Of a stretch of 64,000 bases of DNA, positions 1 through 64,000 are shown piece after piece. The DNA lies in the NCBI GenBank assembly GCA_030697165.1, contig JAUYQQ010000023.1, forward strand, positions 286,681 to 350,680, in the 5' to 3' direction. Every line of letters starts with the position of its first letter. Position 1 is the first letter of the stretch. Source of the stretch: Acidobacteriota bacterium. Lineage in GTDB: Bacteria > Acidobacteriota > Vicinamibacteria > Vicinamibacterales > UBA2999. A model generated the notes under the pieces. That model worked only from the letters and a program-made list of their open reading frames with translations. It searched no databases and had not been told where the DNA came from. The position numbers and the translations under genes are program-made.

Positions 1-650
1 CCCCACGTCTGATTGCTGCCAGAGGCATAGCGCAACGACTTGAACGGGAAGGCCATCTCGATGGTCCAGCCGCCGTCGAAGCGGCCGGTCTTCGCCAGCC
101 ACACCGGGTTCCAGTCGGTATTGGGCGACCCTTCATCCACCACCGAGTAATCAGCGAAGCCGCCGATCGGGTTGGCGTAGAACATGTAGCCGCTGCGGCG
201 ATCGTAGAAGGTATCGAAGCCGACCCCGAAATGATCGTTGTTGCGCATCTGGTTGGTGTCGCGCCGCAGCTCGTTGGCAATCCACCGCTCGGGCGGGGCC
301 TGGTCCCAGACCCTCGCCGACACGTAGATGTGGTCCTCGTCGAACGAGACCCAAATCTCGGTCTTCTCGGTCGATGGTTCGCGGTAACGAGGCGCGGCCT
401 GCACCATGCCATCGAAGCCGGGATAGGTCGTGTAGATCGACTCATCGAGCTGGCCATCGAGCTTGAACGGCTCGACCAGTTTGATCGCACGAATCGTCGA
501 CTTGCCGGTGGCCTCGTCGCGGGCCATGCCGTTGGGCGATTCAGGCGCGGCCGGTCCGTCCACCACCTGGGTGGCCGGGGCCGGCGGCTGCTGAGCAAGA
601 GCGAGTGGGGTCGAAAGGAAAAAGACTGCGGACGCTAACAGGAGACGCAC
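1..650 (-). CDS. Secreted CBM9-like / DUF5916-family protein, N-terminal part (gene runs off the left window edge)
   Basis: Not in the ORF track because it is open at the edge. Hand translation of the minus strand from GTG 650-648 gives VRLLLASAVFFLSTPLALAQQ (signal peptide), then IRAIKLVEPFKLDGQLDESIYT, EIWVSFDEDHIYVSARVWD, NDHFGVGFDTFYDRRSGYMFYANPIGG and GGWTIEMAFPFKSLRY. I associate this pattern with carbohydrate-binding-family-9-like DUF5916 proteins. The GTG start is inferred from the signal peptide and from the same 16-nt overlap geometry seen at the other ankyrin-gene stops. Confidence 0.55.
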   Translation of the reverse strand, partial: MRLLLASAVFFLSTPLALAQQPPAPATQVVDGPAAPESPNGMARDEATGKSTIRAIKLVEPFKLDGQLDESIYTTYPGFDGMVQAAPRYREPSTEKTEIWVSFDEDHIYVSARVWDQAPPERWIANELRRDTNQMRNNDHFGVGFDTFYDRRSGYMFYANPIGGFADYSVVDEGSPNTDWNPVWLAKTGRFDGGWTIEMAFPFKSLRYASGSNQTW

Positions 651-2335
651 TTATGGTTGTTCTTTGCTCCGAGCTTTTCCAGAAGGGCGATGGTCTCGGG
701 ATAGGGTTGCACGCGCTGTACTGCGCCATTGGCCATGTCGACGGTCGTTCTCCCCTCGCGGTCGACAGCCATGACGTTGGCGCCTTTCGACACCAGATAG
801 AGAATCATCTCGTTGTCGCCCCGGGCGGCCGCGTGATGCAGCGCGGTGTTGCCGTCGTGGTCGGCGGCATTGACGTCGGCGCCCAGTTCCTCGACGAGGT
901 ACTTGACGGCCGCCATCATGCCGGTGGGCGCGAAGCGATGGGAGTTGGCAGCGAAGCCCTCGCCGTAGCCGACGCCGGCCGTGGCATGGAGCGCCGTGAC
1001 CGACGGCCCGCCGATCGCGACCGGCGGCAGTCCCGACAGGTCTTTCACTTCGCGCTCGGCCGCGTCGCCGAAACGGGGGCGGCCGGCCGGCTTGATGGTG
1101 GGCACGTTGGGGTCGGCACCGGCCGCCACCAGCATGCGCATGGCGGCGACGTCGCTGGCATAGGCGGCGCGCCAGAACACGCTGGCGCCAATCTCATCAA
1201 CGCCAGAAAGATCGAAGCTGTAACCCGAGTACCACACCTTCATCTTCAGGCGCGCGTTGACGTCGGCGCCCCGGTCGATCAGGTTCTTCATCAAGTCGAG
1301 GTAGCCGAGCTTCTGCTGCATGTGCGCGCGCGGCTGCGGATAGAGCGCCTTGGGCGCCCACTCGACGTTCAGGGCCGCGTAGAGCGGGGTGACACCGTTG
1401 ACGCTCGCCAGGTTCGGGTTGGCGCCGCGGTCGAGCAGGTCCTGGGCCAGGTCGAAGTGACCGTTGATCACCGCCATCAGCAACGGGGTGGTCTGGTCAC
1501 CGGCCGACGGCAGGTTGACATCGGCGCCGGCGGCCAGCAGGGCCGAGGTTGACTCGGCGTAGCCCTGGCGCACCGCGAACAGCAGCGGCGTGAGGCCGCC
1601 GTGCGCGTTGATCAGTTCGTTCAGCTGGTAGTTGCGATCGACACCCGGCATCGGCGGGCGCGCGCCCGCCGCCGGCGCCCCAGGCCGCGGCGGCGCGCCC
1701 GGCGCCTGCGGATTGCCGCCAAAACCCAGGCCTTCGCGACTCAGGTTGGCAAGGTCCGACACCTTGCTGGTGGCCTTGAGGTCGCCGCCCTTCGCGGCCA
1801 GCACCGTGATGACGTCGGCCCGGTTGGCCGCCGCGGCGTACATCAGCGGCGTCTGCAACCGTACGCCGTCCTTCGCGTTGACGTCGGCGCCGGCGTCCAG
1901 CAGCACTTTCACGGCGTCTACCTTGCCCGACGCGGCGGCCACCATCAGCGGCGAGGTGCCGTTCGGCGTGCCGGCCTTGAGGTCGCTGCCGGCGGTGAGC
2001 AGTGCCTGGATCACCGGCCCGTGGCCCTGCTGGCTGGCCAGGAACAGCGGTGTGTAGGCGCCCAGGCGCGTGGTGGCGCGGACATTCGCGCCGGCAAAGA
2101 CCAGCATCTGCGCCAGCTCGAGGTCGCCGCTCATGGCCGCCCAGTGCAAGGCCGTCATGCCGTCGCCCTGCGCCGCGTTGACGTCGGCGGCGGACTTCAG
2201 CAACGCCTTGACCGCGGCCTTGTCGCCGTTCATGGCGGCGTCGGCGACGGGCGCCGTGGCGGCCGCCGACAACATGGCCGACAGGCCGATGGCCATCACA
2301 CCGGCGACGAATGAGCCGCGAATCACTTTACGCAT
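635..2335 (-). CDS. Secreted ankyrin-repeat protein (cassette 1)
   Basis: ORF 635..2350. Probable start is ATG 2335 (MRKVIRGSFVAGVMAIGLSAMLSAAATAPVADA signal peptide). Repeated GMTALHWAA, TPLxxAA and GADVNA ankyrin signatures sit in two blocks separated by a Pro/Gly-rich linker. C-terminus is KNNHKCVSC. Confidence 0.85.
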   Translation of the reverse strand: MRKVIRGSFVAGVMAIGLSAMLSAAATAPVADAAMNGDKAAVKALLKSAADVNAAQGDGMTALHWAAMSGDLELAQMLVFAGANVRATTRLGAYTPLFLASQQGHGPVIQALLTAGSDLKAGTPNGTSPLMVAAASGKVDAVKVLLDAGADVNAKDGVRLQTPLMYAAAANRADVITVLAAKGGDLKATSKVSDLANLSREGLGFGGNPQAPGAPPRPGAPAAGARPPMPGVDRNYQLNELINAHGGLTPLLFAVRQGYAESTSALLAAGADVNLPSAGDQTTPLLMAVINGHFDLAQDLLDRGANPNLASVNGVTPLYAALNVEWAPKALYPQPRAHMQQKLGYLDLMKNLIDRGADVNARLKMKVWYSGYSFDLSGVDEIGASVFWRAAYASDVAAMRMLVAAGADPNVPTIKPAGRPRFGDAAEREVKDLSGLPPVAIGGPSVTALHATAGVGYGEGFAANSHRFAPTGMMAAVKYLVEELGADVNAADHDGNTALHHAAARGDNEMILYLVSKGANVMAVDREGRTTVDMANGAVQRVQPYPETIALLEKLGAKNNHKCVSC

Positions 2336-2358
2336 ATATGTCCCTGTCACTTACTTTG

Positions 2359-2467
2359 ACCACGAAGGACACGAAGACTAACGAAGGGCACGAAAAACAC
2401 TTTGCTCAACTCTTTGAGAAAGAGGCTTCGTGTCCTTCGCGTTTCCCTTCGTGAACTTCGTGGTTGC
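2359..2467. repeat. CACGAAG-stutter palindromic intergenic element, copy 1
   Basis: Left arm accacgaaggacacgaagactaacgaagggcacgaa; right arm cttcgtgtccttcgcgtttcccttcgtgaacttcgtggt. The arms are reverse complements built from repeated CACGAAG / CTTCGTG units. Confidence 0.8.
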
Positions 2468-2471
2468 CTTC

Positions 2472-3875
2472 CTATTCAGCGGCCGCGGTGGTCGCTGGAA
2501 CGGTGTTCAGGTCATAAGCCGCGGTGCTGTCGCCGAACGACTTGAAGTCGTCCATGCCCAGCAGGTGCGCCACCGACAACATCACGTTGGCCATCGGCGT
2601 GCCGTCGGCCGCCTTCAGGTGCAGGCCGCCCTTGAGCGCGCCGCCGGCGTGGCCGGCCAGGAACAGCGGGCAGCGCTTATGGTTGTGCACGTTCGAGTTG
2701 CCCATCGGCGAGCCGTAGACGATCAGCGTGTTGTCCAGCAGGTTGCTGTCGCCGTCCGGCGTGTCCTTCAGCTTCTTGAGGAAATACGGAATCATGCTGA
2801 TGTGGTACTTGTTGATCTTGGCGAAGTCGGTGATGCGCTCGTCGCGGTCCTGGTGGTGCGAGGCCGAGTGGAACGCCGCCTTGTAGCCGCTGTCGGGATA
2901 GACGCGGTTGGAGGCGTCGCGGCCCATCTTGAACGCGAACACGCGGGTCGTGTCCGACGCAAACGCCAGCGCCTGCAGGTCGAACATCAACTTGACGTGC
3001 TGCTCGAACGAGTCGGGGACCCCCACCGGTGCGCCCGGCAGCTCGCGCTGCTCGCCCTTGCTGTTGGACGCCTCGACCTGCTGGATGCGGCGCTCGATCT
3101 CGCGCACGTCTTCCAGGTAGTCGGCCAGCCGCGCCTGGTCGGCCGCGCCCAGGTTCTTGTTCAGGCGCGCCACCGCGCCACCCAGCCAGTCGAGAATGCT
3201 CTGGTCCTCGCTGCGCCGTTCCTTCCGCTCGGCCGGCGTCGCGCCGACGCCGAACAACAGGTCGAACACGGTGCGCGGATCGCGCACCATCGGCAGCGGC
3301 TGGTCGGGCGCCGCCCAGCTAATCGAATCGGTGTAGGTGCACGAGTAGCCGTAGGAGCATCCGCCGGCCTGGTCGACGTTCTCAATGCACAACTGCATCG
3401 ACGGAATGGCCGTGGTCTGCCCGAAGCGCTGCGCGTAGTACTGATCGAGCGAGGTGCCGACGAACACGTCGGACCCCTGCGTCTGCTTGGGGTGCATCTG
3501 CGTCAGGAACACCGCGCTCGAGCGGAAGTGGTCGCCGCCGATCTCCGGGGCCGTGAACGCCTCGGCATTGCGCACGTCGGTGTTGCTGACGATGGTGAGG
3601 TCGTTGCGGAACGGCTCGAGCGGCGCCAGCGAACTGGGCGACAGGTCGAAGTCGCGGCCGACCGCGGCCGGCGCCCACAGGTTCTGCTTGATGCCAAACG
3701 CCGTGCTGCCGGCAGAGCCGTGCACCATTTCAATCGCCGCCAGGCGGACCTTGCCACGCGCCTGCGCAGAGGTGGCGCGAGCCGGCACCATGGCCTCGAG
3801 GAACGGCAGCGCCATGGTGACGCCAACGCCCTTGAGCGCGGTGCGGCGGGAAATGTGCTTCTGCGTGATGTACAT
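2472..3875 (-). CDS. DUF1552 (HxxSHH) family protein, Tat-exported (cassette 1)
   Basis: 467 aa. MYITQKHISRRTALKGVGVTMALPFLEAM twin-arginine leader, FHSASHH motif, HNHKRCPLFLAG. Typical DUF1552 partner of DUF1592 proteins. Confidence 0.9.
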   Translation of the reverse strand: MYITQKHISRRTALKGVGVTMALPFLEAMVPARATSAQARGKVRLAAIEMVHGSAGSTAFGIKQNLWAPAAVGRDFDLSPSSLAPLEPFRNDLTIVSNTDVRNAEAFTAPEIGGDHFRSSAVFLTQMHPKQTQGSDVFVGTSLDQYYAQRFGQTTAIPSMQLCIENVDQAGGCSYGYSCTYTDSISWAAPDQPLPMVRDPRTVFDLLFGVGATPAERKERRSEDQSILDWLGGAVARLNKNLGAADQARLADYLEDVREIERRIQQVEASNSKGEQRELPGAPVGVPDSFEQHVKLMFDLQALAFASDTTRVFAFKMGRDASNRVYPDSGYKAAFHSASHHQDRDERITDFAKINKYHISMIPYFLKKLKDTPDGDSNLLDNTLIVYGSPMGNSNVHNHKRCPLFLAGHAGGALKGGLHLKAADGTPMANVMLSVAHLLGMDDFKSFGDSTAAYDLNTVPATTAAAE

Positions 3876-3896
3876 CGTCTCTGCTCCTGCTGCCCT

Positions 3897-3921
3897 ATCC
3901 GGCTAAAGCCGGATGCTACAT
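3897..3921. repeat. REP-like hairpin ATCCGGCTAAAGCCGGATGCTACAT, copy 1
   Basis: CCGGC-TAAA-GCCGG stem-loop in the 50-nt gap between the DUF1592 and DUF1552 genes. Near-identical copy at 9556-9580; related copies at 20050-20113. Confidence 0.8.
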
Positions 3922-3925
3922 CTGC

Positions 3926-6448
3926 CTAACGCGCGACGTCGGTCGCGCGGCGTTGCTTGCCCGTATCGGTCATGCCCATCCTGAACGCCGGGCTGTTGAC
4001 CACACCCATCACAAACGCCGACAGCTTGTTGTCGCTCTTGCCGGCGTTACGCACGATTGTGCGAATGGCCGGCATGTCGGTGTACTCAACCCGCCGCCCG
4101 ATCGCATAGGTCATCAGGCTCTCGGTGAATCCCGTCAGGAACACGTCCGAGTGCGTCATCAGCGCCTCGCGCAGGCCGGCCGGGCCGTCAATTTTGGTGC
4201 CGTCGTAGAGGTCGCCCACCACGTCGACCGGCACTTCGTTGTCCTTGATCCGCCAGGCGCCGGTGACGTCAAAGTTCTCGAGCGCGAGGCCGAGCGGATC
4301 GATCACCCTGTGGCACGAGGTGCACGCCGGGTTCTTGCGGTGCTCTTCCATGCGCTCGCGCGTCGACAGCATCTTGCCGCCTTCGTTGGCCTTCACCGAG
4401 TCATCGAGCGACGGCACGTTGGGCGGCGGCGCCGGCGGCGGCGAGGCCAGCAGCACTTCCATCACCCACTTGCCACGGTTCACGGGTGAAGTGCGGTCGG
4501 CGACCGAGGTCAGCGTCAGGATGCTGCCCTGCCCGAGCAGGCCGCGGCGGTTCGGCGGCAGGGCCACGCGCTGAAACGCGCTGCCGGTCACGTTCGCAAT
4601 GCCGTAGTGCTTGGCCAGCCGTTCGTTGACGAAGCTGTAGTCGGCGGTCAGCAGGTCGGTGACCTTGCGGTCCTCGCGCACGATGCTGTCAAAGAACAGC
4701 TCGGTTTCCCGCTTCATCGCCCGGGCGAGCGTGTCGTCGTACTGCGGATACAGCAGGTAGTCGGGGAAAATCTTGTCGAGGTCCTGCAGGCGCAGCCACT
4801 GCGACCCGAACCGCGTCGACAGCGCCTCGGCGCGCTTGTCGGCGAGCATGCGGCGCACCTGCTTCTGCAGGCCGAGCGGCGTGCGCAACGACCCGAGCGA
4901 CGCCGCCTTGACCAGTTCCGCGTCGGGCACCGTGCCCCAGAGGAAGAACGACAGGCGCGAGGCCAGGTCTTCGTCACTGATGCGATACGTGACCACCCCG
5001 GTGGCGGTGCGAATCCCGGCCGGCTGTGCCTCGAGACGGAACAGGAAGCGCGGGCTCATCAGGATCGACTGCACCGCCATGCGGATACCAGGCTCGAAGC
5101 CGCCCTTGGTCCGGCCCTGCTCGTAGAACTTCATGGCGTCCTGCAGGTCGGCCGCCGTCGGCGCGCCGCGAAACGCCTGGGTCGCAAGTTGGTTGACGAT
5201 CTCGGCCGCGCACGACTCCTCTTCGGCGGCGCTGGTCGGCCGGCACGAGAAGATCTTCAGGCGGCTCGGCGTGTCGGACACGCCGGTGACGTCAAGCGGG
5301 CCCTGCACCACGAAATCGCGCAGGTGCGGCAGCATGGTGATGCCAAAGGTGATGCTGACATCGGCCAGCGTGTTCTCGAGCGGCATCAGCAGGTCGTCGA
5401 CCGGGCCGTCCAGGTGCTGAATGAAGGCGGCGGTCACGCGCTGCGGGCCGGCCTTGATGTGCACCGGCGGCGTCTGCAACTCGAGGCTGTTCTTCGGGTC
5501 GGTCTCGCTCATCCGCGTGTTCAGGTCGAACAGCGCGACCCGCTCACCGTTCACCGACACTTCAACCTGTTCCTTGAGGCCGTAGGCGGTCATGGTGTTG
5601 CGGCCCGCCAGTCCGCCGAGCGGTTCGTAGTGCAGCGAGGTCTTGAACACGTAGTGGCCGTCGGCGGGGAACGTGTGCACCACCGAGGTGCCGCCGCGCG
5701 TGCCCATCGGCGCGCCGTCCACGCGGCGCATCTGCGAGGCGGCGCGGGCGATCTTGTAGGTGGTCGAGCTCGCCGAGGCCTGGCGATCGCCCACCGCCAG
5801 CCGGCTGATCTGACTCGCCGCGCGCAGGTAGCCGTCCATCAAGGTCGGCGAAAACGTCTGGGCGTCAGCCACGTTGTCGAACCCGTGGCTGATGGTGTCG
5901 GGCGGCAGGTAGGTCGTCACGTCGACGTCCACGTTCAGCAGGTCCTTGACCGCATTCGCGTACTCGGCGCGGTTCAGCCGCTGAAACGGGCGCGAGCCGG
6001 GATTCGGGTTGAGCGCCGCCACCCGGTCCATGCGGCTCTCGAACGCCGACGCCAGCCCGGTCAGCACCGCCGGCTCGGGGCGGCGCGCCCCCGACGGCGG
6101 CATCATGCCGGCGCGCAGCTTGCGGATCAGCTTCTCGGTGGTCTCGCCGTGCTCTTCGAGCTTGGCGGCATCAAACGACGCCAACGACAGGCCACCGGCC
6201 TTGCCGCGCTCGCTGTGGCACCCGGCGCAGTACTGCTTGACGAGCGCCGTCTGCTCCGCCGGCAGCATGGTGGTGGTGGCCGGAGCATGCGAGACCGCCG
6301 GCTTGACCGGCGCCTTCTCGGCGGGCTTCACCGCTTGCTTGCCCACCGTAGCGCGCGCGTTCTGTTCTCGCGCGTAGGTGGGCGCCGAGACCGCCACACC
6401 AACCAGGGCCGTGATGAACACGGCGCTAACAAAAGTCTTCGTCAGCAT
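3926..6448 (-). CDS. Heme-c DUF1592/DUF1595/DUF1588/DUF1587/DUF1585-type multidomain protein (cassette 1)
   Basis: ORF 3926..6457 (GTG). The more likely start is ATG 6448 (MLTKTFVSAVFITALVGVAVSAPTYA signal). N-terminal QYCAGCHS heme-c motif and LRAGMMPPSG; C-terminal HRKNPACTSCHRVIDPLGLALENFD. Confidence 0.9.
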   Translation of the reverse strand: MLTKTFVSAVFITALVGVAVSAPTYAREQNARATVGKQAVKPAEKAPVKPAVSHAPATTTMLPAEQTALVKQYCAGCHSERGKAGGLSLASFDAAKLEEHGETTEKLIRKLRAGMMPPSGARRPEPAVLTGLASAFESRMDRVAALNPNPGSRPFQRLNRAEYANAVKDLLNVDVDVTTYLPPDTISHGFDNVADAQTFSPTLMDGYLRAASQISRLAVGDRQASASSTTYKIARAASQMRRVDGAPMGTRGGTSVVHTFPADGHYVFKTSLHYEPLGGLAGRNTMTAYGLKEQVEVSVNGERVALFDLNTRMSETDPKNSLELQTPPVHIKAGPQRVTAAFIQHLDGPVDDLLMPLENTLADVSITFGITMLPHLRDFVVQGPLDVTGVSDTPSRLKIFSCRPTSAAEEESCAAEIVNQLATQAFRGAPTAADLQDAMKFYEQGRTKGGFEPGIRMAVQSILMSPRFLFRLEAQPAGIRTATGVVTYRISDEDLASRLSFFLWGTVPDAELVKAASLGSLRTPLGLQKQVRRMLADKRAEALSTRFGSQWLRLQDLDKIFPDYLLYPQYDDTLARAMKRETELFFDSIVREDRKVTDLLTADYSFVNERLAKHYGIANVTGSAFQRVALPPNRRGLLGQGSILTLTSVADRTSPVNRGKWVMEVLLASPPPAPPPNVPSLDDSVKANEGGKMLSTRERMEEHRKNPACTSCHRVIDPLGLALENFDVTGAWRIKDNEVPVDVVGDLYDGTKIDGPAGLREALMTHSDVFLTGFTESLMTYAIGRRVEYTDMPAIRTIVRNAGKSDNKLSAFVMGVVNSPAFRMGMTDTGKQRRATDVAR

Positions 6449-8112
6449 GTGATGCACTTGTGGTTGTTCTTGGCGCCGAGCGACTCGAGCAGCTTGATGG
6501 TGTCGGGATAGGGCTGCGTGCGCTGCACGGGGCCGTTGGCGATATCGACCGTGGTGTTGCCCTCGCGGTTCACGCGCATGACATCGGCGCCTTTCGAGAC
6601 CAGGAACAGAATCGATTCGTTGTCGCCGCGCGATGCCGCCAGGTGCACGGGCGTGTTGCCCTCGTGGTCGGTGGCGTTGACGTCGGCGCCCAGCTCTTCG
6701 ACCAGGTACTTGATGGCCGGCAGGAACCCGGTTGGCGCATAGCGGTGCGAGTTGGCGGCGAAGCCTTCGCCGTAGCCGACGCCCGACGCGGCGTGCAGCG
6801 GGAACACCGCGGGACCGCCATACGGAACCGGCGGCACGCCGGACAGGTCCTGGATCTGGCGAATGCCCTCGCCGGTGAACGGCCGGCCGGCCGGCTTCAT
6901 GGTCGGGATGTTCGGATCGGCGCCGTGCGCCACCAGCAGCTTCATGGCGGCAACGTCGTTGGCATACGAGGCACGCCAGAACGGGGTGGCGCCGCTCTCG
7001 TCCACGCCGGCGAAATCGGAATTAAAGGCCTGGTACCAGACCTTGCGCTGCAGACGCACGTTCGGGTCGGCACCCTTGTCGAGCAGCATCTTCATCAAGT
7101 CGAGATACGTCGTCTGCTGCTGCTGATACGCCTTCGGGCTCGGATAGAGCGACTTGGGCGCCCACTGGATGTTCAGCACCGCGTAAAGCGGCGTCGCGCC
7201 GTTGAAGGCCGCCACGTTCGGGTGGGCGCCCTTCTCGATCAGGTAGGTCGCCAGGTCGAAGTGGCCGTTGATGATCGCCATCAGCAGCGGGCTGGTCTGG
7301 TCACCGGCGTTCAGTTGGTTCAGGTCGGCGCCGCCCTCGACGAGCGCCTTGACCGTGTCGGTGAAACCCTGGCGGGCCGCAAACAGCAACGCGGTGAGGC
7401 CGCCCTGGCTGCTGATCAATTCGTTATAGCGGTAGCTGCGGGTCGCGCCGGCGATGTCAACCGGACGGTTGGCGGCCGCCGCCGGGCGGCCGCGGCTCAT
7501 GGCCTCTTCTTCAGGGGCGGTCAGCGCGAACAGGTCCACCACCTTGGTCGTGGCCTTGTGATCGGCGCCGCGCGCGAGCAGCAGCTTCACGGCATCGGTG
7601 CGATTGAACGCCGCCGCAAACATCAGCGGCGTCTCGCCCTTGGCGCCGTCCCTGGCATTGATGTCAGCGCCGTTCTCGACGAGCGACGTGATGGTGCGGG
7701 TATCGCCGGCGGCTGCGGCAATCATCAGCGGCGTGGTGCCATTGGTGGTGGTCGCCTTGGCATCGGCGCCGGCCGCGAGCAACGCCGCGACCACTCCCGA
7801 ATGGCCGCCCTTGGCAGCCAGGTACAACGGGGTGTACGCGCCCAGCCGGGTCGTGGCGCGCACGTTGGCGCCGGCGTAGATCAGCATCTGCGCCAGCTCG
7901 GCATCGCCCGTCATCGCCGCCCAGTGCAGGGCGGTGGTGCCGTCACCCTGGGCTTCGTTGACGTCCAGGCCCTTCTTGAGCAGCGCCCGCACGCCGTCGC
8001 GATCGCCCTTGCTGGCCGCGTCGGCGACCGGCGCGGGTGCCTGCCCACTGATCGCCACCGTCAGGCACACCGCCAATCCGAGGGCTCCGAATGCTTGCTG
8101 TCGCATCATCAC
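6442..8112 (-). CDS. Secreted ankyrin-repeat protein (cassette 2)
   Basis: 556 aa. Signal MMMRQQAFGALGLAVCLTVAISGQAPAPVADA. Ankyrin signatures throughout. C-terminus KNNHKCITC. Stop TGA 6442-6444 overlaps the downstream DUF1592 start (ATGCTGA). Confidence 0.88.
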   Translation of the reverse strand: MMMRQQAFGALGLAVCLTVAISGQAPAPVADAASKGDRDGVRALLKKGLDVNEAQGDGTTALHWAAMTGDAELAQMLIYAGANVRATTRLGAYTPLYLAAKGGHSGVVAALLAAGADAKATTTNGTTPLMIAAAAGDTRTITSLVENGADINARDGAKGETPLMFAAAFNRTDAVKLLLARGADHKATTKVVDLFALTAPEEEAMSRGRPAAAANRPVDIAGATRSYRYNELISSQGGLTALLFAARQGFTDTVKALVEGGADLNQLNAGDQTSPLLMAIINGHFDLATYLIEKGAHPNVAAFNGATPLYAVLNIQWAPKSLYPSPKAYQQQQTTYLDLMKMLLDKGADPNVRLQRKVWYQAFNSDFAGVDESGATPFWRASYANDVAAMKLLVAHGADPNIPTMKPAGRPFTGEGIRQIQDLSGVPPVPYGGPAVFPLHAASGVGYGEGFAANSHRYAPTGFLPAIKYLVEELGADVNATDHEGNTPVHLAASRGDNESILFLVSKGADVMRVNREGNTTVDIANGPVQRTQPYPDTIKLLESLGAKNNHKCITC

Positions 8113-8118
8113 GGGGGC

Positions 8119-9525
8119 CTACTCCTGGGCGGCGGTCGCGTCGGGCGCCGTCGTGAGGTTGAAGGTGCCGCTGCTGTCACCGAAGCTCTTGACCTCGTCC
8201 AGGCCCAGGCCGTGCATGACGCTCAGCATGGCGTTGGCCATCGGCGTGCCGTCGGCAGCCTTCAGGTGCAGCCCGCCCTTGAGCGCGCCGCCGGCCTTGC
8301 CCGCAAAGAACAGCGGGCAGCGCTTGTGGTTGTGGATGTTCGAGTCGCCCATCGGCGAGCCGTAGACCACCAGCGTGTTGTCGAGCAGGTTGCTGTCGCC
8401 GTCAGGCGTGTCCTTCAGCTTCTGGAGGAAGTACGGCAGCATGCCGATGTGGTACTTGTTGATCTTGGCGAACTCGAGGATGCGGTCTTCGCGATCGCCG
8501 TGGTGCGACGCCGGGTGGAAGCCGGTGCTCACGCCGCTCGTCGGGTAGACGCGGCTTGACGCGTCGCGGCCCATCTTGAACGAGAACACGCGGGTCGTGT
8601 CGGACGCGAAGGCCACCGCCTGCAGGTCGAACATCAGCTTGACGTGATCGTCAAACGAGTCGGGCACGCCGACCGGCGAGGTCGGCAGTTCGCGCATCTC
8701 GCCGCTCTTGTTGTAGGCCTCGACCTTCTGGATGCGCCGTTCGATCTCGCGCACTTCGTCGAGGTAGTTCGACAGGCGCGTGCGGTCGGCGGCGCCAATC
8801 TCCTGGTTCAGTCGCGCCAGCTGCGCGCTGATCAGGTCGAGAATGCTCTTGTCTTCGGCGCGGCGAATGGCGCGCTCTTCAGGCGTGGCGCCAACGCCGA
8901 ACAACTGGTCGAACGCCAGGCGCGGGTCGCGAATCATCGGCAACGGCGAGTTGGGGTCGGCCCAGCTGATGGTGTCGGTGTAGACGCACGAGTAGCCGTA
9001 AGAGCAGCCGCCGGCCTGGTCAACCGCCTCGATGCACAGCTGCATCGATGGGATCGGCGTCTCCTGACCGAACTTCTGCGCGTAGAGCTGGTCCATCGAC
9101 GTACCGGCGCGCACGCCCGAGCCCTGCGTCTGCAGCGGGTGGGCCTGGGTCAGGAACACCGCGCTCGAACGAAAATGGTCGCCGCCAATTTCCGGCAACT
9201 CAAACGCCTCAGCGTTGCGGACGTCGGTGTTGCTGACAATCGTCAGGTAGTCGCGGAACGGTTCGAGCGGCGCCAGGCTGGTCGGCGACAGGTCGAAGCC
9301 CGTGCCCACGGCCGCCGGCGACCAGAGGTTCTTCTGCAGGCCGAACTTGGTCGCACCCGCGGAGCCGTGCACCATCTCGATGGCGGCGAGCCGCACCTTG
9401 CCCGCGGCTGTCTTGGCGAAGACGGTGCGCGCCGGCACCATCGCCTCCAGCATCGGCAACGCCATCGTCACTCCCATGCCGCGCAGGACGGTGCGACGGG
9501 AAATGTGCTTCTTGGTGATGAACAT
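8119..9525 (-). CDS. DUF1552 (HxxSHH) family protein, Tat-exported (cassette 2)
   Basis: 468 aa. MFITKKHISRRTVLRGMGVTMALPMLEAM, FHPASHH, HNHKRCPLFFAG. Aligns end to end with the cassette 1 and 3 copies by eye. Confidence 0.9.
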   Translation of the reverse strand: MFITKKHISRRTVLRGMGVTMALPMLEAMVPARTVFAKTAAGKVRLAAIEMVHGSAGATKFGLQKNLWSPAAVGTGFDLSPTSLAPLEPFRDYLTIVSNTDVRNAEAFELPEIGGDHFRSSAVFLTQAHPLQTQGSGVRAGTSMDQLYAQKFGQETPIPSMQLCIEAVDQAGGCSYGYSCVYTDTISWADPNSPLPMIRDPRLAFDQLFGVGATPEERAIRRAEDKSILDLISAQLARLNQEIGAADRTRLSNYLDEVREIERRIQKVEAYNKSGEMRELPTSPVGVPDSFDDHVKLMFDLQAVAFASDTTRVFSFKMGRDASSRVYPTSGVSTGFHPASHHGDREDRILEFAKINKYHIGMLPYFLQKLKDTPDGDSNLLDNTLVVYGSPMGDSNIHNHKRCPLFFAGKAGGALKGGLHLKAADGTPMANAMLSVMHGLGLDEVKSFGDSSGTFNLTTAPDATAAQE

Positions 9526-9555
9526 CAGCCTCTCTCCTCCGTTAACGAACGACTT

Positions 9556-9580
9556 ATCCGGCTAAAGCCGGATGCTACAT
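9556..9580. repeat. REP-like hairpin ATCCGGCTAAAGCCGGATGCTACAT, copy 2
   Basis: Same sequence as 3897-3921 and the same position (DUF1592-DUF1552 gap). Confidence 0.8.
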
Positions 9581-9592
9581 TGCCCATGTGGT

Positions 9593-9610
9593 GTCCGCCT
9601 TCAGGCGGAC
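9593..9610. repeat. Second small hairpin GTCCGCC-TTCA-GGCGGAC
   Basis: Perfect 7-bp stem with a TTCA loop. It has the same architecture as GTCCGGC-TTCA-GCCGGAC at 19994-20011. Confidence 0.6.
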
Positions 9611-9615
9611 CGTGC

Positions 9616-12099
9616 CTACCGACCCGCGGCGGTGGTCGTTTCGACCGCCGCGACCCGACCCATCCGGAACGCCGCGCTATTGGCGACTCCGGTAATGAAC
9701 GACGAGAACTTGTAGTTGTTGCGCTTGGCGTCGCGGGCGATGGCGCGCACCGTCGGCATGTCGTACGGCTCGACGCGGCGGCCCAGGGCATAGGTCATCA
9801 GGCTCTCGGTGAAGCTGAGCATGATCACGTCCCGGTGCTTCAGCAGCGCATTGCGCAGCGCGATCGGGCCGTCGAGCTTGGTGCCGTCGAACAGGTCGCC
9901 GGCCGGATCGACCGGCACGCCGTTGTCCTTGATGCGCCAGACGCCGGTGACGTCGAAGTTCTCGAGCGCCAGCCCCAGCGGGTCGATCACCTTGTGGCAC
10001 GACGTGCAGGCCGGGTTCTTGCGGTGTTCTTCCATGCGCTCGCGCACCGACAACGTCTTGCCCGCGTCAACCGACTTGGTCTCTTCGAGCGTCGGCACGT
10101 TGGGCGGCGGCGCCGGCGGCGGCGAGCCGAGCAGCACTTCCATCACCCACTTGCCACGCAGCACCGGCGAGGTGCGGTCGGCGATCGAGGTCAGCAGCAG
10201 CACGCTGCCCTGCCCGAGCACGCCGCGGCGATTGGGATCGGCCAGGGTGACGCGGCGGAACTGCGGACCCAGGATGTTCGGGATGCCGTAGTGCTTGGCC
10301 AGCCGCTCGTTGACGAAGGTGTGGTCGGCGGTCAGCAGGTCGGTCACCGGCCGGTCCTCGCGGATCAGGCTGTCGACGAACAACTCGGTCTCGCGCACCA
10401 GCGCCTGGGACAACGTGGTGTCCCAATAGGAATAGAAGTGATGGTCGGGCCGGACCTTCTCGACGTCCTGCAGCCGCAGCCACTGCGACGCAAACCGCGT
10501 CGACAACGCTTCGGAGCGCGGGTCGGCAAGCATGCGCTTCAGCTGCTTCTCGAACACGGCCGGGGTCTGCAGGGTGCCCTGCATGGCGACCTTCACCAGT
10601 TCCGCGTCGGGCACCGAGCCCCACATGAAGAACGACAGCCGCGACGCCAGGTCGAGGTCGCTGACCCGATATGTCTGGCCGGCCCGCAGCGTCGCCGGCG
10701 CCTGTTCCATGCGGAACAGGAACCGCGGGCTGGCCAGAATAGCCTGCACCGCCATGCGCACGCCCGACTCGAAGTCACCATCCTGGCGGCCGCGCTCGTA
10801 GAACGTCATCAGGCCCTGGAAGTCGTCGGCCTTGACGGGGCCGCGATAGGCCTGGGTCGCCAGCTTGCGGACGATGTCGCCGGCGCAGCGCGTTTCCTCG
10901 GCGGCGGTCGTCGGCCGGCACGAGAAAATCTTGCGGCGGCTCTCGGTATCGGACACGCCGGTCACCGCGACCGGCCCGGCCACCGTGAAGTCGCGCAGGT
11001 GCGGAATGGCGGTGGTCCCGAATACCTCGCCGATGTTGGTGTCGGCCAGGGTGTGCTCGATCGGCATGATCAAGTCGTCGGCCGGCCCCTCGAAGCGCTG
11101 CACGAACGCCGCCGACAGGCGGTGCTGGCCGGCCTTGATGTGGACCTTCGGCGTCTGCATGGTCATGCCGTTGGGGTCCTGCTCGTTCATGCGCGGGTTG
11201 ATGTCCATCAGCGCGACGCGCGCGCCGTTGATCGACACCTCGATCTGCTCCCCGCGGTAGGGGCCACCGAACAGGTCGCCGGTGGGACCCATGTGCAGCA
11301 TGATCTTGAAGTAATACTCGCCGTCGGCCGGAAACACGTGCAGCACCGACAGGCCGCCGCGGGTGCCGAGCGGCGCGCCCTCGACGTGGCGCATCTGCGA
11401 GGCCGTCCGCGGCACCTTCCAGGTGGTCGAACCGGGCGAGGCGTGGCGGTCGCCCACCGCCAGCCGGCTGATCTGGCTGGCCGCGCGCAGGTAGCCCTCC
11501 ATCAGCGTGGAGGAAATCGTCTGCGAGTCGGCGATGTTGTCGAAGCCGTCGCTGATCGTGTCAGCCGGCAGGAAGGCGTTGACGTCAACATCGATCGCCA
11601 GCAGGTCCTTGACCGCGCGCGCATACTCCGCGCGATTCAGGCGCTGCGACGGACGCGACCCGGGATTGGGGTCGAGCGCGGCGGCGCGATCGATGCGGGC
11701 CTCGAAGGCAGTCGCCAGCGCGTTGATGACCTGGGGCTCAGGACGCCGCGAACCAGCCGGCGGCATCATGCCGGCGCGCAGCTTGCGGATGATCTTCTCG
11801 GTCGTCTCGGCGTGCTCGAGCACCTGCGCCGCATCGAAGGCGGCCAGTGACAGGCCGCCGGCCTTGCCGCGCTCACTGTGGCACCCGGCGCAGTACTGCT
11901 TGACGAGCGCGGTCTGCTCAGCCGAGGTCAGGACAGCGGCCGATGGGGAATGCGAAGCGGCCGGCCTCACCACCTGAGGCTGTCCCGCCGTAGCCGCCCG
12001 CGGGCTGGCGGCGGAGGCGGACCGCAAGGGCTGTTGACCGGCCGTCATGACGACCGCGGCGAGGACACCCGCTACTGTTAGACCCGTTCTTTTCATCAT
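9616..12099 (-). CDS. Heme-c DUF1592-type multidomain protein (cassette 2)
   Basis: ORF 9616..12114 (GTG). The likely start is ATG 12099 (MMKRTGLTVAGVLAAVVMTAG), which forms an ATGA overlap with the ankyrin-3 stop. Motifs QYCAGCHS, GMMPPAG and NPACTSCHKVIDPLGLALENFD. Confidence 0.9.
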   Translation of the reverse strand: MMKRTGLTVAGVLAAVVMTAGQQPLRSASAASPRAATAGQPQVVRPAASHSPSAAVLTSAEQTALVKQYCAGCHSERGKAGGLSLAAFDAAQVLEHAETTEKIIRKLRAGMMPPAGSRRPEPQVINALATAFEARIDRAAALDPNPGSRPSQRLNRAEYARAVKDLLAIDVDVNAFLPADTISDGFDNIADSQTISSTLMEGYLRAASQISRLAVGDRHASPGSTTWKVPRTASQMRHVEGAPLGTRGGLSVLHVFPADGEYYFKIMLHMGPTGDLFGGPYRGEQIEVSINGARVALMDINPRMNEQDPNGMTMQTPKVHIKAGQHRLSAAFVQRFEGPADDLIMPIEHTLADTNIGEVFGTTAIPHLRDFTVAGPVAVTGVSDTESRRKIFSCRPTTAAEETRCAGDIVRKLATQAYRGPVKADDFQGLMTFYERGRQDGDFESGVRMAVQAILASPRFLFRMEQAPATLRAGQTYRVSDLDLASRLSFFMWGSVPDAELVKVAMQGTLQTPAVFEKQLKRMLADPRSEALSTRFASQWLRLQDVEKVRPDHHFYSYWDTTLSQALVRETELFVDSLIREDRPVTDLLTADHTFVNERLAKHYGIPNILGPQFRRVTLADPNRRGVLGQGSVLLLTSIADRTSPVLRGKWVMEVLLGSPPPAPPPNVPTLEETKSVDAGKTLSVRERMEEHRKNPACTSCHKVIDPLGLALENFDVTGVWRIKDNGVPVDPAGDLFDGTKLDGPIALRNALLKHRDVIMLSFTESLMTYALGRRVEPYDMPTVRAIARDAKRNNYKFSSFITGVANSAAFRMGRVAAVETTTAAGR

Positions 12100-13883
12100 C
12101 AACACGACACGCACTTGTTGTTGTTCTTGGAGCCGAGCTTCTCGAGCAGCTTCAGCGTTTCGGGATAGGGCTGGGTGCGCTGCACCGGGCCGTTGGCCAT
12201 GTCGGCCACCGTCTGGCCCTCGCGGTTCACCCTGGTAACGTCGGCGCCCTTGCTGACCAGGTAGAGAATCGATTCGTTGTCGCCACGCGCGGCCGCGTGG
12301 TGCAGCGCGGTATTGCCGTCGTGGTCCACCGCGTTGACGTCAGCACCGGCGACTTCGACCATGTACTTGATGCCGGGCAGGAAGCCCGCCGGCGAGTGGA
12401 TGTGCGAGTTGGCGGCGAAGCCTTCGCCGAAGCCGACGCCCGACGCGGCCTGCAGCGGCGGCACGCCGGGACCGCCGAGCGGCACCGGCGGCAGGCCCGA
12501 CACGTCGGCCGCCTGGCGCACTTCGCCGGTGTCGCCGAGCCGTTGCCGGCCGGCGGGACGCATCGTGGGAATGTTCGGGTCGGCGCCGTGCTCCATCAGC
12601 AGCGTCATCGCCGCGACGTCACCGGCAAAGGCGGCACGCCACATCGGCGTGGCGCCGATCTCGTCGACGCCGGCGAGATCGAAGTTGTATTCCGAGTACC
12701 AGACCTTCCGCGTGAGCCGCAGATTCGGATCGGCGCCCTTCTCGAGCAGCGCCTTCATGAACGACAGGTAGGTCGTCTGCTGCTGGTTGTGCGCCCGCGG
12801 CTGGGGATAGAGCGCGCGGGGGGCCCAGGTCACGTTCAGCGCGGCATAGAGCGGCGTCACGCCATTCTCGGCGGCCGCGTTCGGGTTGGCGCCGCGCTCG
12901 AGCAGCCACTGCGCCAGGTCGAACTGGCCGTTGATGGTGGCAATCAGCAGCGGGCTGGTCTTGTCGCCGGCCGACACCTGGTTGACGTCGGCACCGGCCG
13001 CCACGAGCGTCTTGACCGCGTCGGCATAGCCGCCGCGCGCCGCCAGCATCAGCGCGGTCACGCCGCCCTGGGTGCCGATCAACTCGTTATAGAAGAAGGG
13101 CCGGTCGATGCCGGGCCTGCCGCCGCCACCGCGACGACCGCCGCCACCGCCGGCACCTGGGGCCGGGGCCGGGGCATCCGCTGGCGGCGTGGTGCCGGCG
13201 GCCACGACTTGACCGGTGCGGCCCTGGCCGCCACCACCTGGCTGCGCGCCGCTGCCTGAGGCCTGCGCGAGGAACTCCTGTTCCTGGCTGCTGAGGCTCC
13301 CGACGTTGACCACCTTCGACGTCGCCTTGACGTCGGCACCGGCCTTGATCAGCGCCTGGATGGCCTCGACGCGGTTATTGGCGGTGGCAAACATCAGCGG
13401 CGTCTGCCCGAAGGTCTTCTCGCGCGCCTCGATTTCGGCGCCGTTTTCGACCAGCGTGGTGACCGCGGTGGCGTTGCCGGATCCGGCGGCAAGCATCAGC
13501 GCCGTGGTGCCGAGCGCGTTGCCGGCCTTGGCATCGGCGCCGCCGGTGATCAGGGCGGAAATCACGGCCGCGTGCCCGTGCTCGGCGGCCAGCAGCAGCG
13601 GCGTGTAGCCGCCCAGCCGCGTCGTGGCCTTGACGTTGGCGCCGGCGAACAGGAGCATCTGCGTCATCGCCGCATCGCCGTGTCGCGACGCCCAGTGCAG
13701 CGCGGTCATGCCGTCGCCCTGGGCCGCGTTCACGTCGGCGCCGCTCTTGATCAGCGTGCGCACGGCCTCGGTGTCGCGCTTCATCGCCGCATCGGCCACC
13801 GGCGCGGCCGCGGCGCCGAGCATCACCGACAGCGATAGCGCGAGGACAGCGACGAGCCCGAGACCCTGAATCACTTTGCGCAT
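12099..13883 (-). CDS. Secreted ankyrin-repeat protein (cassette 3, with Gly-rich insertion)
   Basis: ORF 12099..13913. Probable start is ATG 13883 (MRKVIQGLGLVAVLALSLSVMLGAAAAPVADA). Ankyrin signatures present. C-terminus KNNNKCVSC. The central linker is expanded to a QPGGGGQ...GAGGGGGRRGGGGRPG stretch. Confidence 0.85.
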   Translation of the reverse strand: MRKVIQGLGLVAVLALSLSVMLGAAAAPVADAAMKRDTEAVRTLIKSGADVNAAQGDGMTALHWASRHGDAAMTQMLLFAGANVKATTRLGGYTPLLLAAEHGHAAVISALITGGADAKAGNALGTTALMLAAGSGNATAVTTLVENGAEIEAREKTFGQTPLMFATANNRVEAIQALIKAGADVKATSKVVNVGSLSSQEQEFLAQASGSGAQPGGGGQGRTGQVVAAGTTPPADAPAPAPGAGGGGGRRGGGGRPGIDRPFFYNELIGTQGGVTALMLAARGGYADAVKTLVAAGADVNQVSAGDKTSPLLIATINGQFDLAQWLLERGANPNAAAENGVTPLYAALNVTWAPRALYPQPRAHNQQQTTYLSFMKALLEKGADPNLRLTRKVWYSEYNFDLAGVDEIGATPMWRAAFAGDVAAMTLLMEHGADPNIPTMRPAGRQRLGDTGEVRQAADVSGLPPVPLGGPGVPPLQAASGVGFGEGFAANSHIHSPAGFLPGIKYMVEVAGADVNAVDHDGNTALHHAAARGDNESILYLVSKGADVTRVNREGQTVADMANGPVQRTQPYPETLKLLEKLGSKNNNKCVSC

Positions 13884-13907
13884 ATGCGTAACCCTGTCAC
13901 TTGCCTT

Positions 13908-14007
13908 CACCACGAAGAGCCCGAAGACTACGAAGAACGCGAAGCCAAGTTTTCCAGAAGGACTCTTCGTGTCCTTCGAGATGGCCTTCGTGTCCTTCGT
14001 GGTTGCC
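13908..14007. repeat. CACGAAG-stutter palindromic intergenic element, copy 2
   Basis: caccacgaagagcccgaagactacgaagaacgcgaag ... cttcgtgtccttcgagatggccttcgtgtccttcgtggttgcc. Same position (ankyrin-DUF1552 gap) and same flanks (ccctgtcactt..., ...cttcgtggttgcctt) as copy 1. Confidence 0.8.
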
Positions 14008-14008
14008 T

Positions 14009-15421
14009 TTACTCCGCCGACGCGGTGGTCACCGGCACGGTGTTCAAGTCGAACCGGCCGGTGCTGTCGCCGAAGCTCTGCACGTCGGTCAGGCCGATGT
14101 CCTGCATCAGGGCCAGCATCGCGTTGGCCATGGGCGTGCCGTCGGCGGCCTTCAGGTGCAGGTTGCCGCGCAGCGCGCCGCCCCCCTTGCCGGCCAGGAA
14201 CAGCGGGCAGCGCTTGTGGTTGTGCACGTTCGAGTTGCCCATCGGCGACCCGTAGATCACGACCGTGTTGTCGAGCAGGTTCTTGTCGCCGTCCGGGGTG
14301 TTCTTCAGCTTGTTCAGGAAGTACGGAATCATGCTCACGTGATACCGGTTGATCTTGTTGAAATCGGTCACGCGGTCTTCGCGCTCGCCGTGGTGCGACG
14401 CGGGGTGGAACGCGGAGCGGACGCCGCTGTCGGGATAGACCCGCGCCGAGCCGTCGCGGCCCATCTTGAACGAGAACACGCGGGTCACGTCGGTGGCAAA
14501 CGCCAGCACCTGCAAGTCGAGCATCAGCTTGACGTGCTCCTCGAACGAATCGGGCACGCCGATCGGCGCCTCCGGCAGTTCGCGGACTTCGCCGGACGCG
14601 TTGTGCGCCTCGACGCGCTGGATGCGGCGCTCGACTTCACGCACTTCCTCGAGGAAGGCGCCCAGGCGGGCGCGGTCGCTGGTGCCCAGCTGCTTCTGCA
14701 ACCGCGCCACCTCTTCGCTCACCCAGTCGAGAATGCTCTTGTCGGTGCGACGAATGGCGGCGCGCTCGGCCGGCGTCGCGCCGACGCCGAACAACGAATC
14801 GAACGCCGCGCGCGGGTCGCGGATCATCGGCAGCGGGGTGTGCGGATCCGACCAGCTGATGGTGTCGGTGTAGGCGCAGCTGTAACCGTAGGCGCAGCCG
14901 CCCGACTGATCGACCGTCTCGATGCTCAACTGCATCGACGGGATGGCCGTCTCCTGGCCGAACTTGTGCGCGTAGAGCTGGTCGAGCGACGTGCCGGCCC
15001 GCACGTCGGAGCCCTGCGTCTTCTTGGGGTGCGACTGGGTCAGGAACACCGCGCTCGAGCGGAAGTGGTCGGCGCCGATCTCCTGCAGCGAAAACGCCTC
15101 GGCGTTGCGGACGTCGGTGTTGCTGACAATCGTCAGGTAGTCGCGGAACGGCTCGAGCGGCGACAGCGCGCTCGGGCTCAGGTCGAACGCGGTGCCGACC
15201 GCCGCCGGCGACCACATGTTCTTGGCGGCGCCGAAGACGGTCGCGCCGGCCGAGCCATGGACCATTTCAATGGCTGACAGCCGCACCTTGCCGGTGACCG
15301 CGGTCTTGGCGAGCAGCGTCTGGGCCGGCATCATTGCGTCGAGCAACGGCAGGGCCACGGTCACGCCAAGGCCGCGCAGAACGGTGCGGCGGGAGATGTG
15401 CTTCTTCGTGATAAATTCCAT
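14009..15421 (-). CDS. DUF1552 (HxxSHH) family protein, Tat-exported (cassette 3)
   Basis: 470 aa. MEFITKKHISRRTVLRGLGVTVALPLLDAM, FHPASHH, HNHKRCPLFLAG. Confidence 0.9.
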   Translation of the reverse strand: MEFITKKHISRRTVLRGLGVTVALPLLDAMMPAQTLLAKTAVTGKVRLSAIEMVHGSAGATVFGAAKNMWSPAAVGTAFDLSPSALSPLEPFRDYLTIVSNTDVRNAEAFSLQEIGADHFRSSAVFLTQSHPKKTQGSDVRAGTSLDQLYAHKFGQETAIPSMQLSIETVDQSGGCAYGYSCAYTDTISWSDPHTPLPMIRDPRAAFDSLFGVGATPAERAAIRRTDKSILDWVSEEVARLQKQLGTSDRARLGAFLEEVREVERRIQRVEAHNASGEVRELPEAPIGVPDSFEEHVKLMLDLQVLAFATDVTRVFSFKMGRDGSARVYPDSGVRSAFHPASHHGEREDRVTDFNKINRYHVSMIPYFLNKLKNTPDGDKNLLDNTVVIYGSPMGNSNVHNHKRCPLFLAGKGGGALRGNLHLKAADGTPMANAMLALMQDIGLTDVQSFGDSTGRFDLNTVPVTTASAE

Positions 15422-15426
15422 GGTTT

Positions 15427-17940
15427 CTATCTCTCCACTGTCGTCGTTTCGACTACGTCAGCCTTGCTCATCTGGAACGCCTGGCTCGTCACGATGCCCA
15501 TGACGAACGCCGAAAACTTGTGATTCTGTTTCGCGGCCTCGCGTGTGATCCGGCGAATCGCCGGCATGTCGAAATACTCGACCCGCCGGCCGAGGCTGTA
15601 GGTCAGCAGCCGCTCGGTGAAGCTCAGCACGAACATGTCCTGGTGCTTCAGCAGCGCCGTGCGCAGGCCCGCGGGCCCGGTCATCTTGGTGCCGTCGTAG
15701 AGGTCGCCAATCGGGTCGACCGGGGCGCCGTTGTCGCGAATGCGCCACCGGCCGGTGACGTCGAAGTTCTCGAGCGCCAGGCCGATCGGGTCGATCACCT
15801 TGTGGCACGAGGTGCACGCCGGGTTGGCGCGATGCTGCTCCATCCGCTGGCGGGTCGTCAGCTGGACGCCGGCATCTTCGCCCTTGGTTTCCTCGAGCAG
15901 CGGCACGTTGGGCGGCGGCGCCGGTGGCGGCGAGGCCAGCAGCACTTCCATCACCCACTTGCCGCGCAGCACCGGCGAAGTGCGATCGGCGACCGAGGTC
16001 AGCGCGAGAATGCTGCCGTGGCCGAGCAGCCCGCGGCGGTTCTCGTCGGCCAGCGTGACGCGGCGGAAGTCGGGGCCGTTCACGTTCGGGAGGCCGTAGT
16101 GCTTGGCGACGCGCTCGTTGACGAACGTGTAATCGGCCGTCAGCAGTTCGGTGATCGGGCGATCGTCGCGGACGATGCTGTCGAAGAACAGTTCGGTTTC
16201 GCGCTTGAGCGCCTGCGCCAGCCCGAAGTCGTAATACGGAAACAACAGCGCGTCGGGATTGAGCTTGTCGAGGTCCTGCAGCCGGAACCACTGCGACGCA
16301 AAGCGGGTGGACAGTGCCTCGGCCTTCGGGTCGGCCAGCATGCGCTTGACCTGCGCGGCGAGCACGCCCGGCGCGCGCAGCGTACCGTTGCCCGCCACCT
16401 TCAGTAACTGCGCGTCGGGGCCCATGCCCCACAGGAAGAACGACAGGCGCGTCGCCAGGTCGCGATCGGTCAGGCGGTAGTTCTGGCCCGGCCGCACCGT
16501 GGCCGGCGCTTCCTCGAGCCGAAACAGGAACTTCGGGCTGGCGAGCATCGCCTGCACCGCGAGCCGGATGCCCGACTCGAAGTCCCCCTCACTGCGCCCC
16601 TGCTGGTAGAACTTCTGCAGGCCGTCGTAGTCGGCGGCGGTCAGCGGCGCCCGGTACGCCTGGGTCGCGAGCGTACGGATAATCTGCGACGCGCACGCGG
16701 CCTCTTCGGCGGCGGCGGTCGGACGGCAGGTGAAGATCTTGCGGCGGCTCGGGGTGTCGGACACGCCGGTCACCTTGAACGGACCACCGACCGCGAACTC
16801 GCGCAGGTGCGGCAGCGTCGTGATCCCGAAGCCCGAGCCGATCTGGCTGTCGGCCAGCGTGTGCTCGATCGGCGGCATCAGGTCGTCGGGCACCGCGTCG
16901 AAGCGCTGCACGAACGCGGCCGCCAGTTGATGCGTCCCCGCCTTGATGTGGACCCTCGGCGTCGTCAGGTTCATCCCGTTGGGGTCCGACTCGCTCATGC
17001 GCGGGTTGATCTCGACCGCGGCGACGCGCTCGCCGTCAATCGACACCTCGAGGATCTCGCCCCGCACGGTGCTGCCAAACAGCTGCCCGGTCGGGATTGA
17101 ATGCAACTGCATGCGGAAGCTGTACTCGCCGTCGGCGGGGAACGTGTGCATGACGGCGATGCCGCCGCGCGTGCCGAACGGCGCGCCCTCGACGTGCCCC
17201 ATCTGCGAGCCGGTGCGCGGCACCTTGAAGGTGACCTCGGCGGCGCCGGTCTTGGGGTCGCCGACCGCGAGCGCGCTGATGCGGCTGGCGGCGCGCAGGT
17301 AGCCTTCCATCAAGGTCGCCGAGAAGCTCTGCGAGTCGGCGACGTTGTCGAAGCCGGCGCTGATCTGGTCGGGCGGCAGGAACGCGCTGACGTCGACGTC
17401 CAGGTCGAACATGCCGCGCACCGCGCGCGCATACTCCGCGCGGTTCAGGCGCTGGAACGGACGGCGGCCGGGATTGGGGCTGAGCGCGGCCGCCTGGTCG
17501 AGTCGCGTCTCCATCGAGGTGGCGAAGGCCGTCAGCACGGTGGCGTCGGGACGCCGCGAACCCGAGGGCGGCATCATCCCCGCGCGCAGCTTGCGGATGA
17601 TCTTCTCCGCGGTCTCCGCGACGTCAACGTCGTGGCCGACCTTCGACGCATCGAAGCCCTGCAGCGACAATCCCGCCGCGTTGTTCTTGTTGCGATCGTT
17701 ATGACAGCTGGCGCAGTACTGCTTGACGAGCGCGTTCTGCCCGCCCTCGCTCGCTGACTGATTCGCGAGCTTCGGCGAGGCCGGCTCGTGGCTCACCGCG
17801 ACCGCTGGCTCCGCCGGGGCAGCCTGTCTCGCCGTAGCGCGCGAAGCGAGCCCGGGCGCGGAGGCGGGCTGCTCCGCGTACACGCGGAATCCAAGCGCCG
17901 CGACCAACCCGAAACCGACCACCAACGAGAGTTTTTTCAT
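15427..17940 (-). CDS. Heme-c DUF1592-type multidomain protein (cassette 3, first gene of the array)
   Basis: 837 aa. Signal MKKLSLVVGFGLVAALGFRVYAEQ. Motifs QYCASCHND, GMMPPSG and NPACTSCHKVIDPIGLALENFD. Confidence 0.9.
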   Translation of the reverse strand: MKKLSLVVGFGLVAALGFRVYAEQPASAPGLASRATARQAAPAEPAVAVSHEPASPKLANQSASEGGQNALVKQYCASCHNDRNKNNAAGLSLQGFDASKVGHDVDVAETAEKIIRKLRAGMMPPSGSRRPDATVLTAFATSMETRLDQAAALSPNPGRRPFQRLNRAEYARAVRGMFDLDVDVSAFLPPDQISAGFDNVADSQSFSATLMEGYLRAASRISALAVGDPKTGAAEVTFKVPRTGSQMGHVEGAPFGTRGGIAVMHTFPADGEYSFRMQLHSIPTGQLFGSTVRGEILEVSIDGERVAAVEINPRMSESDPNGMNLTTPRVHIKAGTHQLAAAFVQRFDAVPDDLMPPIEHTLADSQIGSGFGITTLPHLREFAVGGPFKVTGVSDTPSRRKIFTCRPTAAAEEAACASQIIRTLATQAYRAPLTAADYDGLQKFYQQGRSEGDFESGIRLAVQAMLASPKFLFRLEEAPATVRPGQNYRLTDRDLATRLSFFLWGMGPDAQLLKVAGNGTLRAPGVLAAQVKRMLADPKAEALSTRFASQWFRLQDLDKLNPDALLFPYYDFGLAQALKRETELFFDSIVRDDRPITELLTADYTFVNERVAKHYGLPNVNGPDFRRVTLADENRRGLLGHGSILALTSVADRTSPVLRGKWVMEVLLASPPPAPPPNVPLLEETKGEDAGVQLTTRQRMEQHRANPACTSCHKVIDPIGLALENFDVTGRWRIRDNGAPVDPIGDLYDGTKMTGPAGLRTALLKHQDMFVLSFTERLLTYSLGRRVEYFDMPAIRRITREAAKQNHKFSAFVMGIVTSQAFQMSKADVVETTTVER

Positions 17941-18145
17941 GCTCGCCTTGTCCCCGGCTGTCGAGGACGGTTTTCAACAGGGCCGTTCTAACACTAAGAA
18001 GTCGAATTTTCAACGACTTAGAGGGATTTTGTGTCACGGCTTGTCACTGGCATGATAGTCTCCGTCGGCGGTCCGTGGACGGGCCGGAATCATGTTTTTG
18101 GGCCTGTTTTCTGGCCACATCCGCTGAACGCAGGGAGATCACACC

Positions 18146-19390
18146 ATGGGACCTCAAAAGACCATCTCGCGACGGAGGGTTTTGGCGGCCGGAACGGCCG
18201 GAATTGTCGGTGCGGCCCTCCCAATTGCTGGTCAAAGCGCGGATCAGGCGGCTCGTCCCAGGGTGCCGGCGGACCCGACCAAGGTCCAGGGGCCGCTCAG
18301 CACCGACGTCGGGGGACGATCCCCCTTCGAACAGCCCAAGCGCGTCTCGCTCGGCGCTCGCCGGACGTCGAGCCTGACGCCGCTGCAGGATCTCGACGGC
18401 ATCATCACCCCCTCGGACCTGCACTTCGAGCGGCATCACGGCGGCGTGCCCGCCATTGATCCCGCGCAGTACTCGCTGCTCGTTCACGGCATGGTCGACC
18501 GGCCGCTGGTGTTCACCCTCGCCGACCTGCGGCGCTTCCCCGGCCGCTCGATGATCCGCATGATGGAGTGCTCGGGCAACGGCGGGCGGGCCTATCGCCG
18601 CGAAGGCAACCAGACCGACGTCACGCCGCAACAGGTCGACGGCCTGACCAGCACCAGCGAATGGACCGGCGTGCCCCTCGCCACGCTGCTACGCGAAGCC
18701 GGCGCCTCGCCGAAAGCCAGGTGGCTGCTCGCCGAGGGCATGGACGCCGCCGTGATGACACGCAGCATCCCCATTGAGAAGGCGTACGACGATGCGCTGA
18801 TCGCGTACGGGCAGAACGGCGAGGCGCTGCGGCCCGAGCAGGGCTACCCGGTACGCCTGTTCCTGCCGGGTGTCGAGGGCAACGCCAGCATCAAGTGGCT
18901 GCGCCGCATCGAGGTTGCCGACCAGCCGTTCATGACCCGCGAGGAAACCTCGAAATACACCGACCCGCTGCCCGACGGCACGGCGCGCATCTTCAGCCTC
19001 GACATGGATGCCAAGTCGCTGATCACCGAACCGGCCTTTCCCGACCAGCTGACCGGACCGGGCTGGTGGGAAGTGCGCGGCCTGGCGTGGAGCGGCCGCG
19101 GCAAGATCGCAAAGGTCGACATCAGTGTCGATGGCGGCAAGACCTGGCGGCCGGCGACGCTCGACGAACCGGTGCTGCCCAAGTGCCACACGCGCTTCCG
19201 CTTCCCGTTCGAATGGAAGGGCGGCGAAACCACCTTATTGAGCCGGGCCACCGACGAGACCGGCTACACGCAACCCACCCTCGATGTGCTGATGGCCGCG
19301 CGCGGGCCGGCCACCGCGTATCACTTCAACCACATCCGCGGCTGGAAGGTGCTGGCCGATGGCGCGGTGAAGTTCGCGGGGGGCGCGTAA
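18146..19390 (+). CDS. sorA: Sulfite-oxidase-family molybdopterin subunit (SorA-like sulfite dehydrogenase)
   Basis: 414 aa. Tat leader ISRRRVLAAGTAGIVGAAL. MMECSGNGGR (Moco-ligand Cys context of the sulfite oxidase family). C-terminal Ig-like dimerisation region (WWEVRGLAWSGRGKIAKVDISVDGGKTW). Followed by an overlapping cytochrome c gene. Confidence 0.75.
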   Translation: MGPQKTISRRRVLAAGTAGIVGAALPIAGQSADQAARPRVPADPTKVQGPLSTDVGGRSPFEQPKRVSLGARRTSSLTPLQDLDGIITPSDLHFERHHGGVPAIDPAQYSLLVHGMVDRPLVFTLADLRRFPGRSMIRMMECSGNGGRAYRREGNQTDVTPQQVDGLTSTSEWTGVPLATLLREAGASPKARWLLAEGMDAAVMTRSIPIEKAYDDALIAYGQNGEALRPEQGYPVRLFLPGVEGNASIKWLRRIEVADQPFMTREETSKYTDPLPDGTARIFSLDMDAKSLITEPAFPDQLTGPGWWEVRGLAWSGRGKIAKVDISVDGGKTWRPATLDEPVLPKCHTRFRFPFEWKGGETTLLSRATDETGYTQPTLDVLMAARGPATAYHFNHIRGWKVLADGAVKFAGGA

Positions 19391-19992
19391 TGAGGATGGT
19401 TGTTGCTACGGCGCTGATCGCGGTTACGGCGTCCGCCTTCGCGTCCACCTTCGCACCCGATGATCAATCGAGTGCTTCGGCGAGACAGGCTCCTGCGGCG
19501 CCACGGTCGTACGGTCTCGGACGGGTCGCCACGGCTGACGAGATCAAGAAACTCGACATCGACGTCATGCCCGACGGCCGCGGTCTCCCCGCGGGCCGCG
19601 GGACGGTGGCCGAGGGCGCCACGATCTATGCGGCCAAGTGCCGTTCGTGTCACGGCGCGACCGGGGAAGGGGCTACGGCCGAACGCCTCGTCGGCCGCGA
19701 GTCGGGTCCCAACTTCAACTTCGCCATCGATCCGAAACTGGTGAAGACGGTCGGCAACTACTGGCCGTATGCGACCACGCTCTACGACTACACCTTCCGC
19801 GCGATGCCGTTCATGGAGCCCGGCACGCTGACGCCGAACGAGACGTACGCGCTCGTCGCCTACCTCCTCGCACTCAACAAGATCGTGCCAGACGACGCGG
19901 TGATGGACCAGGCGTCGCTGCCGAAGGTGGTGATGCCGGCGCGCGACAGGTTCGTGCCTGACAATCGAAAGGGCGGGAAGTTGGTGAAGTAG
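19390..19992 (+). CDS. sorB: c-type cytochrome subunit (SorB-like)
   Basis: In-frame ATG 19390 inside ORF 18895..19992 gives MRMVVATALIAVTASAFAS (signal) and a CRSCHG heme-c site. The start overlaps the sorA stop (TAATG). It is longer (200 aa) than the classical SorB. Confidence 0.65.
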   Translation: MRMVVATALIAVTASAFASTFAPDDQSSASARQAPAAPRSYGLGRVATADEIKKLDIDVMPDGRGLPAGRGTVAEGATIYAAKCRSCHGATGEGATAERLVGRESGPNFNFAIDPKLVKTVGNYWPYATTLYDYTFRAMPFMEPGTLTPNETYALVAYLLALNKIVPDDAVMDQASLPKVVMPARDRFVPDNRKGGKLVK

Positions 19993-19993
19993 A

Positions 19994-20011
19994 GTCCGGC
20001 TTCAGCCGGAC
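19994..20011 (+). terminator. Hairpin GTCCGGC-TTCA-GCCGGAC immediately after the sorB-like stop
   Basis: Perfect 7-bp stem starting 2 nt after TAG 19990-19992. No clear T-tract, so terminator function is tentative. Confidence 0.35.
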
Positions 20012-20049
20012 CCTGCTTCGGGTGCCAGTCCGCGGACGCGCCCCTGGCA

Positions 20050-20113
20050 CTGCACTCCGGCTAAAGCCGGAGGCTACCCTAGCGCTGCACTCCGGCTAAA
20101 AGCCGGAGGCTAC
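20050..20113. repeat. Two tandem REP-like copies CTGCACTCCGGCTAAA(A)GCCGGAGGCTAC
   Basis: Copies at 20050-20077 and 20085-20113 share the CCGGCTAAAGCCGG core with 3897 and 9556. The second copy overlaps the stop codon (20110-20112) of the convergent minus-strand gene. Confidence 0.8.
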
Positions 20114-21540
20114 TTCTGTTGCGGGCTCACCGGCTTGAGCACCGTGAGGTCCTGCGAGTCCACCGAGTATTCGGTGAACGGCTGGTACATCTCGTCCCAG
20201 CTCTGCTCGGACCAGTACACCGGAAGGTGCGGGCCCGGGTTCCACTTGTTGCGCACCGAGTTGTCGTAGACGCCAATGCCGGTGATCTTGCTGCCGGCGG
20301 GAATCTTGAGCGGCTCGGCCAGCTCGTAATTGAACTGCCAGTTGAAGTCGAACTTCGGCACGTTCAGGATCGTCTGCTCGCGGCCATCGGGATAGGTCAC
20401 GACCCACTTGAGGCTCTTGCCGCGCAGGTGCATGTGGGGCGACATCGCGTAGAGGGTGATGTCCTCGGTTACCGGCGTGATCCCGGTGAGCTTCCAGTTC
20501 TCCGCATACGGCGGGATGTTCGGCGTGGTCCGGCTGCGGCGGGTGCTGCTCGGGTCGGCGACGTACTCGGTCTCGCGGCCCTCGGCGCGATAGATCGACA
20601 GGCCGCCCTTGGTGGTCGCCAGCGGATCGCCCGCCTGGCGGATCAGCACTTCGTGGGTCACCGGCACCTTGTTGAACCAGATGCCCAGCTTGGTCCGATC
20701 CTTCTCGGGCTTGCCGGTCGGGTTGTAGTGCATCTGCCAGTTCACGTATTTGCCGGCGGGAATGCGCTTGCCGATGTTGGGGCGATGGATGTCGAGGCCG
20801 CGGCCCGGCACCCACGACAGCAGCTTGCTCGAGCCGGGCAGGCCGCTGTCGCTCGACGGCAATCCGCGCGAACCGCGATCGCCGATCACCTTGCCGTCGG
20901 GCCCGATGATGCGGCCGTTCTCGAGCGTCGTGCCTTCGGGAATGTCCACGAAGTAGATGCCGGCGTGGTGCAGCACCGCGCGGTTGCTCGGGTGCAACTC
21001 GACGACTTCCGCAAAGCGGTCCTCGGCCCACGGCACCTTCGAATAGAACATCTGCACGCCGACTTCGCCTTCGGCGGGAATCTCGAACTCGACCGGCATC
21101 TCGAGCACGGCGTCTGGCTCGCGTTCGCCGAACGTCCACCCGGTGGCGAACTTCGGCGGCGGCGGCAGGTCGGCGGCGTTGCCGCGCGCCGCGCCGCCAT
21201 CGACCCACGCGGCAATCGTGTCGATCTCCTTCTGCGACAGGCTGATGTCGTTGCGCATCGGCAGGCTCTGGGTCATGTCGGCGCCCCAGGGCGGCATCTC
21301 GCGCGACACGACCTTGGCCTTGATCGCCCTGGCCCACGGCCGCGCGTCCTCGTACGACATCAAGTTCATCGGCGCCACTTCGCCAGGCCGGTGGCAGTTG
21401 GCGCATTTCTTGTACATGATCGACGCGACATCCTTGGCGAACGTCGGGGCACCGGCGGATGCCGGGGCTGGAGTTTGAGCGGCGGCGCTGACTGACCCCA
21501 GTGCCGCCACGCCGATCACGACGAGAACCAGTCGTTTCAT
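20110..21540 (-). CDS. Cytochrome-c domain fused to a PHM/DBH-type (copper type II ascorbate-dependent-like) monooxygenase
   Basis: 476 aa. Signal MKRLVLVVIGVAALGSVSAAAQ. N-terminal KKCANCHRPGEVAPMNL...REMPPW heme-c module. Then LHHAG (aa 190-192), WQMHY (271), SPHMHLRGK (369/371) and WDEMY (451), in the same order and context as the CuH (HH, H) and CuM (HxH, M) ligands of peptidylglycine alpha-hydroxylating monooxygenase. Confidence 0.7.
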   Translation of the reverse strand: MKRLVLVVIGVAALGSVSAAAQTPAPASAGAPTFAKDVASIMYKKCANCHRPGEVAPMNLMSYEDARPWARAIKAKVVSREMPPWGADMTQSLPMRNDISLSQKEIDTIAAWVDGGAARGNAADLPPPPKFATGWTFGEREPDAVLEMPVEFEIPAEGEVGVQMFYSKVPWAEDRFAEVVELHPSNRAVLHHAGIYFVDIPEGTTLENGRIIGPDGKVIGDRGSRGLPSSDSGLPGSSKLLSWVPGRGLDIHRPNIGKRIPAGKYVNWQMHYNPTGKPEKDRTKLGIWFNKVPVTHEVLIRQAGDPLATTKGGLSIYRAEGRETEYVADPSSTRRSRTTPNIPPYAENWKLTGITPVTEDITLYAMSPHMHLRGKSLKWVVTYPDGREQTILNVPKFDFNWQFNYELAEPLKIPAGSKITGIGVYDNSVRNKWNPGPHLPVYWSEQSWDEMYQPFTEYSVDSQDLTVLKPVSPQQK

Positions 21541-21600
21541 ATCGCCCTCTCTACCTGAACATCTTCAGAGCCGCCGCGGCCCAACCGCGGGAATCTTAGC

Positions 21601-21996
21601 CTATTTGGGTGCGCCGGCAACGCAGGTCGCCACCGCCTCGGCCGCCGAGGTCACGTTGATGCGGCTCATGGGCGCGGCCGTGATGAACAGGCCGCGAATC
21701 ACCATGGTCCGGTCGCGATGCTGGGGAAAGCTGAACTCGCCCACGCCGAGTAAACGAAAGGCGTTCTTGCCCGCAGGCGGCTGCTTGGGCAACTCGGCCG
21801 CGGGGGCCTGGTTGGCCACGCTCGGCACCGGATCGGTCGCGGCGACGAGCACCCAATTGCCGGCACCTTGCTCGCGCAGGCAGCCGGTGACGCTGACAAT
21901 CTCCACCTTGTTCGCCGCCGGCGCTTGCCATGTGGCGTCGGCCTTCAGGCCGACCACTCCGGCGAGGGATAGCACGAGCATCAAAGACAGGGTCAT
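21601..21996 (-). CDS. Small secreted hypothetical protein
   Basis: 131 aa. MTLSLMLVLSLAGVVGLKADA signal. Sits directly upstream of, and co-directional with, the PHM-like gene. No recognisable domain. Confidence 0.55.
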   Translation of the reverse strand: MTLSLMLVLSLAGVVGLKADATWQAPAANKVEIVSVTGCLREQGAGNWVLVAATDPVPSVANQAPAAELPKQPPAGKNAFRLLGVGEFSFPQHRDRTMVIRGLFITAAPMSRINVTSAAEAVATCVAGAPK

Positions 21997-23149
21997 GACG
22001 GGTCGTATGATACCCGACGTGCCCCTTCGACTCGAGGGACTTCGCTCGCGAAGTCCCTCTCGCTCAGGACGAGTAGCCCTGGCGCTCCTGGCAATCCTTG
22101 CGGGAACGCCAGCGCTGCTCGCTCACGAAGCGGAACGCACCCGCGTCCTTCTGACTTTTACCGGCGATGAACGCTTCGTGCTCGAGGTCGCCAACGATCC
22201 CCTGTGGATGCTGCTGCGCCTCGAAACGTTCGCCGGCGGCACCGTGCCGCCCAATCCCACCGCGGCCGAACGCGATGCCCGTCTCGCGCAACTCACCGCC
22301 GTCTTCGCCGACCGCATCGTTTTGTTCGTGGACGGGCATGAGGTCCGCGCCGAGTCGGTGGTCTACCAGCCACCACCCACGTCGCCGCCGGATGCGCTGG
22401 CGCGCTTCACGCTGACGGGTCGCATGCCGCGCGGCGCCTCGACGCTGCGCTGGCTCTACGGAATCGTCGCCGATCCGTATCCGCTGGAGATTCGCCAGGC
22501 CGACGGATCGTCCACGGTCGAGTGGATCACCGGCACCAACTGGAGCGGCGTGATCGACCTGACGCGCAGCTTTCCGCAGCCCACCCGCTGGCAGATCGCG
22601 CGCCAGTATCTCGCGCTGGGCTACACCCACATCCTGCCGAAAGGGCTGGACCACATCCTGTTCGTCCTCGGCCTGTTCCTGCTCAGCCCGCGGGTGAAGA
22701 CGCTGCTGCTGCAAGTGACGGCCTTCACCCTGGCCCACTCGATCACGCTGGGCCTCGCCATCTACGGGCTCGTCTCGCTGCCGTCACGCCTCGTCGAGCC
22801 GCTGATCGCGCTGTCGATCGCGTATGTCGCGATCGAAAATCTCGTCACGCGGGCGCTCACGCCGTGGCGGCTGGCCCTGGTGTTCGCGTTCGGCCTGCTG
22901 CACGGGCTGGGCTTCGCCGGCGTGCTGCGCGAGCTGGGATTGCCGCGCGGCGAGTTCCTCACGGGGCTACTGGCGTTCAATGTGGGCGTCGAAGGCGGAC
23001 AGCTGACGGTGATCGCGATCGCGATGCTGCTGGTGTGGCCATTCGTAAATCGAGGCTGGTATCGCCACCGCGTGGTGCTCCCGGCATCGCTCGCGATTGG
23101 TGCGATGGGAATCTATTGGACGATTGCTCGCGTGCTCAGTAGCCAGTAG
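21995..23149 (+). CDS. HupE/UreJ-family metal permease with extra N-terminal periplasmic domain
   Basis: Real start is probably ATG 21995 or 22007 inside ORF 21605..23149 (MTGRMIPD...VALALLAILAGTPALLAHE signal). C-terminal half has LGYTHILPKGLDHILFVLGLFLL, FTLAHSITLGLA, IALSIAYVAIENL and FGLLHGLGFAGVL, typical of the HupE/UreJ-2 family. Confidence 0.75.
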   Translation: MTGRMIPDVPLRLEGLRSRSPSRSGRVALALLAILAGTPALLAHEAERTRVLLTFTGDERFVLEVANDPLWMLLRLETFAGGTVPPNPTAAERDARLAQLTAVFADRIVLFVDGHEVRAESVVYQPPPTSPPDALARFTLTGRMPRGASTLRWLYGIVADPYPLEIRQADGSSTVEWITGTNWSGVIDLTRSFPQPTRWQIARQYLALGYTHILPKGLDHILFVLGLFLLSPRVKTLLLQVTAFTLAHSITLGLAIYGLVSLPSRLVEPLIALSIAYVAIENLVTRALTPWRLALVFAFGLLHGLGFAGVLRELGLPRGEFLTGLLAFNVGVEGGQLTVIAIAMLLVWPFVNRGWYRHRVVLPASLAIGAMGIYWTIARVLSSQ

Positions 23150-23276
23150 CCAGTAGCCAGTAGCCAGTAGCCAGTAGCCAGTAGACAGTAGCCAGTAGCC
23201 AGAAGAGCTCGTGTCTCTCTGGCATCTGGCTACTGGCATCTGGCTACTGGCATCTGGCTACTGGCATCTGGCTACT
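23137..23276. repeat. Heptamer-stutter palindrome: about 8 x CAGTAGC, then 4 x CTGGCATCTGGCTA
   Basis: The left arm of tandem CAGTAGC units begins inside the last codons of the HupE gene (stop TAG 23147-23149). The right arm contains GCTACTG (the reverse complement) alternating with GCATCTG, and overlaps the stop (23272-23274) of the convergent NHL gene. Confidence 0.85.
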
Positions 23277-24342
23277 TCTGGAATTTCTGAATGCGCTGGC
23301 CGTAGGTGTCGGCGGCGTAGACACCGCCCTTCGAGTCGACCACGATGCCGTGGACCCAGTCGAACTCGCCGGGGCCGAGGCCCTGCTTACCCCAGGTCGC
23401 GACGAGTTTGCCGTCCTTCAACGACAGCTTGTGGACGCGCTCTCCTGCGTGGTCGGCGATGTATGCGAAGCCATCATCACCCGTGCGCGAGATGGCAATG
23501 TCCCACGGGTACCAGCCCTCGACCTTGATCTCGCGCAGGTAGTTCAGGTCCTTGTCGTATACCTGCAGCCGGTGCCCCTCGCGATCGATGATGTACATGT
23601 TGTCTTGCGCATCAAGCGCGAGCTTGTGGGGCAGCACCCACTCGCCGGGACCGTTGCCCTTGTCGGCCGGGCCGCCCGCGCCCTTGCCCACTTGCTTGAT
23701 GAACTTGCCGGTCTTGTCGAACATCGCCACGCGGTTGTTGCCATAGCCGTCGGTGACGACGATGTTGCCGTTTCTGAGGACAGCGACGCCAGACGGCAGG
23801 TCGAAGTGCGTGGCGTCGTTGCCCTTCTCCATCGTGGTCCCGAGCTGGAGCAGGACCTTGTCCATCTTGGGGCTGAGCTTCACCACGCGGTGGGCGTCGC
23901 GCTCGATCATGTAGACGTTGCCTTCCCAGTCCACGGCACCGGAGTGCTGCCAGTTGGGGTCGAGCTTCTTGCCGTTGAGATCGATATCGCCGCCGGCCAT
24001 CACCAGGTTGCCGGCCGGGTCGAACACCATGATCGGCTTGGCGCCGCGGTTGAACACGTAGATGCGATCCTGCGCGTCGATCGCGACGCCGGAGATGCCG
24101 GGTTGATTGGTGGGCGCCTGTCCGGGCGGCCGAGCGCCAGTCTGTCCAGTCGCACGACGCGCGGCCGCTTGCGCTTCGCGCTCCGCCGGCGGCGGCGGCG
24201 CGGTCTTCAGGCCGAAGAATTCGCCGGGCGGCAGTTTCGGCCAGTCCGGCACGAGCTTGTAGCCGCCATCCCCTTGCGCTTGCGCCGTCGCGGCGGCGAG
24301 CAAAATCACGACCACGAATGAAGAGACCAGTGTCCGTCGCAT
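23272..24342 (-). CDS. Secreted NHL-repeat beta-propeller, peptidyl-alpha-hydroxyglycine alpha-amidating lyase (PAL)-like
   Basis: ORF 23272..24447. Probable start is ATG 24342 (MRRTLVSSFVVVILLAAATAQAQG). Motifs RIYVFNRGAKPIMVFD, NIVVTDGYGNNRVAMFD, PGEWVLPHKLALDAQDNMYIIDREGHRLQVYD and GGVYAADTYGQRIQKF are NHL blades with the FxRG and PGxFxxPHxLAL motifs I associate with PAL. Confidence 0.7.
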   Translation of the reverse strand: MRRTLVSSFVVVILLAAATAQAQGDGGYKLVPDWPKLPPGEFFGLKTAPPPPAEREAQAAARRATGQTGARPPGQAPTNQPGISGVAIDAQDRIYVFNRGAKPIMVFDPAGNLVMAGGDIDLNGKKLDPNWQHSGAVDWEGNVYMIERDAHRVVKLSPKMDKVLLQLGTTMEKGNDATHFDLPSGVAVLRNGNIVVTDGYGNNRVAMFDKTGKFIKQVGKGAGGPADKGNGPGEWVLPHKLALDAQDNMYIIDREGHRLQVYDKDLNYLREIKVEGWYPWDIAISRTGDDGFAYIADHAGERVHKLSLKDGKLVATWGKQGLGPGEFDWVHGIVVDSKGGVYAADTYGQRIQKFQK

Positions 24343-24370
24343 ATACTCTCCGGCGGTGAGGATACACCAC

Positions 24371-24958
24371 ATGAGACGACCGGTGATTCTGGGCGCGCTG
24401 GCCGTGGTGCTGGCGTGCGGCGCGGCCGAAGCGCAAGAGGTACCCAAGGGGCAGATGCCGACGCTCGGCCGCCCGACGCAGACTGGCGACGAGGTGCCAC
24501 TGCTCGACTTCGACGCGTACTTTGTCGGTAAGTGGACGTGGGAGTGGTCGATGCCCGAGACGGCGCTCGCGCCCGGCGGGGACTACACCGGCACCACGGT
24601 CTACCGGAAAGTGGACGGCCGCTTCTACGAAGCCGTTACGGAAGGCCAGGGCCCCGCGGGCGCGTTCACGGTTCGCGAGCTGATTGCGTATCACGCCGAG
24701 AACAAGACCATTGCCCGGCAGGTGACCGATTCACGTGGGCATGGACGATTGGAGCTTGGGCCCGTCGGTGGGGACCTGGGTGGGATCTACAACCTGCACT
24801 ACGAGAGCGCGCCGTTCACCTACGGCGGCAAGACGATCCGCCTGAGGAACACCCTGCGCCTGCTGTCGCCGCTCGCCTACCGGGTGGCGACCAGCATCTC
24901 GGTGGATGGGGGCCCCTTCACCAACCTGGGGAACCCGTGGTGGCGCAAGAGCCCTTAA
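24371..24958 (+). CDS. Secreted hypothetical protein (possibly DUF1579-like)
   Basis: ORF 24356..24958. Likely start is MRRPVILGALAVVLACGAAEAQE at 24371. YFVGKWTWEWSMPE is reminiscent of DUF1579, but the assignment is weak. Confidence 0.55.
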   Translation: MRRPVILGALAVVLACGAAEAQEVPKGQMPTLGRPTQTGDEVPLLDFDAYFVGKWTWEWSMPETALAPGGDYTGTTVYRKVDGRFYEAVTEGQGPAGAFTVRELIAYHAENKTIARQVTDSRGHGRLELGPVGGDLGGIYNLHYESAPFTYGGKTIRLRNTLRLLSPLAYRVATSISVDGGPFTNLGNPWWRKSP

Positions 24959-24969
24959 CAGGAGACGAA

Positions 24970-24999
24970 GAGATCAGGAGAAACTACTCTCCTGATCTC
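24970..24999. terminator. Bidirectional hairpin GAGATCAGGAGA-aactac-TCTCCTGATCTC between convergent genes
   Basis: Perfect 12-bp stem in the 52-nt gap between 24958 (+ gene end) and 25011 (- gene end). Confidence 0.55.
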
Positions 25000-25010
25000 C
25001 TTAACTCTTG

Positions 25011-25442
25011 TTACTTCTTGAGTTCGATCTTGATCTGCTTCAAGCTCTCGAGCTTGGCCTCGAGTTCGGTGGTGCCGACGGGAAACTTGTTGTACTTCAG
25101 CATGTAGGCGACGATGTCGGCCTTCTCGGCTGGACTCACGCCGGACGCGCCACTCGGCGGCATCGAAATGCGGATGCGCTCGAACAGGTCGCCTACCGAC
25201 AGATCGGTCCAGTTGCCCATGAACTCGGGCCCCGCCAGGGCCGGCGCAAAACCATCACCGGTGAGATCGGCAGCGTGACACTCGGCGCACGCCGTCGTGT
25301 AAACGCCCAACCCGCGCTCGGCCTGGGCGTCGGTGTAGACACCGTCCCACACCGTGCGAGCGGCCTGCGCGCCGAGCGAGGACTGCGTGAGCGCCGAGGT
25401 CCAGGCAGCCGCCAAGACCAGGAAAGCAATGCGAAGCTTCAT
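25011..25442 (-). CDS. Small periplasmic c-type cytochrome
   Basis: ORF 25011..25451. Likely start is MKLRIAFLVLAAAWTSALT (25442). CAECH heme site and an ISMPPSG motif resembling the MMPPSG of the DUF1592 proteins. Confidence 0.8.
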   Translation of the reverse strand: MKLRIAFLVLAAAWTSALTQSSLGAQAARTVWDGVYTDAQAERGLGVYTTACAECHAADLTGDGFAPALAGPEFMGNWTDLSVGDLFERIRISMPPSGASGVSPAEKADIVAYMLKYNKFPVGTTELEAKLESLKQIKIELKK

Positions 25443-25454
25443 GGTGACCATTTT

Positions 25455-25492
25455 ACAGGAGATCAGGAGTTCAGGAACTCCTTAACTCTTTG
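25455..25492. repeat. Second copy of the ACAGGAGATCAGGAG...CTCCTTAACTCTTTG element
   Basis: acaggagatcaggagttcaggaactccttaactctttg is related to 24958-25010 (acaggagacgaagagatcaggaga...ctccttaactcttg). The two copies bracket the cytochrome c gene in direct orientation. Confidence 0.65.
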
Positions 25493-26396
25493 ACTCCTGT
25501 TCCTCTGCCCAGAGCCACGCGGCACCCCTGACGCCACTCGCGTCACCATGCGCGGCGCGGACGAGCCGGGTGGCGACGCGATCGGAGAAGACAAACGGGG
25601 ACCACCGCGCCGGCACGCTCGCATACAGCCGCTCGATGTTCGACAGCCCGCCGCCCAGCACGATCACATCCGGGTCGAGCACGTTGATGACGCTGGCGAT
25701 GGCGCGGGCGAAGCGGGATTCGTAACGGGCCAGGGCGGCCTCGGCGCGCGGCTCGCCGGCCGCCGCGCGCATGGCCACCTCTGCCGCAGTCACTCGCTCG
25801 CCACCGCCGGCCGCGTAGTCGCGGACGAGCGCCGGTCCCGACAGGAACGTCTCGATGCACCCCGCGCGTCCGCAGTAGCACGCCGGCCCCGGCCGCTCGT
25901 CGTTGCCGGGCGCAGGCAGGGGGTTGTGTCCCCACTCGCCGGCAATGGCATTGGCGCCGGCGATCACGCGGCCGTGGACGACCAGCCCGCCACCGGTGCC
26001 GGTGCCGATGATCACGCCGAACACCACGGCGGCGCCCGCGGCCGCGCCGTCGGTCGCTTCGGACAGCGCGAAGCAATTGGCGTCGTTGGCCAGCCGCACC
26101 GAGCGCGCCAGCACGCGCGACAGGTCGTCGGCCAGCGGCTGGCCGATTAACCAGGTCGAGTTGGCGTTCTTGATCAAGCCAGTGGCCGGCGACACCGCGC
26201 CCGGAATGCCGACGCCGACCGTGCCGCGGCCGCCGGCGCCGGCTTCGAGCGCCGAGACGAGGCCGGCGATGGCGCGCACCGAGTCGTCGTAGCTGTCGCG
26301 CGGCGCGGGGATCCGGCGGCGCTGCAGCTCGCGGCCGTCGGCGGCGAGTGCCACGCCCTCAATCTTCGTCCCGCCCAGATCGATGCCGATGCGCAT
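25482..26396 (-). CDS. ROK-family sugar kinase (NagK/Mak-like)
   Basis: ORF 25482..26762, but homology starts at ATG 26396: MRIGIDLGGTKIEG..., PRDSYD, VRLANDANCFALSEA, GVIIGTGTGGG, GEWGH, CYCGRAGCIETFLSG. Colinear with E. coli NagK as I remember it. Confidence 0.85.
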   Translation of the reverse strand: MRIGIDLGGTKIEGVALAADGRELQRRRIPAPRDSYDDSVRAIAGLVSALEAGAGGRGTVGVGIPGAVSPATGLIKNANSTWLIGQPLADDLSRVLARSVRLANDANCFALSEATDGAAAGAAVVFGVIIGTGTGGGLVVHGRVIAGANAIAGEWGHNPLPAPGNDERPGPACYCGRAGCIETFLSGPALVRDYAAGGGERVTAAEVAMRAAAGEPRAEAALARYESRFARAIASVINVLDPDVIVLGGGLSNIERLYASVPARWSPFVFSDRVATRLVRAAHGDASGVRGAAWLWAEEQESKS

Positions 26397-26451
26397 GCGT
26401 CGATTATGTCCGCGGAGCGGCGGACCATGGGTCTTCGCCGTCAATATACAG

Positions 26452-26683
26452 CCGCAGATTACACCGATTACACAGATTAAAATGCCCGCCGTCCCGCGCG
26501 AACCAGACACCAAGGACCCGCGTCGCCGGGCTGCGCCCGGCTGACCAGTGAGGCCCCCGGAGCGAGTTCGAGAGACCGGTCCCATCCGTCGGTTGTCTCT
26601 CGAACTCGCGCCGGGGACCTCACTGGCCGGCCGCAGGCCGGCGCGGGTCCTGAAATGTCTGTGTGAATCTGCGAAATCTGTGG
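26452..26683. repeat. Nested imperfect palindrome of about 230 bp (MITE-like)
   Basis: Inner arms 26545-26576 (ccagtgaggcccccggagcgagttcgagagac) and 26595-26626 (gtctctcgaactcgcgccggggacctcactgg) match at 30 of 32 positions. The middle arms (ggacccgcg... / ...cgcgggtcc) and the AT-richer outer arms (cagattacaccgattacacagatt / aatctgcgaaatctgtgg) are also roughly complementary. Confidence 0.75.
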
Positions 26684-26718
26684 CCGTGAAAACAGGCGCG
26701 GGGAGCCAACTGAAGCGG

Positions 26719-28098
26719 TCACGCCGCGGCTGCGGCGAGGGTGACGCCAAGCACGTCAACACAGTCGGGGCAGAACTCCGTGGCGCGGCCCTGTTCGATC
26801 AACCCCATCACCTGGTCGGGCGGCATCGCCTCGCGATAGGGCCGCGCGCTCATCAGGGCGTCGGCGACGTCGGCGACCGCCAGCACGCGCGCGGTCGGCG
26901 TCAGCTGCGCCGCGGTCAAGCCGCGAAAGTATCCGCGGCCGTCCAGCCGCTCGTGATGGTTGGCCGCATCCTCGGCCAGCTCTTCGAAGATCGGCACGCG
27001 CCGCAACACGTTCAACGTGTGTTCGGGGTGCTGCTTGACGATGGCCCATTCAGCGGGGGTGAGCTTGCCGGGCTTGTCGAGAATGGCGTTGGGGACGGCG
27101 AGCTTGCCAATGTCGTGCAACAGCGCGGCGCGGCGCAGCCGCGTCTGCTGCTCGGCGCTAAAGCCGAGGCGTTCGGCCATGCCGTGCGCAATCAACGAGA
27201 CCCGGTCGGAATGTTCAAAGGTGAAACTCGACTTGGCGTCGATGACCCACGCAAACGCGGTGGCGATCTGATCCAGGCGCGCGTCGGTCGCGTCGATGGC
27301 CCGCTCCGCCGGTTCGGCGGCCGCCACGACGGCGTTGAGATCGGGCGCTTCGAGCGAGGCCCACAGTGCCGGACTCGAGATCGCCTGCAGGCAATCCACC
27401 AGTTCCGGATCGAACCAGCGGCCGCGCCGCTGCGATGCCATCTCGAGCGCGCGCTCGGGCCCGGCCACGCCCCAGAAGATCTCGACCACCTGCGACAAGC
27501 CGATGATCCGCGCGGCAATGGGAATGCGCTCGCCACTCACGCCTTGCGGGTGGCCGCCGCCATCCCAGTGTTCGTCCATCAGGTGCACGGCCTGGGCGGT
27601 CGCCTCCGACATGCCCAGCGCGCGGGCGATCGCGGCGCTGCGCGCGCAGCGGATCTCGAACAGCTCCCGTTCGGCCTTGGGCCCGATCGCCGCCAGGCGC
27701 AGGAATTGCCGCACGCGGGCCAGGAAGTCGCCTTCGGGCTCGACCCACTCGAGCGCGTAGCGCACCTTCTGATCCAGCTTGCGCCAGTCGCGCAGCCAGA
27801 CGGCCCGCTTGGTTTCGTGCTCGTCCGGGCCGCCGAACATCTGGTAGACGCGCTCGGCGTTGGCCGAGCAGCCGGCATCCTTCAGCAACGCGGCGTAGAA
27901 CAGGTCGGACGATTCCTCGGGCGACAGCCGCATGGCGTCAGCCAGCCGCATGGCGATCAGGCAGGTGCGCGCGGCGTGGCCGCGGGGGTGGCCCTCGGTA
28001 ATGTCCAGCGCCGCCGACAAGCCCGACAGGACTGCCGAGATCGGGAATGTGGTGGGGGTTACATCCGGCACTGCGTTATGACGCTGATTGTCCCTCAC
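26719..28098 (-). CDS. HD-GYP domain phosphohydrolase (probable c-di-GMP phosphodiesterase) with a degenerate N-terminal HD-like domain
   Basis: 459 aa. C-terminal HSDRVSLIAH...LLHDIGKLAVPNAILDKPGKLTPAEWAIVKQHPEHT...HHERLDGRGYFRG is the classical HD-GYP signature. Confidence 0.85.
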   Translation of the reverse strand: MRDNQRHNAVPDVTPTTFPISAVLSGLSAALDITEGHPRGHAARTCLIAMRLADAMRLSPEESSDLFYAALLKDAGCSANAERVYQMFGGPDEHETKRAVWLRDWRKLDQKVRYALEWVEPEGDFLARVRQFLRLAAIGPKAERELFEIRCARSAAIARALGMSEATAQAVHLMDEHWDGGGHPQGVSGERIPIAARIIGLSQVVEIFWGVAGPERALEMASQRRGRWFDPELVDCLQAISSPALWASLEAPDLNAVVAAAEPAERAIDATDARLDQIATAFAWVIDAKSSFTFEHSDRVSLIAHGMAERLGFSAEQQTRLRRAALLHDIGKLAVPNAILDKPGKLTPAEWAIVKQHPEHTLNVLRRVPIFEELAEDAANHHERLDGRGYFRGLTAAQLTPTARVLAVADVADALMSARPYREAMPPDQVMGLIEQGRATEFCPDCVDVLGVTLAAAAA

Positions 28099-28110
28099 CG
28101 GGTTCGCGAG

Positions 28111-28170
28111 GCAACCACGAAGAACACGAACACCACGATGGCTTCGTGTCTTCGCGAGCTTCGTGGTTGC
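28111..28170. repeat. CACGAAG-stutter palindromic element, copy 3 (short)
   Basis: gcaaccacgaagaacacgaacaccacgatggcttcgtgtcttcgcgagcttcgtggttgc. Same terminal GCAACCACGAAG / CTTCGTGGTTGC arms as copies 1 and 2. Confidence 0.75.
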
Positions 28171-28176
28171 GTTGGA

Positions 28177-29895
28177 TCATCTCGTTGCCTTGTAACCCGG
28201 CCCACGGATGGGCTGGCCGGGCCGCTCGGCGGTGATCTTGCCGTCGGCCACGACGGCGCGCCCGTTGACGAGGACGTGGGCGATCCCCTCCGAGTAGTGA
28301 GTGGGATCGACAAAGGTCGAGACGTCGCGGATGGTGGCCGGGTTGAAGATCGTGATGTCGGCCTTCAGCCCCGGCTTCAGCAGGCCGCGGTCGGCGATGC
28401 CGAGGCGGGTGGCGGGCCGCGACGTGAAGCGCCGCACCGCGTCCTCGAGCGTGATCAGCTGCTCGTCGCGCACGTACTTGCCGAGCACGCGCGGAAACGA
28501 GCCCCAGGCGCGCGGGTGCGACTTCGACTCCGAGAACGGGCCATCCTCGGCGCGGGCCCCCGAATCGGTGCCAATCGAGATCATCGGGTGGGCCAGCGCC
28601 AGCCGCACATCGTCTTCGCGCATGATCGAGATGATGGTCGAGGTCTCGCCGCGGTCGGCGATCACCAGGTCCATGGCGGCGTCGCGCGGGTCCTTGCCCA
28701 TCTCCTGGCCAATCTCGGCGAGGGTCTTGCCTTCCCACTTGCGCAACGACGGGTCCAGCACGGTTGACACCATCACGCCGGCGCCGCCGCCCGATCCGTA
28801 CCACTGGTTCTCCCAGTCCTGCGCCGTCGAGTCATCCATGTCCTTCTTGATGCGATCGCGCAGCGACGGGTCGTTCAGTCGCGCCAGCATCTTGTCGAGC
28901 CCGCCCTCGCGCACCCACAGCGGCAGGCTGGCGTCGAGGCCGTTCGAGGCGCGATCGTACGGATACATGTTGGCCGTCACGTCGAGGCCGCGCGCCCGCG
29001 CCGCCTCGAAGTGTTTCAGCACTTCCGGCATGCGGCCCCAGTTGGCCTTGTAGGCGGTCTTGAGGTGCCACACCTCGGCCGGGGTGTTGGCGCGCTCCGC
29101 GATCGTGAACACCTCGTCCAGCGACGGGATGATCTGGCCCGACTCGGATCGCTGGTGCGAAATGTAAATGCCGCCGTGCTTGCGGGCCGCCGTGGCCAGC
29201 GCGACCAGTTCGTCAGTGGACGCAAACCGGCCGGGCACGTACTGCAGCGAGGTGCTGAGGCCGAGCGCGCCGTCGGCCATCGCGTTTTCGACCAGTTGCT
29301 GCATCTCCGCGATCTCCGACGCCGTGGCCGTGCGCTGGGTGTCGCCGACGACGTACGCGCGCAGGCCGCCGGCGCCCACGAACGTGCCGACGTTGAGGGC
29401 GGGCCGCTCCCGCTCGAGGCGCGCGAAGTACTCGCCGAGGGTGCGGAAGTCGAGCACCACCTTGAAGCGGTCGAACTGCGGCTTCACCGAGGCCGCCAGC
29501 CGATCGTTCAAGGGCGCGATCGACGACCCTTCGCCGGTGATCTCGGTGGTGATGCCCTGCGTGATCTTGCTCGCGGCGCGGCCGTCCACCAGGATGTTGA
29601 ACTCCGACTGCCCGAGCATGTCGATGAAGCCGGGCGCCACCACCAGGTTGGTCGCATCAATCGTCGTCTTGGCGCTCTGCCCCGCCAGCTGCCCAATCGC
29701 GGTGATCCGATCACCCGTGATGCCGACGTCGCCGAGGAACCACGGCGCGCCCGTGCCGTCGACAATGCGGCCGCCGGTGATGAGGACGTCGAAGCCGGCG
29801 CTCGCGGCGGGCGCGGCGCCAGGCGCCGACAGCGGCGGTGCCTGGCACGCGCTCAGCACTCCGGCCACGCACGCGATGAGAAAAAACCGTTTCAT
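28177..29895 (-). CDS. N-acyl-D-amino-acid deacylase (D-aminoacylase) family amidohydrolase, lipoprotein
   Basis: ORF 28177..30171. Real start is MKRFFLIACVAGVLSAC (lipobox) at 29895. FDVLITGGRIVDGTGAPWF..GDVGITGDRITAIG and FIDMLGQSE are typical of the D-aminoacylase N-terminus. Confidence 0.8.
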   Translation of the reverse strand: MKRFFLIACVAGVLSACQAPPLSAPGAAPAASAGFDVLITGGRIVDGTGAPWFLGDVGITGDRITAIGQLAGQSAKTTIDATNLVVAPGFIDMLGQSEFNILVDGRAASKITQGITTEITGEGSSIAPLNDRLAASVKPQFDRFKVVLDFRTLGEYFARLERERPALNVGTFVGAGGLRAYVVGDTQRTATASEIAEMQQLVENAMADGALGLSTSLQYVPGRFASTDELVALATAARKHGGIYISHQRSESGQIIPSLDEVFTIAERANTPAEVWHLKTAYKANWGRMPEVLKHFEAARARGLDVTANMYPYDRASNGLDASLPLWVREGGLDKMLARLNDPSLRDRIKKDMDDSTAQDWENQWYGSGGGAGVMVSTVLDPSLRKWEGKTLAEIGQEMGKDPRDAAMDLVIADRGETSTIISIMREDDVRLALAHPMISIGTDSGARAEDGPFSESKSHPRAWGSFPRVLGKYVRDEQLITLEDAVRRFTSRPATRLGIADRGLLKPGLKADITIFNPATIRDVSTFVDPTHYSEGIAHVLVNGRAVVADGKITAERPGQPIRGPGYKATR

Positions 29896-29979
29896 GCACA
29901 TTCTCCTGGGGCGGCCTGGCTCGCCATTCAGTTGGGAGCGACAGCGCACGTGCGGAATCCTATGTAGAATCACTGACGG

Positions 29980-32757
29980 ATGTCGAGCTTCGCCTTTCTG
30001 TGGCCCACGGCCGCCTGCGTGATCGCGGGCGCCGCGCTCTACGTCACACGGGGCGTCCTCGACCAGACCGTGACCCCGGCCGGGGTGGTGCGCTTCGCGA
30101 TGTTGCCCCCGTGGCAGGCGCTGCTCGGGTTCTTGTGTCTCGCCGGACTGGTGCTGCTCGGCATCGATCACCTCAACGCCCCGCGCGGCACCACCACCAA
30201 TCGCCGGCCACGGCTCGGCGAACTGGTGCTGCCGCTCGTCGCGCTCGGCGTCCTGATCGTGCCGTTCCTGCCGATCGTGCCGGACCGCTGGCCGGTGTTC
30301 CAGGCGCTGGCGGGACCACTCGGCGCAATCGTGTGGTTGAGCGTAGCGGGTCTGCAGGTGTGGACGTTGTGGCAGAGCCGGCTGCTCACCGCGCGCTGGC
30401 TGGAGCGGTGGACGCTGTGGCGCGTCACGGCGGGCATCGGGATCGCGACGGCCGCCCTCGCCGCACTCGCCAGCGCGCGGCTCACGAACACGCCACTATT
30501 CCCCTCGGGCGATGAGCCTCACTACCTGGTGATCGCGCAAAGCTTGTGGCGCGACGGCGACCTCAAGATCGAGAACAACCACACCAGGGGTGACTACAAG
30601 GAATACTTCGCCCCCGACCTCGAGCCTCATTACCTGACGCGCGGCAGCGACCAGGAGATCTACTCGATCCACCCGGTGGGCCTGCCGGTCCTGCTGGCGC
30701 CGGTCTACGCGACGGGCGGTTACGCAGCCGTGGTCTGGCTCCTGATCCTGATGGGCGCCACCGCCGCCGCGATCGCGTGGTGGTGGACCATGGCCACGGT
30801 CAACACCGCCGGCGCGGCCACGTTCGCGTGGGCCGCCATTGCCGGCACCGCGCCCTTCCTGTTCAACACGTTCACGGTCTATCCGGAGATCGCCGCCGCC
30901 CTCGCCGTGATGATTGCGCTGGTCACGACGATGAGGACCAATCCGGCGGCGCCGGGCCTGGCGCGGTGGCTCGCCGTCGGCGTCGCGTGCGCGGCGCTGC
31001 CGTGGCTGAGCACGAAGTACGCCCCGATGTCGGCCGCCCTGGTCCTGGTGGCGGCCCTGCGGCTGAAAAGTGGACCTGCTCCCCTTTTAGGTAATCCGAA
31101 AGTCTGGGGGGTGGTCGCGCCGTATGCGCTGTCGCTTGCCGGCTGGTTGACGTTCTTCTACGCCATCTGGGGGGTTCCGCTCCCCATGGCGCCGTATGGC
31201 GCGCTGGTGCAGACCTCGCCGCTCAACCTGGCCTTCGGCGCGCCGGGGTTGTTCTTCGATCAGGAGTACGGCCTGCTGGCGTTCGCACCGGTTTACGTGC
31301 TGGCCGTGACCGGGCTGTACCAGATGTGGCGCAGCGGCGGAGAATCGAGGCGGCAGGCGCTGGAGATCGCGATCGTGTTCGGCGCGCTGGTGGCCACCGT
31401 GGGCGCGTTTCGCATTTGGTGGGGCGGCACCTCCGCACCGGCGCGGCCGCTCGCGTCAGGGCTGCTGCTGCTGTCGCTGCCCATCGCAACCGCGTTCCGG
31501 ACGGCGCCCGCCGGATCGGCGCGCCGTGCGGGCCAGCACCTGTTGCTGTGGATCAGCGTCGGCATCGCCCTGACGCTGGCGACCGCGCAAGGCGGGTTGC
31601 TGATCAACAACGATCGCGACGGCACCTCGGCGTTGCTGGAGTACTGGTCGCCGCGGTGGGAACTGTGGACGCTGGCGCCCACGTTCATCCTGCAACCGAC
31701 GGCCATCGCGTGGCTGCAGGCGCTCTTGTGGGTGGCGGCGGCCGCCGGCGCGGGCTGGTTCCTGTCGCGGCACACGACCACCCGCCCCGGGGCGGCGGCG
31801 CTCGTTGCTGCGGGCACGCTCGGACTGGCGCTGCTGGCCGTCTCACTGGCATTCCCGTTCCTGCCCACCGGCACCCCGATGCCGCGCGTGGATCTGGGCG
31901 CCCGCTCGCGGTTGACCACGCTCGACGGCTTCGACGCGCGCGTCCGGCCGGCAGCGATCATCTACGATCCGCTCCGAAAGGTGGGGGCGACGGAGGTGCT
32001 GCCGCAAGTGCGCCTCGGGGTGGAGCCGGGCCTGCGCACCCGGCAGCAACCGGTCCGCGTGCTGCACAACGGACGCTTCTCGCTGCCGGCCGGGACCTAC
32101 CACGTTGACGTCCGCTTCAACGACCTGACGCCGGCGCAGCCGACACCGTTCGCGCTGCAGGTGGGCCGCGTCGGCCCGCCGCTCCAGACCTGGAATCTGC
32201 AGCCCACGCCCGGCGCCAGCTGGCACACCAGCCTCTGGCTGGCCCTCGACGCCAGCTTTGTGGGCTTCCGCGGGCCGGCCGAAATGGAACGGGCGATCGC
32301 CTCGATCACGATCACGCCCACCGCGGTGGTCGACTCCGGCGCCCGGCCGCTGGTCGGCGAAGTGCTGTCGGCGGCCACGTACCACGGCGTGATGTTCTAT
32401 TTCCACGACGAGCAGATGTACCCGGAGCCGGGCGGCTTCTGGACCATCGGCCGGCGCACGGCCGAAGTGACCGTGGCGGTCCCGCCTGGGCGCACCGCCC
32501 CGGTGGTGTTGCGCATTCACGGCGGCGCGCAGGCCAACCGCGCCATCATCACCACCTTCGGATGGCGACGCGAACTCGCGCTCATGCCGGGAGAAGCCGC
32601 CGAGATCGAGCTGCCGGTCGTGGCCGGCGGGGTCGTCCCGCTGACCATCGCCACCGAGGACGGCTTCTCGCCGCGCACGTTCGACCCTTCATCAACCGAC
32701 CCGCGGTTCCTCGGCATCTGGGTCGAGATGCTGGACCCGGTGAAAGAACCATCATGA
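29980..32757 (+). CDS. Large polytopic membrane protein, putative GT-C-fold glycosyltransferase with C-terminal periplasmic domain
   Basis: 925 aa with more than 12 predicted hydrophobic helices in the first roughly 600 aa. The SGDEPHYLVIAQSLWRDGDLKIENN loop motif resembles the acidic first-loop motif of ArnT/PMT-type enzymes. The function is inference. Confidence 0.55.
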   Translation: MSSFAFLWPTAACVIAGAALYVTRGVLDQTVTPAGVVRFAMLPPWQALLGFLCLAGLVLLGIDHLNAPRGTTTNRRPRLGELVLPLVALGVLIVPFLPIVPDRWPVFQALAGPLGAIVWLSVAGLQVWTLWQSRLLTARWLERWTLWRVTAGIGIATAALAALASARLTNTPLFPSGDEPHYLVIAQSLWRDGDLKIENNHTRGDYKEYFAPDLEPHYLTRGSDQEIYSIHPVGLPVLLAPVYATGGYAAVVWLLILMGATAAAIAWWWTMATVNTAGAATFAWAAIAGTAPFLFNTFTVYPEIAAALAVMIALVTTMRTNPAAPGLARWLAVGVACAALPWLSTKYAPMSAALVLVAALRLKSGPAPLLGNPKVWGVVAPYALSLAGWLTFFYAIWGVPLPMAPYGALVQTSPLNLAFGAPGLFFDQEYGLLAFAPVYVLAVTGLYQMWRSGGESRRQALEIAIVFGALVATVGAFRIWWGGTSAPARPLASGLLLLSLPIATAFRTAPAGSARRAGQHLLLWISVGIALTLATAQGGLLINNDRDGTSALLEYWSPRWELWTLAPTFILQPTAIAWLQALLWVAAAAGAGWFLSRHTTTRPGAAALVAAGTLGLALLAVSLAFPFLPTGTPMPRVDLGARSRLTTLDGFDARVRPAAIIYDPLRKVGATEVLPQVRLGVEPGLRTRQQPVRVLHNGRFSLPAGTYHVDVRFNDLTPAQPTPFALQVGRVGPPLQTWNLQPTPGASWHTSLWLALDASFVGFRGPAEMERAIASITITPTAVVDSGARPLVGEVLSAATYHGVMFYFHDEQMYPEPGGFWTIGRRTAEVTVAVPPGRTAPVVLRIHGGAQANRAIITTFGWRRELALMPGEAAEIELPVVAGGVVPLTIATEDGFSPRTFDPSSTDPRFLGIWVEMLDPVKEPS

Positions 32758-33392
32758 TGTCGATTGCCGACCTGAGACGAGAGTACGCCAGCCGCGCGCT
32801 CGGTGAAGCCCACGCCGACGCCGATCCGATTCGCCAGTTCACGGCGTGGTTCGATGAAGCGGCCAGCGCGCAGATCCTCGACGTGAACGCCATGACGCTG
32901 GCAACCACGACGCCTGACGGCGATCCCGACGCGCGGATCGTGCTGCTCAAGGGCTTCGACGCCGATGGCTTCGTGTTTTTCACCAACTACGCGAGCACGA
33001 AAGGCGAGCAGCTGCTGGCGCGTCCCCGCGCGTGCCTGCTGTTTTTCTGGGTCGAACTCGAGCGCCAGGTCCGCATCACTGGCGCCGTGACCAAGGTCTC
33101 GCGGGCCGAGTCGGATGAGTACTTTCACTCGCGGCCGTTCGAGAGCCAGGTCGGCGCGTGGACGTCGGCGCAAAGCTCGCCGGTGGCCGATCGCGCCGTG
33201 CTCGAAACCCGCTACGCGGAGTTGTCGGCGCAATACGCCGGACAGACCGTGCCGTTGCCCGAGTTCTGGGGCGGCTACCGGGTGGCGCCGGAGAAGGTCG
33301 AGTTCTGGCAGGGCCGGCCGAGCCGCCTGCACGATCGGCTGCTCTACACGCGCGGCGCCAGTGGCTGGTCGCGCTCGCGCCTGGCACCTTAA
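32754..33392 (+). CDS. pdxH: Pyridoxamine 5'-phosphate oxidase
   Basis: Start ATG 32754 inside ORF 32562..33392 (ATGA overlap with the upstream stop). Motifs MTLATTTPDGDPDARIVLLKGFD..GFVFFTNYASTKG, ERQVRITG, YFHSRP, WGGYRV.P..VEFWQGRPSRLHDR. Confidence 0.92.
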   Translation: MMSIADLRREYASRALGEAHADADPIRQFTAWFDEAASAQILDVNAMTLATTTPDGDPDARIVLLKGFDADGFVFFTNYASTKGEQLLARPRACLLFFWVELERQVRITGAVTKVSRAESDEYFHSRPFESQVGAWTSAQSSPVADRAVLETRYAELSAQYAGQTVPLPEFWGGYRVAPEKVEFWQGRPSRLHDRLLYTRGASGWSRSRLAP

Positions 33393-33590
33393 AGGCCACC
33401 GATTCACACCGATTGGGCACCGATACTCGGACGCGTTTCTAGAGGTCGAAGGTGCCCTCGCCCACGCGCACGGCTTTGCCGCCGACCTGCACCCGCGTGA
33501 TCGGTAAAGACGTCGTAGTGCAAATTCCTCATTGCAGGATTCTACCGGGGAGGGCACTTCCCGACGGGATTCACAGATAGAATCGCCGCG

Positions 33591-34904
33591 ATGCTCTTGC
33601 GCGGCGCAATGGTGCTTGCCTTGGTTGCCACCGCGACGACCCATGCCGGCGCCCAGTTGCTGATCGTCGCGCCGGCGGCGCCTGGGGGCGGGTGGGATCA
33701 GACCGCGCGGGTGATGCAGCGCGTGCTGGCGGAGCTCGAACCGGCGACGACCGTGCAGGTCGACAACATCCCCGGAGCGGCCGGCACGATCGGGCTCGCG
33801 CGGTTCGTGCAATCCGAACGCGGCAATCCCCATGCGCTGCTGGTCACCGGGCTCGTGATGGTCAGCGGCGCCATCATCAACGCGTCCCCGGTCTCGCTGT
33901 CGGACGCGACCCCGATTGCGCGGCTCACCGGCGAAACCGAAGTGATCGTCGTCCCCGCCGCGAGTCCGCACCGGACGATCGGGGACTTGGTCGAGGCGTT
34001 CAAGCAGGATCCGGGTGGTGTGTCGTGGGGCGGCGGGTCGGCCGGCGGCACCGACGATCTGCTCGTGCGGTTGCTGGCCGAACAGGTCGGGCTACCGGCC
34101 TCGCGCGTCAACTACATCGCCTTCGCCGGCGGCGGCGCGGCGCTCGCCGCCGTGCTCGGCGGCCAGGTCACCGCGGCCGTCAGCGGCTACGGCGAGTTCG
34201 CAGGACAAATCGCGGCCGGGCAATTGCGGCCGCTCGCGATCTCGGCCGAGGCGCGGGTGACCGGGATCGACGCGCCCACGCTGCGCGAATCGGGCATTCC
34301 CCTCGACCTCGCCAACTGGCGCGCCATCGTCGCGCCGCCGGGACTCTCCGATGCCGAGCAGGATGCCCTGATCGCCCGCATTACGAGCCTGGCCACCAGC
34401 GACGCGTGGCGGCAAGCCGTGTCCCAGAACGGCTGGGACGATCGGTTTCTCGCCGGCGCCGCCTTCCGCCAGTTTCTGCTGGCCGAACAGGCGCGCGTCG
34501 GGGCCGTGCTGCAACGACTGGCCGCCGCCGAGAACGACGCGCCACCGCGACACACGCTCGCGGTGACGCCGACGACCGTGCCGACGGTGACGATCGCGAT
34601 CTTCGGACTGCTGGCGGCCGCGTTGACCGCAACACGCGGGCGCGATCGGACGCCGGTCGTTGCGGGCGGATCAGCGATGCGGATGGCGGCGTTGCTGGCA
34701 CTCGCCCTCTTGCTGCAGCCGGTCGTGATGACGGCGGCCGGATTCATCATCTCGTCAACGCTGCTGTTTGTCGTCACCGCCACGGCCTGGCGCGGGGTCC
34801 GGCCGCTGACGCCCGTCATCGCGAGGGACGCGATGGTCGGTGCGGTCTTCACCACGATCATTTACGTCATCTTCAGCACCGGCCTCGGTGTGTCCCTCCC
34901 GTAA
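33591..34904 (+). CDS. Tripartite tricarboxylate transporter: TctC (Bug-family binding protein) fused to a TctB-like membrane module
   Basis: 437 aa. The N-terminal roughly 300 aa are TctC-like (PGGGWDQTARV..., NIPGAAGTIGL, ANWRAIVAPPGL). The last roughly 130 aa carry hydrophobic segments ending ...IIYVIFSTGLGVSLP, as in TctB. Confidence 0.75.
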   Translation: MLLRGAMVLALVATATTHAGAQLLIVAPAAPGGGWDQTARVMQRVLAELEPATTVQVDNIPGAAGTIGLARFVQSERGNPHALLVTGLVMVSGAIINASPVSLSDATPIARLTGETEVIVVPAASPHRTIGDLVEAFKQDPGGVSWGGGSAGGTDDLLVRLLAEQVGLPASRVNYIAFAGGGAALAAVLGGQVTAAVSGYGEFAGQIAAGQLRPLAISAEARVTGIDAPTLRESGIPLDLANWRAIVAPPGLSDAEQDALIARITSLATSDAWRQAVSQNGWDDRFLAGAAFRQFLLAEQARVGAVLQRLAAAENDAPPRHTLAVTPTTVPTVTIAIFGLLAAALTATRGRDRTPVVAGGSAMRMAALLALALLLQPVVMTAAGFIISSTLLFVVTATAWRGVRPLTPVIARDAMVGAVFTTIIYVIFSTGLGVSLP

Positions 34905-34967
34905 ACTGAAACTGAAACTGAAACTTGTAACTGAAACCTCCAATTTTCAACTCTTCAACTTTCAACT
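34904..34967. repeat. Hexamer-stutter intergenic element (ACTGAA x3-4, then TTCAAC x3)
   Basis: aactgaaactgaaactgaaacttgtaactgaaacc tccaatt ttcaactcttcaactttcaactc. AT-rich and lies between tctCB and tctA. Confidence 0.7.
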
Positions 34968-34970
34968 CGC

Positions 34971-36464
34971 ATGGGAGAACTCTGGAACGGCTTTGTCGTC
35001 GCGCTGCAGCCCATCAACCTGATGTGGGGGTTGGCCGGCGTCACGCTGGGCACGGCGGTCGGCGTGCTCCCTGGCATTGGACCGGCGCTGACCGTGGCGC
35101 TGCTGCTGCCGGTGACCTACGGGCTGGATCCGACCGCAGCGCTGATCATGTTCGCCGGCATCTACTACGGCGCGATGTACGGCGGCTCGACCACCTCGAT
35201 CCTGCTCAACACGCCGGGCGAGAGCGCCACCATCGTGACGGCGATCGACGGGCACCAGATGGCGCGCAACGGGCGCGCCGGCGCCGCGCTGGCGACCGCG
35301 GCGATCGGCTCGTTTGTCGCCGGCACGCTGGCCACGCTCGCGCTGAGCCTGGCCGCGCCGGTGATGGTCCGGCTGGCGCTGGCGTTTGGCTCGGCCGAGT
35401 ACTTCGCGCTGATGGTGCTCGCGTTCGTGATGGTCACCACCGTGCTCGGCGGCCGCGGCGCCCGGCTGGCCGGCTGGGTCAGCCTGATGCTGGGCCTGGT
35501 GCTCGGCAGCGTCGGCATTGACGGCCTGAGCGGACAGGCGCGTTTCACCTTCGGCATTCCGTACCTGCTCGACGGCATCGATCCGGTGATTGTCGCCATT
35601 GGCCTGTTCGCCGTCGGCGAGACGTTATGGATGGTGAGCCGCGGTCCGGGCGAGGACCACGTGCTGCCGGTCCGCGGGTCGCTGTGGATGACCGGCGACG
35701 AGTGGCGACGGTCGTGGAAGCCGTGGCTGCGCGGTACGGCGCTGGGCTTTCCGATGGGTGCACTGCCGGCGGGCGGCGCCGAGTTGCCGACCTTGATGTC
35801 GTACGCGATCGAGAAGCGGCTGGCGGCGAAGCCCGAGGAGTTTGGTCACGGCGCCATCGAAGCCGTCGCCGGTCCCGAGGCCGCGAACAATGCGTCGGCG
35901 GCCGGCACGCTGGTGCCGCTGCTCACGCTCGGCCTGCCGACCTCGGCGACCGCCGCCGTGCTGCTCGCCGCGTTCCAGCAGTTCGGCCTGCAGCCGGGTC
36001 CGCTGCTGTTCGAGCACGAGCCGAAGCTGGTGTGGGGCGTGATCGCCAGCTTGTATGTCGGCAACGCCATGCTCCTGGTGCTGAACCTGCCGCTGGTGGG
36101 GTTGTGGGTGAAGCTGCTGTCGATTCCACGGCCGTGGCTGTACGGCGGCATCCTCGTGGTCGCCTCGCTTGGCGCGTTCAGCGTGCACCGTTCGGCCGGC
36201 GACCTGCTGCTGGTCGCGCTCATCGGCATCATCGGCTTCGGCCTGCGCCGCGTGGGCGCGCCGATCGCGCCGGTCATGATCGGCCTCATTCTCGGGCCGG
36301 CGGCCGAGCAGCACCTGCGCCGGGCCTTGTCAATCAGCCAAGGCGACTGGTCGGTGTTTGTCACGCGGCCGCTGTCGGCCGCGCTGCTGGCCGTCGCGGC
36401 AGCAATTGTCGTGTTCGGCATCACCCGGCGGCCCACGCTACAATCGAGGCATGAAACTCAGTGA
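34971..36464 (+). CDS. tctA: Tripartite tricarboxylate transporter permease TctA
   Basis: 497 aa polytopic protein. [22 protein letters not shown] and [14 protein letters not shown] motifs are typical of the TctA family. Confidence 0.85.
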
Positions 36465-37083
36465 CCTGTTCGGCGGCGGCTCCGATGTGCCGGCCGACCA
36501 GTTTCCCGATCCAGCGCTTGATGCGCCGGCGGATCCGACACGCGCACCGCAATCGATCGTGTTGGGCGGTGGTTGCTTCTGGTGCACCGAGGCAGTCTTC
36601 GCCAAGCTCGATGGCGTGATCAGCGTCGTCTCCGGCTACGCCGGCGGCAGCGTCGACACGGCGAACTACCAGGCGGTCTGCAGCGGCATGACCGACCACG
36701 CGGAAGTGATTCGCGTGCGATACGATTCGGGCCGCATCACGCTCGGGCAGATCCTCAAGGTGTTCTTTGCCGTCGCCCACGACCCCACGCAGTTGAACCG
36801 CCAGGGCAACGACCTGGGCCGGCAGTACCGGTCGTCGATTTTCTACGCCAGCGTCCACCAGGAGCGCGTCGCCGCGGAGTACATCGAGCAGCTGAAGGGC
36901 GCCGGAGTCTTTGACCAGCCCATCGTGACCACACTGGAGCCGCTCGAGCAGTTCTTCGAGGCCGAGGCCGATCACCAGGGATTCGTGGCGCGCAACCCCA
37001 ACCAGCCCTATGTCGCCGCGGTGGCGATGCCCAAGGTCAGGAAGCTCGAGAAGTCGTTCGCGGACAAATTGAAGAAGTCGTGA
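36451..37083 (+). CDS. msrA: Peptide-methionine (S)-S-oxide reductase
   Basis: ATG 36451 inside ORF 36358..37083. Motifs [50 protein letters not shown]. Confidence 0.9.
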
Positions 37084-37102
37084 GACATAATAGGAGCCGC
37101 GT

Positions 37103-37179
37103 GCGCTCGTAGCTCAACTGGATAGAGCATCGGCCTTCGAAGCCGGGGGTCGCAGGTTCGAGTCCTGCCGAGCGCACCA
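37103..37179 (+). tRNA. tRNA-Arg (anticodon TCG), CCA encoded
   Basis: Hand-folded cloverleaf: GCGCTCG TA GCTC AACTGGATA GAGC A TCGGC CTTCGAA GCCGG GGGTC GCAGG TTCGAGT CCTGC CGAGCGC A CCA. Anticodon loop is CT-TCG-AA. Confidence 0.9.
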
Positions 37180-37202
37180 TTAAATACCGGCCTAATTCCG
37201 AT

Positions 37203-37229
37203 AGATGGCACTCCTGGGTGCCATCTTTG
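37203..37229 (+). terminator. Hairpin AGATGGCAC-tcctgg-GTGCCATCT followed by TTT
   Basis: 9-bp perfect stem 24 nt after the tRNA, followed by ttt. Could terminate the tRNA transcript. The stem also contains the GATGGCAC repeat unit. Confidence 0.45.
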
Positions 37230-37331
37230 GAACTCAACAAAACTAGACCAAACCGGCATAACTTCCGGTAGGTTTCGCCTTTGGGATGGCACGGCGGATG
37301 GCACCGTCGCCGCTTTCCAAAACATTGCCCC

Positions 37332-37364
37332 TTGACAAGCATACAACTACTTGTTGTATGCTTG
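37332..37364 (+). promoter_or_regulatory. Promoter/operator copy A (TTGACA plus 12-bp-arm palindrome) upstream of the ArdC-like gene
   Basis: TTGACA at 37332-37337. The palindrome caagcatacaac-tactt-gttgtatgcttg (37336-37364) spans the spacer and the -10 region. The whole roughly 85-bp leader is duplicated at 38484. Confidence 0.6.
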
Positions 37365-37410
37365 GTTTGTTCGTAAGGCAATAACGCCGACTCGATAGGA
37401 GTTGAGAGCG

Positions 37411-38211
37411 ATGACGAAGACCACCGAAGCCCCGACCTTTAGCCAGCTGTTCGCCACGATCGTTGAGCAGCCCGGCATCATTCACGAAGCCTTCAGCCGG
37501 TTCCACAACTACAGCCTCGGGAATCAGATCTTGGCGTGGTTCCAGTGCACGCAGCGCGGCATCACGCCGGGACCCATCGCGACCTATTCAGCGTGGCAGG
37601 GGATGGGCCGCCAGGTGCGCAAGGGCGAGAAGGCGCTCGTGCTGTGCCAGCCGGTCACCGTCAAGAAGAAGGCCGAAGAGCCGGAAGGCCAGGAGGCCGC
37701 CTTCACGCTGTTCACCTATCGCGCGAAGTGGTTCGCGCTGGCCCAGACGGAGGGCGCCAGCTACGAAGCGGCGCTGCCGGCGACGTGGAGCAAAACCCAA
37801 GCGCTCGCCGCGCTCGACGTTACCGAGGTCCCCTTCGCGCACACGGACGGCAACTGCCACGGCTACGCGATCGGCCGCTCGGTGGCCGTGTCCGACATCG
37901 CTCCCATGCCCTTCGCGGTGCTGGCTCACGAGCTCGCGCACGTGGTCTTGGGCCACACGTCGGAGGGCCAGTGCAGCGACACGACGGACCGGACCCCGCG
38001 CGCGCTGCGCGAAGTCGAAGCCGAGAGCGTGGCGATGCTGGTGGTGGGCAGCCTCGGTGAGTCGGGCCTCGAATACTGCCGCGGCTACGTCCAACACTGG
38101 TTGAAGGGCGGCACGATTCCGGAACGCAGCATCCAGAAGATCTTCAAGGCGGCCGACACGATCCTCCGTGCCGGCCGTCAGGAGCCCGAGCAGCTGCAGG
38201 AGGCCGCATAA
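37411..38211 (+). CDS. ArdC-like antirestriction protein (ssDNA-binding N-domain plus HExxH metalloprotease domain)
   Basis: ORF 37402..38211 (TTG). ATG 37411 is preferred by analogy with the duplicated leader. Motifs FHNYSLGNQILAWFQ, ATYSAWQGMGRQVRKGEKA and HELAHVVLGH. Confidence 0.75.
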   Translation: MTKTTEAPTFSQLFATIVEQPGIIHEAFSRFHNYSLGNQILAWFQCTQRGITPGPIATYSAWQGMGRQVRKGEKALVLCQPVTVKKKAEEPEGQEAAFTLFTYRAKWFALAQTEGASYEAALPATWSKTQALAALDVTEVPFAHTDGNCHGYAIGRSVAVSDIAPMPFAVLAHELAHVVLGHTSEGQCSDTTDRTPRALREVEAESVAMLVVGSLGESGLEYCRGYVQHWLKGGTIPERSIQKIFKAADTILRAGRQEPEQLQEAA

Positions 38212-38480
38212 TGTCGCCCGCAACGGCGACGGCCACCGGATCGCGTATCGTAAAGGGCACTATGTCAAGTCGCGGCAACGCCCCAAGCCTGGCCATCAGC
38301 GGCATCCCGCCCGAGGTCCTCGAGCGGTTTATGACTCGGGCCCGGCGTGACGGATGGTTCTCGAAGAACGCGCTGTTGATTGAACTGATGCGCGACTATG
38401 GGAACGAGACGCTCACGCCAGCCGCGGCGCCGCCCCCGTTCGACCCTACCCGGAAGCCGGGTTCATCCGGGCAAAAATAA
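38211..38480 (+). CDS. Small ribbon-helix-helix (CopG/Arc-like) protein
   Basis: 89 aa. TAATG overlap with the ArdC-like stop. SLAISGIPPEVLERFMTRARRDGWFSKNALLIELMRDY resembles a strand-helix-helix DNA-binding fold. An alternative start is Met 38262. Confidence 0.5.
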   Translation: MSPATATATGSRIVKGTMSSRGNAPSLAISGIPPEVLERFMTRARRDGWFSKNALLIELMRDYGNETLTPAAAPPPFDPTRKPGSSGQK

Positions 38481-38483
38481 TAC

Positions 38484-38516
38484 TTGACGGGCATACAACG
38501 ACTTGTTGTATACTTG
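38484..38516 (+). promoter_or_regulatory. Promoter/operator copy B upstream of higBA
   Basis: TTGACG 38484-38489, palindrome gcatacaac-gactt-gttgtatac (38491-38513), and TATACT as a plausible -10. The downstream leader (taacgccgac.cgat...gttgagagcgATGA) is shared with copy A. Confidence 0.6.
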
Positions 38517-38561
38517 TCTTCGTTGGCACTAACGCCGACCCGATTCGAAGGGTTGAGAGCG

Positions 38562-38867
38562 ATGAGCATCAAGAGCTTCAAGACGAACACCGCCCGGGAC
38601 ATTTTCCTCGGCGATAACACCAAAGCGGCGCGCAAGATCGCCCGCACGGCATGGCCTTCGGCGAGCCATCGCCTGCAGATCCTGAACATGGCGGCGCGCC
38701 TGAGCGACGTCGCCCAAACGCCGGGGGTTCGGCTGGAACCCATCAAGCACAGCAAACCGGGCTTCTACAGCCTGCGCGTCAACAATCAATACCGGATCAC
38801 GTTCCGGTTCGAGGATGGCAATGCCTACGACGTCAACGTCGAAGACCCGCTCTGGCACCAGCCGTAA
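38562..38867 (+). CDS. higB: HigB-type toxin (RelE/ParE superfamily, plasmid maintenance system killer family)
   Basis: ATG 38562 inside ORF 38484..38867. MSIKSFKTNTARDIF, RLQILNMAARLSDV, PGVRLEPIK and YRITFRFEDGNAYDVNVEDP match the HigB consensus as I recall it. Confidence 0.85.
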   Translation: MSIKSFKTNTARDIFLGDNTKAARKIARTAWPSASHRLQILNMAARLSDVAQTPGVRLEPIKHSKPGFYSLRVNNQYRITFRFEDGNAYDVNVEDPLWHQP

Positions 38868-39228
38868 CAAGCTGGTCCCGGGAGACCTGGCGGACCAACG
38901 CCGGGCTCCCACCCACCCCGGGGTGATGTTCAAGCTGGAGTTTCGGGAACCGCAGGATCCACCGGTGTCACAACGCGAAGCGGCGCGCCGCCTCGGGATC
39001 TCCTACAACTACATGAACCTGATTGAACTCGGCGAGCGCCCGGTCTCTCCGGAGATGTGCGTGAAATTTGAAGCGCTGACCGGCGCCAGCGCTGAGATGT
39101 GGGCGGGGTTGCAGATGCGCTACGACCTCTGGCACGCGTTTCAGTCCGCCAAGAAGCCCCGACCCATCCCCGGCGATCCGTTCGCCAGCAGCACGGCGCC
39201 GAGTAAGACTCGCCGGCCGCGCCGCTGA
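38815..39228 (+). CDS. higA: HigA-type antitoxin (XRE-family HTH)
   Basis: THPGVMFKLEFREPQDPPVSQREAARRLGISYNYMNLIELGERPVSPEMCVKFEALTGASAEMWAGLQMRYDLW is the HigA pattern (HPGE...L...A..LGV....i..i..G.r.it...A..La..fg.s.e.W). The exact start is uncertain: ATG 38815 overlaps higB by 53 nt, and a non-ATG start nearer 38872 is possible. Confidence 0.75.
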   Translation: MAMPTTSTSKTRSGTSRNKLVPGDLADQRRAPTHPGVMFKLEFREPQDPPVSQREAARRLGISYNYMNLIELGERPVSPEMCVKFEALTGASAEMWAGLQMRYDLWHAFQSAKKPRPIPGDPFASSTAPSKTRRPRR

Positions 39229-39330
39229 CGGCGGAGGAATTGAGACACCAGCCTCGCAGGACCGGGGTGACCCTGCGCTCCCAGCGACCAGCTCTCAATT
39301 GCCCCCGCCGTTAGAACTCGACCATCGTGG

Positions 39331-39933
39331 TCACCGCTTGCGATGGCCGGCGGCCTCGAGGATCTCGGCCAGCTTCTTGCCGCTGACATACACGTGAGCC
39401 ACGTGGCGCGCAAAGGTCATCTTCCCGGTCGGCGCCACGGTGATCGGTCCCGACTTGAGCGCCGCCTCCGCGGCCGCGGTCGCCCGCCGGCCCTCGGGCG
39501 TGAACCGTTCCGGCGTGTCGAGGTCTGCAAGCCGGATCGTCGCGGTGTAGCTCACGTCGAAGCCCAGCTCGACCCGGAGGACATACGTATCCGCATCGAC
39601 CATGCGGACCAGGGACGCTGGGTAACTCGCCGGCTGGGCGCTCGCTGACGCCGGCATCCACAGCGCCAGCAGTAGCAGCCACGTCCAAGCGGCATAGACC
39701 TTCGCGTTCGGCCTCTCGCGGAAGCGCTTCTCGGCCTCGGCCGCCAGCACCATGTGCTCGCCGACGCGAGTTGCCGTGCCGAACTGGAACGTCGGCAGGC
39801 CGTAGCGCCAGGTGACGCCGACGATCAGCGCGCCCTTGCGATCGGGAGGCACGGCCGACAGCGGCGCCGCGACGTGCGCGAGGCCCTGCTCGAGGATGGT
39901 GGAGCCCTTAGCTGGGAAAGTCGGATCGCCCAT
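39331..39933 (-). CDS. Thermonuclease (staphylococcal nuclease)-like protein, probably secreted
   Basis: The C-terminal half has LVRMVDADTYVLRV...TIRLADLDTPE...AHVYVSGKKLAEILEAAG, the SNase pattern. An internal hydrophobic stretch AAWTWLLLLALWMPASASA suggests either a signal-anchored protein or a real start at Met 39753. Confidence 0.6.
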   Translation of the reverse strand: MGDPTFPAKGSTILEQGLAHVAAPLSAVPPDRKGALIVGVTWRYGLPTFQFGTATRVGEHMVLAAEAEKRFRERPNAKVYAAWTWLLLLALWMPASASAQPASYPASLVRMVDADTYVLRVELGFDVSYTATIRLADLDTPERFTPEGRRATAAAEAALKSGPITVAPTGKMTFARHVAHVYVSGKKLAEILEAAGHRKR

Positions 39934-40597
39934 GGCGTAGCCTCACAATGTCCAGCGCCGGGCGCCAGGCGGGAAATAGATCAGGGTTGGTGAGAATGCC
40001 GGAGTGACCGACGCTCATCAGGTCGTGGTTGAGGTCCGCTAGCGGATGCCGCCGAACGACGCCCACACGGCCGTCGCCGATCTCGCCGAGCCACTGCCAG
40101 CGGTCGCTGCAGTCGGAGTGGAAGTGCTGCCAGTAGCCGATGTTGCGCCGCGCGAGCTGCGCCACGGCCATCAGGTCCTCGCGCACGGGCGAGCCTACCG
40201 AGATCAGGTTGTTGACCTTCAGGCCCGCCGCACACGCGAACAGCACGACCTGCAGCCCATGGGAGTGCGCGACCAGGTGGGTTTGGGTCGGCGGCTGCCG
40301 GCGGTCCGGCGCCAGCGGTGGCACGAGCCAATCGAGTAGGTTCTGGCCGCCGGCTTCCCAGTCCGTGGTGTGCGGCTTTCGGCCGAACCAACGGCGCCAG
40401 AACTGCTGGCCGTTAACATCGGTCGACCAGACGAAGCCGCGGCCGTCGGGCCCGGTCAGCGTGTGGAACCCGTGCGCCACCATGAAGTTCGACCACGGCG
40501 ACGCCGGGTGATACCACTGGCCCGCGCTGGAGCCACGCCAGGCCCACGTGCCGGCGATCGGCAGGAACGGGATGGTGTCCCGTTGCGGGGCGCTCAC
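39908..40597 (-). CDS. Alpha/beta-hydrolase-like protein with AHSHG nucleophile-elbow motif (putative lipase/esterase)
   Basis: ORF 39908..40612. GTG 40597 gives a GTGA overlap with the upstream stop. LVAHSHGLQVVLFACA (GxSxG-like) and ISVGSPV. Function is inferred. Confidence 0.55.
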   Translation of the reverse strand: MSAPQRDTIPFLPIAGTWAWRGSSAGQWYHPASPWSNFMVAHGFHTLTGPDGRGFVWSTDVNGQQFWRRWFGRKPHTTDWEAGGQNLLDWLVPPLAPDRRQPPTQTHLVAHSHGLQVVLFACAAGLKVNNLISVGSPVREDLMAVAQLARRNIGYWQHFHSDCSDRWQWLGEIGDGRVGVVRRHPLADLNHDLMSVGHSGILTNPDLFPAWRPALDIVRLRHGRSDFPS

Positions 40598-41532
40598 GGG
40601 ACCGGCGCCCACAGATTGTCAGGGCGGCCTCCGACGGCCGGCGGCAGCGGTCCGCCGGCGTGGTGTGCGCCGGGCGCGCCAGCCCCGACGATGATGTCGA
40701 GCCCGGTCCACAGGTTCACCGGGTTACCGGCCGGCAGGTACGCCACCATGTCCTCGCCGTAGCCGCCTTCAATCGAGCGACCGCACCCGATCACGCCGCT
40801 CCCTTTGAAGTCACCCTCGAGCGCACACGCCTGCTGCCCACGGGGCTTGGTGATGAGACCCCAACCGTTGTCGCTCTGCGTCGTTCGCAGCGCCCGCGCC
40901 ACTTCGCGGACGAATTGATGGCAGGCGACGCCGTCGCCCTGTTGGCACCGCGGGTAGCTCTTCGAGGCGGCCGCCACTGCTGTCAGGCACGCGCCCGAGA
41001 TCGCCATGGTGTTCCCTGCCTTGCCGCACCCCGGGAAGCCCAAGCCAGATGACGGCGGCACAACCACCGGCGGTGCCGGCGGAGGGTCAGGGACTGGCGG
41101 CGGCGCCACGGGCACCAGCGGCACGCGGTGGTCACCCGGCGGCAGATCGAGCGGCTCGCGCGCCTGGTAGGCGCCAGCGGCGCAGCGCACGAGGACGGAC
41201 CCGCGCACGGCGAAGTTGATGAAGCCACTGCCGTCGGCCGTGCGGCGGTCGTCGCCGATCGTGCAGGTCGCAAGGGGCACGCCGGCGCCGGTCACGGCGT
41301 CGTGCACCACGATGTTCAGGTTGACCATCGGGCCCGGTTCATCCTCAACGACTGGCGGCGGCGGCGGCGCTTCCACAGGTCCCGGCACCCCTGGTGTTGG
41401 CCACTTGACCGGCGGCGGGTCCTCGACGACGGGTGGCCGCTCCGGCCAGGCGATGGTGATCGGCGGCAGCGTCGCGCCGCACGCCACCAGCGCGATCGCG
41501 ACGACGGTGATGGCGGTCAGTCGTGTCTTCAT
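40594..41532 (-). CDS. Pro-rich, Cys-rich lipoprotein, hypothetical
   Basis: ORF 40594..41553. ATG 41532 is preceded by GGAGAC. MKTRLTAITVVAIALVACG lipobox, two PPPxP linkers, a central beta-sandwich-like segment and a Cys-rich C-terminal domain. Confidence 0.65.
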   Translation of the reverse strand: MKTRLTAITVVAIALVACGATLPPITIAWPERPPVVEDPPPVKWPTPGVPGPVEAPPPPPVVEDEPGPMVNLNIVVHDAVTGAGVPLATCTIGDDRRTADGSGFINFAVRGSVLVRCAAGAYQAREPLDLPPGDHRVPLVPVAPPPVPDPPPAPPVVVPPSSGLGFPGCGKAGNTMAISGACLTAVAAASKSYPRCQQGDGVACHQFVREVARALRTTQSDNGWGLITKPRGQQACALEGDFKGSGVIGCGRSIEGGYGEDMVAYLPAGNPVNLWTGLDIIVGAGAPGAHHAGGPLPPAVGGRPDNLWAPVP

Positions 41533-41543
41533 GACGGTCTCCA

Positions 41544-41598
41544 GAAAAAGCAAAGCGGCCCGAAGCGCACGCAGGGATTGCGTGAACCTCGGGCCGCT
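41544..41598 (-). terminator. Rho-independent terminator after the lysozyme gene
   Basis: On the minus strand: AGCGGCCCGAGG ... CTTCGGGCCGCT followed by TTGCTTTTT (plus-strand A-run 41545-41549). Confidence 0.7.
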
Positions 41599-41704
41599 CA
41601 GGTCCCGATGCTCTATGTCGTGTCTCAGCGCGCCAGAGCGCGACGCCTTTCAGCCCCCGGACGGTGTGCACCCGCCGACAGCCATAGCTGAGACAACTTC
41701 GTGG

Positions 41705-42262
41705 TCAGTGCTTGATGCCGGGATCCTTGCCCGTTCGAATCATCGTGGCCAGGCGATCGGCGCGGCCGCGCCGACCCGCCAGGCCATCGTCGACCTGCCG
41801 CGCCCAGACGGAATCCATGATGTGGAACGAGACCGCCGTCCAGCACGCTTCCTGGAACCCGACATCCCTGGTAGACAGCGCCATGTCGGCAAACCGGATC
41901 GCGCTCACGAACTTCGCGGCGCCGGCGACGCCCAGGTTGAAGACGAAGTCGATGATGGCGCGCTGCCGCACGCCATCGAGCGCGTCGAAGTTGGGCCAGC
42001 GGCCGCGCACGTCGGTTTCGAACCGATCGACATCCGCGGCGAGCTGCAGCTGGCCGTCGGCCTCGGTGAGCCCATCACGTTCAATCCAGGCCCGCGTCAG
42101 CGGCCGGCCCAGGGCTCGCTCGAGCGGGCCGAGGCCGCGGTCGTCGATGTTGTAGCCGCACAGGATCGTGAGCTTTCCGGACGTGCACCGGTAGAGGCGC
42201 AGCCGCATACCCTCGTGGTCGATCAACTGCTGGCGTAGCGCGGCGCGATGGTCAGCGGTCAC
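41705..42262 (-). CDS. Phage lysozyme (GH24, T4/lambda-R-like endolysin)
   Basis: ORF 41705..42301. GTG 42262 makes a GTGA overlap with the upstream stop. LRQQLIDHEGMRLRLYRCTSGKLTILCGYNID shows the catalytic E...D...T context, followed by ...WARQVDDGLAGRRGRADRLA. Confidence 0.8.
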   Translation of the reverse strand: MTADHRAALRQQLIDHEGMRLRLYRCTSGKLTILCGYNIDDRGLGPLERALGRPLTRAWIERDGLTEADGQLQLAADVDRFETDVRGRWPNFDALDGVRQRAIIDFVFNLGVAGAAKFVSAIRFADMALSTRDVGFQEACWTAVSFHIMDSVWARQVDDGLAGRRGRADRLATMIRTGKDPGIKH

Positions 42263-42873
42263 GCGGACCCCAGTTCCGGCGCCACGAAGGTGCCCTGCCA
42301 CTCGAGCACGCGCGCGCCAGCCTTCACCGGCACGGCGTCGACGCAGACTACGAGCTCATCGCCGTTGGCTTTCACCAGCACGCAGTCCCGGCGCAGGATG
42401 CGGCCGTCGCGGATGGTGTGATCCCACGCCAGCATGAACGCCTCGACCTGGTCTTGATGAATCAGATTCACCCAGCCCATGCCGAGCAGGTCTCGCGACG
42501 GGTAGCCGGTCATCACTTCAAAGGCGCGGTTCACCGAGACAAACCGGCCCGACACGTCGGCCTGGAACGCCGGGCGGGCCATGCCGTCAAAGATGGCGGC
42601 CTGACGCGCGACCACGATGGTCAGTTGGTCCTTCATGCTCCCGCCGCCGTTGGGACTCAGCTCCGCCTCCACCTGCTGTTTGATCTGGCGGACCTCGCCC
42701 TCGATGCGATCAACCGTGGCAACCATTCGATGCACGCCCGCAAAGTGGGCTGTCACTGGTGTCACCATCAGCCGCCAGAGCTTCATCGCGAGCGGGCGCG
42801 TGAGCCAGTACAGCGCGCCGCCTGGTAATACCACGGCTGCGAGTAACCACCAGGATTCAACGGTCTCCCACAT
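42259..42873 (-). CDS. Membrane-anchored PAS-domain protein in the holin position
   Basis: 204 aa. N-terminal TM segment WWLLAAVVLPGGALYWLTRPLAMKLW, coiled stretch VDRIEGEVRQIKQQVEAEL, then a PAS-like fold (FQADVSGRFVSVNRAFEVMTGYPSRDLLGMGWVNLIHQDQVEAF...RRDCVLVKANGDELVVCVDAVP). Confidence 0.65.
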   Translation of the reverse strand: MWETVESWWLLAAVVLPGGALYWLTRPLAMKLWRLMVTPVTAHFAGVHRMVATVDRIEGEVRQIKQQVEAELSPNGGGSMKDQLTIVVARQAAIFDGMARPAFQADVSGRFVSVNRAFEVMTGYPSRDLLGMGWVNLIHQDQVEAFMLAWDHTIRDGRILRRDCVLVKANGDELVVCVDAVPVKAGARVLEWQGTFVAPELGSA

Positions 42874-42881
42874 GCGCCCTC

Positions 42882-43358
42882 CTACACCGCCGCCGCGTAG
42901 AACGCATCGCGGATCTCGTCGGCGCGCTGCTGCGTCATCAAGTTGACCGACACCACGTGGGCGAGCATCGTCGCGACCAATGGGTGGTCGGTTTCCACGT
43001 GCTCAACAAGGGCCAACATCTCGAGCGCGTAGATCATCGACGTATCGCCGCCCGCGGCGCGCGCCTTGAGTTGCAAGTACTCGGTCGGGGTCATCAATTG
43101 GATGAACTTGAACCGAGAGAGCGTGCGAACGGGCGGCGATGGAAGGGGCTCCTGCGCCCACTCGCCGTCCGTCCAGATGACCCGAAAGCCGGGCTCCGGT
43201 TCCGGCATCTCGGGCGCCAGCACGTAGCCCGCGTCGGCGATTTCATCCGCCGTAAACGTTGACGGGTCGGTGCGGGTGAGACCGCTCGACAGCCGAATCC
43301 GGAACGGGATCGCGGCCGGCGTCTGCCCCGGAAACCGCTCGTTGAAGTACTGATCCAA
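42882..43358 (-). CDS. Hypothetical phage protein (tail-fibre region)
   Basis: 158 aa, packed tightly between its neighbours. No motif recognised. Confidence 0.6.
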   Translation of the reverse strand: MDQYFNERFPGQTPAAIPFRIRLSSGLTRTDPSTFTADEIADAGYVLAPEMPEPEPGFRVIWTDGEWAQEPLPSPPVRTLSRFKFIQLMTPTEYLQLKARAAGGDTSMIYALEMLALVEHVETDHPLVATMLAHVVSVNLMTQQRADEIRDAFYAAAV

Positions 43359-43371
43359 TGTTGACCTCTCC

Positions 43372-44061
43372 CTACAGGAACCCGGGCTCGAGGGCGACCA
43401 TGACGGCGCCCCAATTTGTGTTGCCGCTCAACGTCGCCGTGATCGTGGTAGAGCCGGCCGGCGTGATCGGTGCGTCACTATCCGCCGCGGCTGTCACGCC
43501 GCCGAATGTCCCTACCTGCGTCGCACCTGCCGACCATGACGACACCGACCCGTTAACGACGGTGTACTGCACGGCCCAGCAGCCGGCGACGGTGGTCGAG
43601 AAGTTCACCGAGGCCATGTTCGACGATCCATTGCTGTTCGTCGCGAACACCGAGATCGGGGACTGAATGACGCCCGAGTAGGAGATGGCAATCGTGTAGC
43701 CGCCGCCCGTCGACGCGACCGTGTGCGCGCCGGATGGCGGGTTGGAGAGCTCCCAAATCGAGCACTGGCCGGAGCCCTGCTGTATCTGCGCAACCCTCGT
43801 CAGCGCGACGCCGTTGTAGGTGATCGCGCTGGCGTCCGGCCACGAACACACTAGAAGCTTCCGGTTACGGCCGCTTCCGCAGGTATGCGAGAACGAGGCG
43901 CCGCCGGTGGTCACCGCGTCGAAGGCCACCGTGTCGCGCTGGCGGGGCCAAATGCCCGCCCGGTGCGCGTTCGTCATGAGGTTCAGAAGCCACACCCCGC
44001 TCGCCGACAGGATCGTCGGCGTTCGAGTGGCGCCGATCACGCCGCCGTTCCATCCGGACAT
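43372..44061 (-). CDS. Hypothetical tail-fibre / receptor-binding-like protein
   Basis: ORF 43372..44163. ATG 44061 lies 2 nt after the upstream stop. Ser/Thr/Gly-rich beta-type sequence (TVASTGGGYTIAISYSGV, SVNFSTTVAGCWAVQYTVVNGS). Confidence 0.6.
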   Translation of the reverse strand: MSGWNGGVIGATRTPTILSASGVWLLNLMTNAHRAGIWPRQRDTVAFDAVTTGGASFSHTCGSGRNRKLLVCSWPDASAITYNGVALTRVAQIQQGSGQCSIWELSNPPSGAHTVASTGGGYTIAISYSGVIQSPISVFATNSNGSSNMASVNFSTTVAGCWAVQYTVVNGSVSSWSAGATQVGTFGGVTAAADSDAPITPAGSTTITATLSGNTNWGAVMVALEPGFL

Positions 44062-44063
44062 AG

Positions 44064-44423
44064 CTAGCTCATATCCTCGCCGCTGGCGACGGCCTCGAGA
44101 TCGCCGGACGCCGACGCCAACACGGTCAGCTTGTCGCCTTCCTCGAGGTAGAGCGGGCACCATTCTTTCGGAGCGACCGACCCGTCGGCAGGGATCGAAA
44201 GCGTCTGCCCAAGCTTGAAGTACGTGGCGGTCGACGAGTCATACCATTCAACGGTGCCGTCGACCGGCACCAACCCGTCGACGTTCGCCAAGTTGATGAC
44301 GTTGACCCGCACGACGTGATCGGCCGCCACCGCGGGGATCAGGTCCGTCCGCGACGTGCCGACCGCGCACCCGTAGGTCTTGCCTGTAATCGTTGAGACT
44401 GACGCGATGTTCGGGGCCGCCAT
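44064..44423 (-). CDS. Hypothetical phage tail-region protein
   Basis: 119 aa, abutting its neighbours on both sides. Confidence 0.6.
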   Translation of the reverse strand: MAAPNIASVSTITGKTYGCAVGTSRTDLIPAVAADHVVRVNVINLANVDGLVPVDGTVEWYDSSTATYFKLGQTLSIPADGSVAPKEWCPLYLEEGDKLTVLASASGDLEAVASGEDMS

Positions 44424-44786
44424 CTATCCTCCAAAAATGATCGCCATTGCGACCGAGCCGTCGAGCCTCACGAAGGGGCCGCCGTTCTTGCTGGCACGAA
44501 TTGAGTTGGTTGCGGAGTTGTGGTAAATGACCGCGTCACCAGACGGCGATACGGCTGGATCAGACGCGGCCCCGTCGATTTTCACCTGGGACAGTGCCAC
44601 CGTCCCGGCCTGGATGGCGTTCAAGTTGTCTCGGTGATCCGTGTTTAGCGTGGCAGCCGAATGCACCTCGCCCGCCACATATGTCCGAGGAGTCGTCCAG
44701 ACACCAACAGCCACCGGACCCAAGGGCCACACCACTGACAACCAAGACAGAAGGTCTGGAAGCACATCCACAAATGGGAGCATCAT
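44424..44786 (-). CDS. Tail-fibre N-terminal-like protein
   Basis: ORF 44424..44855. ATG 44786 overlaps the upstream stop. TYVAGEVHSAATLNTDHRDNLNAIQ resembles conserved tail-fibre N-terminal motifs. Confidence 0.55.
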   Translation of the reverse strand: MMLPFVDVLPDLLSWLSVVWPLGPVAVGVWTTPRTYVAGEVHSAATLNTDHRDNLNAIQAGTVALSQVKIDGAASDPAVSPSGDAVIYHNSATNSIRASKNGGPFVRLDGSVAMAIIFGG

Positions 44787-45190
44787 CACCAGCGCACCCC
44801 GTGAGCCGCGTTTTCGATGGCTAGATCCAGAAGCCCTTCCGTCTCTGGGTTCCATCCCCTGTTCACAGTCCGAGGTCGGGCCAACAGCAAGTGCTCAATA
44901 TTGAGTCGATCGGGGTCGGCCGGGAAAACAACATGGGTGTGGATCGCTCCGCAGCCCATACAGTAGGCAGCCGCGAAGCCGGGGTCGGCCGGCACACCCG
45001 CGCCACACTCGCAGTCGACCAGCCAACGCCCGTGGTCCACCCGCGTCAGCTTCTCTGCGACGGACTCGTGCACTGAGATGCGCAACCCTTGTCGCTGAAG
45101 CTTCGAGACTACGGCTGCGTGCCTTCGGCGACACGCCGATTCATCTCGCACGCGGTGCACGTCCCTTGTGGTTTCAATAACAAATTTCAT
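44786..45190 (-). CDS. Hypothetical phage protein with CxC...CxxC zinc-ribbon-like motif
   Basis: 134 aa. WLVDCECGAG...YCMGCGAIH. Confidence 0.55.
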   Translation of the reverse strand: MKFVIETTRDVHRVRDESACRRRHAAVVSKLQRQGLRISVHESVAEKLTRVDHGRWLVDCECGAGVPADPGFAAAYCMGCGAIHTHVVFPADPDRLNIEHLLLARPRTVNRGWNPETEGLLDLAIENAAHGVRW

Positions 45191-45217
45191 GGCGTTGGTT
45201 CTCTGTCCTTAGGTGGC

Positions 45218-46795
45218 CTAGCCGTAGGCCAACACGTTGTCGTCCAGGGTGCCGGCGATCGGATCGTCCAGAATCAGAACGTCCGAAGTGTCTGCTGGTG
45301 CAAGGGTGTATTCCGTCGACAACAGACCGTCGAGTGTTAACTCCTGGTCGAGTGCATGAATAAAGGCCTGCGCCGAGTCGATGCCGGTCGTGGCGTCGGT
45401 GATGGCGATGGCGTCTCCGACGTCGCGGAGAATCGCCTGCTCAAGGAGCGCGTCGCTGAGTTCAGATCCGATGCGCACCTTGGTGGGCACATTGGTGACA
45501 CCACCATGCACGTGCGCCTTGAACTGCGCGACCCCGACACCAACATTGCGATCGCCCTGGTAGGGCATCAGAATCGGAGTCGGCAGCGGTTGACGACCGT
45601 AGGCCTCAATGCTGGTCTCGTTCTCGCCACGGCTCGACACGGGCCGATAGCGATACAGCCCCTTGCCGCGGCACTGCAGGCCGTCAGCGCCGCCAGGGCC
45701 ACGGACGTAACCTTCGACGCTACCGTTGTTGGTCAGTTCGAGCATGACTCTCGACCCAAAATAGGTCGCCACGACCACGAAGGACGCCGCCAGATCGGAT
45801 CCAGCCCCATCCATGGAGCTATTTGCGGTCCAGTCGGTCGTGACTACAGGCGCCACCATGCTTTTGCCACCGACAAACACCGCCTCGTTATCGGGATCTC
45901 GGTAGTAGACGAACAACGTTTCCGTGCGGCCGGCTGAGACCGACACGGGGCTGTCGAGCCTGACCAGGACGGTGGTCGCCGCAGCATCAACTCGCCGAGG
46001 CACCGTCAGCGTCTCGACGTCGTTGAAAATATGATCGAGCGAAGAAGGCGCCTGAAGTGAGCCAGGCTCATCCGACAGATCTGCGGTCTCGAACTCATAC
46101 TCTGGCTCCACACCAGCACGGGCGTGCCGGTTCTCGAACCGAAGCGTTTCGCCAGCGTCGGAGTCCCCTCGGAGATAGAGATACCCGCCCTCGCTTTGGA
46201 GGATGTCCTGGGCCACTTGCGAGGCCTTCGCGACAGATCCACCGAGATCATCGAATGCAAACGCGTATTCGTCGAGCCCCGTGTCCAGATCGACGTGCGC
46301 CGGCGCCTCTTCTGCAAGGTCAATCAGAAGTTGCAGCAGTTCATCGGGGCGCACGTTTTCCTGAAGGTCGAGCGCCACGGCATCGAGCGTGGCGAAGTCG
46401 TCCATCCAGTCGCGCGCGACGCAGGTGACGGCCCGAAGGCCGACCACAGCCGGATCCGGCGTGCAGACGCGCAGGCGCCCCTTGAACACGAAACGGGTGT
46501 TCGTGCCGTCGGTGAGCCGCAGGCGAATCCAAATGCCATGCCGCCAACCCGTGCGGCAATTGGGATGCCCAGGCGACCAGAAGCCTTCCACGCCGGCCTC
46601 GTTCTGTGTCGAGTTGTCCAGCGTGAAGCTGAACGTCCCGGGTCCGGCCAGAAGATCCAACGGTCCGAATCCGAAGATGCCACGCCGCCAGCGGAGTGGG
46701 TCCCGGATCAGGTCGGCCGTGATGTCATCCCACTCATCGACGCCGTATTCGTTTAGCACAAGCGCTTCGACGCGTGGCGTCACGACGTTGGCCAT
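45218..46795 (-). CDS. Distal tail / minor tail protein (assigned by position after the tape measure)
   Basis: 525 aa. Its start overlaps the tape-measure stop. No specific motif, so the function is positional. Confidence 0.6.
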   Translation of the reverse strand: MANVVTPRVEALVLNEYGVDEWDDITADLIRDPLRWRRGIFGFGPLDLLAGPGTFSFTLDNSTQNEAGVEGFWSPGHPNCRTGWRHGIWIRLRLTDGTNTRFVFKGRLRVCTPDPAVVGLRAVTCVARDWMDDFATLDAVALDLQENVRPDELLQLLIDLAEEAPAHVDLDTGLDEYAFAFDDLGGSVAKASQVAQDILQSEGGYLYLRGDSDAGETLRFENRHARAGVEPEYEFETADLSDEPGSLQAPSSLDHIFNDVETLTVPRRVDAAATTVLVRLDSPVSVSAGRTETLFVYYRDPDNEAVFVGGKSMVAPVVTTDWTANSSMDGAGSDLAASFVVVATYFGSRVMLELTNNGSVEGYVRGPGGADGLQCRGKGLYRYRPVSSRGENETSIEAYGRQPLPTPILMPYQGDRNVGVGVAQFKAHVHGGVTNVPTKVRIGSELSDALLEQAILRDVGDAIAITDATTGIDSAQAFIHALDQELTLDGLLSTEYTLAPADTSDVLILDDPIAGTLDDNVLAYG

Positions 46796-49700
46796 TACAG
46801 GCGCCTCCCGGCGGTCTGTGCGCCATGACGGGCTGCGGACTCTACCATCGACGGAATGATCGTGGCGAGGTCGCGGCGCAGCCCGGCCAGTTCCTTTAGG
46901 AGTCCTGAGTCGGCGCTGCCGCCACCATCACCAAATCTACGGCCACCGCCGCTGAAGGCGAAGTCCTCACTACCCGCCTCGCCGGCTAGGAACAGCGTGG
47001 GGCCCGTGACGTGGCCCATGCCACCTTCGGCCATCGGCAGCACAGGCACCCCGCCGATCGTGCCCTGCCCGAAGTCCTCAGGCGCGCCGGGGTCGTAATA
47101 TTGGGCTTCGATTGTGATCGTTTTGTGCGCCGGAATCGCACCGATGGCGTTCGACACGCCCAGGAACTGATCGATCAGCGCCGACACTTTCACGATCAGC
47201 GCGTCCATGCCGGCGATGAGCTTGTCTTGGGCGCTGGCGCCGGTCTCTTTCCAAATGCCCAGCTCTATGCTCTGGTCGATGAGTTCCTGGGTGCCAGCCT
47301 CGAGGGGGATGTTCAGCAGCTCGGATTGCACCTTCGCCTGATGCAGGTAGTCCTGCATGGGCAGGAGGGCCAGGCGCGAGCCTTCCTCCGTGCCGGCAAA
47401 TTCGGCCTGCAGTCGGGTGTGCAGTTCGGTGCCCGTGCGCTGCATGGCTGCGAAGCGCTCGACGTTCAACAGACCGAACTGGGCCAGTGCCTGTAGCGAC
47501 TGCCCGTGCGCGGCCGCCGCGCCCAGCAGCTGCGGGTTCGTCTCCGCGACGCGTGCCGACAGCAGGAGCTGCTTGAGCCCCACGTCTTCGACGTCCAGGC
47601 CGAGCGCCTTGTAAGAGTCGGCGATCGGCACCAGCGACGGTCCAACGGCCTTGATTGCCTCCGACCAGGTCATGCCGCTCGCGATGGCGGCAGCAAACGT
47701 GCCGACAGCCTGCGCGCCGAGGTCCGCCAGCTGCTGTTTACCGAGCTGCGCCGCACCCGCCTGCGCGTCGAGGGCCTGCTTACTGGCGGCTAGCGCGAGG
47801 TTGTAGGCCTCAAGCGCCTGGGTGTGCTGCTCGGACTGGTCGGCATCGGAGAACTTCGTCAGCGCCTCGCGCGCCTTGTCGAGTTCCTCGCCGGTGGTCT
47901 TAACACGGTCACCGACCGCCAGCCACGGGCCGGTCATCCCCGTCGCCACGGCCGCGAACGACGACACAGCCTGAGCACTGGCGGCAGCCACAGCGGCCAG
48001 GCGGCGGTCGAACTCGGCGATCAGGGCATTCATCGCCTTCAGCCCAGCCTGCCCCTGGTGGCCCCAGTTGGCTTCGAAGCTCAAGCCGACGCGGTTCGCC
48101 TTCGCCTCGAGCTGCTCCAGCGGGCCATGCGTATCGAGGAGCTTATTGCGCAGCTCGCCGATCTCGGCGTTGACCTTCTTGACGGCTTCGTTCACGCCAA
48201 TCCCGAAGAGCTTCTTGAAGCCTTCCATGGCAGGACCGACCATTGAGCCGATAGCCGACCCAATCGCCTGCCCGCCAGGTCCGCCGAGCCCGAACCCGAT
48301 CGCGCCCCCAATGCCGGATCCGATCTGCGACCCGATCGACTTGACCGCGCCCCAGATGTCGCCGCCGCCTTCGAAGGCGCGCGCTAGGGTGTCAGGAATC
48401 TGCGCGAGATTGTTCACCAGGCCGGTGCGCATGGTGCTCCACGCCTGCGTCCACTGCTGCGAGTCGGGCAGGTTCTCCTGCAGGAGGCGCGTGTCGGCAA
48501 ACCCGACGAACAGCTTCTTGAGGTCCATGCTCGACTTCAGGACCGGGCCAACCGTCTGCACTTCACCTTTCAACCGGTGGATCTGTTCCCACAGGTCCTG
48601 CGTGAAGTCGCCGGCCTTCTTCGCGTCGGTGGCGTATTCGCCGATGGTGACGTTATAGCGCTGCTGAAACTGGATCAGCGGGTCAAGCGTGTCGGCCAGC
48701 AGCGAGTAGTCGCGCGCGAGCGTCGAGTGCCCCTTCAACAGCGCTGCTTGGGCGCCTTCCCGCAGGCGTGCGGCCATCTCGCCGAGCTTGCCCGGCAGGA
48801 CGTTCAGGGGGCCATTGAGCGCATTGAGTTGCTTGACCACCTCCCGGGCACCCGCGAGTGCGTCGGCCGCACCCAGCCCGCGCAGCGACTTCTGGAAATC
48901 ATCGGCGGATTTCTTCGCCTCCTTGAGTTCTTCCTCGGTGCGTCCGATGGCGCCCGTCGCCTGGTCCAGATGCGGGCCCAGCTTCTCGGCATACTGCCCG
49001 ACCCCCTTCATGGCATCTGCGGTCTCGTCGAGCGCCTTCGCTTGCCCCTTGGCGGCCTCGGCCGCACGCTCCGCGGCCCGCATCGCCTTGTATTGCTCAG
49101 ACGCTCCCTTTGGCAGCAGGCCAATCAACTCGCCAAGCCGAGCACTAAAGCGCCCGATGACGTCGGTGGCACCGGTCCACTCGCCAATCCAGCGGCCAAT
49201 CTGCCAGGCGGCAAACCCGACGGCCACGACGGCGATCCCCTTGCCGACAATCGCCATCGTCGTGCCGAGCGCGCCGGCGGACGCCTCCATGAGCCAGATC
49301 CGAGCGGTCAACATGGGTATGGTGTTGCCGAGGGTCCACAGGCCCTTCGTGAGAATGCCGACGTTCGTAATCAGCGACCCGACCACGAAGACGACAGGAC
49401 CAGCGGCCGCGGCCAGACCGACGAGGCCGATGACGCCGAACTGAATGAAACCTGGCAGCGACGCGAACGTCTTTGCCATCCACTCAAGCAGCGGCACGAG
49501 CCCACCGATCACCGACATGGCCGTCTTCATCGCCGGCATCAGCGCTTCGCCGAAGATCAAGGCGACATCCTGGACGCGGTTCCAGAGCAGCGTCGCCTGC
49601 GAAGAGACGGTTTCAAAGCGCTTGCCGGCCTCGGCGCTGAGGGCGCTGTTCTCCTGCCAAGCCTGCGACTGGATCTTCAGCGACTTCGCGACGTTGTCAC

Positions 49701-50670
49701 CGGAGAGCGCAAGGCTCCGAAGCAGGTTCGACTGGCGAATTTCCTTCACGCCGAGCGACTCGATGACGGTGTTCAGGTCACCACCTTCAGCCTTTATACG
49801 GCCAAGGCCTTCGATGAACATCCGCGTGGCGTCGGCCGCATCTTCCTTGAAGGCCTTCGCGAACACAGCGCTGGACACGCCGGCCACCTTGGCAAACGCC
49901 GCGAGGTCTGCGCCGCCCTTCGACACAGCCTGCGAAATCTCGATCAGCGTCTTCGACATCGCCGAGCCACCGGCCTCAGCCTCGATGCCGACGTTGGCGA
50001 TGGCCGAGGCATAGCCGAGCACTTGGCCCTGGCTGAGCCCGACGGCGTTGCCGGCGCTGGCGATGCGGTTCGCCAGCGAGAGAATCTGGTCCTCAGTCGA
50101 CGCGCCATCGTTGCCCAAGGCCACCAGCGTCGACGCGAACCGCTCCGTGTCCTTGCCGGCGGCGCCAAAGATGTTCTGAATCTTGGCGATGCTCTCGGCG
50201 GCCTGGTCCGACGTAACGTTCGTCGTCACGCCGAGCAGGGCCATCACCCGCGCGAAGTCGACGATCTCGCCCTTGGGGATGCCCAGGGCACCCGCGGCCT
50301 CGCCGAGGCGGTTCAGTTCGTTGACGTTGATGGGGATGGACTTCGACAGGTCCCGGAACCCCTGCGCCAGCGCAGCGAACTCCGGCTCGGTGGCATCCAC
50401 CGTCTTACGGACGCCCGCAAACGACGATTCGAAGTCAACCGCGACCTTGGTGACACCCGCCCCGATCGCGATGAGGGGGAGGCTCATCTTCGACAGCGCC
50501 GTGCCGACGTCGGCCGTCTGGCGGCCGTAGGTCTGCAGGCTCTTTCCGGCGTCGCGCCACGACTTGTCCAGGCCGTTGGCGCGCGCGTCGACCTTGTCGA
50601 GATCCCGGAAGAAAGCTCCGCTCTCGGTGGCGAGTTCGAGAATGGCGGTGCCGATGCGCGATTTGGCCAT
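46795..50670 (-). CDS. Tail tape measure protein
   Basis: 1291 aa. N-terminal region FESSFAGVRKTVDATEPEFAALAQGFRDLSKSIPINVNELNRLGEAAGALGIPKGEIVDFARVMALLGVTTN matches the TP901-family tape-measure core. Long Ala/Gly/Leu-rich helical remainder. Confidence 0.9.
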   Translation of the reverse strand: MAKSRIGTAILELATESGAFFRDLDKVDARANGLDKSWRDAGKSLQTYGRQTADVGTALSKMSLPLIAIGAGVTKVAVDFESSFAGVRKTVDATEPEFAALAQGFRDLSKSIPINVNELNRLGEAAGALGIPKGEIVDFARVMALLGVTTNVTSDQAAESIAKIQNIFGAAGKDTERFASTLVALGNDGASTEDQILSLANRIASAGNAVGLSQGQVLGYASAIANVGIEAEAGGSAMSKTLIEISQAVSKGGADLAAFAKVAGVSSAVFAKAFKEDAADATRMFIEGLGRIKAEGGDLNTVIESLGVKEIRQSNLLRSLALSGDNVAKSLKIQSQAWQENSALSAEAGKRFETVSSQATLLWNRVQDVALIFGEALMPAMKTAMSVIGGLVPLLEWMAKTFASLPGFIQFGVIGLVGLAAAAGPVVFVVGSLITNVGILTKGLWTLGNTIPMLTARIWLMEASAGALGTTMAIVGKGIAVVAVGFAAWQIGRWIGEWTGATDVIGRFSARLGELIGLLPKGASEQYKAMRAAERAAEAAKGQAKALDETADAMKGVGQYAEKLGPHLDQATGAIGRTEEELKEAKKSADDFQKSLRGLGAADALAGAREVVKQLNALNGPLNVLPGKLGEMAARLREGAQAALLKGHSTLARDYSLLADTLDPLIQFQQRYNVTIGEYATDAKKAGDFTQDLWEQIHRLKGEVQTVGPVLKSSMDLKKLFVGFADTRLLQENLPDSQQWTQAWSTMRTGLVNNLAQIPDTLARAFEGGGDIWGAVKSIGSQIGSGIGGAIGFGLGGPGGQAIGSAIGSMVGPAMEGFKKLFGIGVNEAVKKVNAEIGELRNKLLDTHGPLEQLEAKANRVGLSFEANWGHQGQAGLKAMNALIAEFDRRLAAVAAASAQAVSSFAAVATGMTGPWLAVGDRVKTTGEELDKAREALTKFSDADQSEQHTQALEAYNLALAASKQALDAQAGAAQLGKQQLADLGAQAVGTFAAAIASGMTWSEAIKAVGPSLVPIADSYKALGLDVEDVGLKQLLLSARVAETNPQLLGAAAAHGQSLQALAQFGLLNVERFAAMQRTGTELHTRLQAEFAGTEEGSRLALLPMQDYLHQAKVQSELLNIPLEAGTQELIDQSIELGIWKETGASAQDKLIAGMDALIVKVSALIDQFLGVSNAIGAIPAHKTITIEAQYYDPGAPEDFGQGTIGGVPVLPMAEGGMGHVTGPTLFLAGEAGSEDFAFSGGGRRFGDGGGSADSGLLKELAGLRRDLATIIPSMVESAARHGAQTAGRRL

Positions 50671-51075
50671 CTACGTCTTCTTGGGCCGCCGCATGGCGAT
50701 ACCCATCGAACCCAACTGCTCTGGCGTCGCCACGACGCGGTTGCTCTTACCTGCACTCCGAAGGTCTGCCGCCTCGCGCCAGTCCCTTTGGATCGACTTC
50801 TGGTCGTCTTTCTTGAAGCTCCCCGTGCCCACGCCTAACCGCTGAACTTCCAAGAGCGAGTCGCGGGCCCGTAACTTCGGCAACATCCCCACGTAGGCGC
50901 GAATCACGCCGATCGGGACCCGGAACAGCCAGGCCTCGGGATCGACGTGATAGAACGCCGTCAACGTCGGGAGGAGTTCCCCCCAGTCCGCCGGCGGGCC
51001 GTCGTCTTTGCTTCGGCTGGCGTCGTTTCGTTCGCTGGCCGAAGCTTCGTAAAAACATCCAGGATGAGCACGCAC
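50671..51075 (-). CDS. T-part of the tail assembly chaperone (-1 frame extension, expressed as a G-T fusion)
   Basis: ORF open in the -1 frame relative to 50961..51356. It overlaps that gene's last roughly 115 nt and ends 1 nt before the tape-measure start. This is the canonical G/GT arrangement. Confidence 0.6.
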   Translation of the reverse strand: MRAHPGCFYEASASERNDASRSKDDGPPADWGELLPTLTAFYHVDPEAWLFRVPIGVIRAYVGMLPKLRARDSLLEVQRLGVGTGSFKKDDQKSIQRDWREAADLRSAGKSNRVVATPEQLGSMGIAMRRPKKT

Positions 51076-51356
51076 TGTGACGCGCGCAGCTTTGCGCGCA
51101 CCGCGTCGGGCGCGTCGAGAATCACGTCGATGACACCACGCAGGAGCTGCTCGGCCTCTTCCGCCTCGGCCTTCGAGAGCTTGGCCTTCACCATCAGATG
51201 GCCCAGCCGCGGCAACTCGGTTTCGAGCTGCTTGTAGGCGATCAGCGGCAGGCTTTCTGGATGACGAACGTCGTAGGTGCGCCCGTCGATCTTGATGGGC
51301 TCACCGTTGGAGAGTGTGCTGAGGTCGAGGGTGGGGCGGTCTTTCACTGCGGCCAT
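50961..51356 (-). CDS. Tail assembly chaperone (gpG-like)
   Basis: ATG 51356 is preceded by AGGAGA at 6-nt spacing (inside ORF 50961..51425). Lies between the major tail and tape-measure genes. Confidence 0.7.
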   Translation of the reverse strand: MAAVKDRPTLDLSTLSNGEPIKIDGRTYDVRHPESLPLIAYKQLETELPRLGHLMVKAKLSKAEAEEAEQLLRGVIDVILDAPDAVRAKLRASQCVLILDVFTKLRPANETTPAEAKTTARRRTGGNSSRR

Positions 51357-51552
51357 GGATGTCTCCTGCGCCAATCTGGGGGTGAACCGAGAAGCCAATG
51401 CCGAGACGCCGGCATTGCGCTTCAATCTCTTCGAGCTCAGCGGCCTTATCTCTCAGCCGTTCGCGGGTGGTGCGGATGGTGGCCTTGCACTGCGCCACCT
51501 CCGCACTCACTCGCCGGTGCTGATCGATCAGGGCACTAGGTGTCGCTGACAC
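51301..51552 (-). CDS. Questionable small ORF (83 aa)
   Basis: GTG-initiated. The first roughly 50 aa look helical (ALIDQHRRVSAEVAQCKATIRTTRERLRDKAAELEEIEAQ), but it overlaps both neighbours (17 nt and 56 nt). Confidence 0.25.
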   Translation of the reverse strand: MSATPSALIDQHRRVSAEVAQCKATIRTTRERLRDKAAELEEIEAQCRRLGIGFSVHPQIGAGDIHGRSERPPHPRPQHTLQR

Positions 51553-52141
51553 TGTCCTGGGCGACGATGCGCCCGAAGCGTTCGTCGTCCGAGGTGGCGT
51601 TGGGATCCTCGAGGGCCTCGAACTGCAGCGCGAGCGCCGCGGCCTGGTCCTTCTTCTTCACCGGCTCCGGATTGCCGGTCTGGATGCAGACGGGGACTTC
51701 GTACTGCATGGCGAAGTCATCGCCGTAGGGGGACGGGCCGCGCGCGATGAGCGAGTATTGCGTGACGCTGCGGCCGCGGGTCATGCCGATCTTGCGCGGC
51801 GCGCCCGACTCGTTGGTGACGACGTTGCCGTTGAGGGCGATCTTCCACGCCTCGAGGGTCATGTCCGCCAGCTCGAAGCTGATCATCAGCTCCTCGTCGG
51901 TCCGCCAGGCCTTGCGGGCGCCGGTGGAACCGGCCGACTTGAACTTGGCGATCGTCTGCGGGTTGCTGACCTTGACACCCTCTTCGGTGTAGTTCCGGTC
52001 ACCGGACACGCCGACCTTCGTCCAGTCCCCGTCCGGTTCGACGTCGATCGGCGGGAACGCCGTGCCGACCGGCGCCAAGTAGATCGTGAAGGGCGCGGCG
52101 ATGATTTCGTACGGAGTGGCATTCGACAGATCGGGTGGCAT
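51536..52141 (-). CDS. Major tail (tube) protein
   Basis: 201 aa immediately upstream of the chaperone pair. The assignment rests on position and size. Confidence 0.65.
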   Translation of the reverse strand: MPPDLSNATPYEIIAAPFTIYLAPVGTAFPPIDVEPDGDWTKVGVSGDRNYTEEGVKVSNPQTIAKFKSAGSTGARKAWRTDEELMISFELADMTLEAWKIALNGNVVTNESGAPRKIGMTRGRSVTQYSLIARGPSPYGDDFAMQYEVPVCIQTGNPEPVKKKDQAAALALQFEALEDPNATSDDERFGRIVAQDSVSDT

Positions 52142-52152
52142 GGCGTGGTCTC

Positions 52153-52728
52153 CTAGGACTGGGAAAGGGCGAACTTCAGCTCGTGTTTCAGGTTCTTCAG
52201 CAACGTGTCTTCGCTGACCATCAGTCCGGCGTCGCGATACTTGTCGAACACGTGCGCGACCGACGGACCATGCAGCTTCTTCAGCGGCAGTCGGGTCTTC
52301 CCCTTGCGCTCGAACACCGCCGTGTGTTCATTGGTCTGGCCATGGCGAACGGTGGCGATGAACGCGTGGGGATACTTCCCCTTGCCGGGCGCCGGCAGCC
52401 GGGCCGTGACGCCCTTGCCTCGGCCGAGCGACGGCACCGGCCCCTTCGCCCGGAACTTGATCAGCGAGATCGGCGCGCCGGTGGCGATCACTGCGGCGGT
52501 CAACCGGTTCAGGTTGGCATCGCGCGTCTTCATGCCGCTCTTGACGTCGCCCACCTTCAGGCCGAGGTCTTGCGCGACCTTGCGGATCATGAACGTCTTG
52601 GTCGCCAGCGCCGACCGGTTCAACGCCCGCACGATCGCGGGCTTCGCGCGTCCCTTCAAGCGCTTGATCGCGCGAGAGACGTCCTTCGTCTTGAACTGCA
52701 GTCGCAGGGTTCCGGAATCGGCGGCCAT
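52153..52728 (-). CDS. Lambda gpZ-like minor tail / tail completion protein
   Basis: 191 aa. AIVRALNRSALATKTFMIRKVAQDLGLKVGDVK...ISLIKF...PHAFIATV...VFERKGKTRLPLKKL is colinear with lambda gpZ as I remember it. Confidence 0.6.
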   Translation of the reverse strand: MAADSGTLRLQFKTKDVSRAIKRLKGRAKPAIVRALNRSALATKTFMIRKVAQDLGLKVGDVKSGMKTRDANLNRLTAAVIATGAPISLIKFRAKGPVPSLGRGKGVTARLPAPGKGKYPHAFIATVRHGQTNEHTAVFERKGKTRLPLKKLHGPSVAHVFDKYRDAGLMVSEDTLLKNLKHELKFALSQS

Positions 52729-52730
52729 CG

Positions 52731-53207
52731 TTACAACTCCGGTTGTCCCCAGCGCTCCGAGTAACGGAGCGAGTAAGTAATCGCGAGGCCGACGGTCGTG
52801 CTACCGGCTTCGCGCTCGGCCGTCCGCGTGACGCCGCGTTCCATCTCACAACTGAGCAACCCGCCCAAAGACCGGTCATCCAGTTCCCATGCGCGCTTGA
52901 TGTCCTCGAGGAGGTCCTCGACGGCAATCCACGGGTGCCAGTCATCGGCTGGCACGTCGGGCTTGGCCACCTTCGCAATCGCCTGCAGCTCGATCGGCAG
53001 TTCCAGGAACACCTTGTTGCCCTGCTGCTTCGGTTCGTCGTCGCCAATCAACATGGCGATCACGACGTCCGGATCGTCCTGGCCGAGTTCCGGCGTCTCG
53101 TTCAACAGCACGCTTTGGCCGGCGTTCGTGTTGAAGCCGGACGCGATGAGGATGGCCTCGAGTCGCGCGAACCCCGCTTCAAGAATCTGCCGCCGCCGAG
53201 ATGCCAC
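52731..53207 (-). CDS. Head-tail connector / tail completion protein (positional)
   Basis: 158 aa, tightly packed. Confidence 0.55.
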   Translation of the reverse strand: MASRRRQILEAGFARLEAILIASGFNTNAGQSVLLNETPELGQDDPDVVIAMLIGDDEPKQQGNKVFLELPIELQAIAKVAKPDVPADDWHPWIAVEDLLEDIKRAWELDDRSLGGLLSCEMERGVTRTAEREAGSTTVGLAITYSLRYSERWGQPEL

Positions 53208-53540
53208 TTACGCCTCCACCACCAACACGCGCGTTTGGTCGAACTCGATGCCGATCGTGCTGTCTACCTTCCACAGCTTCGCGGCTTCCCCGGCCTGCTC
53301 GGGCGCGCTGACCAGCGTGCCTTTCGGCACCGTCGGCACCTTGTCCCGTCGCAGGACCATCAGCTTCATGTGCTCGCTGCGGCTCAGGTCGAACCCGACA
53401 GGGTTCCCGTCGGTCGAGGCGTTCACCCAGGTCACCGTGGTCTCAATCGGCGTGGTGTCCGCGGGTGTCGGCCGTGTCACCACAGCCGGCACCCCGAACG
53501 CCCGCATGATTGCCGCCATAGAGACCCGGGCATCCGCCAT
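53208..53540 (-). CDS. Head-tail joining protein (positional, FI/FII slot)
   Basis: 110 aa, directly after the major capsid gene. Confidence 0.55.
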   Translation of the reverse strand: MADARVSMAAIMRAFGVPAVVTRPTPADTTPIETTVTWVNASTDGNPVGFDLSRSEHMKLMVLRRDKVPTVPKGTLVSAPEQAGEAAKLWKVDSTIGIEFDQTRVLVVEA

Positions 53541-53549
53541 CAGCGTCGA

Positions 53550-54548
53550 CTAGCTGCCCTGAACGACCTTGATGACCGCGCGCGGGCGCGTGCACAGGTT
53601 GAGCGGGTTCGACTGCGCGTGGACCTTGGCCCATTCCTGCATCTGCGGGTCGATGGCGACGCGCGAGTAGTAGGGCAGGCCGACGGTGTTGACGGTGTCG
53701 AGGAACTTCGCCGGCGCGTAGCGCGTGATGAAGATCCCCGTGCCTTCGGGCACCACGAAGCACTCGGCGTCGGCGAAGAACTTCGTGCCGTTGACGCTGC
53801 CGCGGTAGTTCTCGAAGGTGATGCCGCCGTATTCGAACCCCTTGCGGAGGTCCTTGCGGAGCGTCTGGCTCTCCTGATACTTCAGGCTTTCCTTGACGTC
53901 CGGGTGCTCGACGAGCTGGTCGAAGAACGTGTCACCGCAGAACGCGCGGTAGCCGGTGACCGCCTCGGCGCCGAGCTCGTTCTCGCTCAGGCGCTGGATC
54001 TCGACGCAGCGGCGCCGGATCTCTTCGCCGTCCGAGTTCAGGTCGATCTCGGCCGTCTGCTGCGAAACGCCGAACTCGGTGAACAGGTTGAACAGCGTCG
54101 AGTCGTCGGCGTCGAGCACCAGGCCCTTGATGGCGCCCACGCGGTGCCGCTCGAGCGTCACGTCGAGGTCGCCCTTGAGCTTCGCCTGGCGCTGGGCCAC
54201 GACGGCCTGCACGCCTTCCGTGGCGTTCTCGCTGCCGAAGGCCCGCACACCCTGCACGTGCTGCGGCAGGATGGTCGATTCTTTCTTCAGGTGCGGCACG
54301 ACGAAGCTCCGCACCTTGCGCTTGTCGCCGCCAACCGTCGCCGCCGGGGCTCCGGGCTGGCTGGTCTGCACCAGGGCGATCGAGCCGTCGAGCTCCTCGA
54401 TGACGGCCACATCGGTGGTAATGCCCTCCGACTGGAACAGGCCGAGGCTGCCGATGCGACCGGGCTTGTGCGGCATCTTGTTGATAGCCGCGGTCAGCGA
54501 CATCAGCGTGAACGCGTCGTTGTTGAAGATGTTGATCAGGCTGCTCAT
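53550..54548 (-). CDS. Major capsid protein, lambda gpE family
   Basis: 332 aa. MSSLINIFNNDAFTLMSLTAAINKMPHKPGRIGSLGLFQSEGITTDVAVIEE is the characteristic gpE-family N-terminus. Confidence 0.9.
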   Translation of the reverse strand: MSSLINIFNNDAFTLMSLTAAINKMPHKPGRIGSLGLFQSEGITTDVAVIEELDGSIALVQTSQPGAPAATVGGDKRKVRSFVVPHLKKESTILPQHVQGVRAFGSENATEGVQAVVAQRQAKLKGDLDVTLERHRVGAIKGLVLDADDSTLFNLFTEFGVSQQTAEIDLNSDGEEIRRRCVEIQRLSENELGAEAVTGYRAFCGDTFFDQLVEHPDVKESLKYQESQTLRKDLRKGFEYGGITFENYRGSVNGTKFFADAECFVVPEGTGIFITRYAPAKFLDTVNTVGLPYYSRVAIDPQMQEWAKVHAQSNPLNLCTRPRAVIKVVQGS

Positions 54549-54593
54549 GGTGTCCTCGTTGTCCTCCTGCCGGTTGGGTTTCGCGCGCCCCGA

Positions 54594-54968
54594 CTAGGAG
54601 CGTGCCTTCACGCCCAGCGCGGCCAGATCGGCCAGGCCTGCAGCGTCATCCACGCCCTCGTCCCACGAGAGCTCGGAGGTGCGCACTTCAGCGCCCCAGT
54701 TGATGATCACGCCGTCGTAGTCGACGGCCGCATCGGTGTCGTTCACGATCTTGTCGAACAGCACGCCGGCGGCCGTTTCACGGCCATCGGACGAAGCATC
54801 GTCGAACGCCACGTACTTGCCGGTGGCGCTGACCTGGCCGAGCACCTTGCCCGGGTTGAAGGTCGTGTTGGCGGGCACCGTGACGGTCACCGCGTCGCGG
54901 CTGATCCGACCCGGTGACTCGGTGTGGAGGAATTCCCCTGAATACTTGCCTTCGGTCAGAACAGACAT
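54594..54968 (-). CDS. Head decoration protein (gpD-like)
   Basis: 124 aa, between the protease and the capsid gene. GKVLGQVSATGKYVAFD...AAGVLFDKIV is typical of head decoration proteins. Confidence 0.8.
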   Translation of the reverse strand: MSVLTEGKYSGEFLHTESPGRISRDAVTVTVPANTTFNPGKVLGQVSATGKYVAFDDASSDGRETAAGVLFDKIVNDTDAAVDYDGVIINWGAEVRTSELSWDEGVDDAAGLADLAALGVKARS

Positions 54969-54977
54969 TGCGAACTC

Positions 54978-56063
54978 CTATTGAGAAACGGTGGCCTTGT
55001 TGTGCTGCGCGTAAATGGCGGCCGCGTCAATACGGGCCGTCGCCTTCGTGCCGGTGTCCGGGTCGAGCGTGGGGTCGATGTTGGCTTCCGCCTTCATTGC
55101 GACGAGCGTGGTCAGGTGCGCCTTGACCTCGTCGATGGTCATGTTGGTCTTGACCAACTGGTCGGCCACCCGCTCGCACTTCGCATTCGCGCAGAGGGCC
55201 CGCACCGACGTTTCGCGCGCCGCCGCGGCCGCCCGCACGGCTTTCGCCTCGTTGACACGCGTGGTGACCTGTGCGAGTGGCGCCTTCTCGGTGATCAGCG
55301 CCTGCGCCACGTCGATGCCGAGACCGGCGTCGGCGCACAGCTGCAGCACGTCGGAAGCCGCGGCGGCCTGAGGCGGTTCAGCCGCCTTTGGCTGTTCCGG
55401 TGCGAGGAACGCCTTCACCTGATCCCGGTATTGATCCGGAACGGTGAGCGTGGCCATCACCCGGCTATCGAGGCACGCCGCGGCTTTCAATCCCTCGATC
55501 TTCTCGGTGGCGAAGCCCTTGGCGATCGCTTCATCAGCGTTCAGCCAGGTTTCGGCCGCCATGAGGGCCTGGATGTCTTCCGTCGACAGCGTCGAATGCC
55601 ACTGGTAGGTGGTCACGATCTGGTCGCGGAACTTGTCGAAGTCGTCTGCGGACTGGCGCAAGGCCTTCGCGTTGCCGCAGACGCAACCCCACGGGTCATG
55701 CACGAACATCAGGGCGTTGTCGCCCATGCGAATGGTGTTGCCGGCCATCGCAATAACGGACGCGATGCTGGCCGCCAACCCCTCGACGATCACGTTCACG
55801 GTGCGGCCCTTGGTCATGCGCTGGTCGCGCAGACCGTTGGCAATCGCGATGCCCTCGAAGACGCTCCCGCCCTCGGAGTGCAACTTGACGTTGAGCGACT
55901 TCACCGTCGCCGGCAGGGCACTCAGGATGTCGAGGAGCTTCTTCGCCGAGACGGCGTCGTCGTCCCACCAGGACTTGCCGATGTAGCCGTAAATCAGCAC
56001 GTCGGCCTCTTCGGGCTTTTCCGCCTGATTGACGACGTTGAACCATTTGCGCGGCTCGCTCAT
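54978..56063 (-). CDS. ClpP-type (S14) head maturation protease fused to a scaffold-like C-terminal region
   Basis: ADVLIYGYIG...HSEGGSVFEGIAIANGL...VEGLAASIASVIAMAGN...MFVHDPW (Ser and His contexts of the ClpP family). The C-terminal roughly 150 aa are Ala-rich and helical. Confidence 0.85.
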   Translation of the reverse strand: MSEPRKWFNVVNQAEKPEEADVLIYGYIGKSWWDDDAVSAKKLLDILSALPATVKSLNVKLHSEGGSVFEGIAIANGLRDQRMTKGRTVNVIVEGLAASIASVIAMAGNTIRMGDNALMFVHDPWGCVCGNAKALRQSADDFDKFRDQIVTTYQWHSTLSTEDIQALMAAETWLNADEAIAKGFATEKIEGLKAAACLDSRVMATLTVPDQYRDQVKAFLAPEQPKAAEPPQAAAASDVLQLCADAGLGIDVAQALITEKAPLAQVTTRVNEAKAVRAAAAARETSVRALCANAKCERVADQLVKTNMTIDEVKAHLTTLVAMKAEANIDPTLDPDTGTKATARIDAAAIYAQHNKATVSQ

Positions 56064-57613
56064 TGCTGTGCTCCCTGTGGCTGGGTGTTCGTGTCTTCGA
56101 CGTCCTTGGCTTCAGGCGTGCTGCCCTTGAGCGACACGCGGCCATCAGAGTCGTGCTTCAGGCCCATCTGGTCGGCCCGCGCGTTGTCGTCTTTCTGCTG
56201 CTGGTCGATCTGCTCGACGTCCTCACCGTGCTCACTGACGACGGACGCGCGCGAGGTGAAGCCGTTGCGAATAGCTTTTTGATCGGCTTCGACGTCCTGC
56301 ACGGGATGCAGGTAGGCCCAGCCCTGCGGCATCCACTTGACCTTCGTGAACGGCGTCGGGTCAGCGAGATACGAATTCGGGAACGGCAGCTTGCCGGCCA
56401 GGAACGCTGCGTTCAGCCACGCCAGCCACACGCGACGGCACAACTGAAAGCCAATGATCTGGTGCTGCCAGGCCTGAATGCGGCGCCGGAACTCGGCCAG
56501 CAGCACGCGCATGATGCGGTCGTTTAGGTTGCGCAGGTCGCCGGTCACCACTTCGTATGGCACGCCGACCGCCACGCACGCCGCCATCAGCTGCTGGCGC
56601 ATGAACTCGGGATACATCTCGCCGACGGCGGGAGGCTCGGAGAACTTCACATCCTGCCCGGGGTCGAGTTCCTGGAACAACCCGGGCTCCAGCGGCACCA
56701 GCGGGCGCTTTGCGGTGTTCTGCGAGGCGCTGAGGCCAGTCAGCGGGTGCGGCGAGTCCGCGCCGTCCGTGGCGTCCTTGTTCGTCACAAACGCCACGAA
56801 CATGTTGGCCAGTTGTTGGCGCAGCAGCGTGGCGTCGTCGAACTTGTTGGCGTCGAACAGACGCGTCAGCGCCGGCGTGAGGACCGGCAGCCCGCGCAAC
56901 TGCCCAGGACGTAGCGGGTCGAACAGGTGAATGACCTCATGCTCCGGGACCCGACGTAGCGAGCCGCGATCGAAGTCGTCCAGGTCACCGGGCCGCGACG
57001 GGTGGAACCAGTAGGCGACGCGCCGACCAATGCGATCGAACTCGATGCCGGCCTTGATGCGATTGCCATTCGCCGTATAGGTGGTGTGCTGGTGCGGGCA
57101 CATCTCCGGCTCGAGGATCTGCAGCTGCAGCGGCACCGTCAGGCCGTCCTCGAGGAACCGCGGGCGCAGGCGCACGAAAGCCTCACCGCCCTCAAACCAC
57201 CCGCGCGTGGCCTGGGTCTGCTGGCCGTAGTAGTCGAGCACGCCATCGGCGTCGCTCTCGTCAGTCCACTGCTCGAACAGCTCCTGAATCTGGGCCCGCA
57301 GGCTGGTATCCGCCGCGCGCGACAGCGGCTTGATCCCGGTGCCGACGACGTTCGACACCAACTTGTCGATGGGGCTCTTGGCGAAGCCGTCGTTGCGGGT
57401 CGCCTGGCGCGAGCGGTTGCGCAGCGTCGAGAGGTTCCACAAGACCGAGGCGTTCGGACTGACGTCAGGCGCGACCCAGCCCAGCGCCCGGCGGCCCGTG
57501 CCGGCGGCCTCGAACGCCGTGTTCTTGACGTTGGGGACTGACGACATACGCGTCATGGCCCCAACGCGCACCGGCGCATCCAGTTCGGGCGAGGCACTGA
57601 AGGAGGTGGCCAT
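56060..57613 (-). CDS. Portal protein, lambda family
   Basis: 517 aa. ATGA overlaps on both sides. LRNRSRQATRNDGFAKSPIDKLVSNVVGTGIKP and the later GxxRxxP.. blocks resemble lambda gpB-family portals. Confidence 0.85.
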   Translation of the reverse strand: MATSFSASPELDAPVRVGAMTRMSSVPNVKNTAFEAAGTGRRALGWVAPDVSPNASVLWNLSTLRNRSRQATRNDGFAKSPIDKLVSNVVGTGIKPLSRAADTSLRAQIQELFEQWTDESDADGVLDYYGQQTQATRGWFEGGEAFVRLRPRFLEDGLTVPLQLQILEPEMCPHQHTTYTANGNRIKAGIEFDRIGRRVAYWFHPSRPGDLDDFDRGSLRRVPEHEVIHLFDPLRPGQLRGLPVLTPALTRLFDANKFDDATLLRQQLANMFVAFVTNKDATDGADSPHPLTGLSASQNTAKRPLVPLEPGLFQELDPGQDVKFSEPPAVGEMYPEFMRQQLMAACVAVGVPYEVVTGDLRNLNDRIMRVLLAEFRRRIQAWQHQIIGFQLCRRVWLAWLNAAFLAGKLPFPNSYLADPTPFTKVKWMPQGWAYLHPVQDVEADQKAIRNGFTSRASVVSEHGEDVEQIDQQQKDDNARADQMGLKHDSDGRVSLKGSTPEAKDVEDTNTQPQGAQQ

Positions 57614-57834
57614 CAGTGGAACCCACTCCCGGAGGCGTAGCCGACGGACTGCTTCGAACGACCACCGAGCAGCTCGCGCAGCAGGCTCTTGAAGTAGCCG
57701 ATGCGCGACTGCAGCTCGTTCGAAGAGTTGTAGGTGATGCCACGATCAGCAAACTGCACGCCCTTCTCGACGAGCAGAAGCCCGTCCTCAAGGGTCTGAA
57801 TGCGTTCGCGGAGCTGCGCCTCGGTGTAGGCCAT
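57613..57834 (-). CDS. gpW-like head-tail joining protein
   Basis: ATG 57834 inside ORF 57613..58164. 73 aa: MAYTEAQLRERIQTLEDGLLLVEKGVQFADRGITYNSSNELQSRIGYFKSLLRELLGG. Size, position before the portal and the pattern all match lambda gpW. Confidence 0.75.
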   Translation of the reverse strand: MAYTEAQLRERIQTLEDGLLLVEKGVQFADRGITYNSSNELQSRIGYFKSLLRELLGGRSKQSVGYASGSGFH

Positions 57835-57893
57835 TCGGGTGTTCGCTACCGAGGATCGGGCCGTTCCGAGGAATCTGTATTTCTTATGTACTT

Positions 57894-58136
57894 TTATTCG
57901 GTCCGGTGAGGGACCGTCTTCGGGCGGGCACCCGCGATCAACACGCCGCGCAGCACCCGCTGGAGAGGCACGCGCAACCGGTGGCCGCGGTGGCAGTAGG
58001 TATCGAAGACGTCCTGCGGCAGGCGCAGTGTCACGAGCACCATTGGGTTTGCAGCCTTCGGGCGGCCGCGCTTTCCCCGGGTCAGCGGATGCGGCTGCTG
58101 GTGCGCGCCGGGATCCTCGCGCCGGCGGGCCATCAC
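57894..58136 (-). CDS. Small basic protein (possible DNA-binding protein)
   Basis: 80 aa. RGKRGRPKAANPMVLVTLRLPQDVFDTY. ATGA overlap with the upstream glycosyltransferase gene. It is the last gene of the GT/MT operon. Confidence 0.5.
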   Translation of the reverse strand: MMARRREDPGAHQQPHPLTRGKRGRPKAANPMVLVTLRLPQDVFDTYCHRGHRLRVPLQRVLRGVLIAGARPKTVPHRTE

Positions 58137-58858
58137 AGCGACACCGCCAACGCTTGCCGCTCAAGCGAACGCCAGAGGGTCACCAGCGGCCGCACGCCAG
58201 GCTTGGTGGCCGGCTGCAGGTTGAATACGGCCAGCCGCAGCGCGCTCTTCACGTGCACGATCCGTGTGCGCGCCGGCGCGAAGTCGCTCCAGGCGCTGTC
58301 TTCGCAGTTCCACTCAAGGCACGGCAGCGTGGCTAGCCGCAGGTCGGCCGGCGGCGACGCCAGGACGCAGCCGAGGGCCGCCTGGTTGAGCCCACCGAAC
58401 CGGGCGCGCCACTTCTGATGCAAGGGCCGGTCGGTCAGCATCCGCCGGTTGACATCCGCCCACTGACGCAGGAATGCCTTCGAGCGGTCGTTCACGCGCA
58501 GGAACACCACGCCGGCATTCAACGGCAGCTTGTAGGGCTTCGGGCGCACCGTGTAGGCCACGTCGAACGCCTCCTGCCACACGTCGTCCAGCGGCCGCAG
58601 GATGACGGTGTCGGCGTCGATCAGCAGCACCTCGGCGCCGTCGGGGAGTTGCTGCACCGACTCACTCCAGAAGTCCAGCTTGTGGGTGTTCGCGCGATAC
58701 GATTCCTCGACCGCGCCCGACCGCTTCGGCCGATCGAGGCGGATGATCCGCCGTTCCCAGTCGGGACACTGCCGAGCGGCGGTGGCGGCCAGAACCGGCG
58801 CGAGCCGATCGAACTGGCCGCCCGCGTCGCCGAAGTAGCACGACACCAGCAGCCTCAC
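58133..58858 (-). CDS. Nucleotide-diphospho-sugar transferase (GT-A fold, DxD)
   Basis: ORF 58133..58909. GTG 58858 gives a GTGA overlap. AEVLLIDADTVILRPLDDVW and LNAGVVFLRVNDRSKAFLRQW. Confidence 0.7.
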   Translation of the reverse strand: MRLLVSCYFGDAGGQFDRLAPVLAATAARQCPDWERRIIRLDRPKRSGAVEESYRANTHKLDFWSESVQQLPDGAEVLLIDADTVILRPLDDVWQEAFDVAYTVRPKPYKLPLNAGVVFLRVNDRSKAFLRQWADVNRRMLTDRPLHQKWRARFGGLNQAALGCVLASPPADLRLATLPCLEWNCEDSAWSDFAPARTRIVHVKSALRLAVFNLQPATKPGVRPLVTLWRSLERQALAVSL

Positions 58859-59568
58859 CGGTAGAACCTGCCAATCCACGGGAACTCGCGTTGCACGTCT
58901 CGCTGCCACGGGTCGCGGCGACCGTGGAACATCACGATTCGCGCATCAACCGGCAGGTGTTGCGATCGGCGCAGGTCGTTCCTCAGGCTGTAGATGCCAT
59001 CCGCTCGCGTCCACTTGGCCTCGGCCGGGCCAAGGCAATGCGAGATCCATCCCTGATCGGAGCCGTAGCACCCAGCCAGCCGCGCCGCGGCGGGCGAGGT
59101 CGCCGGATCGAACCGCTCCCACACCTGCGGCCTGGCGCCAGCCGTGAGCAGCACCATCGAGCCGTTGTAGGCCGTGGTCGGGTGCGTGCCGCCCCAGAAC
59201 ACCGCGTCTTCCGGCCGGTCCCAGACTGGCGTCACGTCGCCCGTGATCACGCAGTCCAGGTCGATCGACACAAACCGTGGGCCAAAGAACTGCCCGGCGT
59301 CAGGCGCGAAGGCACGCAGGCGCCGGTAGCAGCTCGGGCTGCGGGCCCCATGCGGGCTGGCCAGGTCGGCGTGGTCGGGCCACAGCGGCACCACCTCGAC
59401 ATCCGCATCAAGGCCGGTCGCATCGTCCGTAACGCAGATGAAGCGGTGCGGCCGCTGGTAGTTTCTCGCGACCATCCGCTTGAGCGTGTTGACGGTCGAG
59501 GGCGGATAGACAGACCGGTAGCCAGGCGCGGGTTTCCAGCGCCAGCACACGACTGACAGGTCAGTCAC
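58855..59568 (-). CDS. GT-A-like glycosyltransferase (paralogue of 60899..61588)
   Basis: 237 aa. VVCWRWKP..GYRSVY....VNTLKRMVARN...PHRFICVTDD and RFVSIDLDCVITGDVTPVWD (DxD). Confidence 0.65.
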   Translation of the reverse strand: MTDLSVVCWRWKPAPGYRSVYPPSTVNTLKRMVARNYQRPHRFICVTDDATGLDADVEVVPLWPDHADLASPHGARSPSCYRRLRAFAPDAGQFFGPRFVSIDLDCVITGDVTPVWDRPEDAVFWGGTHPTTAYNGSMVLLTAGARPQVWERFDPATSPAAARLAGCYGSDQGWISHCLGPAEAKWTRADGIYSLRNDLRRSQHLPVDARIVMFHGRRDPWQRDVQREFPWIGRFYR

Positions 59569-60284
59569 AGCAACCGCTCATAGGGGAACGTGACGCGCAG
59601 CGGCCGCCACTTTGGATCCTTGTTCCGCTGCTCGCGGATCCTCGGAACGTTGGTCTTGTCCTGCTCTTCCTTCCGGCCATACGTTGTCGTCGACGCGTCG
59701 GCGAGCACCTCTCGGGGATAGCGGACCAGCACGTCCTCCCGCATCACGACGACGCGGGCCGTGGCATGAACCCTGTCGCGGAACTCCGCATCGGTGCCGT
59801 AGAAGCCGGAGAACCGTTCGTCGTAGCCGCCGATGTCGTCAAACATCGACCGCGTGAGGAACCAGCTATTCGGGTGCGGCTTGTAGGGCGTCATCGCTGG
59901 CGCATCGACGCGCGCGAACCGGTGCACGCTGCGCGGGTCCAGCCGCTCGGTCATCAGCGCGCACAGCGTGGCCGCCGGAACGACGTGATCGATGTCGGTC
60001 AGCAGCACCCACTGCGTGTCGGCCACGGCGACGCCGAGGTTTCGACAGAACAGCCAATTCCATCGGACGTCCACTTTGGTCCGGTAGAGTCGGAACGACG
60101 CCACGCCGGTCTCTTCAACGGCCGGCAGCGCGGGCGCCGTGGGCGAGCAGTCATCGACCACCACCACGTGGAGGCGCCGCTTGATGTCGTCTGGATACTC
60201 GCGCCACACGCGCTGTTGCTCGCGCAGCATTCCGGGGTTCTCGTAGAAGGGCAGCACCAACGTGATCGCGCGCATCGATCCCAC
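59565..60284 (-). CDS. Family 2 glycosyltransferase
   Basis: 239 aa. ITLVLPFYENPGMLREQ...LHVVVVDDCSP...WVLLTDIDHVV. Confidence 0.8.
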   Translation of the reverse strand: MGSMRAITLVLPFYENPGMLREQQRVWREYPDDIKRRLHVVVVDDCSPTAPALPAVEETGVASFRLYRTKVDVRWNWLFCRNLGVAVADTQWVLLTDIDHVVPAATLCALMTERLDPRSVHRFARVDAPAMTPYKPHPNSWFLTRSMFDDIGGYDERFSGFYGTDAEFRDRVHATARVVVMREDVLVRYPREVLADASTTTYGRKEEQDKTNVPRIREQRNKDPKWRPLRVTFPYERLL

Positions 60285-60902
60285 CTACACCGCCCCTTTG
60301 TGAACAAACACGTAGTCGCTGCCAGGCGCGGACCGCACCTGCCGATAGCCCAGGTCCTGCAGCAGCCGGCGCACGTCGTCATCGGTCTTGCCGAAATGCT
60401 TGGTGAACTCGCGGAGTTCGACTTGGATCACCGGGTGCGAGCGGCGAATCGTCTCCACTGCGCCCTGCAGAGCGTGGCACTCGTATCCCTCGATGTCGAG
60501 CTGCAGGAAGTCGACGTCGAAGAGATCCATGTTGTCGACGGTGGTCATGTAGGCCGACTGGCCTTCGTCGGTCGTGCTGATGCGATGGGACCCGAGACTC
60601 TTGTGCTTCACGCGACAGGGGCCATGCGCAGCCCCAAGGGCCGCGGGGCTCACCACCACCGACGCGGGGACGTTCCGTTGTAGGCATTCCCGCGAGATGG
60701 CATCCGGCTCGAACGTGTAGACACGGGCGAACGTCTCAGCCAGGCGCCGCGGCCAGAGGCCGATGTTGCCGCCGGCTTGGACCGCCGTCCGGCGCGTCGT
60801 GCAGAACTTCAAGCCGACGTCGAGCGAACCGAGGTGATCGAGCGAGTGCCGCCACTTCTCGGCCACGTCATCCGGCCACCACACGCCTTGAATCTGGATC
60901 AC
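60285..60902 (-). CDS. FkbM-family methyltransferase
   Basis: ORF 60285..60938. GTG 60902 gives a GTGA overlap. AVQAGGNIGLWPRRLAE.FARVYTFEPD and FLQLDIEGYECHALQGA. Confidence 0.8.
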   Translation of the reverse strand: MIQIQGVWWPDDVAEKWRHSLDHLGSLDVGLKFCTTRRTAVQAGGNIGLWPRRLAETFARVYTFEPDAISRECLQRNVPASVVVSPAALGAAHGPCRVKHKSLGSHRISTTDEGQSAYMTTVDNMDLFDVDFLQLDIEGYECHALQGAVETIRRSHPVIQVELREFTKHFGKTDDDVRRLLQDLGYRQVRSAPGSDYVFVHKGAV

Positions 60903-61588
60903 GGCTGCGCCTGCCCGCCCCACGCGGCGTCGAACCACGGCCAGCGCAGCACCGCTTCATGGTTCTTTGGTTTCTTGACCAGCACCACCTTCGCCTCCGC
61001 CGGCCATGGCGGCTGCACCCGCGAGATCCGTGGGAACCACTCGACCGGCAGGCCTGCGGCATCGTGGGCCTGTTCGCCGATCCAGTCCTGATCGGTGCTG
61101 AGACTGGCCGCGCTGGCCGGCGTCCAAGTGTCGAAGAGGCGTCCCTGCGTCCCGGCGTCCCACACCATCACCGAGCCGTTGAACCGACGCACGAGACGGC
61201 GCCCATACCGGTCGGTATCGATGCGAGGGCGCTCGGCCGCGAGTTCGTCAGCGGCCAGCGCGAAGGGCGCCGGGTAGTCGACGATGGGGTCGAGCGGCGC
61301 CACGATGAGCGTATCCAGGTCGAGATACAAGACCCTGCCGCCCCAGGCGCGGTCGTGCTCAAACAGCCTGAGCTTGGTCCAGAGCGCGAAGCATTCCGGC
61401 AGCCGAGCGACCTCCACCGCTTCGACACCGGCCGGCATGGCGTGCGGCTGGTCGGTCAGACAGACGAACCGAAATGGCCGGGCGAGGTGTCGGCGCACCA
61501 TCGCCAGCAGCCGGCGGACATACTCCGGCGTGTAGGGATACTCGCCCTTCACCAACACGCAGGCGACGGTCAGAGGAATGTCGATCAT
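60899..61588 (-). CDS. GT-A-like glycosyltransferase (paralogue of 58855..59568)
   Basis: ATG 61588 inside ORF 60899..61852. VACVLVKGEYPYTPEYVRRLLAMVRRHLARPFRFVCLTDQ and RVLYLDLDTLIVAPLDPIVD. Confidence 0.65.
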   Translation of the reverse strand: MIDIPLTVACVLVKGEYPYTPEYVRRLLAMVRRHLARPFRFVCLTDQPHAMPAGVEAVEVARLPECFALWTKLRLFEHDRAWGGRVLYLDLDTLIVAPLDPIVDYPAPFALAADELAAERPRIDTDRYGRRLVRRFNGSVMVWDAGTQGRLFDTWTPASAASLSTDQDWIGEQAHDAAGLPVEWFPRISRVQPPWPAEAKVVLVKKPKNHEAVLRWPWFDAAWGGQAQP

Positions 61589-61827
61589 CGCCGCTTCGCC
61601 TTTCGGCTGCGATTGATCAGCACGTAGCGAGCGAATCGGGTGTTGCCGCAGCGCCGAACGCGTCCCTTTGTCCTCAGGCGGTTCAACGCCTCGCGCGCCG
61701 CAGGCGGCTCCATGCGGGCATAGGCCGCAATCGCAGGCACCTGCCGATGGCCGGCAGCGATGGCCTCGACGACTAGAAAGTCCGCTCCACCAACGGGGGC
61801 GCGACCCGATCGTCGCACCGGCGTCAT
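61585..61827 (-). CDS. Small winged-helix-like protein
   Basis: ATG 61827 (ATGA overlap). 80 aa: FLVVEAIAAGHRQVPAIAAYARMEPPAAREALNRLRTKGRVRR, with a basic tail. Confidence 0.5.
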   Translation of the reverse strand: MTPVRRSGRAPVGGADFLVVEAIAAGHRQVPAIAAYARMEPPAAREALNRLRTKGRVRRCGNTRFARYVLINRSRKAKRR

Positions 61828-62372
61828 GGCAGCAGCACCGCAACCCATTCACGCGCCGGCTTCCCTGGCCGAATGGCGACGTCAGGGATCACCGTGAACC
61901 CGCGCGCCTGAGTTCGCGCGTGCCACCAGCCGCCGGGCTCGACGATCAGGTGCGCGTTGCGACCGTCGGCGAGGGTCTTACTGGCCAGTCTCGTCGCGAC
62001 CACCACGAAGACGGCCTTGCGCGCCAGTGACCGCATATGGTCCAGGACGGTATCCAGTCGATCCGGTTCGATGTGCTCGAGGACGTCCGTCGAGACCACC
62101 AGGTCAGCGAACGACGGCAGCGCATTCTTTCCAGGGATCGCCGGGTCATATTCGCGGCAGACCAGCGCCGGATGCTTCGCGCGGATCGCGGTCGCCAGCG
62201 TCCCTTGGCCGCAACCGTAGTCCAGGACGGACATCGCGTCGTATTGCGCGGCCAGCGCTGCGACGACATCGACCCACTTCGAACCCTTGCCGCCATAACC
62301 CCGCGGCGTGGCGTGGAGCGCGCGCTGTGTCTCGAGGTAGGCCGGTGAGATCAGGTCTTGGGCGCGCGTCAT
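61824..62372 (-). CDS. Class I SAM-dependent methyltransferase
   Basis: ATG 62372 inside ORF 61824..62531. VLDYGCGQGTLA (motif I) and LVVSTDVLEHIEPDRL. Confidence 0.8.
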   Translation of the reverse strand: MTRAQDLISPAYLETQRALHATPRGYGGKGSKWVDVVAALAAQYDAMSVLDYGCGQGTLATAIRAKHPALVCREYDPAIPGKNALPSFADLVVSTDVLEHIEPDRLDTVLDHMRSLARKAVFVVVATRLASKTLADGRNAHLIVEPGGWWHARTQARGFTVIPDVAIRPGKPAREWVAVLLP

Positions 62373-63145
62373 CGCTGCACGTAGGTGAAGTTGCGACGCG
62401 CAGCGCCGGTGAATCCGGCACTCCGGTAGTCGTCGAGGGAATAGCCGGCCGCGAGGGCCTCGTCCAGTAGCTGGTCGAACAACGCCTGCAGCTCTGGCCG
62501 AGGGTGCGGCAGGATGGCGCCGGCATACCAATGCGAGCGGCCTTCGCGTTGCAGCCGCGGGATCGCGTGCTTCAAGTGAAGCTGGTGCTCGATCCTGGTG
62601 TAGTGAATCGCCTTGACGCGCGGGTCGCCGAGCTCGTAGCCGCGCAGGTCACCGCAGTCCCAGTTGCCGTCAAAGGGCGCCAACACTTCAGGGTGCGCCC
62701 GGAAGTAGTTCAGCACCGTGCCGTGCGCATCCGACAGCCGGCGCAAGGCGTCGAGCGGCGGCACGTGGCGCCTGGCACGCTCGCAATCGAACAGAATGCA
62801 AGACGTGGTCAGCTTGCCCGTAGCGCTGCGCACCAGCGCAACATCCGGGATGTCCTGCGCCCACAACTCGGCGAGATCGGCCACGAACAGAAAGTCGACG
62901 TCGGTGTAGATCGCCCGGCCCTTGAACTCGCAGACACCCGGGATCGACCAGCGGAAGTGCGTGAACGGCGTGCGCCCGGTGCCGCAGGCCCAGCCGCTCC
63001 ACGGGCCATGCGACGACTGCCGCATCCACGTGATGTCGAGGGGCAGGCTGCAATGCTTGCGCGCCGAGTATTCGAGAACCATCTCGGCCTCGAGGTCCTC
63101 GGAGTTGGCGCTGGTGCCGACGAAGAGACGAATCGGATCGCTCAT
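62369..63145 (-). CDS. GT8-like glycosyltransferase
   Basis: ATG 63145 inside ORF 62369..63271. IRLFVGTS...LEYSARKH, RAIYTDVDFLFVADLAELW (DxD), NWDCG. Confidence 0.65.
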   Translation of the reverse strand: MSDPIRLFVGTSANSEDLEAEMVLEYSARKHCSLPLDITWMRQSSHGPWSGWACGTGRTPFTHFRWSIPGVCEFKGRAIYTDVDFLFVADLAELWAQDIPDVALVRSATGKLTTSCILFDCERARRHVPPLDALRRLSDAHGTVLNYFRAHPEVLAPFDGNWDCGDLRGYELGDPRVKAIHYTRIEHQLHLKHAIPRLQREGRSHWYAGAILPHPRPELQALFDQLLDEALAAGYSLDDYRSAGFTGAARRNFTYVQR

Positions 63146-63160
63146 AGGCTTGGCTTCGAA

Positions 63161-63289
63161 TGAGGTGCGGGTGGATTCGAACCACAGCCCGGAGCGTCGA
63201 GGGGTGTGCCCCTCTCCGAGCCCTGCACACAAGACCGGCATTCCAGAAGCGGCCTTGGTTGCACCGCCCATCCGGTTTCACTACACCTC
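63161..63289 (-). ncRNA. Non-canonical tRNA-like element (129 nt)
   Basis: Minus strand: 7-bp acceptor-like closing helix GAGGTGT/GCACCTC; adjacent T-arm GTGG-TTCGAAT-CCAC (GGTTCGAATCC consensus); 4-bp stem with a GG-containing loop (ACCG-gatggg-CGGT); 8-bp stem with a 12-nt loop; long hairpin with a GAGGGG-caca-CCCCTC tip. I could not fold it into a standard cloverleaf. Confidence 0.4.
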
Positions 63290-63914
63290 ATACGAACTCC
63301 TCGAGCGGCCGGCGCTCGAAACACGTGACGCGCGAGATGGGCGAGCAGTTGACAATGCGGACGCCCTTGGCCGCGGCATCGGCCCCCATCGCCGGCAGCA
63401 CGGCCATGTGGCGCTGAAAGTGGTCTTCGGGCGGAAACTGCAGCGGGTGCTTGCAGAAGTGCCCGCCACGCATGTCGTAGCCGACCAGGACGATCGTGTT
63501 GGCGCCGAAGTGGTAGGCCAGGTTGATGGCCGACGTGCCGGTGTCCAGGCCGGTGACGTGGTCGGTCAGGTCGCTCAGCGTGCCGTGCGCCTTCGACCGC
63601 GTCACCCGCTTGAAGACCGGATCCAACCCTTTGCAGTAGCGGCCGCGCACGATCGCGTGGCAGCCCGGGGCGTCTCGCTTGGTCCATCGCGGCAAGAGCC
63701 CGGCCGCGATCTCCTCGGTCCATTCACCGGACATGAAGAACACGTCGGCGTCTGGCCTGAGCACCACGCCGTGCTTCACGGCGATCACCGGCCCATTGAA
63801 TCGCCGGATCAGGTCCACCTGCGGACCCGCGCTCTCGCCAGTGCACACGACGAGACACGTGGCGCCTGGCCATTGCTTCGGCACATGCCATGGCGTCGGC
63901 GGCGTCCAGGTCAT
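63288..63914 (-). CDS. DUF115 / Maf-like (MptE-like) putative glycosyl- or nonulosonate-transferase
   Basis: ATG 63914 inside ORF 63288..63938 (ATGA overlap). ATCLVVCTGES...IAVKHG...FFMSGEW...GLDTGTSAINLAYHFGANTIVLVGYDM. Confidence 0.55.
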   Translation of the reverse strand: MTWTPPTPWHVPKQWPGATCLVVCTGESAGPQVDLIRRFNGPVIAVKHGVVLRPDADVFFMSGEWTEEIAAGLLPRWTKRDAPGCHAIVRGRYCKGLDPVFKRVTRSKAHGTLSDLTDHVTGLDTGTSAINLAYHFGANTIVLVGYDMRGGHFCKHPLQFPPEDHFQRHMAVLPAMGADAAAKGVRIVNCSPISRVTCFERRPLEEFV

Positions 63915-64000
63915 CCCTTGTCCTTGTCGGTGACCCACATCGGTTCACCGCGGCGCCGCTTGCGGAGGAACATGCCAATGTGGCCGAGGTCGATGGCGTG
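63911..64000 (-). CDS. 3' end of a further upstream gene of the same operon (partial)
   Basis: Hand translation: ...HAIDLGHIGMFLRKRRRGEPMWVTDKDKG, stop TGA 63911-63913. Too short to assign. Confidence 0.4.
   Translation of the reverse strand, partial: HAIDLGHIGMFLRKRRRGEPMWVTDKDKG

Follow-up and report, generated by a model that had tools for sequence, protein, structure and literature searches.

The window, that is, the whole stretch of 64,000 nucleotides that was analysed, carries at 635-17940 on the minus strand nine genes in a row, in which ORF calls and Pfam searches identified the order DUF1592-type dihaem cytochrome c, DUF1552 protein, ankyrin-repeat protein three times over. The first-pass annotation, made by eye from the letters, had proposed such a threefold cassette. 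Nine minus-strand ORFs were indeed present at the coordinates it gave, and the HMM check that it had called for found the DUF1592-type, DUF1552 and ankyrin domains in all three cassettes. No further cassette copies were found elsewhere within the 64,000 nt. The features are listed below in the direction of transcription, preceded by the upstream region; the array host is a soil or freshwater Acidobacteriota of the Vicinamibacterales.

17941-18145, no strand: divergent intergenic region of 205 nt that separates the array from the gene of a sulfite-oxidase-family Mo enzyme; presumably the promoter region
15427-17940, minus: cassette 3 gene 1, opening the array, DUF1592-type dihaem cytochrome c of 837 aa with Sec-type signal (Pfam PSD4, PSCyt3, PSD2, PSD5, PSD3 and Cytochrome_CBB3; two CxxCH; signal heuristic)
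14009-15421, minus: cassette 3 gene 2, DUF1552/HXXSHH protein of 470 aa with twin-arginine signal, 5 nt past gene 1 (Pfam; RR motif and TAT_signal)
13905-14006, minus: REP-like CACGAAG-type hairpin in the DUF1552-3/ankyrin-3 gap (inverted repeat I24; RNA fold -45.1 kcal/mol, z -4.3)
12099-13883, minus: cassette 3 gene 3, exported ankyrin-repeat protein, C-terminal NNNKCVSC (Pfam; alignment; start and signal); the ORF reaches 13913, with the likely ATG at 13883
9616-12099, minus: cassette 2 gene 1, DUF1592-type dihaem cytochrome c of 827 aa from ATG 12099, the start also used by database gene call P0241 (Pfam; junction; AF2 and Foldseek)
9530-9615, minus: two small GC-rich hairpins, GTCCGCCTGAAGGCGGAC and ATCCGGCTTTAGCCGGAT, in a 90-nt gap (-31.9 kcal/mol, z -2.5)
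8119-9525, minus: cassette 2 gene 2, DUF1552/HXXSHH protein of 468 aa with Tat signal (Pfam; AF2 model and Foldseek)
6442-8112, minus: cassette 2 gene 3, exported ankyrin-repeat protein of 556 aa, C-terminal NNHKCITC (Pfam; junction; alignment)
3926-6448, minus: cassette 1 gene 1, DUF1592-type dihaem cytochrome c, ATG 6448 (Pfam; junction)
3880-3925, minus: small hairpin ATCCGGCTTTAGCCGGAT in a 50-nt gap (-16.8 kcal/mol, z -2.8)
2472-3875, minus: cassette 1 gene 2, DUF1552/HXXSHH protein of 467 aa with Tat signal (Pfam E 7e-85)
2355-2468, minus: REP-like CACGAAG-type hairpin in the DUF1552-1/ankyrin-1 gap (inverted repeats I13 and I19; RNA fold -52.9 kcal/mol, z -6.0)
635-2335, minus: cassette 1 gene 3, exported ankyrin-repeat protein, C-terminal NNHKCVSC (Pfam; alignment; start and signal); the ORF reaches 2350, with the likely ATG at 2335
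3-650, minus: a tenth gene in the same orientation, encoding a DUF5916-family protein with signal peptide; it runs off the window, which holds its 5' part (tblastn to 11 loci)

The family of the tenth gene was assigned through its full-length orthologue at L003:11674-14040, which matches DUF5916. The gene was found in 11 of 78 related loci and is kept only among close relatives. No sigma-70 consensus was found in the divergent intergenic region.

Gene junctions and hairpin elements

Stop/start overlaps are restricted to the three junctions between an ankyrin gene and the next gene. The ankyrin-2 stop overlaps the cassette 1 cytochrome ATG by 7 nt (ATGCTGA, 6448-6442), as had been read before, and GTG 650, previously noted inside the ankyrin-1 tail, lies 16 nt within it and opens the DUF5916 gene. 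At 12101-12097 the sequence is TGATG and not the ATGA first reported, and the ankyrin-3 stop and the cassette 2 cytochrome start share 1 nt. Two of the other junctions have gaps of 5-9 nt, among them the ankyrin-2 start 6-9 nt past the DUF1552-2 stop, and four have gaps of 50-136 nt occupied by hairpins. Translational coupling, earlier described for the whole array, can thus be upheld at about half of the junctions.

The element CCGGCTAAAGCCGG occurs at 3899 and 9558, with a third site at 20057 outside the array. In the 78 related loci, no cassette junction gap contained the CACGAAG-type element, and the CCGGCT-type hairpin was seen at the same junction in the closest relative, L002, and in no other locus. 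Judged by this distribution the hairpins are lineage-specific REP-like insertions into intergenic gaps. Their uneven spread over the cassettes, taken earlier as a mosaic with separate histories for the copies, is real but trivial. In two of the three cassettes the very stable hairpins between the DUF1552 and ankyrin genes could uncouple expression.

Properties of the three proteins

The three cytochromes share one Pfam set, Cytochrome_CBB3/PSCyt1, PSD3 (DUF1587), PSD5 (DUF1595), PSD4 (DUF1592; E about 1e-43 to 3e-46), PSCyt3 (DUF1588) and PSD2 (DUF1585). Exactly two CxxCH motifs were present in 76 of 77 DUF1592-type proteins from genomes and 49 of 50 from metagenomes. A conserved cysteine pair lies at C399/C410 if residues are numbered along the 832-aa ORF, corresponding to C394/C405 when counted from ATG 12099. 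The AF2 models of the cytochrome and the DUF1552 protein are poor (mean pLDDT 58; pTM 0.63 and 0.45 for DUF1552 and cytochrome) and their fold matches weak, none with E < 1e-3; no sequence-level link to a solved structure was found for either protein. In the cassette 2 cytochrome, residues from about 225 to 380 were modelled as a CBM6-like beta-sandwich, matching CBM6/CBM35 modules in Foldseek with probability 1.0 and E 2e-3, although this jelly-roll also matches TNF and haemagglutinin.

The three DUF1552 proteins, of about 468 aa, match HXXSHH/DUF1552 with E ~1e-85. Invariant residues are E50, H53, D116-H117, H294, D300, D309 and D321, followed by H337-xx-S340-H341-H342 and N396-x-H398-N399-H400, and C174/C180 form a conserved cysteine pair. 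For the AF2 model, all 50 Foldseek matches listed belong to the alkaline-phosphatase superfamily (LtaS, sulfatases, YejM/PbgA), the best with E 3e-3 and probability 0.97.

The ankyrin-repeat proteins (556-604 aa; Pfam E 1e-57 to 1e-63) have two ANK blocks with a low-complexity linker of variable sequence between them and end in a nearly invariant HxCxxC. The C-terminal cysteine pair is kept in at least 97% of 95 ankyrin sequences. All 57 metagenome ORFs have a CxxC within the last 12 residues, 51 of them at the exact terminus, and at 44-48% identity the motif is still found in most of the divergent family members; one divergent member, P0399, lacks the cysteines. With ankyrin-2 as query 8000 homologues were scored, the best among the matches listed being 80-95% identical. 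That all nine proteins carry export signals, as first proposed, is borne out heuristically: the cytochrome and ankyrin N-termini are hydrophobic (mean KD 2.1-2.7), and the DUF1552 proteins carry the RR motif in SRRT(A/V)L(K/R)G. The h-region of the latter is weaker, and 17 of 23 family members gave a weak match to Pfam TAT_signal (best E 4e-4).

Linkage, duplication history and the role of the ankyrin protein

The claim of a constant ankyrin partner was examined by neighbourhood surveys in both directions and held in each. In reference genomes, 68 of 69 testable ankyrin genes come after DUF1592 and then DUF1552 on the same strand; in metagenomes scanned from DUF1552, an ankyrin gene is next in 57 of 59 testable cases and a DUF1592 gene precedes in 43 of 43. 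Trio-bearing loci belong to Acidobacteriota and Gemmatimonadota (L068, and L077, the complete Ca. Palauibacter chromosome), and the metagenomes come from soil, freshwater and marine sources. Intergenic distances are short (median 23-36 nt, measured up to where the HMM envelope begins), and no fourth gene is broadly conserved beside the trio in the related loci. These counts show a near-obligate gene linkage in two phyla. Since the trio is kept in nearly every relative examined, we regard the ankyrin protein as a real third partner of the widespread DUF1592/DUF1552 pair. This constant-partner status is established for one DUF1552 clade, in Acidobacteriota and Gemmatimonadota; the pairs of Planctomycetota and Verrucomicrobiota lie outside that scope.

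The same linkage, constant in order and strand over two phyla and with short gaps, makes it very improbable that the ankyrin genes are passengers with no functional relation to the pair. One such reading would see them as secreted "eukaryote-like" effectors with a C-V-S-C end that imitates the CaaX prenylation box, in the manner of Legionella AnkB. The tail is formally C-a-a-X compatible, Ca. Palauibacter is a sponge-associated genus, and Legionella Dot/Icm Ank effectors head the NCBIfam matches. Their scores of ~110-120 bits are, however, far under the cut-offs of 450-1400 bits and reflect generic ANK repeats; the heuristically assigned signals are Sec and not type IV signals, and whole cassettes co-diverge.

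For the three paralogue trios, which had been aligned by eye, the computed protein identities in the window are 62-63% for ankyrin, 72-76% for DUF1552 and 63-66% for the DUF1592-type proteins (DNA identity of the cassette copies, 71-79%). Counterparts of each cassette in other Vicinamibacterales assemblies (L002, L003, L005, L006, L036, L028 and L039) are 74-94% identical, with array order kept. Co-divergence shows in the close relatives, where the three proteins of any one cassette all have their best match in one and the same window cassette (111/222/333), again in unchanged order, and in L028 and L039 the flanks of the array were found as well. Paralogues at 62-76% and same-order counterparts at 74-94% indicate that the triplication is old, the whole unit having been duplicated twice, long ago. 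At the codon level, dN/dS of 0.07-0.28 shows purifying selection on all three components. Metagenome assemblies can collapse or inflate tandem repeats; a segmental duplication of recent date, or an artefact of assembly, is nevertheless refuted by the DNA identities, the independent same-order counterparts and the purifying selection. One hint that the paralogues may differ in substrate comes from the beta-sandwich of the cytochrome, where paralogues share 60% identity and orthologues 95%.

Some pairs do without the ankyrin gene. DUF1592/DUF1552 pairs lacking it were found inside arrays in 6 distinct cases, from at least 3 small groups; they have orthologues 84-91% identical in other genomes and occur in arrays that hold another ankyrin gene. 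Together with one orphan ankyrin gene, at L065, and the cysteine-less P0399, they indicate that the ankyrin is not strictly required in cis. Such arrays look as if one copy could serve in trans, which would fit a dedicated maturation or cofactor-delivery factor for the neighbouring proteins rather than a subunit. Its HxCxxC would then bind haem or metal, or reduce or isomerise the cysteine pairs of the partners (DUF1552 C174/C180; cytochrome C399/C410). An ANK gene immediately downstream of a haem protein gene, a conserved Cys/His tail typical of a ligand site and the precedent of the catalase-linked ankyrins (AnkB/KatB; Cj1386/KatA) favour this role as well. But attaching c-type haem is the task of the Ccm/Ccs machinery, which makes a trafficking protein unnecessary, a general chaperone has no need of three co-diverging paralogues each tied to its own cassette across species, and the likeness to AnkB or Cj1386 presumably amounts to generic ANK repeats. 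We consider this role possible, though rather unlikely.

One-to-one, cassette-specific co-divergence is also the pattern of cognate binder/enzyme pairs. The ankyrin protein could accordingly keep a potentially self-damaging envelope enzyme inactive until substrate is met, as a self-protection partner comparable to Bd3460 of Bdellovibrio, an ankyrin-type immunity protein that blocks the cell's own DD-endopeptidases. The ankyrin gene closes the unit, in some cases behind a strong hairpin, so that separate dosage would be possible. Persistence of the ankyrin-less pairs with their orthologues speaks against an inhibitor, there is no sign that DUF1552 attacks the own cell envelope, and simple inhibition does not account for the invariant terminal HxCxxC; we judge such a role improbable.

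We favour, with a probability of roughly 55%, a conserved three-gene operon module whose exported proteins act together in the periplasm or cell envelope. The Sec-exported cytochrome, with one c-type haem in an N-terminal PSCyt1-like domain and one in the C-terminal PSCyt3 domain, would bind a carbohydrate-like or polymeric substrate through its CBM6-like beta-sandwich and transfer electrons. The Tat-exported DUF1552 protein, with its alkaline-phosphatase/sulfatase-superfamily-like core and invariant His/Asp/Glu, may be the metal-dependent catalytic subunit. The Sec-exported ankyrin solenoid would dock as cognate partner on the proteins of its own cassette, its HxCxxC tail serving as a putative thiol/disulfide or metal site, and the three cassettes would be maintained as distinct isoforms, probably differing in specificity. 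The physical complex, a haem-dependent function (for which the conserved CxxCH motifs stand), the substrate class and a single transcript are what we infer here; linkage and co-divergence of the genes would also be expected from simple co-inheritance.

Comparison with known systems

PSCyt2/PSD1 (DUF1549/DUF1553) genes pair with DUF1501, a Tat-exported, sulfatase-like protein. The logic may be the same there, with the gene of a multidomain c-type cytochrome beside one for a Tat-exported protein whose fold belongs to the alkaline-phosphatase/sulfatase class. The Pfam families differ, however: DUF1501, DUF1549 and DUF1553 had no Pfam match among the array proteins. We know of no ankyrin partner of that pair.

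The fold matches listed for the DUF1552 model all come from the alkaline-phosphatase superfamily (LtaS, formylglycine sulfatases, YejM/PbgA), and a Glu after the first strand with a Thr/Ser ~45 residues on may echo E255/T300 of LtaS. At the sequence level no relationship to this superfamily was found. Unlike sulfatases, DUF1552 lacks the C/SxPxR motif and has HxxSHH and NxHNH as its hallmark, and to our knowledge no characterised superfamily member is paired with a cytochrome as DUF1552 is.

In Pseudomonas aeruginosa, AnkB is encoded beside the catalase KatB and exported to the periplasm. AnkB and Cj1386 are much smaller than the array ankyrins, and they are not known to end in CxxC or to belong to a trio. 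In both, a bacterial ANK gene lies directly beside a haem-enzyme gene, as here, and a functional tie exists, whereas AnkB and Cj1386 go with a catalase that contains b-type haem and the array ankyrins with a c-type cytochrome together with a sulfatase-like protein. Cj1386, with KatA of Campylobacter jejuni, serves in ankyrin haem trafficking (references 107-108, as cited in PMC11442138).

The closest system is the PSCyt3/PSD plus DUF1552 (HXXSHH) pair of Planctomycetota and Verrucomicrobiota. Its domains are credited to studies of Rhodopirellula baltica, which PMC5615132 and PMC2754498 cite, and its neighbourhood was pointed out by He et al. 2017 (PMC5615132). According to the latter, Verrucomicrobia PSCyt genes sometimes have a CBM_6 and adjoin an unknown family. 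In a study of a lignocellulose-degrading community, one table of CAZy-annotated proteins includes a CBM2-DUF1592 protein of Cellvibrio (PMC6004670). No description of the trio was found in the searchable literature, where the DUF1552/DUF1592 passages available name no ankyrin partner, and we consider it a well-founded variant, apparently not described before, of a system that is itself uncharacterised. The pair and the trio, both uncharacterised, have in common the cytochrome Pfam set and its order, the adjoining DUF1552 with Tat signal and an occasional CBM. In contrast to the pair, an exported ankyrin protein with terminal HxCxxC follows almost always in Acidobacteriota and Gemmatimonadota, and the cassettes are chained into arrays of 2-3 diverged copies.

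Layout of the array and origin of its three cassettes

Open reading frames and Pfam matches bore out, with small corrections, nine consecutive minus-strand genes in the order DUF1592-type cytochrome, DUF1552, ankyrin three times over, as the first-pass annotation had read them, and Pfam upheld its domain calls for all three protein types. The genes are listed in transcription order, which starts with cassette 3, together with a tenth co-directional gene; the suffixes -1 to -3 used below denote the cassette.

Genes of the array (ORF and Pfam evidence for the nine cassette genes)
17940-15427, minus strand, cassette 3 DUF1592-type cytochrome
15421-14009, minus strand, cassette 3 DUF1552 protein
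13883-12099, minus strand, cassette 3 ankyrin protein
12099-9616, minus strand, cassette 2 DUF1592-type cytochrome
9525-8119, minus strand, cassette 2 DUF1552 protein
8112-6442, minus strand, cassette 2 ankyrin protein
6448-3926, minus strand, cassette 1 DUF1592-type cytochrome
3875-2472, minus strand, cassette 1 DUF1552 protein
2335-635, minus strand, cassette 1 ankyrin protein
from GTG 650 and off the window end, minus strand, tenth gene, whose full-length orthologue is a DUF5916 protein

The third-position GC of the nine ORFs is very high (0.88-0.93), which fits real genes. The three junctions between an ankyrin gene and the next gene are stop/start overlaps. Two of them, ATGCTGA at 6448-6442 and GTG 650, which lies 16 nt inside the coding end of ankyrin-1, are as originally described, whereas the third (12101-12097) reads TGATG and not ATGA. 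A database protein (P0241, from a contig of 367,601 bases) proved to be the window's own DUF1592-2 (ORF 9616-12114) with its start at ATG 12099, which supports the 1-nt stop/start overlap against the upstream GTG. The remaining junctions comprise two with gaps of 5-9 nt, the ORFs of DUF1552-2 and ankyrin-2 being in the same frame and 6 nt apart, and four with gaps of 50-136 nt that have hairpins inside. The description of the array as translationally coupled therefore applies to about half of its junctions. A promoter scan of the array found no sigma-70-like promoter, terminator-like sites were fewer than in shuffled sequences, and an Rfam search of the array found no family. A single operon across the array is plausible.

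The gaps contain two kinds of hairpin, of CACGAAG type and CCGGCT type. The two large CACGAAG-type elements (2355-2468 and 13905-14006) folded on the mRNA strand with −52.9 and −45.1 kcal/mol (z −6.0 and −4.3) and have no U tract, and CACGAAG/CTTCGTG clusters occur at many other sites of the window. Among 78 related loci, no junction gap of a cassette contained a CACGAAG-type element, and the CCGGCT-type hairpin was common only to the window and its closest relative, at the same junction. The array hairpins are imperfect palindromes that fold stably, occur in multiple copies between genes and vary among close relatives, as is typical of REP-like elements; they are lineage-specific REP-like insertions in intergenic gaps and not part of the cassette unit. 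Their mosaic distribution, from which separate histories of the cassettes had been read, stands as described but says only that the hairpins came after the duplications. A different REP-like element was seen at 23137-23276, between the convergent genes 21605-23149 (plus strand, HupE/UreJ_2) and 23272-24447 (minus strand, NHL repeat). It is a large imperfect inverted repeat in which tandem heptamers, (AGTAGCC)n on one side and (GGCTACT)-like units on the other, form arms of up to 59 nt that are 85% complementary.

Protein identity between paralogues was 62-63% for the ankyrin protein, 72-76% for DUF1552 and 63-66% for the cytochrome, with DNA identities of 71-79%. The three proteins of each cassette in close relatives all had their best match in a single window cassette (pattern 111, 222 or 333). 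A type 2 cassette followed by a type 1 cassette was seen again in five related loci (L002, L003, L005, L006 and L036); in two others (L028 and L039) a further cytochrome gene comes after type 3, and the Mo-enzyme gene that precedes type 3 in the window precedes it there too. Counterparts in these loci were 74-94% identical, as compared to 60-76% for the paralogues. From the shared best-match pattern, the gene order and the identities we conclude that the cassette was duplicated whole, twice, before these species diverged. The dN/dS values were 0.07-0.28 for all three components, and all three copies are maintained. The paralogue divergence, the orthologous cassettes in relatives and dN/dS exclude that the threefold repeat arose by recent duplication or as an artefact of assembly.

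No further cassette copies were found elsewhere in the 64-kb window. Among its other genes, an ORF at 33591-34904 (plus strand) matched both the receptor TctC and TctB of the tripartite tricarboxylate transporter, an apparent TctC-TctB fusion, and was followed by TctA at 34971-36464. A tRNA-Arg(TCG) at 37103-37179 precedes a region from about 37400 to at least 57613 with the look of a siphovirus-type prophage that has integrated at this tRNA; an endonuclease was found there in addition to the following genes.

Genes of the prophage-like region
37402-38211, ArdC-N/M78 anti-restriction-like gene
41705-42301, endolysin
46795-50670, tape measure
53550-54548, major head protein
54978-56063, head protease
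56060-57613, portal

Linkage of the ankyrin gene to the DUF1592/DUF1552 pair

The first-pass annotation had proposed the ankyrin protein as a constant third partner of the pair, a claim that gene neighborhoods in other genomes could refute; it held from both sides. An ankyrin-centered scan, in which each GTDB species was represented by one genome and the query was an alignment of the three paralogues, confirmed at least 545 relatives and returned 78 loci, whose six-frame ORFs were searched with HMMs built from the three trios of the window. Wherever at least 4.2 kb of upstream sequence was available, a DUF1592-type gene and then a DUF1552 gene lay directly upstream on the same strand, with one exception among 69 ankyrin genes (68/69). 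The exception is an orphan ankyrin gene (L065:9896-11542, JAUSDY010000009.1), and the MAG that contains it also carries, on a different contig (L036), a complete array of two cassettes. From the DUF1552 side, a metagenome scan was run with an alignment headed by the most divergent DUF1552 protein (51% identity with those of the window) and returned 80 loci, 49-66% identical to this lead member. An ankyrin gene came next after DUF1552 in 57 of 59 testable genes, and the cytochrome gene preceded DUF1552 in 43/43, just as it does, immediately upstream and on the same strand, in 3/3 window cassettes. These counts cover the DUF1552 clade that shares the scan motifs, not the pairs of Planctomycetota and Verrucomicrobiota. 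Within this scope, conservation of the ankyrin gene with the pair is strong.

Six distinct DUF1592/DUF1552 pairs without an ankyrin gene were found inside arrays, beside ankyrin-bearing cassettes. They form at least three small groups, with orthologues 84-91% identical within groups. In the arrays concerned (L017, L020/L055, L023, L024, L041 and L043), such a pair is directly followed by an ankyrin-bearing one.

Judged by record titles, the trio occurs mostly in Vicinamibacterales and other Acidobacteriota, and also in Gemmatimonadota, where one locus is on a complete Ca. Palauibacter chromosome (L077) and another belongs to Gemmatimonadaceae (L068). Eight MAG records (L014, L019, L042, L047, L056, L066, L003 and L031) are titled Bifidobacteriaceae, cyanobacterium or Acidimicrobiia and contain trio copies of 56-80% identity; these titles are probably wrong and were given no weight in the taxonomy.

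Clustering of the flanking ORFs of the 78 loci revealed no broadly conserved fourth gene. DUF5916 followed the array in 11 of the 78 loci, and CarboxypepD_reg/TonB-type barrels were nearby in 9 + 4; as fourth genes these candidates were rejected as lineage-local. Upstream of the array in the window and divergent from it lies a Mo enzyme of the sulfite-oxidase family (18146-19390, plus strand; Oxidored_molyb and Mo-co_dimer), and past it a gene (20110-21540, minus strand) whose product has a cytochrome c domain and matched Cu2_monoox_C weakly. Synteny of these two genes with the type-3 cassette is confined to the closest relatives, L028 and L039, so that they are probably outside the system.

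Sequence and fold features of the three proteins

The three cytochromes each matched PSD3, PSD5, PSD4 (DUF1592), PSCyt3 (DUF1588) and PSD2, in this order and all above the gathering score, with 149-158 bits for PSD4 against a cut-off of 23.3; Cytochrome_CBB3/PSCyt1 was matched in these large proteins as well. NCBIfam has no model for the DUF1592-type cytochrome or for DUF1552. Two CxxCH motifs were present in 76/77 family members from genomes and 49/50 from metagenomes, and C75/C78/H79, C703/C706/H707 and an MMPP motif were each at least 97% conserved. We regard the CxxCH pairs as putative sites of covalent haem c attachment. A protein of 808 aa (P0136, ENA contig of 471 kb) joins PSD4/PSCyt3/PSD2 to a DUF1552 part with 87% identity to DUF1552-2; either the two neighbors are naturally fused in it, or the joint chain is an artefact of a frameshift or gene call.

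In the middle proteins, HXXSHH/DUF1552 (PF07586) was matched with 284-288 bits (cut-off 30, E about 1e-85), and it was matched by 23/23 members of the DUF1552 family alignment. The H..SHH motif was detected by regular expression in 85 of 87 DUF1552 sequences, with H337, S340, H341 and H342 each at least 97% conserved. The N-terminus reads SRRT(A/V)L(K/R)G, and the stretch after it is less strongly hydrophobic than its counterpart in the Sec proteins. Both arginines, R10 and R11, show no variation across the family, and 17/23 members gave a weak Pfam TAT_signal match that did not reach the gathering score (best E 4e-4). The N-termini of the ankyrin protein and the cytochrome are of the classic hydrophobic type. 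By these N-terminal features, a heuristic criterion, the export signals assigned earlier, Sec-type on cytochrome and ankyrin protein and twin-arginine on DUF1552, were supported.

AF2 models were obtained for DUF1552-2 (pLDDT 58, pTM 0.63) and DUF1592-2 (pLDDT 58, pTM 0.45). The homologues in the input alignments were all at least 77% identical; the alignments were thus shallow and both models poor, which makes the fold matches only suggestive. All 50 Foldseek PDB matches listed for the DUF1552-2 model belong to the alkaline-phosphatase superfamily (LtaS, sulfatases, YejM/PbgA), the best with E 3e-3 and probability 0.97, at TM values of 0.2-0.38. This suggests that the DUF1552 core may be alkaline-phosphatase-superfamily-like. 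The protein has an invariant His/Asp/Glu set and a conserved Cys pair, and the invariant E50, H53, T95/S98/T100 and D321 together with the His clusters are candidate metal or nucleophile positions. The formylglycine sulfatase signature C/S-x-P-x-R was looked for, and no CxPxR was found among the invariant residues; Pfam at E ≤10 gave no link to Sulfatase, DUF1501 or a metalloenzyme. PDB searches with the single DUF1552 sequence and its 23-member profile found no relative, and these as well as the search with a single cytochrome sequence gave chance coiled-coil or UDG-like matches only. In the DUF1592-2 model, a beta-sandwich at about residues 225-380 matched CBM6/CBM35 modules with probability 1.0 and E about 2e-3, at a target TM of 0.5-0.6, as well as generic jelly-rolls. 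Paralogues differ most in this domain (60% identity), yet between orthologues it is 95% identical, a modest hint that it may bind a cassette-specific ligand.

The third-gene proteins matched Ank (187-206 bits) and Ank_2 (176-201 bits) with multiple repeats. They consist of two ANK blocks and a variable low-complexity linker (33% identical between paralogues), and end in ...NNH(K/R)CxxC. In 95 sequences from genomes, each of the two tail cysteines was conserved to at least 97%; CxxC lay within the last 12 residues in 57/57 complete metagenome ORFs, at the exact end in 51 of them. A search of representatives with the C-terminal half gave 150,843 matches at E ≤1e-3, swamped by giant generic ANK proteins, and a few divergent members from it served for a check of the tail. 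Most members at 44-48% identity kept the motif, some with a few extra residues, and one was without it.

These proteins might instead be unrelated "eukaryote-like" effectors of the CaaX type. NCBIfam gave them only sub-threshold generic ANK matches, the best with 120 bits against cut-offs of 450-1400, and these scores together with the Sec-type signals place them outside the Legionella Dot/Icm (CaaX-type) effectors; like the linkage to the pair, they argue against the effector reading. Alternatively, the ankyrin protein could be a dedicated maturation or cofactor factor, by analogy with AnkB-KatB or with Cj1386-KatA, a precedent cited in PMC11442138. Assignment to the catalase-associated class of AnkB and Cj1386 itself was rejected, the neighbors here being a c-type cytochrome and DUF1552, and no catalase was seen among the annotated flanking genes. 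By analogy with Bdellovibrio Bd3460, it could also be a cognate inhibitor.

Proposed role of the three-protein unit

The most likely reading is an envelope module of three proteins, based on linkage, duplication as a unit, selection, motifs and export signals, for which we infer a complex, a chemistry and a substrate. The cytochrome would bind a carbohydrate-like substrate and transfer electrons, and the Tat-exported DUF1552 protein would be the metal-dependent catalytic subunit with a sulfatase-like fold. The ankyrin solenoid would act as the cognate docking partner, its HxCxxC tail providing a thiol/disulfide or metal site, and the three cassettes would be isoforms of differing specificity.

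PSCyt/PSD cytochromes and their DUF1552/DUF1501 neighbors rank with the most abundant uncharacterized protein families of Planctomycetota, Verrucomicrobiota and Acidobacteriota. The DUF1592-type/DUF1552 pair is a known, uncharacterized gene neighborhood (He et al., PMC5615132), and a Cellvibrio CBM2-DUF1592 protein appears in a table of CAZy-annotated proteins in a multi-omics study of lignocellulose communities (PMC6004670). No mention of an ankyrin partner was found in the available excerpts of the literature naming DUF1552 or DUF1592. The pair itself is known, and the apparently new part is the near-obligate ankyrin third gene, its conserved terminal HxCxxC and the arrays. An exported ankyrin protein strictly linked to this enigmatic pair is unexpected and of use to specialists. 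The near-obligate partner turns the pair into a tractable three-protein unit, the C-terminal HxCxxC is a simple genetic handle, and three diverged cassettes in one genome form a natural specificity series. In MAGs of Acidobacteriota and Gemmatimonadota, genes for ankyrin-repeat proteins are commonly classed as "eukaryote-like" and related to host interaction (for example PMC8163846 and related sponge-microbiome papers). The members of the present family would rather work, after export, as partners in an envelope enzyme system of bacteria that live free in soil and water, and in that case should not be scored as host-interaction markers.

A bolder version of the envelope module, which we consider unlikely, sees in the unit a periplasmic enzyme of a new class, in which the ankyrin protein is an obligatory third subunit. 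Here a cytochrome with two haems and a carbohydrate-binding module would donate electrons to a sulfatase-fold metalloenzyme or take them from it, while the solenoid would clamp both and insert its flexible C-terminal HxCxxC as a redox or metal shuttle. If true, this would be the first mechanism for the long-unexplained "planctomycete-specific cytochrome" systems, one in which esterified glycans or other polymers are processed in a redox-coupled manner. The logic of such a shuttle would be comparable to that of the C-terminal Cys pairs of mercuric reductase and thioredoxin reductase.

Follow-up and report, generated by a model that had tools for sequence, protein, structure and literature searches.

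A cytochrome c-fused PHM/DBH-like copper monooxygenase and a PAL-like NHL propeller in a conserved gene block of Vicinamibacterales

Organisation of the Locus

In the window, i.e., the whole stretch of 64,000 nucleotides that was analysed, two genes of the reverse strand encode homologues of an enzyme pair known from animals, where the copper enzyme PHM and the zinc lyase PAL jointly amidate peptide hormones. The PHM-like gene, an ORF call at 20110..21540 (-), encodes a secreted 476-aa fusion of a cytochrome c and a PHM/DBH-like copper monooxygenase, and the PAL-like gene, also an ORF call (23272..24342, -), a secreted six-bladed NHL propeller of 356 aa. Three further genes complete the block, namely (i) small131 (21601..21996, -), directly upstream of the PHM-like gene, the product of which is a small secreted protein of 131 aa with two conserved Cys, (ii) a HupE-like gene (~21995..23149, +) encoding a HupE/UreJ_2 membrane protein, with an uncertain start codon, and (iii) a DUF1579 gene (24356..24958, +), divergent from the NHL gene, for a secreted protein of ~200 aa that may truly start at the ATG at 24371. 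An N-terminal signal sequence is present in all five products (5/5); four of them are predicted to be exported and the HupE-like product to be membrane-bound.

Small131 and the PHM-like gene form a transcription unit, of which the latter is the second gene. The HupE-like gene, divergent from small131 and convergent with the NHL gene, keeps its position between these two, on the opposite strand, throughout the clade (identity of 70% or more); because of this intervening gene, the PHM-like and NHL genes are not part of one operon. The description of the locus in an earlier, sequence-only reading as a split pair flanking a permease thus holds as far as the small protein and the HupE-like gene do lie in between, but the pair is distributed over two separate transcription units.

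The HupE-like protein matches PF13795 (HupE_UreJ_2) with E=3.5e-48, its 163.7 bits exceeding the cut-off (24.5), and exhibits an N-terminal domain of ~160 aa, predicted to be periplasmic, with an invariant His44 directly after the predicted signal-peptide cleavage site. Proteins of the HupE/UreJ type act as importers in the inner membrane, whereas every enzyme here is exported by prediction, so that the metal supply to the enzymes previously attributed to this permease found no support and appears doubtful. PF07617 (DUF1579) scores 21.9 bits for the protein of the window and 26.3-26.5 bits, i.e., above the gathering score, for its homologues. Small131 gave no match in Pfam or the PDB.

The PHM-like Monooxygenase

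The ORFs bore out the coordinates initially given for both genes as well as the order of four motifs in the PHM-like protein, namely LHHAG at residue 190, WQMHY at 268, SPHMHLRGK at 367 and WDEMY at 448. These belong to a two-domain copper core (~residues 140-462; 20155..21123, -), for which HMMER alignment places the putative CuH ligands H191, H192 and H271 on H107/H108/H172 of rat PHM, the putative CuM ligands H369, H371 and M451 on H242/H244/M314, and Q269 and Q402 on Q170 and Q272. As such, the copper ligand contexts of PHM type that had been recognised in the sequence are retrieved for all six ligands by profile alignment. At the alignment level, each of the six positions is either invariant or conserved to at least 90% among 50 diverse members of the family, and neither they nor Q269/Q402 vary in alignments A1 and A2. 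A profile built from the 50 members retrieves rat PHM (E=7e-10) and human DBH (2.6e-9) from the PDB. Searched alone against Pfam, the protein matches Cytochrome_CBB3 (3.8e-5) and Cu2_monoox_C (3.8e-4), both under the gathering score, with 20.4 bits for PF03712 (cut-off 23) and no match for PF01082; relatives pass PF03712, at 33 bits for P0241 and 24.2 bits for the proteins of loci L117 and L124.

The AF2 model (pLDDT 72) presents the two-domain beta-sandwich catalytic core of PHM and DBH. With this model, the best Foldseek matches are PHM (4e-10) and DBH (1.9e-9), and the top 31 are all one or the other, with E-values from 4e-10 to 3e-7, the next fold being PNGase (3.7e-5); target-normalised TM-scores span 0.33-0.56, i.e., 0.46-0.56 for PHM and 0.33-0.37 for DBH. 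The motif matches of this protein, like those of the PAL-like one, are far beyond chance, and the protein is a true PHM/DBH homologue with the putative catalytic residues in place. By prediction, it thus shares with PHM and DBH the fold, the CuH/CuM ligands and the Gln170/Gln272 network, but differs in its identity of only 13-15%, its Pfam matches under the gathering score, its bacterial origin with a Sec-type signal and its small131 and DUF1579 partners. It further differs from PHM at R240, N316 and Y318, the anchors of the glycine/substrate C-terminal carboxylate, which the profile alignment shows replaced by S367, Q453 and F455; accordingly, a peptidylglycine substrate is not implied by this monooxygenase.

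A further difference from PHM and DBH is an N-terminal mono-haem cytochrome c domain (~residues 30-125; 21166..21453, -), which did not figure in the sequence-only reading. The CANCH haem motif occupies residues 46-50 (nt 21391-21405), and the axial Met is probably M82, within EMPPW; C46, C49, H50 and M82 are invariant in the alignment of the 50 diverse members. Among 150 superfamily representatives, the CxxCH lies ~142 residues ahead of the HH motif in nearly all, and hardly any depart from the spacing CxxCH...HH...HxH...(80 residues)...EM. The fused haem domain suggests an electron donor other than ascorbate, presumably a periplasmic redox chain.

The protein belongs to a very large and uncharacterised bacterial superfamily of 15,689 clusters, that of "cytochrome c / thiol-disulfide isomerase" proteins with AhpC/TSA, cytochrome c and Cu2_monoox_C-like domains. 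Many members are fused to redoxins of the AhpC/TSA type and some to EF-hands, peptidases or hydrolases; the protein of the window has the same CxxCH...HH...HxH...EM architecture, but in its clade no redoxin is fused, and only in this lineage did we find a PAL-like lyase and a HupE-like gene in stable linkage. PAL-like neighbours are rare in the wider superfamily, where only L124 and L167 among ~80 distant loci have one, not clearly above background, and the monooxygenase therefore does not generally need PAL. Its wider partners are DUF1579 and small131: the latter adjoins the PHM-like gene in most related loci and, in at least 10 metagenomic loci from other lineages, forms a domain at the C-terminus of PHM-like proteins (HMM, E 1e-29 to 1e-8). 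Distant paralogues often adjoin cytochrome c/PQQ propeller dehydrogenases and hydrolases (L083/L084, L124, L166, L168).

The PAL-like NHL Propeller

The NHL protein, secreted by prediction and confirmed from the ORFs to bear FNRG (residue 97), also displays PGEWVLPHKLALDAQDNMYIIDREGHRLQVYD at residue 232. It matches rat PAL (3fvz) by phmmer with E=6e-26, and this structure is also the best PDB match (E=1.1e-23) of the AF2 model (pLDDT 86). Aligned by BLASTP, the protein and rat PALcc are 29% identical over 305 aa (E=2e-32). In the Pfam search suggested at the outset, NHL is matched with 1.6e-25, and the copper domains, as seen above, with a Cu2_monoox_C match under the gathering score. R99, H133, Y200, H239, R254 and H331 align with rat PAL R533, H585, Y654, H690, R706 and H786, respectively. 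Among these, H133/H239/H331, in blades 2, 4 and 6, would form the Zn site (rat H585/H690/H786; ExiPAL H95/H210/H309), and Y200/R254 the catalytic pair (rat Y654/R706; ExiPAL Y178/R225). R533 of the rat FHRG motif is the Arg that binds the substrate carboxylate; by BLASTP it aligns with R99 of FNRG, the first 69 residues of the rat sequence used for this alignment being provisional.

All six residues of this PAL signature are invariant in 34 orthologues, and the signature is complete in 57 of 76 NHL ORFs, the other 19 comprising 9 truncated fragments, each with all the sites within its span intact, the rest being unaligned pieces or divergent paralogues. The NHL protein is therefore a true PAL homologue with the catalytic residues in place, in agreement with its first assignment. 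The features defining rat PAL and ExiPAL, an active bacterial enzyme, include the Zn His, the Tyr/Arg pair and the Asp of a structural Ca site (PMC10900485). With both enzymes the protein shares the six-bladed NHL propeller, the three Zn His, the catalytic Tyr/Arg and the Arg of FHRG, but in the alignment Gly332, next to H331, stands in place of the Ca-site Asp (rat D787; ExiPAL D310). Overall, it is 27-29% identical to rat PAL, from which it also differs by Trp in place of Met784, and its model contains an extra insert of ~35 aa with a helix after the DWP motif.

Conservation of the Gene Block

Of 58 species-level Vicinamibacterales genomes, 51 (88%) retain the block DUF1579 / PAL-like / HupE-like / small131 / PHM-like, counting a PAL-like gene at most 9 kb upstream of the PHM-like gene, and co-occurrence of the two genes, proposed earlier as a check, is thereby established within this single bacterial order, where shared ancestry contributes. 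Across the 51 linked genomes, identity of the PHM-like protein falls to ~69% and both outer flanks are replaced. In outgroup loci L098, L099, L100, L106 and L108, DUF1579 shares an operon with the PHM-like gene (and small131); in at least 19 related loci of the clade, it shares one with the NHL gene. It thus bridges the two enzymes, switching from the operon of one to that of the other. Inside the DUF1579/NHL operon of L054 lies an MFS transporter gene, at the position of which L061, L063, L071 and L073 have a gap of similar size, and these loci together hint at a small-molecule product. The block contains no conserved gene for the processing of glyoxylate or amides.

Relation to Known Systems

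To our knowledge, PAM is regarded as the sole enzyme to form C-terminal amides on peptides and as having arisen in eukaryotes. Like the bifunctional PAM of animals and green algae, the cluster encodes both modules together and, by prediction, places them in an oxidising extracytoplasmic compartment, but here they are separate genes on separate transcription units instead of a fusion, without a transmembrane or cytosolic routing domain, presumably fed by haem, and accompanied by three extra conserved partners (small131, DUF1579 and HupE-like). A review of PAM covers eukaryotic sequences only (PMC6529398). Stand-alone bacterial PAL enzymes with demonstrated activity exist, their natural role being called unclear (PMC10900485), and bacterial PAL homologues serve as biocatalysts alongside rat PHM, for which a eukaryotic expression host is required (PMC10900485, PMC9155641). 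The statement of the sequence-only reading that no characterised bacterial system of this kind is known is therefore to be narrowed: active bacterial PALs have been described (PMC10900485), but our literature search turned up neither a bacterial PHM partner nor a bacterial PHM+PAL system. Unlike ExiPAL, the predicted lyase of the window shares a conserved cluster with a gene of PHM type, and such a cluster would give bacterial PAL homologues a natural context.

Proposed Pathway and Alternatives

The presence of PHM-like and PAL-like enzymes in one conserved cluster suggests a bacterial version of PAM chemistry. We tentatively propose, at slightly under an even chance, that the two enzymes run a two-step hydroxylation/lyase pathway, i.e., an oxidative N-dealkylation, analogous to that of PAM. 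In the first step, electrons would enter the 476-aa protein via the fused c-type haem, in place of ascorbate, and pass to the CuH/CuM pair of PHM/DBH type, where O2 would be activated at CuM and the C-H bond adjoining an amide nitrogen hydroxylated. In the second step, the PAL-like zinc propeller would split the resulting carbinolamide into an amide and glyoxylate or a related aldehyde. Small131 and DUF1579 would act as accessory partners of the monooxygenase, possibly in substrate binding or delivery. N-acylglycine-type small molecules (hippurate-like, lipo-amino acids) seem more likely substrates than ribosomal peptides. In its most specific form, namely a haem-driven, ascorbate-independent PHM+PAL system with which soil Acidobacteria would carry out alpha-amidation or oxidative N-dealkylation on glycine-terminated amides in the periplasm, the proposal is rather doubtful.

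The two enzymes might instead be independent neighbours, with the PHM-like protein, small131 and DUF1579 constituting, as in the rest of the superfamily, a general periplasmic C-H hydroxylase of a non-glycine substrate and the NHL protein a zinc lyase or hydrolase with a different target. Most superfamily members indeed have no PAL-like neighbour, the widely conserved partners being small131, fused or adjacent, and DUF1579; paralogues beside PQQ/cytochrome c dehydrogenases and hydrolases suggest a catabolism that hydroxylates and then dehydrogenates, and both the absence of the PHM glycine anchors and the separate transcription units fit as well. Against such independence speak a five-gene block persisting in 88% of species-level genomes while the flanks turn over, the movement of DUF1579 between the two operons, an NHL protein in which no catalytic residue of PAL is missing, not even the Arg that binds the carboxylate, and PHM-type hydroxylation as the sole known source of PAL substrates, and we regard it as somewhat unlikely.

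Two other explanations appear weaker still. True C-terminal amidation, in which the pair would mature, as PAM does, a secreted peptide extended by Gly (an antimicrobial or signal of RiPP type) or a protein of the periplasm, would account for the representation of both PAM activities with intact catalytic residues and for the predicted export of all components, and bacterial PAL homologues do accept peptidyl-alpha-hydroxyglycine with broad specificity (PMC9155641). Within the block, however, there is no conserved short ORF ending in Gly, no RiPP-type protease or exporter, and none of the variable small131 C-termini ends in Gly; since, moreover, the peptidylglycine anchors of PHM are not conserved and the MFS gene with its four matching gaps suggests uptake of a small product, amidation of this kind is improbable. 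More improbable yet is that the PHM-like module hydroxylates no substrate and is a periplasmic copper/haem redox protein, e.g., for peroxide/superoxide handling or copper homeostasis, with the HupE-like protein as its real partner: the AhpC/TSA-type fusions of many superfamily members and the constant adjacency in the clade of the HupE-like gene, whose product has the invariant N-terminal His, would agree with it, but conservation over more than 15,000 clusters is complete for both Cu sites, with Met as a ligand, and for the network of Q170/Q272, as expected of an O2-activating catalyst of PHM/DBH type. The fusions, for their part, need not mean peroxide chemistry, thioredoxin folds of the AhpC/TSA type also serving cytochrome c maturation (ResA/CcmG).

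Should the haem-driven, ascorbate-independent PHM+PAL system prove true, eukaryotic PAM would have in it a first natural counterpart, and possibly an evolutionary relative, among bacteria; the purpose of bacterial PAL homologues would be explained, and the cytochrome c/PHM-like superfamily of more than 15,000 clusters would gain a first function. From an applied viewpoint, the cluster would offer a candidate ascorbate-independent PHM that can be expressed in bacteria, useful for peptide amidation, as well as a first handle on the unstudied periplasmic copper/haem monooxygenases of soil bacteria and on small131 and DUF1579.

Neighbouring Features

Next to the DUF1579 gene, outside the conserved core, lies a gene for a stand-alone mono-haem cytochrome c (25011..25451, -; Cytochrome_CBB3 1.6e-9), which keeps this position only in loci where the PHM-like gene is at least ~80% identical; a few other loci have weaker cytochrome c matches (37-49% identity) at other positions, which are probably generic. 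Electron supply by cytochromes, as envisaged at first, calls for revision: the monooxygenase has a fused haem domain of its own, and a role for this neighbour, conserved in the closest relatives only, found no support.

The intergenic region between the convergent HupE-like and NHL genes carries a tandem-repeat hairpin (23137..23276), composed of two mutually complementary arrays identified by TRF as (CAGTAGC)x9.4 and (CTGGCATCTGGCTA)x4.1. The repeat is unique within the window, and the predicted hairpin of ~140 nt, with a minimum free energy of -101 kcal/mol (z=-12.5), is probably a bidirectional terminator.

A PHM-type monooxygenase with its own haem domain

The minus-strand gene at 20110-21540 encodes a 476-aa protein related to PHM, one half of the animal peptide-amidating enzyme PAM. 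When the single sequence is considered, this relationship barely emerges, as the Pfam models Cytochrome_CBB3 (24.4 bits) and Cu2_monoox_C (20.4 bits) both score below threshold, the PDB returns no match, and NCBIfam provides no model for this enzyme or for the neighbouring NHL propeller, the sole match being a sub-threshold one of the NHL protein to ScyF. In the PDB, only the family profile, built from 50 diverse members, reached rat PHM (E = 7e-10) and its relative DBH (human, 2.6e-9). In the alignment of this profile with rat PHM, VHH falls on H107/H108, LQVHY on Q170/H172, PHMHLRGK on H242/H244, NWQ on Q272 and DEM on M314. The equivalent residues in the window protein, namely H191, H192, Q269, H271, H369, H371, Q402 and M451, are invariant or nearly so in the family alignments. 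When the AF2 model of the protein (pLDDT 72) was used for structure search, the first 31 matches were all PHM or DBH (E 4e-10 to 3e-7), the next fold being PNGase (3.7e-5). The sequence-only reading of a PHM-type monooxygenase, whose quoted motifs were all retrieved at their positions, is thus borne out by the profile match, the aligned copper ligands and the top structural matches.

Respective to electron supply, C46, C49, H50 and M82 are invariant among the 50 diverse members, which indicates a mono-haem c domain ahead of the copper core. This fused domain had gone unnoticed in the sequence-only reading and provides the enzyme with its own redox input, which alters the proposed supply of electrons by cytochromes: the idea would apply to the haem fused to the monooxygenase and has no support for the neighbouring cytochrome c, which is kept in the closest relatives only.

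In PHM, the glycine carboxylate is held by R240, N316 and Y318. These three residues of the rat enzyme align to S367, Q453 and F455 of the window protein, which, judging from its sequence, appears to be a PHM/DBH-type catalyst with no feature specifying peptidylglycine.

A PAL-type propeller

The 356-aa NHL protein encoded at 23272-24342 (minus strand) matches rat PAL (3fvz) by sequence search with E = 6e-26 across 232 residues. By BLASTP against rat PALcc, 29% of 305 aligned aa are identical (E = 2e-32), the rat sequence used agreeing with the printed alignments beyond its first 69 residues. PAL is also the best PDB match of its AF2 model (pLDDT 86; E = 1.1e-23, 316 columns), with generic NHL domains (Thin, TRIM71) so close behind that the fold by itself is not decisive; what appears to set the protein apart from such domains is its predicted active site. 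Rat residues were mapped by applying one constant offset (491) to the printed 3fvz alignment; the rat numbering is consistent with this offset as well as with the feature list of ExiPAL, an active bacterial PAL homologue. As such, H585, Y654, H690, R706 and H786 of rat PAL correspond to H133, Y200, H239, R254 and H331, respectively, and R533 in FHRG to R99 in FNRG. These six residues are invariant across 34 NHL orthologues. Among 76 NHL ORFs of related loci, 57 have the full set, the other 19 comprising nine truncated fragments, each keeping all the sites it covers, and otherwise unaligned pieces or divergent paralogues. With the 3fvz match and PAL as best structural match, this agrees with the PAL-type assignment first made from motifs. 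A paper on ExiPAL gives the same set of defining features: Zn bound by three His, a catalytic Tyr with a catalytic Arg, and a Ca site to which two main-chain carbonyls and an Asp contribute (PMC10900485). In the window protein, the calcium site may differ, since the Ca-site Asp of ExiPAL and rat PAL is replaced by Gly332 and Met784 of rat PAL by a Trp.

Organisation of the gene block

The two genes belong to a block of five at 20.1-25.0 kb, in a window of ~67% GC, where every product starts with a signal sequence upon inspection. Directly upstream of the monooxygenase gene lies a gene for a 131-aa protein, hereafter small131 (21601-21996, minus strand), followed by a HupE_UreJ_2 membrane protein gene (about 21995-23149, plus strand), the NHL gene and a DUF1579 protein gene (24356-24958, plus strand). 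The HupE-like gene points away from the small131 gene and towards the NHL gene; as it occupies the opposite strand, the PHM-like and NHL genes, although co-stranded, fall into different transcription units. A promoter and terminator scan of 19900-25600 remained at background level, and Rfam models matched one tRNA gene (37103-37176) in the entire window and nothing else, thus giving no riboswitch clue to the substrate.

In the HupE-like protein, a conserved periplasmic domain of ~160 aa precedes the HupE_UreJ_2 membrane domain, and the invariant His44 is the first residue past the predicted signal-peptide cleavage site (LLA|HEAER). HupE/UreJ proteins bring metal into the cytoplasm, whereas the PHM-like and NHL enzymes are exported, which casts doubt on the earlier proposal that the permease feeds them with metal and leaves that role unsupported.

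Where the HupE-like and NHL genes converge, the intergenic stretch (23137-23276) holds two tandem arrays, i.e., (CAGTAGC)x9.4, which begins within the terminal codons of the HupE-like gene, and (CTGGCATCTGGCTA)x4.1. These are mutually complementary and can form a hairpin of ~140 nt (MFE -101 kcal/mol, z = -12.5). The repeat is found nowhere else in the window; one related locus (L016) has an exact copy of 21 nt at the same intergenic position, and in another (L012) such a copy is found at a different site.

Conservation within the lineage

The nearest relatives of the window are Vicinamibacterales (Acidobacteriota) MAGs, with the PHM-like gene 94-95% identical in L001 and L046. Using one genome per species, 80 loci were collected, all of this acidobacterial lineage by sequence. 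Six of them (L007, L012, L014, L016, L028 and L055) come from MAGs whose titles name other groups (Acidimicrobiia, Cyanobacteriota or Bifidobacterium); with PHM-like genes 72-86% identical and synteny as in Vicinamibacterales, the records have probably been given wrong labels or binned wrongly.

Linkage was counted over the 58 loci whose upstream sequence reaches 4.5 kb or more, a PAL-like gene being an NHL gene that scores 250 bits or above and lies no more than 9 kb away. Such a gene accompanies the PHM-like gene in 51 of the 58, so that their co-localisation extends well beyond a single genome; small131 is present in 47, the HupE-like gene in 46 and DUF1579 likewise in 46, with PHM-like identity down to about 69%. 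Both outer flanks, on one side genes for a SorA-like Mo enzyme, a cytochrome c and DUF1592/DUF1552 proteins, on the other cytochrome c and ROK genes, are retained in the closest relatives only, so the five-gene block outlasts its surroundings. In the window, a sulfite-oxidase-type molybdoenzyme gene (Oxidored_molyb and Mo-co_dimer) followed by a cytochrome c gene (18146-19992, plus strand) forms a SorAB-like pair that runs towards the PHM-like gene, and adjoins the cluster in the closest relatives only.

DUF1579 joins the two halves of the block: at least 19 loci have it in one operon with the NHL gene, and in five outgroup metagenome loci (L098, L099, L100, L106 and L108) it shares an operon with the PHM-like gene and small131. 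In L054, an MFS transporter gene (6478-7776) separates DUF1579 from the NHL gene, and a GNAT acetyltransferase and an ECF-type sigma factor are encoded upstream; L061, L063, L071 and L073 exhibit a similar-sized gap there, the domain scan covering L054.

The wider superfamily

An exhaustive HMMER search recovered 15,689 clusters (50% identity) at E<=1e-3 and 2,110 at E<=1e-30, many with an N-terminal AhpC/TSA redoxin and some with EF-hands, hydrolases or peptidase M56. Among 150 representatives, the order CxxCH, ~142 aa, HH, HxH, ~80 aa, [DE]EM is near-universal. In roughly 80 loci where the PHM-like gene shares 35-52% identity with the query, there are practically no PAL-like or HupE-like neighbours. 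In L124, a PAL-like gene bearing the HYHRH signature belongs to an operon encoding PAL-like, unknown, cytochrome c-PQQ propeller and PHM-like proteins, and L167 has a second PAL-like gene, 1.2 kb away from a double PHM-like protein. At two in roughly 80 loci, these are not clearly above background and were rejected as independent support for the pairing.

A clean HMM places small131 at the C-terminus of PHM-like proteins, as a fused domain, in ten or more loci (L104, L107, L108, L111, L113, L115, L116, L117, L136 and L141; E 1e-29 to 1e-8; ORFs of 580-706 aa), a gene fusion linking two unannotated families. It is adjacent to the PHM-like gene in further distant loci, often along with DUF1579. 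As small131 and DUF1579 recur while PAL-like and HupE-like genes are rare at such distances, the evolutionary core, viewed through these gene neighbourhoods, appears to comprise the cytochrome c/PHM-like protein, small131 and DUF1579, the PAL-like lyase and HupE-like gene being apparent additions within the Vicinamibacterales clade. Neither small131 nor DUF1579 has a significant PDB match, using single sequences or profiles, or an informative Pfam relative; small131 bears two conserved Cys and no metal motif in its alignment. As a candidate amidation substrate, it was discarded, since its C-termini are variable, do not end in Gly, and it also occurs as a fused domain.

Dehydrogenase genes encoding a cytochrome c-fused PQQ propeller recur at or near distant PHM-like paralogues, namely in L083/L084 (5524-7320), L124 (1952-3766), L166 (10378-12291) and L168 (10459-12321). 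A malate synthase gene near paralogue P0466 was set aside as a glyoxylate sink, being ~4 kb off, on the other strand and non-recurrent. In a Blastocatellia genome (L165, 2934-8604), four consecutive co-stranded genes encode proteins of 409-480 aa, of which at least three are cytochrome c/PHM-like paralogues in a tandem array, L165d lacking the HH and HxH motifs.

Proposed reaction and substrate

The best reading of the block is a periplasmic two-step oxidative N-dealkylation. In the monooxygenase, we infer that electrons would pass from haem c to CuH and CuM, O2 being activated at CuM and the C-H beside an amide N hydroxylated; the Zn/Tyr/Arg propeller would then split the carbinolamide. Homology, catalytic residues, signal sequences and gene linkage are directly observed, whereas that the PHM-like and PAL-like enzymes act in such a sequence, and on such a reaction, is a credible but tentative proposition. 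Independent functions for the two appear somewhat less likely, and a redox role in place of hydroxylation for the PHM-like module seems very improbable.

Regarding the substrate, the lyase keeps its carboxylate-binding Arg, which points to alpha-hydroxyglycine-type intermediates, and the monooxygenase is devoid of the PHM anchors, which argues against a simple carry-over of PHM specificity. True peptide amidation appears unlikely, as neither a Gly-terminated precursor ORF nor RiPP machinery was seen. Small N-acylglycine-like substrates are favoured over ribosomal peptides for these same two reasons, and also because of the MFS transporter within the DUF1579/NHL operon of L054 and the similar-sized gap in the four other loci.

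Active bacterial PAL homologues are known from patent and biocatalysis work, their natural functions being termed "unclear," and ExiPAL has been combined with rat PHM (PMC10900485, PMC9155641). In a literature search of incomplete coverage, leaving absence unproven, no bacterial PHM-type partner, cytochrome-fused copper monooxygenase or description of the cytochrome c/PHM-like superfamily was found. The initial view that no bacterial system of this kind had been characterised thus stands for the PHM-type partner and has to be amended for the lyase. Compared with known PHM and PAL, the catalysts here are unfused, presumably haem-fed and bacterial, with three extra conserved partners, and the bacterial PHM-type/PAL-type cluster constitutes a well-supported hypothesis rather than a demonstrated pathway.

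Other features of the window

At 2472-17940 (minus strand) lie three gene pairs in tandem, each coding for a large PSCyt/PSD-domain protein (DUF1592/1588/1587/1585/1595; cytochrome c domain in two of the three) and then a DUF1552 (HXXSHH) protein, i.e., 3926-7021 with 2472-3902, 9616-12339 with 8119-9561, and 15427-17940 with 14009-15421. Further on, a minus-strand gene run at about 46795-60000 includes a gene for a 1291-aa phage tail tape-measure-like protein (46795-50670, PhageMin_Tail), which suggests a prophage or phage remnant.
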